Assembly (NCBI GenBank): GCA_002269645.1
Contig: NIVC01002209.1
Location: 124,001-188,000 of the forward strand
Reading direction: 5' to 3'
DNA from: Macrostomum lignano
Lineage: Eukaryota
DNA: 64,000 bases
Part shown: one piece after another, positions 1 to 64,000 of the stretch
Layout of the letters: each line of letters starts with the position of its first letter
Position numbering within the stretch: the stretch's first letter is position 1
Program-made: the position numbers and the translations under genes
Notes under the pieces: model-generated
Databases searched by the model: none
Told to the model about the DNA's origin: nothing
What the model saw: the letters and a program-made list of their open reading frames with translations, nothing else

Positions 1-345
1 GGCTACGCTGGAGCGGCAGTTGGACTCGGCGAACTCTGATCAGGGCAGCTCATGCGGCTTTTTGAGCTGACGAGGAGCGTCGGGACATGTACGGTCAACA
101 GCTTCCTTGTTTCTGGCTTACCTTGTAGGGCCAGTTCCAACGGGTCAGGCCCAAACTCATCGATACGCAGACTGTCTCCTGTGTGACGCCGGGGTGCCTG
201 ACACTACTAACGGGGCGGACTTCATCTGCTCTTAGGCTCTGCGGCTTTATACTGCCATCTGACGCGTGCTCTAACTGCAGTGACCTTGCATGTGGGGCTG
301 CATGCGAAATTTTTTGTTGTTGTTGTTGTTTTTGTTGTTGTAGCT
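1..345 (+). mobile_element. 3' end of RTE-clade LINE (end of ORF, 3' UTR, (TGT)n tail); second copy of the element at 41643-44800
   Basis: Near-identical to the reverse complement of 41643-42110 (e.g. GTGTGACGCCGGGGTGCCTGACACTACTAACGGGGCGGACTTCATCTGCT). Both copies end in (TTG)n-TAGCT. This copy lacks about 130 bp present in the other. Confidence 0.9.
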
Positions 346-824
346 TTGGTAATGATTCTGGTGTAGCCGCCTCATCAACGTTGTTTCTTTCAGCAGGCCA
401 GCAGCCCTGCATCCTAGCGGTCTGCGAGTTGTTCAACCGAACCCAAAGCAGTCATGACAAATCTGTAGTAAATGCCAACGGCAACTGCAGCAGCGATGAT
501 TATGCCCACGGCGACACCAACAAGGAGCCTCTGCCGACGCTGCCACCTCCGAGGATTCTCGTATCGAGGCACACGCAGACCGTGTCAACACTGCTCGGTG
601 TTCGTCTGCCAGCTGCTGTCACCGTTGGAGGCTGGGCTCCGGATTTCAACAGCAGGCGTTATAATAGTATTCATAGTAAAATCGCTTATAACAATAATAA
701 TAACAAAGGTCGCAAGTTCGAATCCACAGCCGACAGTCGTCATCCGCTGCAACAGCCACGGATGTCGGACACGCCCTCGAGTGGCGAGTCCTGCTTCACC
801 ATCTCTGTGGCCTCGTCGATGTGA
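346..824 (+). CDS. Possible terminal coding exon of a plus-strand gene whose upstream exons are outside the window; product unknown
   Basis: Open frame (~160 codons, GC-rich, exon-like) ending TGA immediately followed by AATAAA. Candidate acceptors at TTGTTGTAG|344 or TTTCTTTCAG|394. No recognisable domain. Confidence 0.3.
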
Positions 825-889
825 ATAAACAGATTTGTGACTCGCGGTTCTAAGATGCGATCTGCGTGAACAGCTGTTTAAAGGTTAGA

Positions 890-1135
890 GGAGCGGGGAG
901 TAAGGTGGGTGTTGAGGGGAAGGGAGTGAGGTGGGTATTCTTTAAAGGCAGGGAGTGACGTGGGTGTTCTTGAGGGGCAGGTAGTGAGGTGGGTGTTCTT
1001 GAGGGGCGGGGAGTGAGGTGGTTGCTCTTGAGGGGCGGGGAGTGAGGTGGTTGTTCTTGAGGGGCGGGGAGTGAGGTGGTTGTTCTTGAGGGGCAGGGGG
1101 TGAGGTGGGTGTCCTTGAGGGACAGGGAGTGAGCT
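890..1135. repeat. 29-bp G-rich minisatellite (GGGGCGGGGAGTGAGGTGGTTGTTCTTGA), ~8 copies
   Basis: Period of 29 read directly (e.g. 1028 vs 1057). Confidence 0.9.
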
Positions 1136-1756
1136 GTGGGTGGTACAATAAATCCAAAAATCAAACGAATATTTGTATCTGTTACTGCACTCTAAAAATC
1201 TTTTAAAAAATATTGTTTAATGTCGGTTTATTTCTATTGTATTATTATTGTTATTGTTAGTAGCCTTAAATGTGAATTTGGTAAACAGAAAAAAATCTTG
1301 TGTGCGCATTTGTAAAATATAGTCATTTATTTAACAACAAAAGAAACTATTGTTAAAAACACAATGAAATAAAATAATAAAGTAAAAAGCGACACGGAAT
1401 GTAGCACAATGTTTAGCGGATCTGTTTAACAAAAAACCTTTGACCTGATTGATATATACCAAGTGGAAAGTTGGCAATGAGACTCTTGAAGTAGTGAAAT
1501 AAAAAAAAGCAATCATCTTTGGTAAACTTTTTTGGAAGCGCAAAAACAATACAAAAAATTAGAACAAAAATCGTAAACTGAATTCCCTTCAAGTTAAAAA
1601 AGCTGTATTTAGCAATATTTGTTATAGACTACTTACAGTATAAAGCGATGCATGCAGTATACTATATACCTCAGTGGTGGACAAGTTTTCAAGGCCCCAT
1701 TCTGAACTTTAAATGAAGACTGGTTTTTGCTATTCTCTTTGGGCCTCATCTGTTGA

Positions 1757-2660
1757 GAGGGGAGAAAGAGGGAGAGGTAGAGTGGAAAGAGCTGTGGTGT
1801 AGTGGGTGAGGGAGGGAGAGGGAAGGGTGGAGTGGGGGAGAGAGTTTGAGTGAGGAGGAGAGGTGGAGTGAGGAGAAGGAAAGGTGGAGTGAGGAGAAGG
1901 AGGGAGAGGTGGAGAAGGAGGGAGAGGTGGAGAAGGAGGAAGAGGTGGAGTGAGGAGAAGGAGGGAGAGGTGGAGAAGGAGGGAGAGGTGGAGAACGAGA
2001 GGGAGAGGAGGAGAAGGAGAGGGAGAGAAGGAGGGGGGAGAGGGAGGGAGAGGTGGAGAAGGAGGGAGAGGTGGAGTGAGGAGAAGGAGGGAGAGGTGGA
2101 GTGAGGAGAAGGAGGGAGAGGTGGAGAAGGAGAGGGAGAGGTGGAGAACGAGAGGGAGAGGAGGAGAAGGAGAGGGAGAGAAGGAGGGGGGAGAGGGAGG
2201 GAGAGGTGGAGGAGAGGCCGAGAGGAGAAGGAGAGGGAGAGGTGGAGAGGGAGAGGTGGAGTGAGGAGAAGGAGGGAGAGGTGGAGTGAGGAGGAGGAGA
2301 GGTGGAGAAGGAGGGAGAGGTGGAGAACGAGAGGGAGAGGAGGAGAAGGAGAGGGAGAGAAGGAGGGGGAGAGGGAGGGAGAGGTGGAGGAGAGGCCGAG
2401 AGGAGAAGGAGAGGGAGAGGTGGAGAGGGAGAGGTGGAGTGAGGAGGAGGAGGGAGAGGTGGAGAACGAGGGGGAGAGGAGGAGATCGGAGGGGAGAGGT
2501 GGAGAAGGATAGGGAGAGGAGGAGGAGGGAGAGGTGGAGATCGGAGGGGGAGAGGTGGAGGAGGAGGGAGAGGTGGAGAACGAGGGGGAGAGGTGGAGAT
2601 CAGAGGGGGAGAGGTGGAGGAGGAGGGAGAGGTGGAGAACGAGGGGGAGAGGAGGAGTGA
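1757..2660. repeat. Polypurine (GA-rich) low-complexity tract with internal block duplications
   Basis: Almost exclusively G/A; recurring GGAGAGGTGGAG and GAGAACGAGAGGG blocks. The listed R/E/G-rich ORFs are artefacts. Confidence 0.95.
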
Positions 2661-2687
2661 GAGCAGAGCCAGGCCAGCGGGACCTGC

Positions 2688-5131
2688 TCAGTCAGCTTTG
2701 ATCTCATTATCAGCCGCCGCGGACGCCACCTTGGCCGCCTCCTCGCTGAGTGGCCCATACTCGGCGCTCATGACGGCCCGGACTCGCTCGCTGAGGGCGG
2801 GCACGTCCGACTCCGTGAGGCCTTGGGTGGTCACGGGTTCGAGCACCCTGGCCAGCACCAGGCCGGGCGAGTCGAACCGGCGCTGACGCTTTGAGTAGAA
2901 ATTTGAGTAGCTCGAAAAGACCACGGGCACGACTGGGACCTGCAGTGGTGAAAAATGAGTGCGAAGTCAATGTCAAATAGTTAGATAGGGCTGTCATAAA
3001 GTGCGCCAGAAATCTGTCAAATAGAGCGCCAGAAATCTGTCAGAAAGAGCGCCAGAAATCTGTCAGAAAGAGCGCCAGAAATCTGTCAGAAAGAGCGCCA
3101 GAAATCTGTCAAATAGAGCGCCAGAAATCTGTTAGATAGAGCGCCAGAAATATGTCAGATAGAGCGCCAGAAATCTGTCAAATAGAGCGCCAGAAATCTG
3201 TCAGAAAGAGCGCCAGAAATCTGTCAAATAGAGCGCCAGAAATCTGTCAGAAAGAGCGCCAGAAATCTGTCAGAAAGAGCGCCAGAAATCTGTCAGAAAG
3301 AGCGCCAGAAATCTGTCAGAAAGAGCGCCAGAAATCTGTCAAATAGAGCGCCAGAAATCTGTCAAAAAGAGCGCCAGAAATCTGTCAGAAAGAGCGTCAG
3401 AAATCTGTCAGATATGGCGGCATCATCTGTGTCGATTGGTTAACTAATTGCTAAAAGTGCAAAAAAGCAGGGCTGTGAAGTGCACTGACCTGAGCCTGCA
3501 CCGCCAGATGGAAGGCGCCCTTCTTGAACTCGCCAAATTCACCGCCAGACTGTCGGGTGCCTTCGGGGAAAATCCATACGCGCAAACGGCTGCTGGCGTC
3601 AGCCAGACGGTCGCCAAGGCGACGCATCTCGGCGATGGCAGACTGGCGGCCCCGGGAGACGAACACACAGCCACACAGCCAGCCAGCGAGGCCGAACCAT
3701 CCAGCAAAGAGCAGGGACTTCTTGGCCACTAAAATGCATGGCGAGGGCCAAACGTGACTGATGCCTATCAGGTCCAAGCTGGACTGATGATTGGAAATGA
3801 CTACGAAATTTCCAGGTAGGTCGCGGATTCGATTCTTGTCTAGAACTTGAACTCGAATGCCGAATAGTCTGGTGGTGAACCACATTAGCACCATGGGATA
3901 CCTGGTGTATTTAGTGATGGCAGTTTGACTTTATATTTTGGTTTATGATTAAACAACTTATATAATCTTAAAAATAAATGTACTAGTGCTAATTATATGC
4001 CTTTATAATAGTATGCTCGAATATTCTTTCCATGTAATAGCTATATAATTGAATAATATTGAAGCCTTTCTTAGAAATTGAATCTACGCAAAATGCTAAA
4101 TAATAGTTTGTTTAAATACACCAAATGTTTGTTATAATATGGTAAAATCATTTGTTTTAATGCACAAAATAAAATGGGGAAATATTTTTTGTTATAAAAG
4201 TATCAGGGGTAAATATAGGAGCAATTTTATAGCAAATAAACTCTAACTGTCTGTGACCTGTGAGCAAAACATTGCCAACAAAATAGCAGTTCAATCTATA
4301 CATTTTAAAGTCTTTTAAGTTTAATAGTGACTTATTCATTTACAAAAGCTGAGAGCAGTACCAAGAAACTTGCTAAGAGAAGGGAATTGGGGAATAATTT
4401 GCAGAAGCATACTAAGAGAGACGCCGTGACCCTCTAGTCTCAGTGAACGCCCAGATTAGGACTATTTACTAAATACATGTACCAATACTAGACCACTCAG
4501 GCCATAAGCTACAAGAATGCTACCAGAAATGCTACTAAGAATGCTACCCAGAAATATTTGAATGAAGGCATTAAGGCATTAAGGCAAGATTTAGTGTCAG
4601 CAGTAGAAATTTAATAGAGGAAATCATAAACCTGTAACAACTTTGGTGGCAATTAGTGGGATAATTGGAGGACAGAAGTAAGCCCTACAACATAAATAAC
4701 TAAGAAAATATATAAAAAATTCTTTTTTGATATAGGTCTCTTTCTGAAAAAACATCATTTTAGCTCACACATTCAAAATGTACAAAATTTTGCCATGGCT
4801 CATCTGTTCCATTTTTGCTTACAATTTTAATATACAATATTTAAAATTCTAAGGGGAAATATAGAACCTCAAAAAACCCTAGTAAAAGGATAAAAGGTGG
4901 ATATCGTTCTTAATTTAAAAAAATACTAAGAACTTACCTAAAATTTCTTGGATCCTTTGGTTTGAGCAAACTTGGAAATGTTGATAAAAATCCATGAGTA
5001 AAAAGGTGCAGGTAGTAAACTGCCATTTTAATTCTGTATCTGACAATTGAAGGAAGTCGAGGAAAAATTATGGCATAGAACAGATAGCCAGAGATGGTGA
5101 TTCCGAAGGCGTAAATTAAGAACTCTAACAT
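2688..5131 (-). CDS. AGPAT1/2: 1-acyl-sn-glycerol-3-phosphate acyltransferase (AGPAT1/2, PlsC family), 3 exons: 5131-4938, 3901-3490, 2939-2688; 285 aa
   Basis: Acyltransferase motifs NHQSSLD and FPEGTR, plus KKGAFHLAVQAQ|VPVVPVVFS. N-terminal hydrophobic segment. GT-AG junctions are phase-consistent (2,0) and the total of 858 nt is divisible by 3. Confidence 0.95.
3003..3412. repeat. 23-bp minisatellite (AGAGCGCCAGAAATCTGTCAGAA), ~18 copies, filling AGPAT intron 2
   Basis: Period of 23 read directly; a solo/dimer copy occurs at ~6328-6362. Confidence 0.95.
4420..4560 (+). repeat. Dispersed repeat of unknown family (copy 1 of 3; others at ~30975 and ~33175)
   Basis: Shared GCYGTGACCCTCT..TC.CA.G.GAAYGCCYAG.A.T..GA motif, followed by GACCACT.A.GCC.ATAAG-like and ATGCTA(C/T)CA motifs. 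Confidence 0.6.
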
Positions 5132-5200
5132 TTTTCTCACTTCCGTACGCCCGCGTAACCGTAAACTCTTCTTAATAGATGAACGAAATACGGTTACACC
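5132..5200 (-). promoter_or_regulatory. CpG-retaining promoter-proximal patch of AGPAT with an ETS-like CGGAAGT motif
   Basis: GGTTACGCGGGCGTACGGAAGTGAG lies directly upstream of the ATG. Function is inferred. Confidence 0.35.
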
Positions 5201-6786
5201 CTACTAGGCTTAGGCTTATTCTTTTTATTGTGGTATGGTAAAAAGTAAATGAACTTTGGACAACAGCTAAAAACGTTAAGTCAAGATGTTATAAAATGGA
5301 TCAAAAAATGCCTATTCTGCTCATTGAAAACTTCTATGCAAGTTGAACCAGTTTTTAACCCACAGATGTGGTCTGCACTATTATTAACCAATTAAAGGAG
5401 AGTATTTCAGAACACAAGCAGGCGCGAAGTAAACAATTTTAGCAGTTTAACAAAATCCAGCCAAATATTAATTTAAAAAATATTTATTGCTATATGTACC
5501 TAATTTTTAAAAATAAAAAACTAGTTTTATGTGTTTCTATGAGACATTTAATCTTATAATACTATATTTCGCTTCTGATTCTGCGGCCGTACAGTTCCGT
5601 AAAAGTAAAAATTAACAAATGGGTAGGATATTTAACAAGGGATGTATTTTGTGTTTAAAATGTTTTTCGGGGACCACCTAACAGAAATATAAAAATTGTA
5701 TTAAAAATTACCAAATGGAACTACAACTTTCTTTTTTCTACAAGTTTTGACTCCCAAGATTCGCCTTAACCGAATTTAAAGCCAGCTATTTAAACAATCA
5801 GTTAAAAATAATAGCCTACGCATTAAATAATATAAGAGATCTTTGAAGATCGTAAAAAATATAATTAAATTGAAAAAAATTAAAACTAGAGCTAATGCAT
5901 TTAGTTGCAACACAAAGCTATCTCTAAAACAATAAGGCTATTTTGTTATACATTTTAAAAATCTTACGATCAGGCTTGAAAGCGAATAGGCAATGGGGGC
6001 AAAGGCAAAGCTAACCGATGGTAGGAGGCCGACTTTAAAGTGGATAATAACAAAACAACCAGTCAAACGATCCACATAATTCAATAAAAATGTAGTTCAG
6101 GCCATAGCTAACAGCGAAAAGCTAATCGTAGCGTAAACTTAACATTAGCATATAAAAATTCCGTCGATAGTTGTCCGTTACTCAATTTGCATGGAACACA
6201 ATACATGCATGTGCATATAGCTACTGTATTTTGAAGAAAATCATAATCACAACCTCCATGTACTCACGAGCTATTACGTTAATATAATATAGCTTATTGA
6301 CAGCTACCGAACAATTTACCAAACTATTTCTGTCAGATAAGGCGCCAGAAATCTGTCAGATAGATCAGCTGTGTCAACTGATTGATTCACAAAATAAAAA
6401 AAGGCTAGTGAATTTTTTACAATAGCTAATTTACACATGTATTGCGAATAGAAGGCTCGCTAAAAGTCTGCCAGCGATGCATTCGGTATATATTTTTCGT
6501 TAATACACTATGAAATAGCAAGAATTTCTGATGAAGCGCACAGGTTTGCACGTCAATTCTAACAGAAGGTATAATTTCAGAATACAAAAATTTCGTCACA
6601 AAATAAGAACTGACAATTAATCCTCTTGTAAAACAACAACAACAGAACAATACACATTCCAACTCTAGGGAGCAGTAGAACACAATTGCACAAAAAATTT
6701 AAAATGAAATAAAATAAATACTTGTACACAGATTTGGTTAAACATAAAAAACTGTCGTATTTTATGACTAGATTGATACAGATTAG

Positions 6787-9700
6787 CTACTGACAGCCAA
6801 GTCCCGCAATCCTGATGCCCTCCTGTTCCAGCACTTCGCGAACAATTTCAAAATTATCAGTCCGAGTGTTGGCGATTCGACTGTTCAGCTCGCGAGCCGA
6901 GGTGAGGGCGGCCTGCGCGCGGAGAACGAAAATAAAATAATAATATTACTATGGTAGTTAGTAGTAGCAGTAGTAGTAGTAGTAGTATTAGTATTCGTAG
7001 TATTCGTAGTAGTAGTAGCAATATTCTATCAGTGGTATCAACACTCCTTACCCTTTTTCTCTCTAAACTGGATGGCAAATGAAGGTCAAAAGATGGCGCA
7101 CTTGATGTCTGACTGGAGTTGCCAGCGGCTGGTCTGTGAAAATGAGAAACAAACAAATCAATACTTTGCATATACTGATTTAGAATCAATTGCGCCTTTA
7201 AAGCCATGGATGGCATCTCAGAAACTCTCCAATCATCCATGGCATCTCAGCAACTCCCCCATTGAGCCAATTGGCATCTCAGCAACTCCCCCATTGAGCC
7301 ATGGCATCTCAGCAACTCCTCCATTGAGCCATGGCATCTCAGCTACTCCCCCACTGAGCCATGGCGTCTCAGCTACTCCCCCATTGAGCCAATTGGCATC
7401 TCAGCTACTCCCCCATTGAGCCAATTGGCATCTCAGCTACTCCCCCATTGAGCCAATTGGCATCTCAGCAACTCCCCATTGAGCCAATGGCATCTCAGCA
7501 ACTCCCCCATTGAGCCAATGGCATCTCAGCAACTCCCCCATTGAGCCATGGCATCTCAGCAACTCCTCATTGAGCCAATTGGCATCTCACCAACTCCCCC
7601 ATTGAGCCAATGGCATCTCAGCAACTCCTCATTGAGCCAATGGCATCTCACCAACTCCCCCATTTGGCCAATTGGCATCTCAGCAACTCCCCCATTGAGC
7701 CATGGCATCTCAGCAACTCCCCCATTGAGCCAATTGGCATCTCAGCAACTCCTCATTGAGCCAATGGCATCTCAGCAACTCCCCCATTGAGCCAATTGGC
7801 ATCTCAGCAACTCCCCCATTGAGCCATGGCATCTCAGCAACTCCCCCATTTGGCCAATTGGTATCTCAGCAACTCCCCCATTGAGCCAATTGGCATCTCA
7901 GCAACTCCTCCATTGAGCCAATTAGCATCTCAGCAACTCCCCCATTGAGCCAATTGGCATCTCAGCAACTCCCCCCCATTGAGCCAATTGGCATCTCAGC
8001 AACTCCCCCCCATTGAGCCAATTGGCATCTCAGCAACTCCCCCCCCATTGAGCCAATTGGCATCTCACCAACTCCCCCATTGAGCCAATTAGCATCTCAG
8101 CAACTCCCCCATTGAGCCAATGGCATCTCACCAACTCCTCATTGAGCCAATGGCATCTCACCAACTCCTCATTGAGACATGGCATCTAAGCAACTCCTCA
8201 TTGAGCCAATGGCATCTCAGCAACTCCTCATTGAGCCAATTGGCATCTCACCAACTCCCCCATTGAGCCAATTAGCATCTCAGCAACTCCCCCATTGAGC
8301 CAATGGCATCTCACCAACTCCCCCATTGAGCCAATTGGCATCTCACCAACTCCCCCATTGAGCCAATTGGCATCTCACCAACTCCCCCATTGAGCCAATT
8401 AGCATCTCAGCAACTCCCCCATTGAGCCAATGGCATCTCACCAACTCCTCATTGAGCCAATGGCATCTCACCAACTCCTCATTGAGCCATGGCATCTCAG
8501 CAACTCCTCATTGAGCCAATTGGCATCTCACCAACTCCCCCATTGAGCCAATTAGCATCTCAGCAACTCCCCCATTGAGCCAATGGCATCTCAGCAACTC
8601 CCCCATTGAGCCAATGGCATCTCACCAACTCCCCCATTGAGCCAATTGGCATCTCAGCAACTCCCCCATTGAGCCAATTGGCATCTCAGCAACTCCCCCA
8701 TTGAGCCAATTGGCATCTCAGCAACTCCCCCATTGAGCCAATTGGCATCTCACCAACTCCCCCATTGAGCCAATTGGCATCTCACCAACTCCCCCATTGA
8801 GCCAATGGCATCTCAGCAACTCCCATTGAGCCAATGGCATCTCACCAAACCCCCTTATTGAGCCAATGGCATCTCAGCAACTCCCCCATTGAGCCAATGG
8901 CATCTCAGCAACTCCCCCATTGAGCCATGGCATCTCAGCAACTCCTCATTGAGCCAATTGGCATCTCACCAACTCCCCCATTGAGCCAATGGCATCTCAA
9001 CAACTCTCCCATTGAGACATGGCATCTAAGCAACTCCTCATTGAGCCAATGGCATCTCAGCAACTCCTCATTGAGCCAATTGGCATCTCAGCAACTCCTC
9101 ATTGAGCCAATGGCATCTCAGCAACTCTCCCATTGAGACATGGCATCTAAGCAACTCCTCATTGAGCCAATGGCATCTCAGCAACTCCTCATTGAGCCAT
9201 GGCATCTAAGCAACTCTCCCCCATTGAGCCAATGGCATCTCACCAACTCCCCCATTGAGCCAATTGGCATCTCACCAACTCCCCCATTGAGCCAATTGGC
9301 ATCTCACCAACTCCCCCATTGAGCCAATTAGCATCTCAGCAACTCCCCCATTGAGCCAATGGCATCTCACCAACTCCTCATTGAGCCAATGGCATCTCAC
9401 CAACTCCTCATTGAGACATGGCATCTCAGCAACTCCTCATTGAGCCAATTGGCATCTCACCAACTCCCCCATTGAGCCAATTAGGCATCTCAGCAACTCC
9501 CCCATTGAGCCAATGGCATCTCAGCAACTCCCCCATTGAGCCAATGGCATCTCAGCAACTCCCCCATTGAGCCAATTGGCATCTCAGCAACTCCCCCATT
9601 GAGCCAATTGGCATCTCAGCAACTCCCCCATTGAGCCAATTGGCATCTCAGCAACTCCCCCATTGAGCCAATTGGCATCTCACCAACTCCCCCATTGAGC

Positions 9701-11705
9701 CAATTGGCATCTCACCAACTCCCCCATTGAGCCAATGGCATCTCACCAACTCCCATTGAGCCAATGGCATCTCACCAACTCCCCTTATTGAGCCAATGGC
9801 ATCTCAGCAACTCCCCCATTGAGCCAATGGCATCTCAGCAACTCCCCCATTGAGCCAATGGCATCTCAGCAACTCCTCATTGAGCCAATTGGCATCTCAC
9901 CAACTCCCCCATTGAGCCATGGCATCTCAGCAACTCCCCCATTGAGCCAATTGGCATCTCAGCAACTCCCCCATTGAGCCAATTGGCATCTCAGCAACTC
10001 CCCCATTGAGCCAATTGGCATCTCAGCAACTCCCATTGAGCCAATTGGCATCTCACAACTCCCCCATTGAGCCAATGGCATCTCAACAACTCTCCCATTG
10101 AGCCAATGGCATCTCAAGCAACTCCTCATTGAGCCAATGGCATCTCAGCAACTCCTCATTGAGCCAATGGCATCTCAGCAACTCCTCATTGAGCCAATGG
10201 CATCTCAGCAACTCCTCATTGAGCCAATGGCATCTCAGCAACTCCTCATTGAGCCAATGGCATCTCAGCAACTCCTCATTGAGCCATGGCATCTAAGCAA
10301 CTCCTCATTGAGCCAATGGCATCTCAGCAACTCCTCATTGAGCCAATGGCATCTCAGCAACTCCTCATTGAGCCATGGCATTCACTGCTCACATCATCAC
10401 GTCCTGATCCACACTGTTAGTCCGACTGTGCGTTCTCAAGGAGCCGTAGGAGAAGCCCGAAGGGTTCCGACAGTGAGCTCCGGGTGCAGTAGCAGGCACC
10501 GCAGACGACTCCAATAGCATCGCAGTTGGTGCAATCAGATGATCGGCAGTTGCCAGGGCGATATCTGTCGAATCCAAAGGTTTAACCGAGTTTGAACAGG
10601 TAGCAGAGGTTGCAGCTGCTGCTGTTGCAGTTGTCGCCATCGCAACTGATACTGAGGCGGCAACTCCATGCGGGTTATTGTTAGCAACAGGCTGAGAGAC
10701 CGCAGCAAGCCGGCGAACTCCCAGCCTCAGGGTGCTGTTATCCAGCCTCTGTCGCTGATTATACGGACTCAATATACAGCTGTGCTCGGCTGCTGTTGAG
10801 CAAGTGGAATCGGCCGCATTGCTGCCGAGTAGTTCGGTTAAATTGAGCACAGCAAAACCCAGCTTGGAATAAGATCGGCCGCCTCGCTCCTCTTTGCGAA
10901 CCGAGACACGAAGCACGATGGGAGGTCCGGGGCCGCCCAGATGACAGGCAAATTCCATGGGACCCTGGTCTGACCAGGCCACCTGCAAGGGGGGGTCCAA
11001 GGCTAGTGTTACGAAGGAGTTATGACACTAATTAGTGTTATGAATGTGTTATGACACTGGCTAGTGTTATGAAGGTGTTATGACACTAATTAGTGTTATG
11101 AATGTGTTATGACACTGGCTAGTGCTATGAAGGTGTTATGACACTAATTAGTGTTATGAATGTGTTATGACACTAGCTAGTGTTATGGTGTTACAACACA
11201 AATTAGTGTTATGAAGGTATGTTATGACACTGGCTAGTGTTATGAAGGTGTTACAACACAAATTAGTGTTATGAAGGTATGTTATGACACTGGCTAGTGT
11301 TATGAAGGTGTTATGACACTAGTGTTATTAATCAAGGTGTTATGACAGTGGTTAGTGTCAAGCAAGTAGTTTTGGTATGGCTGATTAGTTATAACTAGTT
11401 GTTTTTTAACTGAATACACTGTTCCGTCAGTGATGATGTAATTAGCTCGTAGTAATTAATAATTAATGCTAGACAACTGACCAATAAAATATAAGTCACA
11501 AGCCACTAACCTTATTGTCTCGAATCTCTCTACGGGTTGAGTAGGCGCAGAACCTACCGCCACTGAGCAGGCGCACCTTGGCAAACAGAACCCCATTGCT
11601 GAGGGTAACACCTTCAAGCTCAATTAGCTGCAGTTGAACTCGCTGCTTTCGAGGACTCCTGCCTTGACCTCGGCCACTCAGGCTGGGTCGAGAGCAGCAG
11701 AGCAT
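6787..11705 (-). CDS. FAM102A/B (EEIG1/2): FAM102/EEIG1-family NT-C2 domain protein, 4 exons: 11705-11511, 10982-10393, 7133-7052, 6912-6787; 330 aa
   Basis: NT-C2 signature (LEGVTLSNGVLFAKVRLLSGGRF..STRREIRDNKV.W; LRVSVRKEERGGRSYSKLGFAVLNLTE; SCILSPYNQRQRLDNSTLRL), then HSRTNS and a C-terminal RIANTRTDNFEIVREVL resembling the family TRVDA motif. All junctions are GT-AG and phase-consistent (0,2,0); 993 nt. Confidence 0.9.
6955..7020. repeat. (TAG)n/(AGT)n microsatellite in FAM102 intron 3
   Basis: Read directly. Confidence 0.85.
7209..10381. repeat. ~30-32-bp minisatellite (GGCATCTCAGCAACTCCCCCATTGAGCCAATT), ~100 copies, occupying ~97% of FAM102 intron 2
   Basis: Read directly; variant units (CTCCTC/CTCCCCC, CAAT/CAATT/CAT) recur in larger duplicated blocks. 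Confidence 0.97.
11003..11350. repeat. 29-bp minisatellite (TAGTGTTATGAAGGTGTTATGACACTAAT and variant), ~12 copies, FAM102 intron 1
   Basis: Period of 29 (11062 vs 11091); each unit is an imperfect palindrome AGTGTTAT...ATGACACT. Confidence 0.9.
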
Positions 11706-12244
11706 GAATTAATATAGAAAAAAACTGTTTTCTAATAATCTAAATAAATTATGGAATGTTAACCTGGGCTTAACCCATGTGGTTAATCTGAAATTGGAAA
11801 TTTATAAAGAAAAATTTGCATTTTTAATAATTATTGAGTAATGATTTGACAGGTCAACTTAATATTGTTACATTGATATTTATACTATAGTATGGTATAA
11901 TATAAATGCTATATTATTATTATTATTGCCTTTTACTTATACTGACACTTTCAGTAGAGTAGTGGATAAATTATCTGTATAATATATAATTGATCACATG
12001 ATATCTCTGGCTCTTTAATTAATTGATCATGCAATTTTCTAGAGTTGATAGAGTACCAATCGTGTAGTTTTTCTAAAGTGACAAAAATATAAATAAAGCA
12101 ACAGTGCGCACCAGTCACATTACTTTCAACTACAACTAGAAACTTCAAGCAACTGATAGAAGACTAAATCATATTATTCTTCAACATGAGAACTAAAAAA
12201 TTATTAGACTCTAAACCATCAAGTCACCCTTTGAGACTGCTATG

Positions 12245-12460
12245 GGGGTGTAGCCCAGTATTTATAGTTAAGTGCAGCACTCTGATGTGCCAGTGCAGTC
12301 ACATTAATTTTGGGCTAAATTGGAATCTTTGCTTGGCTCTGCAGCTCTGCTTGTGCAGTTAATTCCCTTGAAGGCCAACCGCCAAGGCACAGTGAAGTGT
12401 ACATGCCTAATAATGAATAAGTTAGGGCCACGCACATACACTCCTGTGTATGTGTGACTA
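12245..12460 (+). mobile_element. tRNA-headed SINE, CpG-decayed copy with B-box deleted
   Basis: Colinear with 55940-56160 (TGCAGTCACATT..TTTTGGGCTAAATTGGAATC...GTGAAGTGTACATGCCTAA...GTTAGGGCC). Confidence 0.75.
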
Positions 12461-14071
12461 AGTAAAATTTTAACTTGAATTCCCATACCCACACATAGCT
12501 TAAGCAGCATTTTTTAAGAATTTAATCGAAGATTGAGCTGAATGCAATATTTAACATTAACCTTGTATTAAAATAATAAGGGCATTATATAAATAAGCAT
12601 TGATTAATAAAAAAGTAAAGTATATAGACTTTCTTTATCTCCAAGAGATTGTAATGTTTCAGATCATAATGGCATCTGTTAAGATTGATAATGTATAATA
12701 TGATACAATTATCAGAAGCATGTCATTTTTGCCAAATATACAAATTCAACCCCTTCTATCTAACAATATAGCTAGTATAGATTCATACAAAAAATCTATT
12801 TTATATCTGATTTAGATTAGACCTACATTATTATATTTTTACCTTTAAAGCACATTTAAAAGTTTTTTAATAGTATTCTAAAAGATTCTAAAGTGATACT
12901 TGTCCATATGCTTCTTTTGACAAAATAGTTTAACCTTGCACCATAATTTCAAGTCCATTTTTATTTTGTTCTTTTCTCTAAATGGGTAGAGTTTGTGATT
13001 AAAAAGTGGCTCATTAAAAAAATATAATACAAGCTACCAAAATATAGATCTGTAAACATCAAGCATCTATAGAGTTATCATGCTGAACCATCTAATGAGT
13101 AAAAAGTACATTCCTATAAACATCTTTCTTGTATACCTGAAAAGAGCGCAAAGTGCACAAATACATCATTTGTAGGAATAGTGCCTAAATTTTTAATATG
13201 GATAATGGGGTGAAATCTAGTCAAGGTGTATCATTTATAGTGTTAACTGAAGTCAATATAACCAACAAAGGAACTTTTGGTCAAAGCTTCTTGCTATATT
13301 AATTGACAAATATAAGAAAACTTTTCAATGGAAATAATTTTGTTAGTTTAAAGGTGTTAGACACATTTTGTCCTCTATTTTGCTGAATTTTATTCTCAGA
13401 CCATTAATTTTATTGTATATTTTATATATTGTAGCACTTAAGCATATTAAGTTGAGCTCATGACAATAAAACTTGGAAATATAGGATAGAAGATTTTTGT
13501 TTGCTACTCATTGAGGTAGGCAAATCAATCTAGGTACAAATTGCTATCTTTCAATTCAATAGAAGATTTTATTCTACTATATGACTTTATTGCTAATGAC
13601 AATGGCAACTTAGAACATTTAGTAAGAATGTTGTTGTCCTATAGCAAACTTTTGGTCAAGGGTTTAAAATGCCACAAAGGAGCAATTGAAGCATGCCATG
13701 GACCATGTAATTTACAGGCTTTTCTAGCCTTGGCTTTGGGTATAAACAAAAAAATATGTAATATAAATATTATATATAATAAATAATTTTTTTAGTATAC
13801 AAATTTAATAAAAGGCCTGAAATATATTTATAATAAGTTTTTCCTAACAAATTTTGTAAGTTTGATAGGCATAGCTGCTTAACATATATTATTTCACTAA
13901 TAATAATACCAAAGTCTAGCTACCACTAAGCAAATATACTGAATTAATTACCTAGAATGTATGTATACAATTATAAATAGATAGTTTTATTTATCTTGTT
14001 TAGAACTTTCATTTTTTAATAGAGCTTCTAATGTTTATATAGTAGAGGCCTATTTACTTATATAAGATTGG

Positions 14072-15224
14072 GGCAATCTCCTAGTTTACTGCATTAAATT
14101 ATTTTCCCACTTTCAAAACTTTTCAGCCTACTTGCTGACTGCCCATATGGCTGGGAGGCCTAGAGCACCAACTACAATCATACCTGAGGCCAATTTGAGG
14201 CCTGCAGCTGAGCTTTGCAATATCAATTTAATACTGCATGAGCTGGTGCTATTCACGTTGGATGGCATAGCAACTATGCGCTGGCTGGCCACTTACAGGC
14301 TGCTCCTTAACTCTTGGGCTTGCGAACAATGCCTAGATGATCTGGCCATGTGACTATAGCAGCGAGATGGACTCCAGTTTATTGATGGCTATGCTTAGTC
14401 CTGCCCTACTTGCAAGATGCAGAAAGCAGTTACAAAGGGCAGCTTCTTTGAGGGCAGCCATCTCACTATCACCCAGCTGCTGGATTTCATCTACCTTTGG
14501 GCATGCAGCCTGCCTATGCATTGGATTAAATGCCAGTGTCGCATCGTCTGCCAGATTGCCACAGACTGGGCCAATTTTTGTTGCAACATATGCTGCCAAT
14601 ACCTACTAGACCATCCCATGGAACTTGGTGGCCTTGGTAGTGAGGTGGAGGTAGATAAGTCAAAGTTTTTCCACCGCAAGTACCAGCAAGATATAATAAT
14701 AATATGTAATATATAATAACATATATAATAATAATAATGAAGGATATTGAGTTCTTAGAATGGTGGAACGTGGCACCAACAAAGCCATGATAGTACTCAT
14801 TCCGAACCACACTGCTCAAACACTTCTGCCCATTATCCAGCAGTACGTATTTCCTGGCACAAAGATACTGACTGATAGATGGCAGGCTTATAATGGCTTG
14901 CAGAATCATGTGGCCGTCAATCATTGACTCTACTTCGTGGATCCCCACAATCTGACTATCCATACAAACACCATTGAAGGGTCATGGGCACACATCAAGG
15001 CCAAATTTAGGGTGATGCATAGTACTAGCGACGCCCTGTTTGAGACCCACCTCAATAAGTACCTGTGGTGCCACCTCTTCCCAAAGGAGTTTGGGAACTT
15101 CTTATATTGGGTTGTGCATAATTATTGACACTAGACTACCCTCTAACTACTGTCAACTGTTGAAATACATAACTTTTCATTTTCTACCCAAAAATAATTT
15201 AACGCAGTAAACTAGGAGATTGCC
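14072..15224 (+). mobile_element. Complete Merlin (IS1595/IS1016-related) DNA transposon, 1153 bp, with inactivated transposase
   Basis: 34-bp TIRs GGCAATCTCCTAGTTTACTGC(A/G)TTAAATTATTTT at 14072 and 15224; perfect 8-bp TSD AAGATTGG (14064-14071, 15225-15232). Confidence 0.95.
14147..15128 (+). pseudogene. Merlin DDE transposase (DDE_Tnp_IS1595-like) with stops, frameshifts and an AT-rich insertion at ~14692-14738
   Basis: Fragments WACEQC, FFEGSHL, LGGLGSEVEVDKSKFFHRKY, *VLRMVERGT, IIQQYVFPGTKILTDRWQAY, VNH*LYFVDP, HTNTIEGSWAHIK, HLNKYLW match established Merlin motifs (GG.G..VEIDES, TD.W..Y, HTN.IE..W). Confidence 0.93.
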
Positions 15225-16027
15225 AAGATTGGCTTTCACTGATTCAATGTAGCATTTAGCATAATATTTTATATTTAGTATATGGATTTCACTTGCTATA
15301 TATATTCTAATAATGTCTATGAATTTTAAGATAAACAAAACAATTAGGCCTAGCAACTGTGAAGTTGCATTAATAAAATGATTTTGACTAGATAAGAAAG
15401 TAATCTATTTTTTTAAGCCATAGGCCCTAGTATAACATAAGTCATATTCATAATAGGGGCCTAAATTATATTAAATAAGAATTAGGGCCTAGTCACTATT
15501 CATTATAAAAAGAATTACAAATTTCAAAGGATTTATGGCTAAGCCCAGGACATTTTAATTGCTGCCATGACAAAATCTGCAAAAGCAATATTATATAGGC
15601 CTATTGAGAATTTATTATAAATAGCATCAACACCAAGTTAGGCCTACCATCATAGGACATAGATCATAGATGCAGTGTTAGTAGTAAGATGCTCATTGCT
15701 CAAGCTCAACTTAGGGCTAACTTAGGCCCTAGTTTAAATTGTATAAAATAAAAGTTTGGTGACATAGATTAGGGCCTACAGCTATAGCCTAGCCAGGCCC
15801 TAGGCTAAGGGAAAAAGATGAATATGCAGAATATTTGGCTCTTAATGACTAGATCTACATCTACAGATCTAGATCTAAATCTACAGAGCTGTAAGTCTGT
15901 ACGCCCTACATGAACGCATGAAATTCAAAAAGCAAAACTATTTTAAAAAACGTTTTTGTTATTTCTTTAATTTCCTGTGCATTCGAGTAAGGCCTATACT
16001 TTTTCAAAGCATTCTTCTGACGTTAAA

Positions 16028-16289
16028 GAGGCTTTTCATATTACCAATTCCAGAATCAGAATCGGCTCGGATCTTCCAAGAAAAACAGCAGTATAACTAT
16101 TTAATTCTGTTGAATGTTTGGACTGCCTTAACAACCTCACTTAACACAATTTTCACTTTCTTCTTGGCGATTGTCATTCAATAATAAAAACTTTATAGCA
16201 CGTATCTCCCTCTAGTTATGGAGATAAAAAGTTATACTTCACAAATTGGTTCTGGTTCTAGAACCAGAACAAGCAATATGAAGAGCCTC
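16028..16289. mobile_element. MITE, PIF/Harbinger-like (15-bp TIR, 3-bp TSD AAA)
   Basis: GAGGCTTTTCATATT ... AATATGAAGAGCCTC flanked by AAA/AAA; roughly 80% similar to the neighbouring copy. Confidence 0.7.
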
Positions 16290-16376
16290 AAAGACAAAAG
16301 CTATACGAGCATACGCGAAGTAAGCAAAATTTCTAAGAAACGGTCATTTTAAATTTATGGATTTCTAACTCCCACG

Positions 16377-16651
16377 GGGGCTTTTCACATTACCAATTCC
16401 AGAACCAGAATCGATTCGGATCTTCCAAGAAAAAAAGCAGTGTAACTATTTAACTTTGCTGAATGTTTGACTGCCTTACAGCTTCACTTTGCACAATTTT
16501 TCACTTTCTTCTTGCCTATTGCCATTCAATAATCACAACTTTAGAGCACTTATATCCCTCTACTTATATCCCTCTAGTTTAGGAGACAAAAAGTTATACT
16601 TTACAAATTGGATCTGGTTCTAGAACCAGAACAAGCAATATGAAAAGGCCT
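16377..16651. mobile_element. Second copy of the same MITE (3-bp TSD ACG)
   Basis: GGGGCTTTTCACATT ... AATATGAAAAGGCCT flanked by ACG/ACG. Confidence 0.7.
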
Positions 16652-18374
16652 ACGGTCGACAGCAATTAGATTCAGCAGTTGACTTTTAAAAACTTGCTGT
16701 GCAACTTCTATATTATTTTTTAATTTTTTAAACTAACAGGATTTTTGTGCCACAAAAGAGGTTTAAAAGTGCATTCTGTTCTTCTGTTCTTTCAATGACA
16801 AGAGAGTCATTGAAATGTGTTAGTTCCATTGCTGGAACTATAATTGCTGGCGAAGGCGAAGAGAAACCCTTGCAAAATTTATTTTTAGTCTGCAAATGAC
16901 AGGGAAATGGCTGTTTATTTCACTGCTCTTTACTATTCGAGTCACCAATTCAGCTTTCAGCACTAAATTCTTTGATAAGGTCGTAATGACTCAAGCTGCA
17001 AAAACGCGCATAAACAACCCACTGGGAAAGGGTACATCGAAACGACGTCGAAACGACATCAAGATATCGATTTCATGTCGTTTTTTAAAATGAAAATGGA
17101 ATCGAAAAAATGATTGATTAATGCATAATTGTCCCTTTTTAGCCTTTTTCATATTTATTTGGCTTAAATTGGGAATTTTTTCCATGTCGTAGGTAAGTCG
17201 TTTTGTACGACAATTGATCACGGGTTCATTGATCTGAATTGTAATTTTAAGCATTAGCAGCAGAGCATTGGCAGACGCTGCACTGCCAATCTGCCAGGCA
17301 GGATGAATGCGAGCATATATCATTTCGATCCTGCGGCACTGCCATACATTACAGTAGTTTATCATGTCTATGAGTTATTTAAATGTAAATTCTCGAAATC
17401 TAAATGTATTTAAAACTTAAGCAAATCCGGCCCTCTCCGTCTATGTACGTACACGTACGTGGTGAATGATCTGCAAAGTGCAACAAAACAATGACGTGTA
17501 ATTAATTTAGCTAGAAATTCGGCACTCGATCGACACTAAGCGTAACTCTGTACCGAATATTGTTATAAAAAGGTACGAGCTAGAACCATATTTATTTCTT
17601 TGATGGCTATAAAGAAAGAAATTTAGAAAATTAGAACTCATAATGATTAATCAAAATGATATATCTACTAAAGAACTTTAATAAGTGCTTTTTGAAAAGC
17701 GGCGCATTTACTTTATAGACAGGGTCCATAAAAATTCGGACAATAGACAATTTTGCATTGTGCTTACCACTTAAAAAACACTATTGAATGGAGTGTTCAA
17801 GTGTTGAACTTAATTCGCTTTTTTATTTTTGCCAGCTAGTAAGGCACTATATTATAAACACGCGAAACTTAACACCTAAAAATTTATATGAATAATCTGC
17901 GACTAGACATACAAACAGAACCTTACACAGACTTATAGTATAAGCAGAAAAAAATAGTTGAAGTCAGAAAATTATAATATAGACAGCAATGCAATTTTAA
18001 ATATCTACTGAAAGTAGCAAAGTGTGCGTGTAAGCATTTAGATTACAGTAAGTAAAGCATTAAAAAAGGGTGCAAAAACCACTGTATCATATGCTGGTAC
18101 AACTAATAATATATTTATTTGCATAGCTATATTTTTGTCTAAGACAGAAAATCCATAAAAACGTTACAAGTTTAATATGAGTTAGTAAGGACGGAATGAT
18201 ATTGAAGAATTGTTATCAATCCGAATGTTTAATTACACTAAAATTCGGAAAAAATTATAGGCGGGTATTTGTATCACTAAAATTTAGTAGATCGAAGACA
18301 GGCAACAACACAAACAAAATTTACAGTTTTTATAGTTGAACTGGTCAATATAAGACACTGCTACACTCTGCTCA

Positions 18375-21239
18375 CTACTGCTGCTTGGTGTGCTTAGCGT
18401 GCATATCCTGGGCCACCTGGTACACGTGGCTAATGTCCGGCCTGGCGTCCGGGTTGGAGCTGATCATCGTCACCACCAGTTCGCGGAGCTGAGAAGCAAA
18501 AATCAGGTTTTGCTAGCTCTACTTCAGATAGAAAATTTTAATCAAGAATTCTACGGAATAACGAAAAACGATTTGCATACTACTATTAGCATTTTCTAAT
18601 CTTGATATCTGTAAAAAGATAATTGTTGGCCTCGGAGCAGATTTTTATTCTTACCTCGTTCGAGTAGATATCAGCGGGCAGCGGTGGATAATCGCACTGT
18701 TCGATTTTTTTGCACAGCGAATACAAATTCATCTGCTCCCCATAGAACGGGCTCTGCAACGCGGCCATCTCGTACAGCAGGCAGCCGAGGGACCACATGT
18801 CCGATTTGAAATTGTAACCGGTCTCGTGGATTCGCTCCGGGCTCATGTAATAGGGCGTACCGACTGCGGGGGAACAAAATATTACACATATTAAGCTTCG
18901 TCAAAATGTGTTTTCGAAACATATCGCCCGAATAAAAATATGATCTTGTATAGTATGAACTTCTGGTGGTTCTTTGGATAAATATCGCCAGTGATAATAT
19001 TTACTTTTAATACACATCGCCAGCGATAATTATTTTGGATACCTATCGCCAATCATAAGAATTAATTTCGATACATATGGCCAACGATAATACTCAATTT
19101 CGATAAATATCGCCAATGATAATAATTAATTTCGATACATATCGTCCAAGTTGAAATCGTAATTAATAATTCTAATTTACCAAGCGAATGGGCGTTGGTT
19201 GTCTTGGAGCTGAAGAACCGGCCAAGACCCAGGTCGCCCAGCTTCACCTGACCAGTGGCCGTGATGAAAACGTTGGCCGGTTTGATGTCTGAAAATCGTA
19301 TTTTGATTAGCCATTTAACAAAAATCGAGATGATACTACTAACTACTGTAAGTAGCGAAAAATACTCGTAGTAGCAGAATAGTCACCGAACCTCTGTGCA
19401 TAATTCTTTTAGAGTGCATGTGATCCAGGCCGCTGCAGATTTGCACAAAATATTTCCAAATTGTTCTTTCAGGAATCAGCCGTTGCTGCTTTTTGAAGTG
19501 CTGGAAATGAGGAATTCGAACTGAAATTACGATTACTGTGCATATATATTTATTTATTAATCTATGAAATATAAATAAAAATTACGAATTAAACGAAAAA
19601 TGAACAGTCGACCAATTTACAAATCAGTGAACTAAACAGAATTGCTCTATTTGCTCTATCAATTTTTAATCAATCTATTATTGTACCAACCCGCTAATCA
19701 ATTCAATCAGTCACTTGATTGGTCAACAAAACAACTAAATAATTAATTTAATGATCAGTGAATCGTACAAATAATCAGTCAATTACTTAACCATTCAATC
19801 AACAAATCAACCAATTGACCAATCAATCAATTAATCAGCCAATCAGCCATTCAATCAATCAACTAATTAATTAATCTACCAATCAATCAGCAATCAATCA
19901 ATCAATTAATCAACCAATCAATTAGCAATCAATCAATTAATCAACCATTCAATCAATCAACTAATTAATTAATCAACCAATCAATCAGCAATCAATCAAT
20001 CAAATAATCAACCAATCAATTAGCAATCAATCAATTAATCAACCATTCAATCAATCAACTAATCAATTAATCAACCAATCAATTAATCAACCAATCAATT
20101 AGCAATCAATCAATTAATCAACCATTCAATCAATCAACTAATCAATTAATCAATCAATCAATTAATCAACCAATCAATCAGCAAGTCAATAAACCAATAA
20201 ATCAATCAGCAATCAATCAATTACTCAACCAGCCAGTCAATGAATCAACTAATCAGCCAATCAATCAATTAATAAACTAATCAATCAACCAATCAATAAA
20301 CCAATAAGTCAATCAATCAGCTAATAAATTAATTAATCAACCAATCAATCAATCTACTAATCAACTAATCAATCAGCCAACCAACAGATCAACCAATAAA
20401 TCAAATAAGAAACCAGCAAATCAACTATACCATGAATCAGTTATCCAATCAAACGCAAACCAGAACAAACTTCTCTAGGATAAAGAAGAAGTACTCTCTC
20501 AGCGCAATCACGAACCCTGATCATTCGCGATAGGTCGCCAGCGTCAGCCAACTCCAGCACGATGTTGAGCTCGTTGTTCTCAATGAAGGAAGCCAAGTAG
20601 CGAATGACATTCGGGTGGTCAAGTTGCTGAGGGAATAGAATGAATGGGGAATCTTCTAAGCATTGCAAGCACTCACTATTTCCAGGTACACAACCTGATA
20701 CATTTCACGTGTGAATATTGTAATATTACAGTAATGGAATTCCTCAGAAATTCCTCCTAAAGTTGTTAGAGAGGCTTAGCAATACAAGTAGTGTAGAAAT
20801 TTTAAAGTTTTATTTCAACCCTTCCATAGTGGGTATGGGCATTAACCCCTTCCACAGTGTCCTTTAGGTGTACCACAACCCCTTCCAGTGTCCTTCTGGT
20901 GGTACCATACCTTCAGAAGATCAATTTCCTTGATGCAGTCTTGCCTAGCCTTGGCATCCATCATTTCAAAAATCTACAAGATAATAAAATTGAAGAAGGC
21001 AGATTAGAGAAACACAAAAGTTAAATAAAACTGATTAAACCATTTTAGCATTGCTTAGCAGTTATAAATAATTTTACCTGAACTTTTTTCAATGCAATCA
21101 CACAGCCATCTTCTTTGCAGATTGCCCGCCAAACTTCACTGAATTGGCCCTTGCCAATTTTCTTGTCAATATTAAACTTGTCTAGTGAGCCATATTTATT
21201 CTGAGGATCATAGCTTGGCACTGTGAAATCAACTTCCAT
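18375..21239 (-). CDS. NEK7: NIMA-related kinase NEK6/7, 7 exons: 21239-21078, 20973-20911, 20626-20516, 19500-19392, 19288-19181, 18863-18655, 18488-18375; 291 aa
   Basis: [18 protein letters not shown]|[21 protein letters not shown]|[36 protein letters not shown]|[17 protein letters not shown] are diagnostic of NEK6/7 (the NEK6 vs NEK7 assignment is not resolvable). Junctions are phase-consistent; 876 nt. Confidence 0.97.
18920..19150. repeat. Degenerate ~33-36-bp repeat (ATATCGCC..GATAAT..TTTCGATAC) in NEK intron 5
   Basis: About 7 recurring ATCGCC motifs. Confidence 0.65.
19770..20420. repeat. Degenerate (AATC)n microsatellite in NEK intron 3
   Basis: Read directly. Confidence 0.9.
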
Positions 21240-21671
21240 GCTTGTGATATGAACTATGAAATTTAGAAATTAGAATGCAAGACAAATAAATAACTAGAAA
21301 AATACAAGAAAGAATAAATAAAAGTGGTAAAGCAAATCTTTAATTTAAGTCTTACAGAGCCTTAGTTTAGTCTTGCCCTATCAAAAAATGCATAAATCAT
21401 ACTTAATATCATGATCAGAGTGCATGCTGTTAAATAAAAAAATATGAAAACTATAAAAAGTTATGCATAATATTTTAATGTATCCAATTTATAAAATAAA
21501 AAATCTTTTATTTCAATCTTTTGAGATTTTTTAGATTTTGAAAAAGGTTTTTTATATATTATATTTAAAACTAGATTAAAATGTCATATATTATTTATGT
21601 ATTACATAATTTAATGTTATTACCTATACTCCCAAAGATGCTATTTTGTAGGAAAAAATCTTGCATGCAAC

Positions 21672-23028
21672 CACAGATACTATAAACACTAGATAGGCCA
21701 CTCCAGCCAATTTTCACAACACGACAGTTTACTCTACTTTCTGTTTAGTAGTAGTAAAAACATTTTAGCGTTATTTATATTTTTTAAAAATAAAAAAACA
21801 GATGAATGCAATGCAGTAATTCTATTGATTTTTTTGCAAAAAGAAACTTATAATTATACTTTCCACAATTCAAAGCAACATTGTGAATGCTTTAGATTGC
21901 ATAGAAGGCTATATTATTGCAGTCAACTATTGTATATTTAGCAAATACGAGCTATATCATATACTCCATAATCCATATTTGTGTAGCAAAATAGAAAGAT
22001 TTCTCATCTTAATCAGCTCATCTGTTTGTGAAACTCGCAGCGTGCTGTCGAAGAACAGGGTCGCCAGTCGCCCTTGTTCAGAGGCAGCATTCAGAATGGC
22101 CCAACAGATGAAAAAAACTGGCGAATGCGCCACTTCAAGGTCCAGGGATGTATCCGATGGAGAGCCAATCCTCAGTGGTTTCGTAACAGGCAGCCGATAA
22201 GCAGCAGGACCTTTGTGGTGCAGCTGCAATGAGCTGCTGATGAGATGACATCCTTTGACCAGAGCACCCCTGACTGCGAGCGCCCTGCCGCCCAGTCGAC
22301 CGCTGGAAGCTGCGCTAGCCACGCCTCCACAGTCCATGGATGCACGACTGCGCTGCACTTGCCTTGACCATCGAGAGTTGCCGCTGCAGCCGCTTGATTT
22401 GCCTGTCGCTTTTGGGATTGCCGCTGCAGCCGCTTGATTTGCCTGTCGCTTTCGGGATTGCCGCTGCAGCCGCTTGATTTGCCTGTCGCTTTCGGGATTG
22501 CCCCTGCAGCCGCTTGATTCGCCTGTCACTTTCGGGATTGCCGCTGCAGCCGCTTGATTTGCCTGTCACTTTCGGGATTGCCGCTGCAGCCGCTTGATTT
22601 GCCTGTCACTTCGCCACCCCCAAATTTTCTAACCCACAACCTCTCAACCCCCAGCCCTAACCCAGGCTAGCAATGCGCAGTCCTTTATTTTCTATCCCAC
22701 CACCAGTAGGCCTAAATTATCGATCCACTCACCCTGCCTTATACGAAACTGATATTAACCCTATTCCAGACTACCCCCCTTCCTCCACTTTGAAAAGATA
22801 GCGGCATTGCACACTGTCTGTCGCGTCTTAATGTACACCATTACTGCACAAAACAAGTTAGTTGTTTATGGCGTTAGCAAAACGATGTCTTAAAAACAGT
22901 CACTCGATTTGTCTAATTTAGCAAATAATACTGTTGCTTCCTTTCATTGCTACTAAGCAGAAAGTAGAATAAAAAACTTGCCCAGAAAATTAGCCTGAGT
23001 GGCCTATCTAGTGTTTATAGTATCTGTG
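21672..23028 (-). mobile_element. Non-autonomous P-element-like DNA transposon (1357 bp) with a degenerate THAP-domain remnant
   Basis: 32-bp perfect TIR CACAGATACTATAAACACTAGATAGGCCACTC, extending imperfectly to ~80 bp. 8-bp TSD CATGCAAC/CATGCGAC (1 mismatch). Minus-strand fragments SCC..GC, GLALHRI, DWRPCSSTARCEFH resemble the THAP C2CH motif. Confidence 0.7.
22378..22612. repeat. 40-bp tandem repeat, ~6 copies, inside the P-like element
   Basis: CCGCTGCAGC recurs at or near 22381, 22421, 22461, 22501 (variant), 22541 and 22581. Confidence 0.95.
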
Positions 23029-25564
23029 CATGCGACAAGGTTTTAGGCAGTTTAGTACTATGAACATGGTATACAACATGGAGTCAAAAAAGTTTTTCTA
23101 GCGTGTTTTGCGCAATAGGGTATTTTACTACTATTGGAGCTATGAACTTGCCACTATAGGCCTAGCTGTGGCTCACTAGGATTTTTTAGGCTTTTAAAAA
23201 AATTGTGATATTTTTTTAAATGATTATACTACAATAACAATAAAATACAGTGTTTCTATTATTAGAATCCAAAGGTAATATATTATTATTATGGTCACTA
23301 TAATATATAAGCATTTCTATAAGTGTTGTTTATCTACTATCTCTTGTTTAAAAAAATTGAATAGTTCATTGGACTTGGACATTGTTTTATAGAATCAGAC
23401 TTGGAGTTGGAGTCTCTGTCTGCCTTTCATAGCCCATCCCCCCTGGACTATTGGTGCACACTTGGTACATTTGATCTAACCCTCCACCTCCTGCATGCAG
23501 CATGCCAACCAAAAAAATGCATGCATAGTGCATATTAGGCTAAAATCTTTAATTTTAAAATCATTCTTGCTTGTGGAAATTCTTGTGCAAAACAGAATGC
23601 ACAATTAGCAAGAAATGTTTAATGAAGTAAACAAACATATTTTATTTTATAGATCGGCCAGGTTAGACCTTATATAGGCCTAGGATATAGCCTAATAATA
23701 TAGGTCTATATTAATCAATCATATTAATCAAACAAAATAGGTCTCCTGGTCCAGAAATAAAGAATATCATAAAATGATACATACTAATAGGCTTTACAAG
23801 CTAAACCTTTGACTTCATTCAGCCAAAAAAGCAATACCAACAAAAAATTATTAATTAGCTTCCTGTCTGTGTTTTGCCAATTCTGCCAATAGGCAATATG
23901 AAGCATCAAATTTAAATTAAAGACTTATTTTAATTGAAATAAGTCTGCCAAAACCAAACGAAAATATTAATATTACCTTCTCAAGATAAAAACTAAATGT
24001 ATTAATAGAAACGCGTCAATAATTTAGTTAAGTTATGAATATAAACTACACTAACTTAGCGTTTTGGTCGTGGGCTGGGCCAATCTAAACTGATTATAGC
24101 TAGTCTGAAAATCGGAGGTTAGAGCTAAGTTAAAAAAAAGAAAAGCACAAATACTTGCCTTTATTGAAAAATGTGATTAATTACTGTAAAAACTACAATT
24201 CAAACGTACACTGGGGCCTTTTGAAGTGATGTTTGTAGCCCGTTTTCACGTTAAAAATCTTCAACTTTGTTTTAACTACTATATTCTTCCTGACGTGTGA
24301 TATGATTTTTCATTGCTAGCAATAGCTACAGATCGCCTGTCTCGCTTTTAACTCTACTGAAAAGTTAGGGAACACTTTATTGTTAAGCAATGTCAAAAAT
24401 CATAAATGAGTAACATTACTGCGATTACAGTACGTAGAGCCCGTAATATACTACATAAAGTCGCTGTACATGTATATGTATTGCGTGTTTTTCCAAGGTT
24501 AAATGACAAACCAAGGAAGCAAGTTTGTAATGAGCTTAGTCCGTTAAAACTAGCCCAAAATTTTGATGCATAAATGAGAATGTAACGTAAAATCAAACAT
24601 AACTACAATTGCATCTTGTGCATAGTATCTATATCAACGTACTTGAAACAAACGATATACTGAAAATAGCCATTTCTAATCTATTTCCATCATTTACCAC
24701 ATGGGCGCGCGCCCAAGCCTAGGATAACGACGGCGGCTAATAAATTTCTGCATTCCCGCGAGCCGATTAACGCTTGTTGATCCCGAAGCAAAAATAAGTC
24801 GACGTTTGAAGTTTTGACAAGCTTATAAACAAAAGTAAAATTTTAGTAATTGATTGATTTCTGCTGGCTATACTATATACAACCGTTTGCTTGCTGAGTA
24901 GTGTGATTAATAGCTGCAGGAGCAGCTAAAAACTTTTAACTACAACCAGTTGCAAAATTGCCAGCATTTAACCCTTAATTCTTGATTTTCAGTCCATAAG
25001 TGAAATACATACTGGTAAAAATAAATAACTCAAATGAAAAGAACGACAAAATTCCACAAGCAAAAGTTGTCGCTAAAAGACTGCATTTTTGCTGTTATAT
25101 TATCTTTTTATTCAACACACAGAAGTTTTAGATAATTATTGATGAAAAACAAGCACAGCAAAACTATTTCAAAGCTTGCGCAACCGGTTGGGCAAAGCAT
25201 TAGTTTGATAGTAATAATATTAATAAATAAACGACAGTCAAACGCTGCAACTGGTCGTTCAGGTGGTGCTAAACAGTCAAAAAAATGGAAAAATTCATTA
25301 ACAGGGACCTGATCGGCTAGCCTTTTTTACGATGGCACGGCAACAAACGAATGCTGCCACAGTTTTCAATGTATAATAGATAGATATAGTTATAGTATAA
25401 GTAAGTCGTTTTATCTAATGTCGATTAGGTCGATTAGGTAATATTATTATTAGTAGTATAGTAGTAAGTTTATTAAAACATTGATTTTGTACACTGGTTG
25501 GTTCGTGACGATGAACGACGAATTATAATTAATAATAATAGTAATAAGGTATATTATCGACTAA

Positions 25565-28500
25565 CTACTGCTGCCTCTTGTACGGATGGAAGCTGTGCGC
25601 CCCGGCCCCGCCGCCGCGATTATAGTCGCCGCTGCCGCCGTACATGCTTGTTGGCGGGCCGCCCCAGCCGGTCTGCTGGCCGGAGGCGTCCCAAGTAGCG
25701 GCGGCTGTCGGCTGGCCACCCCAGGCGCCGCTCTGGTTGCCCCAGGCACCGGCCATCTGCTGCTGCTGCCAATTGTTGCTTATCTGGTCCCAGCCGGCGC
25801 CAGTTTGACCGTTCCACTGCGGAGTTTGTTTCGGGTTCGGGAAAATCAAGGAAGGTTTCTACTGGCCTGCTAGAACAGGTATTTCCCATCATTAGGGAAA
25901 AGGGATCGGTTACAATTATCAGAAGAATTCCTATTACTGTGGAATAAAAATTTGCACTGATAATTAGAGGGATTTCCTATTATTTTTATGGAATAGAGAT
26001 TTCCCTAATTTCCACAGGGATTCTCCATTATTATTAAATAGGGATTTCCCATAATTGTTAGAGGGACCCTCCATTATTATTTAATAGGGATTTCCTTTAA
26101 TTATTCGAGGGATTCCCATTTTTATTAAATAGGGATTTCCCATAATTATTCGAGGGATTCCCATTTTTATTAAATAGGGATTTCCCATAATTATTCGAGG
26201 GATTCCCCATTTTTATTAAATAGGGATTTCCCATAATTATTTGAGAGATTCCCCATTTTTATTGAATAGGGATTTCCCATAATTATTCGAGGGATTCCCA
26301 TTTTTATTGAATAGGGATTTCCCATAATTATTCGAGGGATTCCCATTTTTATTAAATAGGGATTTCCCATAATTATTCGAGGGATTCCCCATTTTATTGA
26401 ATACGGATTTCCCTTAATTATTCGAGGGATTCCCATTTTTATTGAATAGGGATTTCCCTTAATTATTCGAGGGGTTCCCATTTTTATTGAATAGGGATTT
26501 CCCATAATTATTCGAGGGATTCCTATTTTTATTAAATAGGGATTTCCCATAATTATTCGAGGGATTCCCCATTTTTATTGAATAGGGATTTCCCATAATT
26601 ATTCGAGGGATTCCCATTTTTATTGAATAGGGATTTCCCTTAATTATTCGAGGGATTCACATTTTTATTGAATAGGGATTTCCCATAATTATTCGAGGGA
26701 TTCCCCATTAGTATTGAATAGGGATTCCCTTTACTTTTGGAATAGGGATTTCTGCTCGGGAGTGGAGCGTTCCTAAATCACAGACGGAACGGCACGCACC
26801 TGATTCCAGCCATTCTGATCCCAGCCAGTCTGGCCCCAGCTGGAGCCGCCAGTGGCTCCCGGCCATCCAGCCGTGCTGGTTGCTGGGTTGCTCCAGCTCT
26901 GCCCCCAGCCCTGGCTAGGCGTGTTCCACATGCCGCCGCCGCCGCCGGCACCGCGACCACGGCCGCGACCAGGCGCAGTTGGGACGGGACCGCCGCCAAC
27001 GCCGGGTGGTCCCTGAACGCGGCGACTGTAGTTTGGCGGCTCCATTGCTTTAATCTCGACCTACAAAGAATGCATTACTAAGTGACTGCGCCTTTTCCAT
27101 TTATTTTAAGAGTTCGATTACTATATATCTAGATTTGCTAAGTTTACAGCTATTACGCGGCTACTTATATAGGGTTTACTTACGGTATCCATGGTTACAA
27201 GGGCCATCTCAAAAGTGTCTTATTAGTTCTTATTTAGACACAATGCGTGCATAGAATGTGGTATCTTGCAGATTTGAAAATCGGCTGGGTTCAAGTATAG
27301 TTCCCATTTTTAATAGCTATCAATAAATAGTATCGCATAAAACACTTTTGAGATGGCCATCTCGTACCCAATGCTGTGCCGTATGGGGAGGGGATAATTC
27401 AGCCGAGTTAAGCCGCATAAGCCTATAAAATGCGCATTGCATACGTAAACAAACAACAGAAGACAGAAATGCATAAAAGAAGAGCACAATTAAAGTAAGT
27501 TAAGCACCTGTTTGCCGTTCAACTGCACATAGTGCGTTTGAATCAATCTTTTCACAGTTGTTTCGTCTTCAAAGCCGACAAACGCAAAGCCTAGAGAATT
27601 TGTGTTTAGCAAACAAAAATAAGGGAAATAGTCAAGATTGCTGTCAAAATATTTATTTATTAAAAAAGGCATTTTTAAAAACAATTTTGACAGTAATGAC
27701 TTTCCCGAAAGCAAGGTAGCTTTTCAAAGTTTATTGGCATTTAGTATCATTTTTCGTTTAATCTGTCAGAAGTACAGAATTGATTGTTTCTTGCCAGTTA
27801 ATTTTTAAGTAATAATTTTACGTTCATTTATTACTTAAAAATTAAAAATTTCGAAGGTTTTGGCTTTAAAACGAAAGCTTTAATTAATATAGAAGAAAGC
27901 TTGCAAAAAACACTGCTTTATAATTGTACAGTACGAGTGCAATGTAACCCAGTCACTTGCTTTTAATTGTTACAGTACCCATCTAAGAAGGACTGCTTGA
28001 CAAAATAGCAAAGCAACTGAGACAAAAGCTGTACCGTACAAAATCTGAATTACAGCAATAGAAAATATTTTAATACGCTATTAATTTACTGTACTTCTTC
28101 TAGACAGGGGTTTTGAAATCATACTTGTACACTTTACCGTATTTGGAGTAAAGCATACTCATATAAATTTACACTTGCTTACGGTAAGTCATACTCGTAA
28201 AATTGTTTAAAAAAATTAATTCACAAAATGCGCAAACTACTTAATCCATCGGCCTCAGCTGAATGTTTGCAAAGCTGTCTGTCTTGTATTAAATGTAGTT
28301 TTTCTGGCGAAATTGTTTAGTTAAGATTGTTCAGTTTTCATACCTGAAATCACTTGCAAAACTATCTAGCTGAGATCTATGGATTGAGCTCTAGAATTTA
28401 CTTCACTGTAGTTTTTATTAGGGCAATTTTTTTTCGCTTTCATACCTCGATGGCGCTGCTTGGACAAGTCCATCATTAGGTTGACATCGGTTACCTGAAA

Positions 28501-31500
28501 GTTCGATTATGTCACTAATTAGTATTATGTTAGAGTGCTCAATCTGAGATCAGTTGATTGATTGACCCGCTGTTGGCAATAAAATGAAAACTAACAGCAC
28601 TCATTTATCACTCACATTGCCGAAAGCGCTGAAGAAGTTGCGAACAGTTTCTTCGGTATGCTCCGGGGCGATGCCGCCAACAAAGATTTTCAGGCTGCGA
28701 CGGTTCTGCAGTGGCGAATGAAAAAGCACTTTTTTTAGAGACTGGAGGCCGTGTGCACCCTGGCGCACTTTAAGCGACATTGTCGCGCAACCGGCGAGAG
28801 GCATTGCTGCCCATTCCGCAGACTCCTCTGAGCAGGCACACAAGCGCGCAAATACGTAAGCAGTCATACGCACAGGCACACACTCACACAGGAGTGTACA
28901 GCGGCCCTAACTTAATTTATCGTTAGGCATGTACACTTCACTGCGCCTTGGGGGGTTGGCGGACTTTTACATAATGCCAAAATTTGACTTGTGTAAGCAT
29001 GGAGTCTGCAGACTTCTCTGCAACTATAATGGATCAGAGGCTCAGCAATGAAATAAGGTAGGATAGAAATGTTGCTATTGTATTTGATTTCGAACTTTTT
29101 GACTGATGTCAGCTGGCATTCTGAATTCAGACCCAGGGTGTCAAATAGCATTGCAATTTTGTATTGGCACTAACCTTGCCCTTCATGTTGACGTTGCACT
29201 GTTTAGGATCGACCTCTTTGCCATCGATAACGTGCGGGGTAGCGGAGTTGAGCACCAGATCGACAATGTTGGGATCTTTGTAGCGAATGTAGCCGAAACC
29301 GCGGGACCGATTGGTCCGATTGTCCATCATGACTGCGGCGTCTTCTACTTCGCCATATTTGGAAAAGTATTGCCTCAGGGTGTCGTTGGTGGTGTTCTGA
29401 GACAGGCCGCCGACAAATATTTTACTACAGGGTGAAAAATTGCAAATGCTTGTTAAACATCTGCTTGCCTCCACTTTATTTGTAAGTATAGCATATTCAA
29501 ATTCATATATGAGTCTTATAAACATTAAATTTCATGAAAACATTTTTTAACTATTGTGTATTAGTTTACACACAGGTTTCTTGGAGCACATGGACTCCAT
29601 GGCATGCCACTCCTAATTCTGGGCCCACTGGACCAATAGTAATACAGGAAATTTTAAAGAGACAAGATGCAACTTAAAATCAACAGTAGGTTAGAAGTAA
29701 CAAGATGATCTACAATAGTAGTCCATTATATTATAGCTTATAAACACAAATCCTTGTAAAACATGTATAGTTTTATGGTAAAATGAGGAGAAAAAACTAT
29801 TTTATAAAAATCCTGCCAAAAACATGCAAAAAACAATTTATTTCATCCAACTTTAGGCTAGCAATTTTAGACATTCTGGCAACTATAGTGATAAGGCTCC
29901 TAAAAATCAAGTTGTTAAAAAAATTGAACCTTAGATTTGAATCTTGAATTTTTCCAAGGAATTGCTTTATGAAATAGGCTTTGTTTATCAGTTAAACAGC
30001 AAAGGTAATTTTATTATAAATAGGGGCTGTCTGACAGCCTAAGTCAAATAAACTGTCTTTGTGTGTTTGATTGAAAAGTAACTGTTTTCCCTATAGGAAA
30101 AAGTTGTAAAACTGCAGACGGCGTCTGTCTTTTGAAATTTTTCTAAAGCGCAGTGCGCGCACAGGGGCACAGCACCTGTGTGTGCGGTGCCCTTCCCAAC
30201 TGGCTGCTGCTCAAGCAAATAAATATACATGGAAGGGGGCCTAATACCTCTGTAGAAGGAGCCTATACACTTGTCATTTATAATACCTAGCGATGTTCCA
30301 AAATTTCAATTTCAATTTTCCAAAAATTGAAATTTTTAAGAGCATATTTTGATTTCGAAAAAAATCGGAAGTCAAAATTCTGAAAGTGTCTAAGTGGCTA
30401 AAAATAAACAGTGAGTAATTTCTGCTACATATACATGTATTTTGTTTTGCATAAGCAGTAAATCAAAACATAAAAAAGTAAGTGTTAGTCATATTAAACT
30501 TTGTTTTTCTGAATTTTGATTTTGGAAAATTTCAAGTTTAATTTCAATTTCAGAAAGTTATCGAATTTTGATTTGGACAGATTGAAATAGACGATTTTGT
30601 CAATTGCAATGGAACATCTCTAATAATGCTAAAGCGCAGTAAAATAATTTGACTCTACTCTAAATTGCGCATCCACAGGTTTTCAACTTTTATTCCAATA
30701 GGGACTGTTCTTAATTGCAGCTTGCAATGCATCTCTCCAGTCATTCTATTTGGAGAACAGTCAATCAGCCTCAGGGCTTGTACTTTCTCTTGTGTTACTT
30801 TTTTTGAGTAGTAGATAGTGACTTAGGAATAGCCCCAAAATTAGAATTCAATCCATTCTTAGAAAACGAGACATCCAGATTTATAATTGGAGGAATCACC
30901 TTTAGAAGGCAGAAATCCTACCATAGGGTAGGGAAATCCAGACTCAGAGTCTGAGAAACCTGCCTCAGGGCAGAAAACCCAGCAAGTAAGCTGTGACCCT
31001 CTGATCCCAGGAATGCCCAGGATTGAGAGAATAAAATTTCTTAGAGGAATATACGGATAGGGTAGACAGTGCCATAAGACTGCCCAGGCTATAAGTACAG
31101 TATATGTACATATGCTACCAATAGATATATACGCTACCAGAAGTAAAAGTAAAAGTATTATAAGAGCTATTAGTAAAACTTTGGAGACTTAACAGAGAGA
31201 TTATAAAATAGAGAAGTAAGATGCCTGTTACAGCTGATAGCTTAATGGTGGGATTTTAATAGAGAGAAGTTTAGCCCTGCTACATTTAGAGTGTCTTTTT
31301 ACAGATGCAATGCTTTCATTTTAACATATATTGCATCTATTTAGTAAATAAGGTCATGCTAACATGATCTTTCTATTGGCAATGGAAATTTGTATTAATC
31401 ACAAAAATGCAAATATTATTTTAGCTTGCACATTTAGATATTTTGTTAATTAATATATAGCCAAGAAACTAAATTGAATTATAAGTTTTTAAAGATGATT

Positions 31501-33989
31501 TTATAAATAATTTAAAAAATAAAGTATCTTGTTTAGGCATTTTTTATTTCTAGAATCTTGGAATCTAGAATCTGGTTCTTTATATTCTTGACAATTTTAC
31601 AAATAAATTAGGTAGAAAAAGTATTACTAACCAATGTAAGCAACAAAAAAATATATGTGAAACCTTGGGAATCACCTAGCCATTTCTTTTGGTTGCTATA
31701 AAAGTTGCTATTGGCTGAGAACAGTCGTGACTACTATTCTGTCCAATAGCAATTTACATATATGTCCAAAGGCATACAAGGCCAATGCATACCCAAATTT
31801 TTGGGTGTATACTACATGATTCAGAGTGTGGTTAATTTATCCAACCCTCTTGTTCACCATGATCCCCCACTTTATACCTGAGGACCTCAACCTAAGTCTA
31901 TCATGTAATGTAACTAAGTTGTGCCACTTGCAAGATTGAGACTTTACCTAGACTTTCAAAAGTAGTGACCATAGACCAAGGTGAAATTCATCCCAAAACA
32001 AATAGTGTTTTGCACAGAAAGTAAAAAATTGCTATAACTATAAAACTGCCAAAAATATTTTATAATAAAAAAAGAGAAAAAGAACCCAAATAGTAGGTAC
32101 ACCAATGAGATTTTGAAAGCTCAAAAATTCAATATCTCTTGAAAAATATGATAGAGTTTGATTGCACAAGTAAAAAAACACCTCATTTAATTCAATAGTT
32201 GGATTCAAATTAAAAATGTTATGCAACTTGTGTACATATTTTTGCTAGTTTTGTAACACAAATTTGCAAATTTAAAACAAAAAAAACAATTTAAGAGTCC
32301 ACAACATTTTTATTTATTTTTTAATTTTCTTATCATTGATGTCATTTTTTTGCATAGTTTATTCTAGTTTTAATAAAATAACTTTGTTAGTTTGCTTTGC
32401 TTAACATAGTTTTTTAAAAGAATAGATTACAAAAAGATTGATTATCTTTTGAGTGAAAACAGTGCATGTTTTTTAACATTATATGAGAATAACTAATAAA
32501 ATACATATTGCAGTCTGTTAAGCTTGACTATTTCTTTCTTAAAACATATGCTTAAAACATATCTACATATTTTTATATAGAACCAATTTCTATTAGAGTT
32601 ATACTCCTTTTTAGATTTTTTTAACATAAGAAACTAATAAAAATATGCAAGTATAATGGTTCTACATTCCTATAAACAAGTTCTGGCCTATAATTTAGTT
32701 TATATATAATTTACTATACATTCAAAAAATACATACTAGAGATAGCCCGCAAATTAAAGAATTATTCTATTCTTTAGAGAACAAAGACTCTAGATTTAGA
32801 ATCTAGCAACTCACCTTAGAAGACAAAACACCTACCAAAAGGGTAGACTAATCTATACCTAAAGTCAGTAAGCTGTGACCATACATGTGCAACAGTTGGC
32901 TGAGTTGGCCAATTTGGCTGACTGATTTGGCGGCCAACCAAGGAAATTCACAAAAATGGTCACCCAAATTAATACCAAGTAGTACTAAATAGATGACGAG
33001 ACATTTTGTGTTAATAAGACAGTCATAAATACTCTTGCCATTTACCCAAAGTTGCATAAATTTTGTTTTAGGGTTTCTTTTACATGTAAGTTGCATTTTT
33101 GGGCAAAAACTATGTCGCATTTATGTTAAAACTAAGTCATACGGCTGACCGAATTTTGAAGGTTGCGCATGTATGGCTGTGACCCTCTGATCCCAAGGAA
33201 TGCCTAGGACTAAGAGAAAGAGATTGTAGAAGAAAAATTAGGAAGTATAGAAATAAGATAGATTGTGAAGACCACTTAAGCCAATAAGTATATAATATGC
33301 TATCAATTTTATATGCAACACTACTAGTAGATCAATACATGTATTATTAGTAAATAATATAGTGCCAGAAGTACATCAAATATTACATATAAGAATAATC
33401 TAGAACAACATTGGTTGCAGCTTTTAGGATACTTATAGTAAGAAGAACTAGCCTTATTACAGCTGGTAGCAGCAATAAGATTTCTCATAGTATAGGAAAG
33501 AGGCCTGCAATAACTTAGTAGCATCAGTAAGAAAATCTTTAAAAACAATGAGAATGTTATTAGAGGATAGAACTTTTCCTTTAAAACTTCTATCTTCTTT
33601 ACTTCTTTCTTCTCTCTTGTCTCTCCTCTTATCTCTTCTCTCCTTTCTACTATTTTCTCTTTTCTCTCCTCTCTTCTCTTTTATCTCTGCTCTCTCCTCT
33701 TTTATCTTTTCTCATTTCTCTTTGCTCTCTACTCTCTCTTTTCTCTATTCTTTTCTCATTCCTCAGTCTCCCCTCTCTCAACATTTCCCTTTTCTCCCCT
33801 CTCTTCTTTCTTCTCTCAACTTTCCTCTCTACTCTTTTTTCTCTCTCTCTCCTCTCATCTCTTCTCTTCTTTCCTCTCTCCTCTCTCCCCTCTTCTTGTC
33901 TTTTCCCTCACCTCTTTTCTCATCTTTTCCCTCACCTTTCTTCTTTTCTTTGCTTTCTTGTTTCTCTTCTTTTATCTTTTATCTTCTCT

Positions 33990-34069
<80 letters not shown>

Positions 34070-37000
34070 CTCTCTTTTCCTACCTCTCTTTACTGCCCTG
34101 ACAAAGAATAAATCTATTGGAAGTACCGGCAAATCTAACCAAATTGACTTAGTATCAGTCTTTTTTTACCAAGTCAGAGCCTGAGATTGTAGGTTCCCTC
34201 CTTTTTCCCTCTCTCTTATATGTATCTCTCCTATCATCCCTAGCATCTCTCTTATATGCTCTCTTTTTCTATCTCTCTTCTCTTTCCTCTCCTCACTCCT
34301 GACTCACTTTTCTCTCCCTTTATCTTTGTTCTCTCCTCTTATATCTCATAATCTCATCTATCTTACCTTTTATCCCTCCTCTATTCTCTCTAATTTTCCT
34401 TTTTTAATCTGTAATCTTTACTCTCTTATATGTTCTTTAATCTCTCTCTCTGTACTATTTCCTTCCCTTCTTTTAACTCCTCTTTTTTTCTTTCTCCTTT
34501 TTTCTATTCTCTTTTCTTCCTTTTTCTATACTTTCTCCCTCTCTTGTCTTTTGTCTTATCTCTCCATTTTCCTTTCTCCTCCTTGATCTCTCATTTTTTA
34601 TCTCTCTTTACACTTTTTTTCTCTTTTCCCTTTACTCTTTCATTGCTCTTTTCACCTTTTTCCTCTGCTCTTCTCTCTTCTCTTATCTGCAGCTCTCTGC
34701 TCTCTCATCTTTACTTTCTTCTCCCTCCTCTCTCCCCTTCTCTCCTCTTTTTTCCCCTTGTCTCTTATTGTTTTTTATCTTTTTTCTTATCTCCTTTTTT
34801 ACCTTTTCTTTTTTTCTAATTATGTTACTTTTTTTCCACTCTTCTCTTCTCTGCCTCTCAGCCATGAGCTGGATTCTTGTCTGGACTTTGAGGTAAAAGT
34901 CTGCTTATCCCTGCTTGGAAAGCCAGTTTGTGAGACATAGTACTCTCATGGTTGTTTTCATGCTTTAATCATGTCATCTTTCTTGCCAATTCTTAGGAGG
35001 CCATTTAAATTTTAAAGTACTTCTTAAGAGAAACTTAAAATTTCTATGACTAATTTAGTAAGGTTATATTGCATTGCATTGCCTTTTCATAAATCTTTGG
35101 CTTTTACAAACCATGCTAGATGTGGATGGATTGCTTTGATTTGCCAATTGCCATCCAACTGCTGCAGAGTTTGCCTATACAGAGGGCAGTGGTTAGAATT
35201 TCTGACTTAACTATTATGGCAAAAAATGTAGCGTCTCCACAGGGGTGCAGAAAAGGCTATAAATAAATCTATTCCAAAACACTGTATATTCACTATGTAT
35301 ATTCAGTCCTATTGCCTTACCCTTGGTCTAGCTCTGGGGGAATGAGTGAGTGAGTAGCACAAACAACAGAAAAAGCAGACAAACTTTATATACTTACAGT
35401 TTTTGTTTTGATTGAGTTGTAGAGTAGTTGAAACTTTAATAAACATAAATAAACTAATTTTGCAGTAGTGCAACACACCAAAATTTAACAAATTTATGCA
35501 GCAAGTAGTTATATAGTATATGTAAAATTATTCAAATATCATAGTCAAGATGGCATATGCACACTGGATTTAAATTTAGGAAGAGGCTCTATAGTCTTAA
35601 GTATGCACTATACATATAAGAATTTTTTGCTTTGCATGCTGCATGCAAGAGGGTTGGATCAAATCCACTAAATGTATTGCTTAATGGCTAGGGGGATAAT
35701 TATAAGTTAGGGCATTGCAACAATAAAGGACTTTTTTGCATTTTGCCTTTTTATACGCAATTGCAGATAAACAATGCTTATAGAAATGCTTCCTTTTTGT
35801 GACTTGAATATATTTTAGCTTTTCAATTATTAAACTTACAATGTGTCTTTCAAAATTAATATACAATAGACCCTTAATCATTTCAAAGATGACAAATATC
35901 ACCATGTTTTAAAAGGACTAAAATTTTTTGTGTATGTAGACTATGGACCACTCAAAATGCACACCCAAAAGACTTGCACCTTAAATATGCAAAAAAATAT
36001 ATTATATTTTTGCTATCTTTTAGAATGTTGAAATTTTAAACACATTTTTACCAAATTTTTGGCATGCAAAATGCACGCAGAATTTTCTGGCAAATATGGC
36101 TTTTTTCTTAGTATGGTTCTAATAGGGCTATTATTATATAAAATGTTTGCTAGAAGTTTTATTATAAGTTTCTCTATATTTAAAATGTCTAAAATAAGAT
36201 AGTAAGGATTTGGCCTATTATAAGATATGCATAGTTATTTGTGTTATTTATCCAATTATATAAAAAACACTAAATTTTCATTAGTATATCTATGTGTAAT
36301 ATAGGGACATATACTATACCATTTAACTTACTTATTTCTATATTGCTTTCCAATAAAAAATAAGAAAATAGAACTGCCTATTATGTTTCATCAAAGATAA
36401 TAAAAATTATGATTTCTAATAGGAATTTGAATATATTTTTATAATAGGCCTACAAATACAATTAGCTATACAAGGTGCTAAACACAATTAGCTATAGAAG
36501 GCACCAAACACAATTCAACAGATGGCAACTAATTATAGTAAGCAACAAATGTTAGGCTAAGCTTTTACTTTTATATATAATAATCATCTTTCTATAAAAA
36601 ATCAAATGGAAAGTAAAAAACCATGTTGCAAACAATATAAATACAAAAAATATATGCTAGAAAATTCTGATATATAATGGACCTAAAAATGGTTAGTATA
36701 AAGTATCTAATGTACAGAAAAATCTGCCAGAAAATTATACCACAGAGCTAACATATACTATATAGTATAGCTATTATTAATATATACAAAAGACTAAAAT
36801 GTTATAATGTAAAAAGGGGTCTTATATTGCTACAATGCAATAAAGGTCTTTCCTTAAATTGTTGCAATATAAAAAAGGTATTTATTATTATTGCAACACT
36901 TTTTTGATAATTTCCAGCATATATCACAAGTTTTGGCCTAAATTTGAAGTTATGGTATAGGGGGGGGCTTTTTTGGGGGTGCTAGTTGTTTTGTTTGCTG

Positions 37001-38187
37001 AGCAGATGAAAAGTTTTCTTTTTCAAAAACTATTTATTTGCCACAAAATAGGGGTGGAGGATGTGGAATAAAGTGGGGAGCTGCCTAATCTACAACCTCT
37101 AGTTATTAACCTTTTCATATTCTTTTTTGGCTTTTGCCTAAACTATATATTTGGTGTTACTATTGACTATAATCATCATATTGTAAAACTTGCTGTTTAA
37201 TGCTTAAATACTTTTTACAAATGACAGATGTCTTGCATCTAAGAAATTTTGAATAAAAATAATTTTTTGCCAATATTTATATCTTTATCTAATTTTTAAT
37301 AGTTTCTATTCCACTGTTTTCAATTAAGCTTTTTTTAGGTGTATATTGTAAAATAGTTTGTTAAAATGATGATCAAAGACCCTTATATACATATAGTGCT
37401 TTATAAAAATATTAAAGATTAGATAGATTGTTGGGCAGCTTCCCAATCCCCACCCTACTCCTTATCTCTACTCTACTTTATTTTCTAATAGACAAATAAT
37501 TTTTAGAAGGAAAGGCAAGGGTGTTTTGTCTTTTTAGTAGATGAACTATTGGCAGACAAATGAACTAGAAACCATTTTTGGCATACCATGTAACAGATTT
37601 AAGTGTGGTTCAAAGACAATTGGCTGAAATTATTCTTTTCATAAAAAAAGTTAATATATTTATTGAAAACTAGTTTCTAAATATGACATTTTTGATAGTA
37701 CTTTTTTGAGAAATTGGACTCAATTTCCAATTCTTACTAAAAAGTGTATTTAATATAATTAATCAATTAGATTCTTTACAATTATTAAACTACTCAATTT
37801 ATTTAATAGGCACTACATAGTTATAAAGTATTTTTTCTATAGAAAATTTCTTTATATAACACTTTCTATTTTTAGTTATCTAGGTTATTTTTAAACTAGA
37901 AAAAAACATTTTTATATTTTTGTTCACATTTCTATATATCTCACTAACTAAAGATAAAGTCTACTACAAATGGTACATAAAAAAGGAATTTTTGAAGGAT
38001 AGACATAGTTTTACATGAGTCAAGAAGCATTTTGTTTCAATAAAAATATCATTTTTTCCAGCAAACAAAACATTTTGTCCTATTTTTTTACAAACACTAG
38101 GCTTGTACAACTAAGATCGCTGATTATAGATACTTACCCTATTTCATTTCCAGCTGAGTCAGTGGGTACATCCATTTCGGTCGACAT
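25565..38187 (-). CDS. DAZAP1: DAZAP1/Hrp48-like hnRNP with two RRMs and a G/W/Q-rich tail, 7 exons: 38187-38138, 29424-29175, 28705-28616, 28494-28446, 27590-27508, 27060-26800, 25816-25565; 344 aa
   Basis: MSTEMDVPTDSAGNEIG|KIFVGGLS (cf. DAZAP1 DEIGKLFVGGL), SRGFGYI, PHVIDGKEVDPKQC, LKIFVGGI, RHRGFAFV, VEIKAMEP, and C-terminal FHPYKR. All junctions are GT-AG and phase-consistent; 1035 nt. Intron 1 is 8.7 kb. Confidence 0.92.
25930..26750. repeat. 45-bp minisatellite (TTATTCGAGGGATTCCCATTTTTATTAAATAGGGATTTCCCATAA), ~17 copies, last DAZAP1 intron
   Basis: Period of 45 (26101 vs 26146). Confidence 0.95.
27202..27358. mobile_element. Small MITE-like element (157 bp) with 17-bp perfect TIR
   Basis: GGCCATCTCAAAAGTGT ... 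ACACTTTTGAGATGGCC; no TSD identified. Confidence 0.5.
28730..28962 (-). mobile_element. SINE copy (5'-truncated, A7 tail) in DAZAP1 intron 2
   Basis: Reverse complement matches 56075-56307 (GTGAAGTGTACATGCCTAAC...GAATGGGCAGCAATGCCTCTCGCCGGTTG...GTGCGCCAGGGTGCACAC). Confidence 0.85.
30288..30622. mobile_element. hAT-like MITE (335 bp)
   Basis: TIR TAG(C/A)GATGTTCC ... GGAACATCTCTA; 8-bp flanks ATAATACC / ATAATGCT (6/8 match). Confidence 0.6.
30975..31145 (+). repeat. Dispersed repeat, copy 2 of the 4420 family
   Basis: GCTGTGACCCTCTGATCCCAGGAATGCCCAGGATTGAGA ... ATGCTACCA. Confidence 0.6.
33175..33310 (+). repeat. Dispersed repeat, copy 3 of the 4420 family
   Basis: GCTGTGACCCTCTGATCCCAAGGAATGCCTAGGACTAAGA ... 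GACCACTTAAGCCAATAAG ... ATGCTATCA. Confidence 0.6.
33550..34870. repeat. Polypyrimidine (CT-rich) low-complexity tract including pure (CT)n
   Basis: Read directly; the S/L/F-rich ORFs are artefacts. Confidence 0.95.
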
Positions 38188-40729
38188 TTATGTATCTTTA
38201 AAAGTAAAAATTCTACAATTAAATACAGTAATAATGTCGTACAATACCTTACTACTATACTACTACGTAAGACCTAGAATTTGCAAGCGTGAAAATATTA
38301 CCGTTTTCATTTATTTTTAAATTTTGTCTTTCGGTAATGGAATTTCAGAGAAATGTTCAGATGTCTGAACAGATAGTTCCATAAATAATTTGTTCTTTGT
38401 GATATTTTTACAGCCACGGATTAAAAGATTTTTTTACTTTTGGGATCATTATTTTGTTTCTGCATAGTTGTAAGACCTAGAAAATTATCAATCATTGAAT
38501 ATGTAAAAAATCGTATAGAAACTAAAAATATTGACCTACTTTTCGTAATTTTTCCGGAGTTAATCAAAAAAAATGATTTACAGCGAGTTTAAATTAGCCA
38601 AATTTATACTGAACTTTCTTCAGTCGGCACCCAAGTGAACCGAATGTTGTTATATTAATGGCTGATGGAGAAAAACGTTAGAAACACAACATAGTCCTGC
38701 AAACAAGTTATTGTCTTTGTTGTTGTTGCTGTGTTGACATCGTGCATGAATAGTACAGAGTACATGTTCATTAGTAAAGCATAATTTTTCAAAAATTATT
38801 ACAGTAACGCAACGTTTTTGCGTCTAAACTCGTTTAGTTCTTTAATTTGGGGTATATATATTTTATAATTGTAGCGGCATCTACATTAGATACTATCGCG
38901 ACTTTAAGAAATCCCTGCTGCAACTAACCACTAAAAGATATGCATCATGCACAGATGGATTATTCACTACACAGCATGATCTACATGTACATGTAAAAAT
39001 GGTACATTGGTCTTCTCCATGCCGGTTTTTAACCATAATTACATATACCAGTGCAACATTTACATGGTACATGCATGCACATGTACTGCATCTGATGTAC
39101 ACGTATATTGTACTACGGCTGCATGTGCATCAAATACATTTGCATGCATATATGCATTGTATCCATTATTATATAGCCATACATGTACTTTGAGTTGATG
39201 CGCACATGCTGGTTATAATGTCGACATATGGTATACATCAAATGCGCATAATTTTATGACGTAAAATTGCATGCGCATATACATTACATGCATTGTTTAT
39301 TGTAGCTATATATATTAGATGTACTTTTGCTTTGGTGTATACAGTAAGCTTATAATAGACCACAACTTCCAACTTTAAATGTACTGAATACAATATTTTC
39401 ATGAATTATTCAAGAGTATGATGGGTTTCGACCTTCGGGCTCCTTGTTATGGGAGCCTTCGGGCCTCAGGCTCAGAAATAAATCAATTAGAGACCTGGCC
39501 CCCCACTCCTGTCAGATGGTCAGCCCCATGGTAGCTTGATCGTGTGGCGAGCAGTCTAGGTCCTATAGCTAAGAGAGGGACAGCGAGAGACGAGCAGGGA
39601 GAATTTTGAAAGTAGAAATTAGCTAATCCGCAGATCAACTAACTTGCTGCCACCAGCCCGTGCGCCCTGGCTCACCACACCGGGACTCTCGAAATCGGGC
39701 TTCCGACTAGAAGGGGCTTTGCACTTACCTGCCAACTAGTGTCTTTTTGCTGTCAATCTCGAAGTCATAGCCGATGATAAGGGACACTGCTGGGACTAGA
39801 TCGCATTGGCCATGCAGGTACAGAGGGGACTTGTGCAGGGGATTCTTGCGGTGGCGAGTCTATGGGGTAGCTGCATGTACTATTACATTGCTAAATACGA
39901 AGATATGTACTTTTGGCCTTCAACGCGCCAACTAGCCTCTCATAGCGCTGATGATAGACTAACTCGAACTTCAGAGACCGCATGATTCATTTACCCGAGC
40001 CGCTTGGCTACCCTAGAGTGCACAAAGTACATCTCTGGCGCCGATTCTGCACTTCTGGCAGTTTTGCTCACTAATTTGATAGATTGGTTGACTGAGAATT
40101 GCCTTGCCATTGGTCCACTGTGACCGGCGCCTACTAGCTTAGCTACTCATCTGAGCCATCGGCGAACAAAGAAATAAAACCGATAAAAATAACTGTTAGA
40201 TTTAACCTTCTCCTTAGTTCACTTCACACTTCAGATTGAATTGGAGTCTTAGACTACTAGCAGTATTATTGAATGATTTCTGCCTCAGCAACAGCACTAC
40301 TGAACAAAATGAGCAAAAGTGTGCGCCTAATTCAGCTACTGCAACAGGGGACAGATAAGGGATCACCCAATCAAGCAAGTCCCCAGGTAGCCTCTCACCC
40401 AACCAATCAGAAACTCAACAGCCGGAGACCAGGTAATCCACAGTGACCGAATCGGCTCGATACTCTGCAGCTGTAGACTCGGGATGATGCTGTCACGATC
40501 TTCGCTGTTAGCTAGCAGGTGATGCTCTTAACTTGATGTTCGCTGCTGATGACCGGGGGACTCGTCCTTGATGATGATGGGGGAAAGTCGCAATCCGGGG
40601 ATCAAGAAACGACGGTCGTGCTCCGGGAACCAGAAGTTGCGCGCTGGGCCCGAGCCAAAGTTGAGTCCGAGCGGGCCAAAAACTCCGGTTTAAATAGCCG
40701 CCAACTGGACCGCAGTTTGTTATAATGGA

Positions 40730-40850
40730 ACACGTCGATTCTGATTGGCTGAGCCGTTTTGTTAAAATGAGCGCCGAATTTTCTGATTGGCTAAGCTTGT
40801 TGCCACCCAGAATCACGTGACCAAGAGATCCTATCAGTTCCCACAGGGTC
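40730..40850. promoter_or_regulatory. Cluster of two CCAAT boxes and an E-box
   Basis: CTGATTGGCT twice and TCACGTGA; target gene unknown. Confidence 0.25.
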
Positions 40851-41642
40851 GTAAAAAGATGACAGGTGCGGCCATAAATCACTCAAAATCGCAACAAAAT
40901 GATTTATGACTTTTCGCGTAGGATTGACAGAAATTAATGAAAAAATATACATTAGAAAGCTCTTATTAAATAGAAAGTGAGGATAATGAAGAGAAATTGC
41001 TAATCGCTAATCCCAAGGTACTTTTAGGGGTAAAACGCATAGCTGTCAAAGCTGTCACACGCTTAAGTGAACACGAACAATAGGCTCTGACCTCATAAAT
41101 CTTGATGGCCTGTCAAAATGATGAGAAAAAAGCTACCGCCCGCATCCTCTCAGACCATCTGGCGCCCGCTTCAACACTGAGTGAGGCGCAGGTGGCTGTC
41201 AGACCAACTTCGAAAGCGATGATTTATGACCCAAAAAGCTGCGCCTATGTTATTATGACTACTAGTATGACCAGACATTATATCTAGTATAGATTCTATG
41301 AAAATTCGCAGAAAAAGAATAAAAATGCCCATTGCCCACTGTTAGTAGGCAAGTAAGTTTAGAGCCCATGTGCTAGCGCGGGATTTGGGAAAAAGTGCGT
41401 CCTCATCAAGTACATGTATATCATGTATACAGCTCTGATCAGTAATTTATACATGTATAGTAGAAGGCGTTCGAGGTAAATGTATACAGTGTATTTATAT
41501 TTACATACATGTGCATGTACATGTAGATGCAAATCGCAGTTGGAGTAATGATATAATTGCTAAATAAAATTGTATGCTTATTTACCCCATATATCAACAG
41601 CCAGCCATGACCTTAAGCGTCGCTTAATTAAGGCGTCGCTTA

Positions 41643-44600
41643 AGCTACAACAACAACAACAACAACAAGGTTACGCATGCAGCCCCACATGCAAGGTCAC
41701 TGCAGTTAGAGCACGGTGCGTCAGATGGCAGTATAAAGCCGCAGAGCCTGAGAGCAGATGAAGTCCGCCCCGTTAGTAGTGTCAGGCACCCCGGCGTCAC
41801 ACAGGAGACAGTCTGCGTATCGATGAGTTTGGGCCTGACCCGTTGGAACTGGCCCTACAATTGGTAAGCAACAGAACGTCCTGAGCAAGTTGGGAGCAGT
41901 AGCCCTAAGCTTAGGGCTTAGGGCTTAAGCCCGGATCACTAACTGATGGCCCGCCTGTTAAAGTCGCCAGTTGAAGGATGATGGACGGGCCCTGCAGCTT
42001 GGCCTGACCGTACAGGGCCTCGGTCCCGACGCTCTCGTCAGCTCAAAAAGCCGCACGGAGCTGCCCTGATCAGAGTTCGCCGAGTCCAACTGCCGCTCCA
42101 GCGTAGCCGTCAGCATCCACGTCTCGGCGTTGTATATAGGACGACGGTTTCGACCACCGCCTGGCACAGCCGAGCCCTCTGGCGGTCGGGCAGCGCTTCG
42201 GACTGGAGGACGGCCCGGATCGAACGGAAGGCCGCCCAGGCAAGTTCGCCGCCGCCGGAGATGGCATCGCTGGCAACCGCTGGCATCGTGCGAGCTTGGT
42301 CGTCTGCACGTCAGGTCCGCTGTGATGTCGGTCGGCGCTCGATGCCACCTCGACCAGCCTGTCGATTTGACGCTGGGCGCCTTCAACGGACGAGGACAGG
42401 AGGGCGAGGTCGTCGGCGTAGCCAAAGAATGCTCTCAGGCGCTTTTTGCTGTGGCGGTGACCGATGCATCTGCGCAGCAGGAAGCCGTCGTCAGCCGAGG
42501 GGAGTGCGGTCCGAAGCACCCAGTCCAGCAGCAGCACGAAGAGGAACGGCGCAAGCGTGTCGCCCTGCAGAACTCCTGATGAAGTGTCGAACAGGTCAGA
42601 CCGGCCGTCCGCCGTCACCATAGCAGCTCGAGTATCGCAATACAGCGCCATGACAGCGTCGATTAGCTGCAGCGTGACCCCGTAGGCTCGAAGGACGAAG
42701 GAAGAGCGGCTCTCAACACCGAGTCAAACGCCTTTCGAAAGTCAACGAAGACAATGATCAGAGTAGACTGGCGGATGCGCGCCTCCTCGATAACTAGGCG
42801 GAGTGCAAGGATGAGGATCTGTGTCACTGTACCGCGTTGCGGCCGGAATCCGTTCTGCTCGTACCGCAGGTACGGGTCCAGCACCGACTGCAGGCAATCG
42901 AGCAGCAGCTGGTTTAAGAGCTTCACCGAGCAGGACATCAGCGAGATCCCGCGGTGGTCTTCTTTCCGCGTTGTCCCTGCCTTCTTCGAGATCGGCACGA
43001 TGTGCATGACGGTCCACTCGGTGGGCGCAGGAGTGCCGGCGAGCACGCGGTTCATGACGCATGTGACCTGGGAGGCCACACAGCGGAGCCGCAGCGCTTC
43101 GACCGGAACTTCGTCGGGGCCGAACGCCTTGCCGCCTGGTGTTTTTTGAGCGAACAGCACAACGCCCTCCGTGGTGACTGGGCTGGTGCAGAAGTCCTCC
43201 TTAGCTGGGAGCGACGTGTCCAGTGGAAGCGCAAAACTTGCGGGCAGCGGCGATGCGGGCGCGTTCACGATGCTGGCGAAGAAAGCCGCGTAATTCATTC
43301 CTGCGCTCCTCCGAGGTGTCGTCGGCCAGGTTCAGCACCACGCGCTTTTCGCGCCCCGTCAGAGTCCGGACAGCCGTCTACACTGCGCGGTTCTTCACGT
43401 CGGGGCCGTCTGCAGTGATGGACCGGACGGCGTCGTCGACAGCGGCCTACTGCCGCTCATCTGGAAGGCGCTCAAACGCATCTTCAGCGTCAGTCGTGGG
43501 CCGCGGGTTTCTGCGGAGTTGCTCGATGTTAAGCCGGGCCTGCCTGATGGTCGGGTCGCTCTGCCAGGCAGGCAGCGATTTCTGCGCTGGACGCATCAGC
43601 GGGACCGTCTGCTCCGCAGCGGCTCTAACGGAGGTGCTGATGTCGGAATATTCCGCCTCGCGCTGGTCTCCAAGCGCACCGACGAAGCCGCCCGCGAAAT
43701 GACGCTTCGCGCAGGTGTCCAACAGAGCGTGATAGTAGCGCCGTAGCCGCTTCTTTGGCGGTCGGTAGAACTGGTCGTGGAGCCGCAAGTCGCAGAGCGG
43801 GAGTTGATGGTCTTACTGGAAAGCCAGCAGAGCCATGGTATCGCAGTTGGTGACGCGTCGGCGCTCTCGAGTGCGAACCAGCGCATCATAGAATTGCGCC
43901 AGTCTCCTCGTGGCGTTCCGCCCGCTTGCGTTCCACCGCCTTCTCTTGCAGCCCGCAAAGGTGACCAGGCGGGCAGGGGGCTTGTGGAACTGGGTATTCG
44001 CGGACACCAGGTCCAGCTGGTCAAGCAGGTCGTCCAGCGCATCGGTGTTGGCATTCTCGCGTCCCGCAGCAAAGAGCGAGCGCTCGGACCTCAGAGGAAC
44101 TGCATTCAGGTCTCTGAGTTCCTCAAGGGTGTCGCGGTTTGGCACCTCTTCCAGCTTCCCTGCCAGGAAGTTGAAGAAGGCACGAGCCTCCTCGGAGTGA
44201 GCAGCAGTGGGTGCATAGGCCCAGAACAGCCGGATGCAGCGGGCACGCAGGCGCAGGTCGACCCGCATCAGTCGCAGGGACAGCGAAGCGCAGTGCACGC
44301 TCCGCCGAAGGCGCGTTCCGATTAGCACGCCGACACCGCCCTGGCCGCGTTCGTCTACAGGAGGCTTCAGCCGGCTCCGAGGTCCTCAGAGTGGAGCCCC
44401 GGCTCAGCCACGATAGAAACCTCCAGCAGCATGATGAGGTCCAGCTGTACATGCAGGTTGTGAGCCAGCTGGACGAGAATGATGCGACGCCAGGGGCCTC
44501 AAATTTCGGCAGTTCATCGTGCCGAGTCTGAGGCGGCCACCTGTTACAGCTGCGGCCAGAGGGAGATTGGCCTCGTGGTCCACCCGGCGGATCCATAGAT

Positions 44601-44800
44601 GAAATAGCAGGGACGAGGGCAACAGGCGCCTGGCCGCGCCACAGAGTTGCCCTCGCCAGTCTCGCTTGCGCGGCGGACTCTGTGTGTCCCTGCTGTGCTG
44701 AGCTTTGCTGCCGCAGCCGAGGCGCGCGGCCGTCCGAGCCAACCGAGCTCATGCGCGCGGTCCGGTGATCTGGCCGCGATGCCCAGGAGCTGTTGGCACT
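41643..44800 (-). mobile_element. RTE-clade non-LTR retrotransposon (APE endonuclease + reverse transcriptase), ~3.1 kb, frameshifted, with (TGT)n tail
   Basis: APE: LRLGTMNCR, WAYAPTA, DLNA, SANTQFHKP..LVTF. RT: IVPISKK..DHRGISL, EQNGFRPQRGT, VFVDFRKAFDSV, GVLQGDTLAPFLF, GYADDLALL. Short-repeat tail. No TSD found. Confidence 0.93.
41960..44530 (-). pseudogene. Disrupted RTE ORF (APE-RT)
   Basis: The motifs above are spread over several reading frames (ORFs 43813-44328, 43447-43788, 42663-43298, 42070-42651). Confidence 0.85.
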
Positions 44801-45063
44801 ATTTGCATAGGTGTACAAATATACAATAAAATTAACAGGTAAACTCTATGCAATTTATCTTATCAGCAGAATCACACTTTGTTATATCATAATTACGATC
44901 TAGAATTTTACATCCATATATATTGTTCTATAGTGAAGAAATTTCATGAGATTAGCATACCAGCAGAGAGCGACTCGGTACAGTGTACATGTCAAGGACG
45001 GCTTAAAGTAACTTTTATGCAATTAGTGATCAGTGAGCAACAGCTTATTAGTCACCAGAGAAG

Positions 45064-48000
45064 CTACGCCACTAGAACAGCATGCTCAATGTCATCTAGC
45101 ACCAATTGATCATTTTTATTAGCAAAAGTCTCTGCGTCAGCGGTGGTTGCTGATTGCCGCGGCTCAGGAGCGACTTTTCTTGGCCGGCCGAATTGAAACG
45201 TCATCCTCGCTCCACCGCTGGCTCCGGTCTTTGGCATGCGGAGTTTTATTGCCAAAGCCACGGCGGCCAATGTCACAATTAGGCCGATGGTTGCAGCCGA
45301 GATAACAAACGTTGATAACAGATCAAGAAACCATCTGTCACTCACGGATGGTTGAGTTGTACTTTTCCACAGTGGTGGTCTTGTAACTGTAAAGGTCTCT
45401 GCTGTTCCTGTCTCTGCCGTTGCTGTCTCTGCCGTTGCTGTCTCTGCCGTTGCTGTCTCTGCCGTTGCTGTCTCTGCTGTCGCTGTCTCTGCTGTTCCTG
45501 TCTCTGCTGTTCCTGTCCCTGTTGTTCCTGTCTCTGCTGTCGCTGTCTCTGCTGTTCCTGTCTCTGCTGTTCCTGTCCCTGTTGTTCCTGTCTCTGCTGT
45601 CGCTGTCTCTGCTGTTCCTGTCTCTGCAGTTCCTGTCTCTGCCGTTGCTGTCTCTGCTGTCGCTGTCTCTGCCGTTGCTGTCTCTGCTGTTCCTGTCCCT
45701 GTTGTTCCTGTCTCTGCTGTCGCTGTCTCTGCTGTTCCTGTCTCTGCAGTTCCTGTCTCTGCCGTTGCTGTCTCTGCTGTCGCTGTCTCTGCCGTTGCTG
45801 TCTCTGCTGTTGCTGCTTCTAGAGTTCCTGTTGTTGGTTCCATTGTGGTCGGTTCCATTGTAGTTGGTTCTATTGTAATCGGTTCCAGTGTGGTCGGTTC
45901 CATTGTGGTCGTTTCCATTGTGATCGTTTCCATTGTGGTCGGTTCCATTGTGGTCGGTTCCATTGTGGTCGGTTCCATTGTGGTCGGTTCCATTGTGGTC
46001 GGTTCCATTGTCGTTGGCTCCAGTGTGGTCGGTTCTATTGTCGTTGGTTCAAGTGTGGTCGGTTCCAGTGTGGTCAGTTCCAGTGTGGTCGGTTCCGGCG
46101 TGGTCGGTTCCATTGTGATCGGTTCCAGTGTGGTCGTTTCCTTTGTGGTCGGTTCCAGTGTGGTCGTTTCCATTGTGGTCGTTTCCTTTGTGGTCGGTTC
46201 CAGTGTGGTCGGTTCCATTGTGGTCGGTTCCAGTGTGGTCGTTTCCAGTGTGGTCGTTTCCTTTGTGGTCGGTTCCAGTGTGGTCGTTTCCTTTGTGGTC
46301 GGTTCCATTGTGGTCGGTTCCATTGTGGTCGGTTCCAGTGTGGCCGGTTCCAGTGTGGTCGGTTCCAGTGTGGTTGGTTCCAGTGTGGTCGGTTCCATTG
46401 TCGTTGGCTCCAGTGTGGTCGGTTCCATTGTCGTTTGCTCCAGTGTGGTCGGTTCCATTGTCGTTGGTTCAAGTGTGGTCGGTTCCAGTGTGGTCGGTTC
46501 CAGTGTGGTTGGTTCCAGTGTGGTCGGTTCCATTGTCGTCGGCTCCAGTGTGGTCGGTTCCATTGTCGTTGGCTCCAGTGTGGTCGGTTCCATTGTCGTT
46601 GGTTCCATTGTGGTTGGTTCCATTGTGGTTGGATCCAGTGTGGTCGGTTCCAGTGTGGTCGGTTCCAGTGTGGTCGGTTCCAGTGTGGTCGGTTCCAGTG
46701 TGGTCGGGTCCGATGTCGCCTCTTCCGTAGTGGTTATCGGATCGCTCAGCTTGCAAATGAACCAAATAGTTTCATTTCCGCCGTTGTTTCTATACCGGAA
46801 GCGTTGATTTTCCAGTTCGGTTATTGCCGATTGGAAGGATCTTGCATCTGGTGGCTTTGGATGCCCCACGTACCAGTCAGATGCTGTCCTACAGTGTGCA
46901 AGAAAGAAAAGCGCCAATAGTTAGATGGATATATTGTAACTTTTACAGGTACAGGTAACTTATAAGAGCCATTAACAACTGAAGCAATGTACATGTACGG
47001 TAGAAGAACGCTGCGGTATCAATTTCATTTTTTCTTTAAGGTATATTTGAATAACATTAGAATCTGAAATCGACAGCCTCTCACCTTGATCTAGTTAAAT
47101 TTATTTCAATTTAGGCTAGTACAAGTAATAAGATTTGTGTTGTGCTATATAAAAAATGTTATTTAACATAGTTGCAATATATGTCCATCATAAGTACCGT
47201 CTCAAGTGAAGGTGCATTATATTTTTATATTACGCAATATTTTGCTTCTTCTGCCGTAAGTAACGTGTAATGAAAATCATAGGTATAAGTATTGTTTTGA
47301 CATCATCAATCGTACATTTTTTTCATAATTGCTCTATTTTCAATACAGAAATTTCGAAACATGCTTGTAGCGTCATTTGTTAACTCATAATTAATTTTGA
47401 AGCGAAAAACCTCGCGTGTAAAAACCACACCAGAGTTAAGTGCAGCATTCTTCTACGTACAAAGTACAGACAGCTACTTTTGTTATTAAAAACCATAAAA
47501 AGTTACAAAAACGATTCATATTGCCTCACAGAATGTCATCTTTTACTGGCGGGCCATTGCCTCTCCGCCAGTAGAAGTCGTATGGCGCCTGTTGCTCCCT
47601 GTAAAGGGCCACCCAGGCTGCATCCATCAGTCCGCAGTTTTTGCAACTGCCCCGTTGAGCTCTCAGATCCCAGGATTGACTGCCGACCCAGGCCTAAATT
47701 GGAGCGTACAGGTATAACAATTAGTTTCACAATCCAAAAGAAATATTCACAAGCCCGAAAATTTGCACAAACACCTAAAAACATCTTACCAAGTTTGGAA
47801 ACTCCGTCAGTAGCTAATCATTGGAAACTCCCTGACAGTTCAGTAGCTAATCATTGGAAACTCCCTGACATTTCAGTAGCTAATCATTGGAAACTCCCTG
47901 ACATTTCAGTAGCTAATCATTGGAAACTCCCTGATATTTCAGTAGCTAATCATTGAAAACTCCCTGAGATTTCAGTAGCTAATCTTTGGAAACTCCCTGA

Positions 48001-48479
48001 CATTTCAGTAGCTAATCATTGGAAACTCCCTGAGATTTCAGTAGCTAATCATTGGAAACTCCCTGACATTTCAGTAGCTAATCATTGGAAACTCCCTGAC
48101 ATTTCAGTAGCTAATCATTGTAAAATCTCTGATGTTTCAGTATTTTGTTAATGTAAACTCCAGAATATTTCCGTAGCGTTTTTGAACACTGAAAAAGTCT
48201 AACAGTTTCCTTTCTAACAGATGGCTGAAACATAAATAATCTCACCTTTTCATCCAGCGAGTCCAACCACAGCAATCCGCAATTGTCTTCCAGTTCCTGA
48301 CAGAAAGTCGTGGCAGCTGAGTGGGACTGACCAAACTCGCCATTAACCAGCAGGTAACAGTTCTGATTGTAGCTTAGCCAGTTGGTATCGGGACAACTGA
48401 CAGATTCCACGCAATTTGGAGAGCTGCTCAAAGTCTGTAGGATTAATAAAATTAAAACTGTTCTCTTTGAATTTTTCAT
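45064..48479 (-). CDS. Type-I membrane C-type lectin-domain mucin-like protein, 3 exons: 48479-48246, 47693-47530, 46888-45064; 740 aa
   Basis: Signal peptide (MKNSKRTVLILLILQTLSS). CTLD features CPDTNWLSYNQNCY, AATTFCQ, AWVALY..FYWRRG, WYVGHP, WFICK. Thr-rich stalk, TM segment FVISAATIGLIVTLAAVALAI, short tail. Junctions are phase-consistent (0,2); 2223 nt. Confidence 0.85.
45400..46715 (-). repeat. Two coding 15-nt VNTRs: (EPTT[L/M])~58 then (TAET[A/G])~27
   Basis: Read directly; identical 60-nt and 120-nt blocks (45481/45541; 45601/45721). Confidence 0.95.
47795..48125. repeat. 33-bp minisatellite (TTGGAAACTCCCTGACATTTCAGTAGCTAATCA), ~10 copies, lectin intron 1
   Basis: Read directly. 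Confidence 0.95.
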
Positions 48480-48894
48480 ATTCACTGACGAGTTCTAACT
48501 CGGAGGCTAACGGGTTTTATCGCTTTCTCACCTCTCTCTGTACGTAGCCATGCAGCACTAAACGCCAGTAATTAAATGCAGCAGAGTTTTGCTTTTCTCC
48601 GTTGATTAGATAACAAAAATTATTTTAGTGCATTTGAGCCACAGAAGAATAACTGCATTTCACTTTTTTATCACCTGAACTTTATTCGTTGGCTTCTGTT
48701 GAAATAAGCCTAGCAGATTTGGTAACCAAACGAGACATGTTTGTTTGCTTACAGAACACTCTGAACAATCTTGTGACAGCTATAAATAATACAGATTTGT
48801 TAAAATGGCGAACCGACCGAGGGACAGGGGGACATGTCCCACCCAGTAAAAGCTATGGAAATCAATATTTTTTGTTCAGGACGCCAAAATATTG

Positions 48895-49195
48895 CGCTTT
48901 CGGCGCTAAAATGAGTGTCTGTCTGCGGCGCCAAAATGAGTGCCTGTTGCGCTAAAATGAGTGCCCGCGGCGCTAAAATGAGTGCCTGCGGCGCCAAAAT
49001 GAGTGCCTGCGGCGCTAAAATGAGTGCCTGCGGCGCTAAAATGAGTGCCCGCGGCGCTAAAATGAGGGTCTGTGGCGCCAAAATGAGTGTCTGCGGCGCC
49101 AAAATGAGTGTCTAAGGCGCCAAAATGAGTGCCTGCGGCGCCAAAATGAGTGTCTGCGGCGCCAAAATGAGTGTCTGAGGCGCTAAAATGAGTAC
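48895..49195. repeat. 21-bp minisatellite (GCGGCGCTAAAATGAGTGCCT), ~14 copies
   Basis: Read directly. Confidence 0.95.
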
Positions 49196-51125
49196 TGACA
49201 ACACTGATTCCTAAAATAATGTAGGATGTTAATTTAGTCATGTAGAATTCTTGGCTTAGACAGAAAAGGCATGTTTATATCAGACCTTTAGCGCTTAGCT
49301 GACACGTAATGTCATTTTGAATTGCTAAATATAGTCAATATCAAATAACAAAGCTAAGCTACCTATTTATCATTGTAATCCTTGGCTTAGGAAACATAGT
49401 AACGCAATAGTATAGCCTTTCATTTTCGTGATAGCCACTGAAAAAAGTCAGCAACATTCCCCAAAGCCTCTATATATGAGCTATATTCAATTTAGATGTG
49501 AGCGCCCTCTTAGCGGCAGATGAATGGGTGCGTACTCGTAAATGAGACATGAAAGTGACTGCATGCGGTCTTCAACGGCCGTTTTCAGTTTTCATAATCC
49601 TTTTTGAAGAGGCCAACAATGGGACCAAACAGCTGACCTTTAACCTACTCTCTGACCTTTCCAATGGATTAAACAGCGGTATTCAGATAGTAAAGATAGT
49701 GGTAATCCAATCAAAGCTAATAACAAACACTTGAAGTTTCTACTAACTATACTTTCTGTGCTTATACATGACAATCCTGCTGTGCAATTCCAATGCAAGT
49801 AGTTTACACCGTGATCACAGTTTCAAGTCACATGACTTCCAGTAGCAAATTCGTTATAGAATGATAGCTTTTTATGAGATTGTTTGCCACACTGAGGGAT
49901 AAAGCACGCAACTACTTTGATTTAAGCGACGCTAACCTTTGACGGGGAGGACATCTTCGCGGCCGCCTGTCTCCAAAGGCAAAGAACAGAAAAGTCGCAA
50001 GACCTGTGAAACAAAAAAAGTGAAAAAAAGCAGGCTGTACAAAGAGATCAAGCGAATGCTTGGAAGAAGCCCCGGCTCTTTTGTCTAATTTCATTTGGTT
50101 CCACGTATAAAGAGGCGCAAAATCGGCTGTGAGCAAAGTTCTCACTGCAGTTAGCTGATGTGCATGAAAGTATGCAAAAACGCACAGTTGCATACATTGT
50201 ATGCACTAAAGCACTGAGTACGCTTTGTGTAAAACTATAGGCTGTCGAAAGTATTAAGCCAATAAGTACTTTGGTATAAAGGTTTCTTTCTTTGGGAAAA
50301 ACTTCGTGACAGCAGTTTTGCTTTTAACCTACTATTAGTAGCTATAGCCTGGGGAAATGTTAGAGTTAGGTTAGGTAGAAGATTATGGAGGTAGTCATAT
50401 TGGGTGGTCAGTTTGGATATTTCACTACTGGTGAAAGTCTTTCATGACTGTTGTTACTGTATGACAATATGACAGACAGTGAATCATGCTGTTTATGACT
50501 AAACTATGACAATATGACAGACAGTGAATCATACTGTTTGTGACTGATATACTGATATACTGTTTATGACGTTTTATGACTGATGATATGGTCATATGAC
50601 AATGCTATTATCATAAGTCTACCTGAGCAAGAGCGGATTTTTGCTAATCAAGCTTAAGGTGTGAAGATGAGCACGGGAACTCATGCAGTGCTTTCAGTCG
50701 CCCGAAATGCTACCCCCCCCCCCAGGTTACCTTCTGCTCCGCTGGTCAATCGCGCGGCCAGGGGGAGCCAGACAGAATTCGAATCCCATTCTCAAACGCT
50801 CGGGCATCGGTATGAATGCGAACTGCACGAGTGAGGAAGAAAATAGACTGCAATATCTAGGGCTGCCCATATCTCCTTGTGCATCACGAGTAACTGCGCC
50901 ATATACAGCACGTAGTGGGACTAAACTGCTAATCCTCTACGAACTAGCAAGCGAAGGGTTTTACGATGTGGGATTACTGGGATAATCGGCTTAGGCCGCA
51001 ATGAACGAGCCATTGAAAGGCGGCGCGGTTAGGAGAGATGCCTGAGTGACTGGGGATAGGACTTCACTTATGTCTGTGCCAGGGAGAGGACTAACTTGCT
51101 CAAGCATTGATCATGCAATTATACT

Positions 51126-51557
<432 letters not shown>

Positions 51558-52149
51558 TGTAGTAGGGCATTATTTTTAGGAACGGGAATTAATGCAGGTT
51601 TAAATATGCTTTTACCCTACTATCAGTAGTTTCAACCCGGGAAAATAATTAGAGCGGGGGTAAGTGGATAAAATTGGGGTTCCTTTAGAACTACAGAGCA
51701 GTTGGGCTCTTGGGAAAGAAAAGCTGTTTGTTGGAGTGTCTTCTCCTGTCCTCAACCTTGAATTCACAAAGGAAAAGTGGTAAGAAGGGGAAATAAAAGA
51801 AATATAACTTAGGCTTGCACAGAGGAGTCTTGCCTCTAAATCTATAACTGGGAGTCTTGCCCAAAGCACTATAGCGGGAATAGGGAAATAGGGAGTTAAT
51901 GTAAAGCAAAACTAACTTTTGTACCGTAATTTACTTTTATTAAATATTTTTTTGTGTTAACTAAGTCTAAATTGGTGTCCTGACTCAGTTCTTTAAATCT
52001 AAAACTAGAATTAGGGAACAGCAGGAACCTGGTGGCAGCGATTCTACCAAATCTCAAATCAGTACAGCAGATAATAATCCACTAGTAAAATCCTTAGTAG
52101 CAAATAGAAAACCAGTAGCCTAAACCGCGAGGTACCACGACTTGTCCAA

Positions 52150-52458
<309 letters not shown>

Positions 52459-53364
52459 CACTAGGACACCAATACAGACAGACAGACAGGCAGTCAGGCA
52501 GCCCATGGACAATCAAAAAGCGGTCAGTACACCCAACCCAGAATCAACCGCAATCAGTCAGCAGTCTATTTATTGCTTTCCTTTGTCCCTTCGCTCCCGT
52601 TGATGCCCCAAATAGCGCCTGTCAGTCCTTTGTGTCGCTCCGCTTCATTAACCTCTTTTTCTGCTTGCCCCCAGCCAATGACACAGCCAGACGGGGCTCC
52701 ATTGGCCAGCGGCAGGTAGGTGAGACAGAGTGAGACAGAGCCAGGTGTTCTGCACTGCAAGCCGCGCTTCTTAAATCAATCGATGATCAGCTCTGGACAT
52801 CTCGAACTAATAAGAGCTCCAGAATCCTTTCCCCATCTAAGAAAAGGGATCTTTTTGGCTTCTCCTCGGCAGCGGTTGTATAAAGCAATTCCATTTAGTT
52901 ATTTCTTCAACAGCAACACTCAAGTCAGCTCCCTTGCAGTGTCAGCAGGAGACAGCAGCCCTGAGTCTCGGCTTAGACTCTTCTCAACTCTTCGAGTCTG
53001 AGCCCATTACCGAGTTTGAGCTGATAACCCAGCAGGACTTCGATAGGAGGAAAAACAATTAACAGTGGCTGACCCCAAGCGAGGAAGCTTTAATAGGATA
53101 ATCTCTAAGAGAGCGCTCGATCGAATCCCTAGAACCCAGATCGAAGTGGAGAAGCCAGTATAAGATAAAATAAGCAGAATTTCCGGCTTTATCGACGCGT
53201 CTTGAGTCGGTCAGTCTTGGCAGAAGAGCAGAGTGAGCCACCCAGCCACGCACCGGCATGAGCTGCAGATTTCGGCTGTGCTACTTGCTGGGGATTCTGG
53301 TGAGTTGGAACTCCTCGTTAATCTGCTGCTTACAGGCCTTGGTCTCTAATAGCCGGGATAATGA

Positions 53365-53520
53365 GATTAAAGTGGATATTGGGATAATGGGATTAAAGGG
53401 GATATTGGGACAATGGGATATTGGGATAATGGGATATTTGGATATTGGGATAATGGGATATTTTCAGAATGGGATTTTTCAGAATGGGATTTTTTGAAAA
53501 AAGGGATAATGGGATATTGT
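53365..53520. repeat. Degenerate GGGATAAT/GGGATATT repeat
   Basis: Read directly. Confidence 0.8.
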
Positions 53521-54023
53521 GAGCCTGGGCTAAGAGAAAAAAGTTTAACAAATACTTTAATCCCTGTCCTCAGTCTGCAGCAAAGGACAAAATTAGACAA
53601 GAAATGTTGTCACGAATTTTGCCTCAGCCCATTTTTTACAGAAAAAGTTTGTGTCAGATAAAGAAGACGTGCCGAAGAAGCAGGGAGCAGGTGAGGGAAT
53701 TCTATAGCGGCTTGATAATTGAGGGGCTTCGGTAAGCAAGAGAGGATGGCCTGTACGAAAGAGGTTCAAGTTCACCTCTGAGGCAACCCCTGTAGAATTC
53801 TTACCTTATCCAGTCGATAAATTGTTCACTCGGGCCATTGAGTGAGTAGAAAATTGCAGTGCAAACGTTTTAATCAGCACTTCCATTGAAATCAGACCGA
53901 ACAGAAAGCGTCATGAGACTTCAACTTGAAGGCTCGATAGCACTATAAATGCCATAATTTTGTTTGCCTTTTGTTCTCACTTAACTTCTCTACCTTCACT
54001 ATACTTTTCTGAAGTCTAACCAG

Positions 54024-54742
54024 GTGTCACTGGCAGTCCCTGGCACTGAATTGCAGATGTCACTGGCACTGAATTGCGGGTGTCACTGGCACTGAATTGC
54101 AGGTGTCACTGGCACTGAATTGCAGGTGTCACTGGTACTGAATTGCAGGTGTCACTGGCACTGAATTGCAGGTGTCACTGGCACTGAATTGTAGGTGTCA
54201 CTGGCACTGAATTACAGGTGTCACTGGCACTGAATTGCAGTGGTGTCACTGGCACTGAATTGCAGTGGTGTCACTGGCACTGAATTACAGGTGTCACTGG
54301 CACTGAATTACAGGTGTCACTGGCACTGAATTGCAGGTGTCACTGGCACTGAATTGCAGGTGTCACTGGCACTGAATTGCAGGTGTCACTGGCACTGAAT
54401 TGCAGGTGTCACTGGCACTGAATTGCAGGTGTCACTGGCACTGAATTGCAGGTGTCACTGGCACTGAATTGCAGGTGTCACTGGCACTGAATTGCAGGTG
54501 TCACTGGCACTGAATTGCAGGTGTCACTGGCACTGAATTGCAGGTGTCACTGGCACTGAATTACAGGTGTCACTGGCACTGAATTGCAGGTGTCACTGGT
54601 ACTGAATTGCAGGTGTCACTGGCACTGAATTGCAGGTGTCACTGGCACTGAATTGCAGGTGTCACTGGCACTGAATTGCAGGTGTCACTGGCACTGAATT
54701 GCAGGTGTCACTGGCACTGAATTGCAGGTGTCACTGGCACTG
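54024..54742. repeat. 23-bp minisatellite (GCAGGTGTCACTGGCACTGAATT), ~31 copies
   Basis: Period of 23 (54361 vs 54384). Confidence 0.97.
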
Positions 54743-55016
54743 TTGCCCCAGATTTTACTGAAGTAGACATAAGAAGGTCACCGAAAGGCAAGATTTATTA
54801 ACAAAAGACAAAATTGATCCCTCGAGTTTTCGCATAAAAGTACACAAGCGTCAGTCGAGCGAGATGAGCGAGGACTTGAAGGAGAGGAGATGATTAGGAC
54901 AAATAAGGACCCTCTGAATTTTATTCCGAAGCGAACTTCCCTCGTCACTGTCAAACTCGCGACAGGCAAGAGTAAATTACATGTGGCAGGACCTCGACAA
55001 CTGACATTCAATACAG

Positions 55017-58000
55017 ATACGCCGAACTGTCGTCTTGTTGCTATGCCATCCGTTGCTATGGCAACCAATCAACGCCGGAGACGCAAACACTGGCCGAATT
55101 CAAGCGGAGATGGTCATGGTTCGAATTGGCCAGCCAGTCCTGCTGCAATGTCCGGTGCTTCAACGAAGCTTCTACACCGTCAGCGTCAAGCCGAAGTACT
55201 TGGAGTGGTCTCTGCCCATGGGCCGGCCGCAACCAACCAAGTGTCCGGTCTACCTGATGAAGAGCGAAGACGAAGAGCCCGGCTGTCCGGGTGAGCTGAC
55301 GGGACTCGGCGTGTCCTTGTGGCACCTCACCCAGCTCAGGGTTCACTCGGCGGAGCTGAGGCACGAAGGCCTCTACAACTGCTCGGTGTACTGGAATGCG
55401 ACCGGGGTGAACGGGGCGGTGCAGCTGCTGGTGCAGGGTGAGTCGTGGGGTGTAGGAAATGGAGTGTGGGTGTGGGAAATAGGGTGCGGGAAATAGGGAG
55501 TGGGAAATAGGGTGTGGGAATGAGGTGTGGAAAATGTGGTTTGGGAAATAGGGTTGTGGGAAATGGAGTGTGGGAAATACTGTAAATTAAGACAGGTAAT
55601 GTGTCTATCTGAGAGTCTATCAGAGTTTTTGTTTCTCTGTCTGTCTGTCCTTCGTTTCTCTCGCTCTTTGTCTCTCCCTCATTCGCCTTGCAAAACAACT
55701 CTCGTCTCTGTAAAAATTAGTGGTCAGTGAGCAGAAAACTTGGCATGTATAACACAGGTAATTTGCTGTTTCAACTGACTAACCAGACGATAATCACAAT
55801 GAAGGTCATTTTAATCGCAGTTTACAGCGTCAAGCACTCTTAGAAATCAGGCATGCCCTGCTAGCTTTGCTTGATGCATGTGGCAGCGAATAGAAAAAGT
55901 GGTTAGTCAGAACACAAGCTCCTTCTTAAGAATAAGATTGGTAAAAGCACAATAGTGGTCTAGCACGGCGCTCTGATGTGCCAGCGGCCCAGGCTCGATT
56001 CCAAGTGCAGTCACATTCATTTTGGGCTAAATTGGAATCTCGGCTTGGCTCTGCTCGTGCAGTTAACGGCCTTGAGGGCCAACCCCCAAGGCACAGTGAA
56101 GTGTACATGCCTAACAATAAATAAAGTTAGGGCCGCTGTACACTCCTGTGTGAGTGTGTGCCTGTGCGTATGACTGCGTACGTATCCGCGCGCTTGTGTG
56201 CCTGCTCAGGGGAGTCGGCGGAATGGGCAGCAATGCCTCTCGCCGGTTGTGTGACAATGTCGCTTAAAGTGCGCCAGGGTGCACACAGCCCCTGCTTCTC
56301 AAAAAAATGGTACCCACCGCCCCGTGTGTAGCTAAGGTTGGCTCAGGAGGGAAGTCGCTTAGAACCGATGAATACGCACTATGCCTCAGCTTAAAAGAGG
56401 TCAGAAAGAGTCAAAAAACGGAAAGTAAAAAGATGAGCAGTTCGATTATATTTAGCGGAGAGGAAGTTAATTCGCACGACCGTAAAACGTAGTGCCGGAG
56501 TGAGGCGGCAAAGAGCTCCTAGGAATAATTGAAATCGGGGGTACCAGGCCTAAATGCACATCGCAGTGGATAAAATTAAATATTTCTGTCTCCAGGCCTT
56601 TTAAAGCCTTTGCAGATCCACTGCATTAGCGGGAATTTCTTCTTATAATTTATTGTCACTTGGACTGAAACCAGAGCTCCTGACCCGAGAGCTTCGAGAG
56701 ATTATAACCTGGAGCACTTGATCCTGAAGTTGAAGGACATTGGGAGTGACTAGATTTTCGATTCTCTCGTACTTCTATTTTAAAAGACATTCACTTTGTT
56801 GAAGTTTTGTAACTTTCTCAGTTGATCCGCGCAGTACCGCTTGGACTTTTGTTGAATCAAAAAATCTGTTTTTGTTTATTGCGCGCTAAAAAATGCTCAT
56901 GAGGCCCCAGCCCTCAAGGCACAGATTGTGTGCATGCCGGACACTGAGAAAGTCAGTGTCAGGCCGCCGTAAACTCTGTGAGTGTTCGTGCTCGGAGCTG
57001 CGTGGAACGGGCATGCTGCCTCTTCGCTGGCTTGTGGTTCGACCGTCGCCCTGACTAATTGCGACAGCGCCCACAGCGCTTTCCTGAGCTGTTTGGCCGG
57101 GTTCTTGGGCGAGCGGTTCTCTTCACGCTCGTAACTTCCAACTTGAAAAAAACTACTTTAGACTAGAAGATTTCGATCCAACCTAAATCATTGACGATTC
57201 ATTCACTATCGAATACCCCGAGTAGTCTTTATTCAGGATTTATCGGGAATCGTCGAAAACACCTGACAGACAAGCCAACAGCGCCGCTGCACTTGAACGC
57301 TACTGTGCTTGGCTCGCACGCGATTCACCTGACTTGGCAGCCTCCGCGTCATCTGCGCCACCTGCCGTTGACCTCCTACGAAATTGCCACGAGCAGCGGC
57401 ACCTATCGTCACCTTGGAGACCGATTGATCTGGCATAGAGTTGAGCCTAGACGACTCAGCTACAGGGTGACAGGCCTGACAGCATACACTGAGTACTGCA
57501 CCTGGCTGCGAGCCGCTAATCAGCTGGGCCCGGGACCGAGCACTCGCCGCTGCGAGCTACGAACTCTGGAGTCTCCACCGCAGCCAGCGGCCCTGTCCGC
57601 TACCGTCACCAACGTCCAAGCCACCAGCGCCAAGCTTCGATTGAGCGTTGCACCGGCCGGGCATCCGTCTCTGGGCGGCAGACTGCGCGAGGTCCGGGTG
57701 CGATGGCGTCGGACGCGCCACCTCGAATCGCACGCAGGCATGGAGGATCAGTGGACTGAGAAGACACTGGTTGCTAGGCAGTTTCGCAGCCGAACCACTG
57801 CCAGCCAGGACGTTGATCTGATGCTCGATGATCTCGAAGCTTTTAGCGGCTACAGTGTGCGATGCACCGTGCACAACTGGAGATACGCTGGGCCGGAGCT
57901 TCTACTGACTTTTGAAACACTGGAGGGCGGTGAGGAGTCTTATCTGTAGTTTTTCTCTGAACCTGGATGCAGTGCCTAAAGTGGGGTCACTTTCAGAAAA

Positions 58001-61000
58001 TCAAAATTTGCATAATAAAAAATTCACATTGTTACTTTCACCGGAGAAAAGCTTCACAAGCTCGAAATTTTCGATTCAGCAGAAGTGCAGACTAGAATGC
58101 AAGCCTTTTTGAACTTGTGAAATTTCGATCTCACGACCCCATAAAGTGGTTTTCGGTGCAGAAAATTTAGAAAACATACGTCATGTGCAGTCTGGCGTGT
58201 TTTATGAAGACTTTGCAAAATGTAGTGATACAATCGATCTTGGTTTCTAACCAATAAAACATTCAATTCGATTAGAACGTTCTGGGTTTGGATGCATTCA
58301 GTAGTTCTTAGCATCTTGAATCGATGCGGGATCAATGTTTTAAAAGGATACTTAGATTTCAAACTTTTCATTTCAATGCAGAAGCCCCAGCGCCCACGCT
58401 GGCCCAGGACACGCACGCCCTGTTCGACACGAATGTCAGCGTCTCCTGGTCTCGTCTAGCCAGAGTGCCGGGCCACCTGACCGGCTACCAGCTCTCGTTG
58501 TCCGGCCCCTTCAACAGTCGCCGGTTGATCAACATTTCCAGCGAGTTCACTCGGTACTGCATCGCTGGACTAAAGCCGGCCACTCGATACTCAATCACCA
58601 TAGCAGCTGTCACTCGCGTCCGAGGCCCTGGGCGCGCGTCTAACCGAGTAGACATCGCCACGGAGCCCAGCTGGCCAAGCCGGCCGCGAGATGTCCGGGT
58701 GGATGAGAGAAGCTACGAAGCCGGCCTGTTGGTCTCCTGGGCCAGTCGCGGCTTCTTCGTCGGTTCGCCCGCGGTTGACCGCTCAGAAACACCGTATCCG
58801 CCCAACCTGCTGCTGTTCAGAGTTGAATGGCGGCTACGCAAAGTCTCCCAAGGTCTGCGGCTGGCAGGACGTCCAGGTGGTTCGAGGGAGACCCTCGTGC
58901 TGAGTCAGCTGGGCCAATGCCGGGTCAATGCGGCGTGGAGGCCCAGGGCCCAGGTCGCGAATGCAACAGTCTACCCAAATGAATCAGCAGAGGCGAGGAC
59001 TAAATACCTGAGCACGCGCATCTGTGTAGGTTTTTATGCTAGCCTAAGATGATCTATTTCAAATAGTATTTCCTTGATCCCCCTAGACTGATGTCACACG
59101 AGTCTTTTTGGTCAGTTTCACTGGATCCATTCGTCAGCTAATAAAAACAACTCTGACTTTGCACGGGCTCAATTTAATCTAGAGCATATCTAAATTTTCA
59201 AGCAAAAGATCAGGAAAAGGCATGGTTAAATGAATCGAATGCTCTTTAGATGATAGAAGAAAGAATATTTCTCGTACAATAAAGGTTGGGGCCTAATAGT
59301 ACTTTGACGGCTTTCGTCATTTCATGGCTAATTTTATACGTCAAATTCCGTAGCGGAATGCACTTTTTCAGCTTCTGCAAGGGCAGCTGTTTTCTGCTGT
59401 TTCTGATGGGCGATTTTGAGGCTTTGTAGGCGAAAAAATATCATTTTTCTCTTTGTTCATCTATTCAGGAGCTTTGGCTTGCTGCTGGGCTGTTTGAGAA
59501 CTGGGGAAGGGGCGCAAGACTGTCTTGTAGGGATGGCAGCAGGTAGCAACTGAAACCTGACTCCCACGAGTTGACAAAATGATAGCCCTCTCATCCTGTG
59601 CTTGTATAATTGTAGTCTGCACTGTCTTTAGTAGCTAACAGTCTGCTATTTAGGAGCTATGTTTTTTTCATAGCAGATATAGAGACAGCTTAACCTCGGC
59701 AAGCTTATGTTGAAAATGAACAACGCTTGCGGAACCTCCCTACGAGCGTACTACTCTAGTTGCATGCATTGACTTCCTTCTCTTTCCGCTTCGCCAATCG
59801 TTATAAAACGTGACATAAAACGCTATCGTTTTATATCAGATTCCATTGACTAAAAATGCGGAAAAATGGGGTTGTCAATCTGCGCACTGCTAGAAGTCAA
59901 CCAGTTCGTAGAATTTGGGCAGTTACATATAACAGGCAATTTGATATCTCTTTAATAACAAGGATAAAAGTTCAGTAGCACTGGCGGTCGAACTCAACTT
60001 TAAAAAACATCCACTGAAACAATTTCTTAAATCTGCCTCAATCAACTCAGGAGTTAATACCCTGGACAACACTGGCAAGATCAATCGGAATTGCAATCCA
60101 GCAGCATTCGAATCCATCAGCGCATGTCAGCCTGGACGTCGTGGTAACAAGCGTTGGATTGTCCCAGTGGGACCGCGACCGCAGGTATCCCGGGCACAAG
60201 GCAAAAACCGTCAGCGTCTCTGTGCCTCTTGCATATCTGTTAATCGACCGTTCGACTTGGGACGGCCTGGCTGACTTTAACAACGAATTCTCTAACGGCG
60301 ACGAGTCGGCGATAGCTACAGGAGATCGGCGACGCCGGCAAGTGACGTCGGTGAGCATTGGACTCGGCGTTGGCTGCCTGTTTGCAGCGCTGGGACTGGT
60401 GGCGGCCGTGCTGCTGGCCTGGCAGTGGCTCTGCGGCAGGGCGACGCGTCGGAACCGAGGCGTCGGCAGTGCCAGCTATCGCAGACGAAGGCTGCGCGCC
60501 GTTGGCAGCAGCATAGGCGGCGGTGGAACCAAAAGCGGCTGCGGAGTGGAGATTGGAGATTCCGGTTAGGACGCATGTTTGACCTGCATAAGAACTCAAT
60601 ATTAGAGTCTTTTTTAGAATTTTCATGGTAGATAATTCTTTTAGCTTTAGACATTTTGTCGCGATTTTTTAATCCATTGCGTCATGGAAGCATGGCACTT
60701 TAACATAAAAGTTCTCTTCGATACTTTGCTTGCTGACCTAATTCTGTCAGCATCAATTCACAAGTTGCAAGCATCTAGCTTAGCCCAAAGCCATGCAATC
60801 CTTTCAGATCCACACGACCCTGCTCAAACATCGGCTCTTCTGAGTAACCCGGCGGGCATGACTATAGCCGAATTCCGGGATCACGTGATCGCTTGTCACG
60901 CCAACGACGATTCCGGCTTTCAATCGGAGTTCCAGGAGCTCCAAAGCTCGGACCCGCCGATCTCGTTGACTGCATTAGATTGCAAACCAGAGTCCGAGGA

Positions 61001-64000
61001 CAAGGAGAAAACGACGCGCGAAGCTTTTGTAGCTGCGTGCTGGAAATATCCAGAAAATTTGAGTAAAAATCGACACCCAGATGTTTACCCGTGTAAGTTT
61101 GATTATTTACGTTGTCCTTTGTCGATCTAAGATATTGATTGTACTTTCAATGGCATCCTTAAACTAGTTGCTATAAAATTTTTACCAGGACACAGTTCTT
61201 AGTTGGTCAAAAGTTGCCTTTCTTAACCGTCAATACAAATGTCTCTTGATGGTCGCTCCTGTCTCTTGGTAGACACTCCTGTCTCTTGGTAGGCGCTCGT
61301 GTCTCTTGGTGGTCGCTCCTGTCTTTTGGTAGACGCTCCTGTTTCTTGGTAGGTGCTCATGTCTCTTGGTAGGCGCTCCTGTCTCTTGATGGTCCCTCCT
61401 GTCTCTTGGTAGGCGCTCGTGTCTCTTGGTAGGCGCTCGTGTCTCTTGGTAGGAGCTCGTGTCTCTTGGTAGGCGCTCCTGTCTCTTGGTAGGCACTCCT
61501 GTCTCTTGGTAGGCACTCCTGTCTCTTGGTGGTCGCTCCTGTTTCTTGGTAGGTGCTCATGTCTCTTGGTAGGCACTCCTGTCTCTTGGTGGTCGCTCCT
61601 GTCTTTTGGTAGACGCTCCTGTTTCTTGGTAGGTGCTCATGTCTCTTGGTAGGCGCTCCTGTCTCTTGATGGTCCCTCCTGTCTCTTGGTGGGCGCTCCT
61701 GTCTCTTGGTAGGTGCTCATGTCTCTTGGTAGGCGCTCCTGTCTCTTGATGGTCCCTCCTGTCTCTTGGTAGGCGCTCGTGTCTCTTGGTAGGAGCTCGT
61801 GTCTCTTGGTAGGCGCTCCTGTCTCTTGGTAGGCGCTCCTGTCGTTCGTTGTTATCTCCTAGACATAAAAATGGAGCCAAAAAGTTGCTATCAGATGTGC
61901 TCCTGTCATTCGTCGAGTCTAGCTTGGTTACCAGTTTCATTTAGTTTTTGAGGGTAGCGCAATTTTCGCGGGGGCGATTGGTGACCTCCTGACCGAGCCC
62001 CCCATCTGCTTACGTATTGATAATCCTGTGTATAAGCTGCTTTTCTCAGTCGCAATCAGAAGTAATAACTGCCGCTACTTCAGACGATCACAACCGGGTC
62101 ATACTTCGGTCAACTTCAACTAATAAGAAAAATGCCGACTACATTAACGCCAGCTATATTAGTGTAAGTAAAGTTTATTTATTTTGCTCAAGTATACTGA
62201 TAGCACATACGCTAACACCTATTACCATCATTTTAAACTTTGAGCAGGGATTTAAAAAGGAGCGAGCCTACATCGCCTGTCAGAGCCCTCTGCAGTCAAC
62301 TTTTGATGACTTCTGGCTAATGGTTTGGGAGAATCGAGTGAGCAGCATTGTGATGCTGTGCAACCTGGTTGAGGCCGGTCGGGTGAGTTATTATTAGTTC
62401 ATTGACAAGATTAAATCTTGTCAAGATTAACTCTCTTTTCAAGATTAAATCTTAAGGGCAGAGTTTCTTCTTTGAGATCCTGTTCTCAAAACCTAATTAT
62501 AATGGAGAGATGGGATCGAACAACAAATATGAACAGCTAGTTTAAAAGAAGATTGCAGTTACTGCGCTCGTATGGTCATCGCTGGATAAAATCTTTTTGT
62601 GCTTTGCATGACTCCATAGGATCTGAAGATGTTTTGCATAGCCGAAGCAATATTGTTTCGTCAGGGTCTTTTTGTGCTATGGCATAACATATTAATGCTA
62701 ACCTGTCAACTAATTCACCGTTTTACAAATTGCTTTAAATCCAACGAAACAGCGCAAATGCGATCAATACTGGCCTAGTGGCGGCAGCAGCCAGGTCTAC
62801 GGTCCGGTGACTGTTGAGCTAATTGGACAAGCAGTCAGGTGGGATCACAAGGTGCGCCTGTTCGAGCTGCACTGGACAGGCAGCGGCAGCGACAGCTCGC
62901 TCAGTCGCCGCCGAGTGAGGCAGTTCCAGTACTGCCGATGGCCCGACTGCGGCGTCCCGGCGTCGCCGCTGGCGCTGCTGAACTTCGTCCAACTGGCTGG
63001 GGGCATCGACGAAGACAGAATGAACTCAACAGCCAGCTGCACTGGTGGGCCAATCGTTGTGCACTGCAGGTGAAGCTTTTAACGATCTGTGTGTAGCACG
63101 AGGGGAAGATGGGTTTATCGTGCGATTGGCAGCCATGAGGGTCAACCCTGGTCAAGAGAGTGTTCATGCCTGACGATCAGAAAGTCAGGACTGCTGTACA
63201 CCCTGTGTGAGCGAGTGTGTGAGTGCGTGTCTGCAGAATGGGCAAAACTGCCCCAGTGCAGGTTGTGGGGAAACTAAGTCGCCGAAGGAAGTTCGTCGGC
63301 GAATAATTCTGATATTCACAGCTGTTTTTGTTTTTCATTCTTAGTTTTCATCTCAAAAGACTAGGCGACTTTGAAAATGTAGAGTCAGTTTGGAGAAAAA
63401 GATTGATTAAAAGGATAAAAGTTTTGACGTCTGAGGAAAGTCTAGTTAAGCAATGATTACCTGAAGCTTTAGTGACTTACGGTCAAAATTGAGCGGATTA
63501 GCAACTCATGAAATCGAGGGTTGTTTACAGAGTTTACAGAGCGTGTAAACAACAAATATTTTTAAGTGAACGAGCTTAGCACGGAAAAAACTTTTTGCTG
63601 TTTTTTGATCCATTTACTTCAGTAGTTCTCACAGCTGAGTCTTGGATGCATTAAAACTAGTGAGGTGCTCTCAGTCAACGAAAATGGAATGCTTCTAAAG
63701 TATTTCGAATGAAATTTCACTAAGGATATTAGCAAAGTCAAAAAATAAGCGTACCAGCGCGGTACTTCTTATTTATGAAGCATTTCCTATTCGAAATTTT
63801 CAAGACAAATAGCGAATTATACGATTTACCAAAACATCCGGCAACCTCCCTTGCCCCCAGCGCTGGCACAGGTCGCACGGGTGTCTTCATCACTGTCGAC
63901 GCTCAGATGCGCAGAATGCTCGGCGATAGGTCCGTCGACGTGCGCAGCTTCCTGGCTCATGCCAGGCGGCAGCGAATGCGGCTGGTGCAGACAGTGCAGC
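55017..64000 (+). CDS. Receptor-type protein tyrosine phosphatase (signal peptide-Ig-FN3 repeats-TM-PTP), 3' incomplete. Exons: 55017-55437, 57270(or 57239)-57929, 58382-~58950, ~60100-60565, 60751-61092, 62084-62163, 62248-62382, 62753-63069, 63861->64000
   Basis: Ig (LQCP..W..EGLYNCSV); FN3 (KPTAP..W.PP...SY..TGL.AYTEY; W..GY...GLKPATRYSI); TM (IGLGVGCLFAALGLVAAVLLAW); PTP motifs KNRHPDVYP|YDHNRV, DYINASY, FWLMVWEN, KCDQYWP, WPDCGVP, VHC|SAGTGRTG, RQRMRLVQT. The third exon's donor and the TM exon's acceptor are not pinned down. Confidence 0.92.
55445..55580. repeat. Degenerate ~15-bp G-rich repeat (GGGTGTGGGAAATAG) immediately after an RPTP donor site
   Basis: Read directly. Confidence 0.75.
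55940..56307 (+). mobile_element. tRNA-derived SINE, most complete copy (~370 bp, A7 tail)
   Basis: A-box-like AGCACAATAGTGGTCTAG, B-box-like GGCTCGATTCC, TG-rich core, oligo-A end; three other partial copies in the window. Confidence 0.8.
61243..61845. repeat. 20-bp minisatellite (CTCCTGTCTCTTGGTAGGCG), ~30 copies, RPTP intron
   Basis: Read directly. Confidence 0.95.
63188..63262 (+). mobile_element. Diverged internal fragment of the SINE
   Basis: GCTGTACAC.CTGTGTGAG.GAGTGTGTG...GCAGAATGGGCA. Confidence 0.45.

Follow-up and report, generated by a model that had tools for sequence, protein, structure and literature searches.

The DNA analysed is a 64,000-nt window of the Macrostomum lignano contig NIVC01002209.1; with the other loci compared, the non-redundant DNA sampled overall amounted to ~115 kb. 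The window contains the genes for AGPAT, a FAM102-like protein, NEK7 and DAZAP1, all four on the minus strand. CpG-poor domains were called with a two-state HMM on CpG after masking of tandem repeats, which gave the segments 3862-5044, 11690-15897, 20613-21720, 23112-23955, 29412-30115 and 30669-38111 and not a single one in 38112-64000. Together with the sliding CpG observed/expected ratio (o/e) and a table of counts per feature, the HMM recovered near-exactly the CpG-poor blocks described in an earlier note on this DNA, which had assigned every one of the four genes a block at its 5′ end; the comparison with the gene maps corroborated this placement. The unique DNA of the blocks (12.15 kb, GC 0.296) contained 30 CpGs where 265.9 are expected (o/e 0.11), and nearby CpG-retaining noncoding DNA (8.5 kb, GC 0.336) contained 235 versus 240.9 expected (o/e 0.98). 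This comparison at matched composition, which the earlier note had proposed as a check, gave a Fisher P of 1e-54. CpG o/e is bimodal, with depleted domains directly adjoining undepleted DNA (GC 0.30 vs 0.34), and the deficit is specific for CpG, GpC being unchanged inside versus outside the domains (1.58 vs 1.52).

In DAZAP1 the domain (29412-38111, minus strand, HMM and counts) corresponds to intron 1 (29426-38137), which has 29 CpGs versus 208 expected (o/e 0.14, Poisson P 8e-55); in the HMM the domain is divided by a young MITE into the last two segments listed above. Coding exon 1 (MSTEMDVPTDSAGNEIG, 38138-38187, minus strand), found by reading of the sequence and by tblastn with P0123, is followed by a donor GT at 38137/38136. 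The last CpG before the domain lies at 38118, and from there the next 2042 bp of the intron are free of CpG where 34 are expected. At the 3′ border, CpGs return 15 bp into exon 2. CpG is retained upstream of exon 1 (38188-39700, o/e 0.87) and in exons 2-7 with introns 2-6 (25565-29425, minus strand, exon map from P0121), which serve as internal control: the o/e is 0.82-1.26 in exons 2-7 and 0.79 in introns 2-5 (49 CpGs vs 61.7 expected). Thirteen of the 29 CpGs of intron 1 are carried by a MITE-like insertion of 617 bp (30087-30703, o/e 0.74), which is defined by its junctions, the target-site duplication (TSD) AACAGT and an empty site in the duplicate contig L005.

The gene model of AGPAT is exact (285 aa). 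Its domain (3862-5044, minus strand, HMM) covers intron 1 (3902-4937), with 6 CpGs versus 23.5 expected, and the larger part of coding exon 1 (4938-5131), with a GC3 of 0.36 and a CpG o/e of 0.52. Exon 2 (3490-3901), intron 2 and exon 3 (2688-2939), placed by a Pfam Acyltransferase match and the gene model (2688-3901, minus strand), retain CpG, with an o/e of 0.87 and 1.02 and a GC3 of 0.65 and 0.80 in exons 2 and 3, respectively; intron 2 is a weak control because it is a 23-bp minisatellite. At another locus of the genome, an old paralogue of AGPAT (65% protein identity) has a CpG-free intron 1 as well and an intron 2 that is not CpG-free. Both paralogues have a coding exon 1 of low GC3 with half the CpG, the GC3 of the paralogue being 0.42 in exon 1 versus 0.93 and 0.89 in later exons. 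Since the domain has the same position in both genes, this position is old and has been maintained.

NEK7 (identity at E 3e-123, kinase exons confirmed) has two CpG-poor pieces on the minus strand, both called by the HMM and both with an o/e of ~0.05. The segment 20613-21720 comprises the first coding exon (21048-21239), the following intron and ~0.5 kb upstream and has 2 CpGs versus 27.8 expected; the exon itself has 1 versus 5.9 (o/e 0.17). The segment 23112-23955, upstream of the gene, has 1 versus 20.7, and a donor-like AAG/GTAATA near 23976, ~17 nt before the last CpG, may be the end of NEK7 exon 1. The 3′ part of the gene has a CpG o/e of 1.26. The 5′ domain is interrupted by a 1.4-kb segment (21672-23090, 53 CpGs vs 71 expected) that retains CpG and contains a 40-bp minisatellite (22378-22611). 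This segment, which had been taken for a CpG-retaining promoter patch and is at most a putative promoter, is specific to this copy of the locus: L004 16331-17749 is without counterpart in L005, where 468 bp of unrelated sequence lie instead.

The FAM102-like gene (NT-C2 domain), mapped with P0122 at 100% identity, has its domain (11690-15897, minus strand, HMM) directly upstream of the ATG at 11705, with 21 CpGs versus ~120-121 expected. An acceptor-like tttccaatttcag lies in it near 11788, and the domain may represent a 5′ intron or an outron, or else intergenic DNA. It contains a decayed Merlin/IS1595-type DNA transposon (14072-15224, plus strand), recognised by Pfam DDE_Tnp_IS1595 and by its terminal repeats, which are inverted and 34 bp long, with an 8-bp TSD (AAGATTGG). 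The element has 15 CpGs versus 55.5 expected (o/e 0.27), a loss of ~70%, and more TpG (96 vs 65.9) and CpA (98 vs 76.2) than expected; the joint excess of ~52 is of the same order as the 40 missing CpGs. Conserved Arg positions now read stop, Cys, His or Gln, with stops of the CGA-to-TGA type, and the terminal repeats differ at only one of 34 bases, this mismatch being CG versus CA. The paralogous FAM102 locus (L003) has a CpG-poor stretch of at most 1 kb, and the HMM called no CpG-poor segment there; its upstream region is poor in repeats and filled with minisatellites. Intron 2 of the FAM102-like gene in the window contains a 32-bp minisatellite (7210-10381, 102 copies by TRF) with 2 CpGs versus 179 expected at a GC of 0.52. 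This array and two further CpG-free tandem arrays (11003-11347 and 19773-20404) were rejected as a methylation footprint because the repeat unit itself is CpG-less, and masking of tandem arrays leaves the CpG-poor domains called by the HMM in place.

The earlier assignment of the blocks to introns of all four genes holds for intron 1 of DAZAP1 and AGPAT; in the FAM102-like gene and NEK7 the block precedes or surrounds the first coding exon. A sixth domain, on contig L001, abuts the 5′ end of the coding sequence of a KH-domain gene, and six of six independent domains called by the HMM in the window and at the other loci include or abut the first coding exon. Only in DAZAP1 and the two AGPAT genes is the domain proven to lie downstream of the transcription start. 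As had been claimed, depletion stops at a coding exon, and the exons and AT-rich introns beyond retain CpG. The borders, described before as splice-site-linked, are indeed sharp; on the 3′ side they are resolved only to about one exon, because selection could preserve CpGs in exons. The proposed link to housekeeping expression is drawn from the identity of the genes and two poorly mapped contrast genes; the exon called lectin in the earlier note gave no Pfam match.

Because first introns are at the same time the longest introns and the ones that bear the mobile elements, position is entangled with length and repeat content. Methylation directed to repeats or heterochromatin, for example via small RNAs, could spread over long stretches bearing mobile elements and would strike first introns only as the longest and most transposon-rich ones, irrespective of the start position. 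The Merlin element, MITEs and a SINE-like repeat in the domains would fit, as would the location of the FAM102, NEK and KH blocks upstream of the first coding exon, where they could be intergenic, and the repeat-poor upstream region of L003 without a domain. We nevertheless regard this explanation as rather unlikely, since a 2.9-kb decayed LINE outside any domain (41961-44845, minus strand, RVT_1 split across two frames), which serves as external control, retains its full CpG content (303 vs 284 expected, o/e 1.07), the 1-kb intron 1 of AGPAT is free of detectable dispersed repeats, both AGPAT paralogues have the domain over exon 1 and intron 1 together with the low-GC3 exon 1, and the borders match exon 1 and exon 2, not the ends of elements. 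The 3′ flanks and intergenic DNA have an o/e of 0.94-1.2, and the region 38188-64000 one of 0.85. Depletion is regional and not specific for a class of sequence, as seen from the Merlin element inside and the frame-shifted LINE outside a domain. In sum, the data support a regional, CpG-specific mutational footprint and not chance, composition or RIP.

The DAZAP1 domain is also present on the duplicate contig L005 (687-9997, HMM). Within intron 1, DNA common to both contigs has an o/e of 0.09 and 0.06, whereas DNA present in only one copy reaches 0.52 and 0.53 (binomial P 1e-5 and 2e-7 versus shared DNA); a target-site duplication proves one of these copy-specific segments to be an insertion. 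CpG loss inside this intron is age-dependent. Outside the domains, CpGs are not hypermutable: transition differences between the duplicates amount to 3.1% and 3.0% at CpGs versus 2.8% and 2.7% at other C:G sites. Inside the domain the copies show 8-11 CpG/TpG differences, and ordinary T-to-C change at the ~800-900 TpG/CpA sites would yield about the same number; therefore, ongoing hypermutation is not proven by these differences. The old domain DNA has a small TpG/CpA excess (1.12/1.15 vs 1.06/1.11), which is expected at equilibrium. At non-CpG sites the domains diverge ~3-4 times faster between the copies than CpG-retaining noncoding DNA, by transitions as well as transversions, which 5mC alone does not explain.

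That the duplicates fit ordinary CpG gain alone, that young insertions still have an o/e of 0.5-0.75 and that global 5mC is reported to be low (PMC11292947, PMC10658182) would also agree with a fossil footprint, left by methylation that the domains carried in an ancestor of the species and have since lost, with CpG yet to recover. We consider this unlikely. T-to-C change would, by our estimate, add ~0.03 o/e per 2% divergence, and shared DNA is still at 0.06-0.09; on this estimate, the process must have continued up to roughly the split of the two copies. Moreover, the Merlin element has already lost most of its CpGs although its terminal repeats are nearly identical, and DNMT1 and DNMT3 are retained (PMC9246332).

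The slow divergence of CpG-retaining noncoding DNA looks as if this DNA were constrained or homogenised, no other DNA here is as AT-rich as the domains, and exon 1 within a domain has low GC3. These observations would suit an explanation without methylation: either avoidance of CpG in 5′ regulatory introns that are rich in AT, or GC-biased gene conversion by which high GC and CpG are maintained only in the 3′ parts, where exons are dense. The tenfold deficit of CpG alone, with GpC unchanged, exceeds what base composition would give, however; CpG has been converted to TpG/CpA in a non-functional transposon, a run of 2 kb is devoid of CpG, and conversion tracts would not leave borders this sharp; all this makes selection or composition quite improbable as the cause.

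Another process of cytosine deamination near promoters, be it transcription-associated on single strands, by an AID/APOBEC-like enzyme or RIP-like, would be in keeping with the location just downstream of promoters and with the enrichment of CTA/TAG, which had been noticed before and was verified (o/e 1.25 vs 0.91, 1.37-fold). Before masking there was also an apparent transition excess at C/T before A or T. After masking of low-complexity DNA, no robust transition excess was left in the domains (shift of the transition:transversion ratio, P 0.21), and differences between the copies at sense C/T versus G/A revealed no strand asymmetry (71 vs 80; 16 vs 13). The domains share with fungal RIP and AT-rich isochores the AT-rich blocks, C-to-T decay and inclusion of transposon remnants; unlike in RIP, the target is unique DNA (nearly all domain sequence is unique within the window and L001) and the deficit is confined to CpG and does not concern CpA. 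RIP indices are normal, with TpA/ApT at 1.02 in the domains versus 1.03 outside and (CpA+TpG)/(ApC+GpT) at 1.33 versus 1.12, thus higher, not lower. The other C-to-T process that the earlier note had allowed for finds no support, and we regard it as very improbable.

We lean towards regional CpG hypermutation, most likely by germline 5mC deamination, in a domain next to the transcription start. M. lignano is reported to retain DNMT1 and DNMT3 (PMC11292947, PMC9246332) and to have 5mC at low levels (PMC11292947, PMC9246332, PMC10658182), which makes germline methylation a reasonable cause. From the sequence we infer that the agent would be 5mC, that it would still be active in the germ line and that the domain would be set by where it lies with respect to the transcription start, not by repeat content. 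Deamination of 5mC, enabled by DNMT1 and DNMT3, would erode CpG within a domain that starts no more than tens of bases past the 5′ splice site of the first exon, or around exon 1, and extends across the first intron, or the noncoding 5′ stretch, to the first GC-rich coding exon; the remaining parts of the gene, its 3′ flank and the promoter DNA upstream would be spared. Transposons and other insertions would enter the domain with normal CpG content and then decay to TpG/CpA, and old domain DNA would settle at an equilibrium of ~0.1 o/e.

More tentatively, it is possible that germline CpG methylation in M. lignano is targeted to a discrete domain from just past the first 5′ splice site to the first large coding exon, with promoters, later exons and introns and at least some transposons spared, a topology that would be undescribed in any animal. 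It would be the opposite of exon-targeted methylation in arthropods and of H3K36me3-guided, body-wide methylation, and the targeting signal would be tied to promoter-proximal chromatin or to the definition of the first intron. The literature examined describes no methylation map of this animal group; the footprint predicts where 5mC should lie, namely in short domains at gene starts that are already nearly CpG-less, and methylation limited to such CpG-exhausted domains would explain the low global 5mC. If confirmed, this would be a new arrangement among animal methylomes and a handle on DNMT targeting without the usual gene-body logic. It is also of practical relevance for transgenesis of M. 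lignano, for which promoter fragments and first introns are picked by hand (PMC5730564).

In known mosaic gene-body methylation of invertebrates (Ciona, oyster, annelids, cnidarians), too, CpG-depleted and CpG-replete domains adjoin in one genome, the depleted ones belong to transcription units of genes that are conserved and probably broadly expressed, DNMT1 and DNMT3 are reported and lost CpGs reappear as TpG/CpA, as in the Merlin element. There, however, depletion covers exons and most of the gene body, whereas here erasure (~0.1) is limited to exon 1 and intron 1 or to the DNA preceding the first coding exon, and all exons from the second on, the introns towards the 3′ end and the 3′ flanks are untouched (o/e 0.8-1.26). 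Methylation in Hymenoptera is 5′-biased. Across most arthropods, methylation is higher in exons than in introns (2020, PMC7343188). The target near the gene start and the housekeeping-type genes resemble the arthropod type, and sparse methylation would fit the reports of low levels; unlike there, the footprint is mainly intronic or noncoding (~0.1), the adjoining large coding exons retain CpG, and among exons only a small exon 1 inside a domain is affected (0.5; 0.17 in NEK7). With global methylation of vertebrates the domains share the chemistry of 5mC deamination to TpG/CpA and the sharp borders beside promoters. The polarity is inverted, however: most DNA here, including the dead LINE and intergenic DNA, retains CpG, and small domains adjoining the start lose it. 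Vertebrate bulk DNA usually has a CpG o/e of ~0.2-0.25, and the depletion in the domains (~0.1) is deeper than this value.

The genes encoding AGPAT, a FAM102-like protein, NEK7 and DAZAP1 are arranged head to tail and are all read from the minus strand. The AGPAT coding sequence runs from 5131 to 2688 (-) with exons at 5131-4938, 3901-3490 and 2939-2688, giving an exact model of 285 aa; the AGPAT-like exon at 3454-3930 (-) has its best relative in an M. lignano paralogue (65% identity), all others being at most 52% identical. The FAM102-like NT-C2 gene (11705 to 6787, -) consists of four exons, which match M. lignano BOX15_Mlig000830g1 at 100% identity. NEK7 (-), whose first coding exon is at 21048-21239 and whose stop lies at 18375, was matched to NEK7 in the PDB (E 3e-123), and DAZAP1 (-) comprises exon 1 (38187-38138), exon 2 (29425-29175) and five further exons to 25565, with 94% identity to M. 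lignano Mlig020819g1. The identity of the RPTP gene was confirmed by Pfam; for the Cys-rich exon labelled "lectin" in the earlier note, no domain was found in Pfam at E ≤ 0.001. Downstream of this exon lies a mucin-like open frame of 618 aa (45067-46920 and 48114-48494, -) made up of a 15-nt unit, present about 58 times, that codes for a Thr/Pro/Glu-rich repeat (TTLEP/TTMEP).

The observed/expected ratio (o/e) of CpG in sliding windows was 0-0.3 at 4-5, 11-16, 20-22, 23-24 and 29.5-38 kb, and 0.9-1.3 in the AT-rich DNA between these blocks. DAZAP1 intron 1 contained 29 CpGs vs 208 expected (o/e 0.14, Poisson P 8e-55) and introns 2-5 contained 49 vs 61.7 (0.79); AGPAT intron 1 had 6 vs 23.5 (0.26), the DNA upstream of FAM102 (11706-15900) had 21 vs about 121 (0.17), and the NEK pieces 20705-21721 and 23112-23958 had an o/e of about 0.05. 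The DNA was then segmented by a two-state HMM on whether C is followed by G. Since an array with a CpG-less unit is trivially CpG-free, tandem repeats, which make up 15% of the M. lignano genome (PMC5730564), were masked beforehand. CpG-poor segments were called only at 3862-5044, 11690-15897, 20613-21720, 23112-23955, 29412-30115 and 30669-38111, very close to the blocks listed by eye in the earlier note, and none was called in 38112-64000. A tandem-repeat artefact as the cause of the domains was rejected, since they were still called with repeats masked. Unique CpG-poor DNA (12.15 kb, GC 0.296) contained 30 CpGs vs 265.9 expected, introns, flanks and upstream DNA that retain CpG (8.5 kb, GC 0.336) 235 vs 240.9. 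The composition-matched comparison, named in the earlier note as a possible refutation of its claim, thus did not refute it (o/e 0.11 vs 0.98, Fisher P 1e-54), and the o/e of GpC was alike in both classes (1.58 and 1.52). The CpG depletion at these gene starts is a real and well supported sequence feature.

The arrays at 7210-10381, 11003-11347 and 19773-20404 were not counted as part of the phenomenon because they are CpG-free by founder effect. The first spans 3.2 kb, with the 32-bp unit ATGGCATCTCAGCAACTCCCCCATTGAGCCA repeated about 102 times; it takes up intron 2 in the FAM102-like gene and has a GC content of 52%, 2 CpGs vs 179 expected and a TpG/CpA o/e of 1.6-1.9. Being a minisatellite, intron 2 of AGPAT is a weak control. 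The paralogous FAM102 intron in L003 (NIVC01001504.1, a NEK/FAM102 locus) carries different minisatellites (L003 11689-13122, 13676-14267 and 14683-15271).

The sharp borders described in the earlier note were recovered at DAZAP1. The donor of exon 1 lies at 38137/38136; 19 nt past it, at 38118, the domain begins with the last CpG, after which there are 2042 bp without CpG where 34 are expected. At the 3' end of the intron no CpG is found from 30119 to the acceptor at 29426, and exon 2 contains 19 CpGs, the first one 15 bp inside. The blocks had been assigned to the 5' introns of all four genes; this stands for intron 1 of DAZAP1 and AGPAT, the only two for which it is demonstrable. The FAM102 block is located upstream of the annotated ATG and, given a good acceptor-like site near 11788, may represent either an outron or a 5' intron; trans-splicing affects 38.8% of the genes of M. 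lignano (PMC5730564). At NEK, the block spans upstream DNA, the first coding exon and the following intron. The patch in it that retains CpG and was taken for a promoter (21672-23090) is missing from the duplicate contig; it looks like young DNA, of only putative promoter status. Putative donor-like sites precede the NEK7 domain (AAG|GTAATA near 23976) and two domains on another contig, L001, those of a KH-domain gene (CA|GTAAGT near L001 25094) and of the AGPAT paralogue (CAG|GTAGCC near L001 9621). Together with the start of the DAZAP1 domain just past a donor, these three predicted sites make a common architecture, from the first donor to the first large coding exon, possible.

The pattern recurred at other loci. 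In the AGPAT paralogue on L001 (65% identical), the o/e was 0-0.3 in intron 1 and 0.6-1.0 in intron 2, and the HMM call at L001 9654-12288 comprised upstream DNA, exon 1 and intron 1 and stopped at exon 2. In both paralogues coding exon 1 (194 nt) lies inside the domain, with a CpG o/e of about 0.5 and a GC3 far below that of later exons (0.36, 0.65 and 0.80 for exons 1, 2 and 3 in the window; 0.42, 0.93 and 0.89 in L001), so that one stretch of the gene has been under a regional mutation pressure ever since the old duplication that gave rise to the two copies. Furthermore, a domain at L001 21739-24997 adjoins the 5' end of the coding sequence of the KH-domain gene. The recent duplicate contig L005 (NIVC01003182.1), whose DAZAP1 protein is identical to that of the window at a DNA identity of 92-97%, has the same two domains; Mlig_3_7 holds 180 Mb of such duplicated blocks (PMC5730564). 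L003 was the one negative case, with a CpG-poor stretch of at most 1 kb before the ATG and no HMM call. This locus keeps the order kinase, then FAM102-like gene (protein about 52% identical), which speaks for an old duplication, segmental or of the whole genome, besides the recent one.

CpG content in DAZAP1 intron 1 depended on age: DNA common to both duplicate contigs had an o/e of 0.09 and 0.06, DNA present in a single copy only 0.52 and 0.53 (binomial P 1e-5 and 2e-7). Thirteen of the 29 CpGs of this intron are carried by a MITE-like insertion of 617 bp (30087-30703; ends CCCTATTGG...CCTATAGGG; target-site duplication AACAGT) with an empty site in L005. A 79%-identical relative is found in another, L005-specific insertion in the same intron (L005 2496-2688), indicating that the family has been active since the duplication. 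Two dead transposons, one inside and one outside a domain, served as a natural experiment. Inside the FAM102 domain lies a Merlin/IS1595-type DNA transposon (14072-15224) with terminal inverted repeats of 34 bp and a target-site duplication of 8 bp (AAGATTGG); its transposase is broken, though of nearly full length. A search for further copies revealed no close relative from which a DNA consensus could be built (best protein identity 49%), and CpG loss was gauged from the fate of Arg at the protein level and from dinucleotide balance. CpG was depleted (15 vs 55.5 expected), TpG (96 vs 65.9) and CpA (98 vs 76.2) were in excess. Of the positions aligned to Arg, summed over alignments with four homologues, 24 keep Arg and 36 hold His, Gln, Cys, Trp or a stop; at the stop in VNH*LYF, all four homologues have Arg. 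About 70% of the CpGs have thus been lost, while the terminal repeats show one mismatch in 34 positions, which is CG vs CA. By our own rough estimate, the per-site decay of CpG would exceed background by one to two orders of magnitude, which is the range known for 5-methylcytosine (5mC). A LINE outside any domain (41961-44845) had 303 CpGs vs 284 expected, and its reverse transcriptase is broken across frames. A dispersed SINE-like repeat (12292-12456 in a CpG-poor domain, 28730-28960 at the DAZAP1 intron 2/exon 3 flank, 56004-56307 near the RPTP gene; 82-92% identity) aligns over about 165 bp with three informative CpGs in common, all three lost in the domain copy, too few to count. The LINE is GC-rich (63%) and is adjoined by the second copy of a 143-bp segment, found in inverted orientation at 123-265 and 41718-41860 (99% identity); at the start of the window there is probably the end of a further copy of this LINE.

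The transposons and the effect of age, together with two further observations, make four indications of a mutational decay that is regional, CpG-specific and time-dependent. Transitions separated the duplicate contigs at 3.1% and 3.0% of the C:G sites in CpGs outside the domains and at 2.8% and 2.7% of the other C:G sites. As judged from these counts, CpGs outside the domains are not hypermutable, and global methylation with selective retention of CpG was therefore rejected. Old domain DNA had little excess of TpG/CpA (o/e 1.12/1.15 vs 1.06/1.11), as predicted for equilibrium; the excess is present in the younger Merlin copy. RIP was rejected because its indices were normal or opposite to RIP. 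Deamination of single strands coupled to transcription would leave a strand asymmetry; none was found in the differences between L004, a locus 100% identical to the window, and L005 (window 15565-39420), which argues against it. A first count gave an apparent domain-specific transition excess at C/T followed by A or T; the idea of non-CpG methylation was dropped after a recount with low-complexity DNA masked and at least 3 nt from indels, in which the shift in transition:transversion ratio was not significant (P 0.21).

In the same comparison, 2.7% of sites in CpG-poor domains differed by transitions and 1.25% by transversions, vs 0.70% and 0.49% in CpG-retaining noncoding DNA, so that domains diverge 3.9 and 2.6 times faster. 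The CpG-retaining DNA evolves almost as slowly as exons, which could be due to constraint, gene conversion or a regional difference in mutation rate; fourfold sites (4 differences in 167) were too imprecise to set a neutral rate. Inside the domain, 8-11 CpG/TpG differences were found between the duplicates, as many as some 800-900 TpG/CpA sites would yield by T-to-C change of the ordinary kind. Present activity is therefore no more than possible, and the decay is bounded only to about the time at which the copies split.

The simplest reading of the decay is a germline CpG methylation restricted to a domain adjoining the transcription start, within which deamination of 5mC would then erode CpGs. 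M. lignano is reported to have DNMT1, DNMT3 and low-level 5mC (PMC11292947, PMC9246332, PMC10658182). Low global 5mC would also be expected of a genome that had already erased the CpGs of its methylated domains. Methylation is a plausible but unproven cause of the footprint, and as determinants of the domain, position and intron length or repeat load are confounded. Chemistry and an association with conserved genes are common to the footprint and to the mosaic gene-body methylation of invertebrates, but the footprint lacks the exon and gene-body coverage that defines the latter. Like arthropod methylation it is located at the 5' end, but in most arthropods exons are more methylated than introns (PMC7343188), the reverse of the present pattern. 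Compared with vertebrates, the pattern is inverted. CpG-poor 5' introns in Macrostomum were not found described in a literature search, and the methylation reading is directly testable with public data.

Compared with CpG-retaining noncoding DNA, unique CpG-poor DNA was enriched in CTA/TAG (1.37 times), AGG/CCT (1.9), CCC/GGG (1.7), GCC/GGC (1.6) and CCA/TGG (1.5), of which only CCA/TGG is an obvious product of CpG decay, and G and C were clustered in runs. Elsewhere in the window, (GATA)n/(ATAG)n forms two almost perfect microsatellites (51126-51557, 108 units; 52150-52458, 77 units), 600 bp apart.
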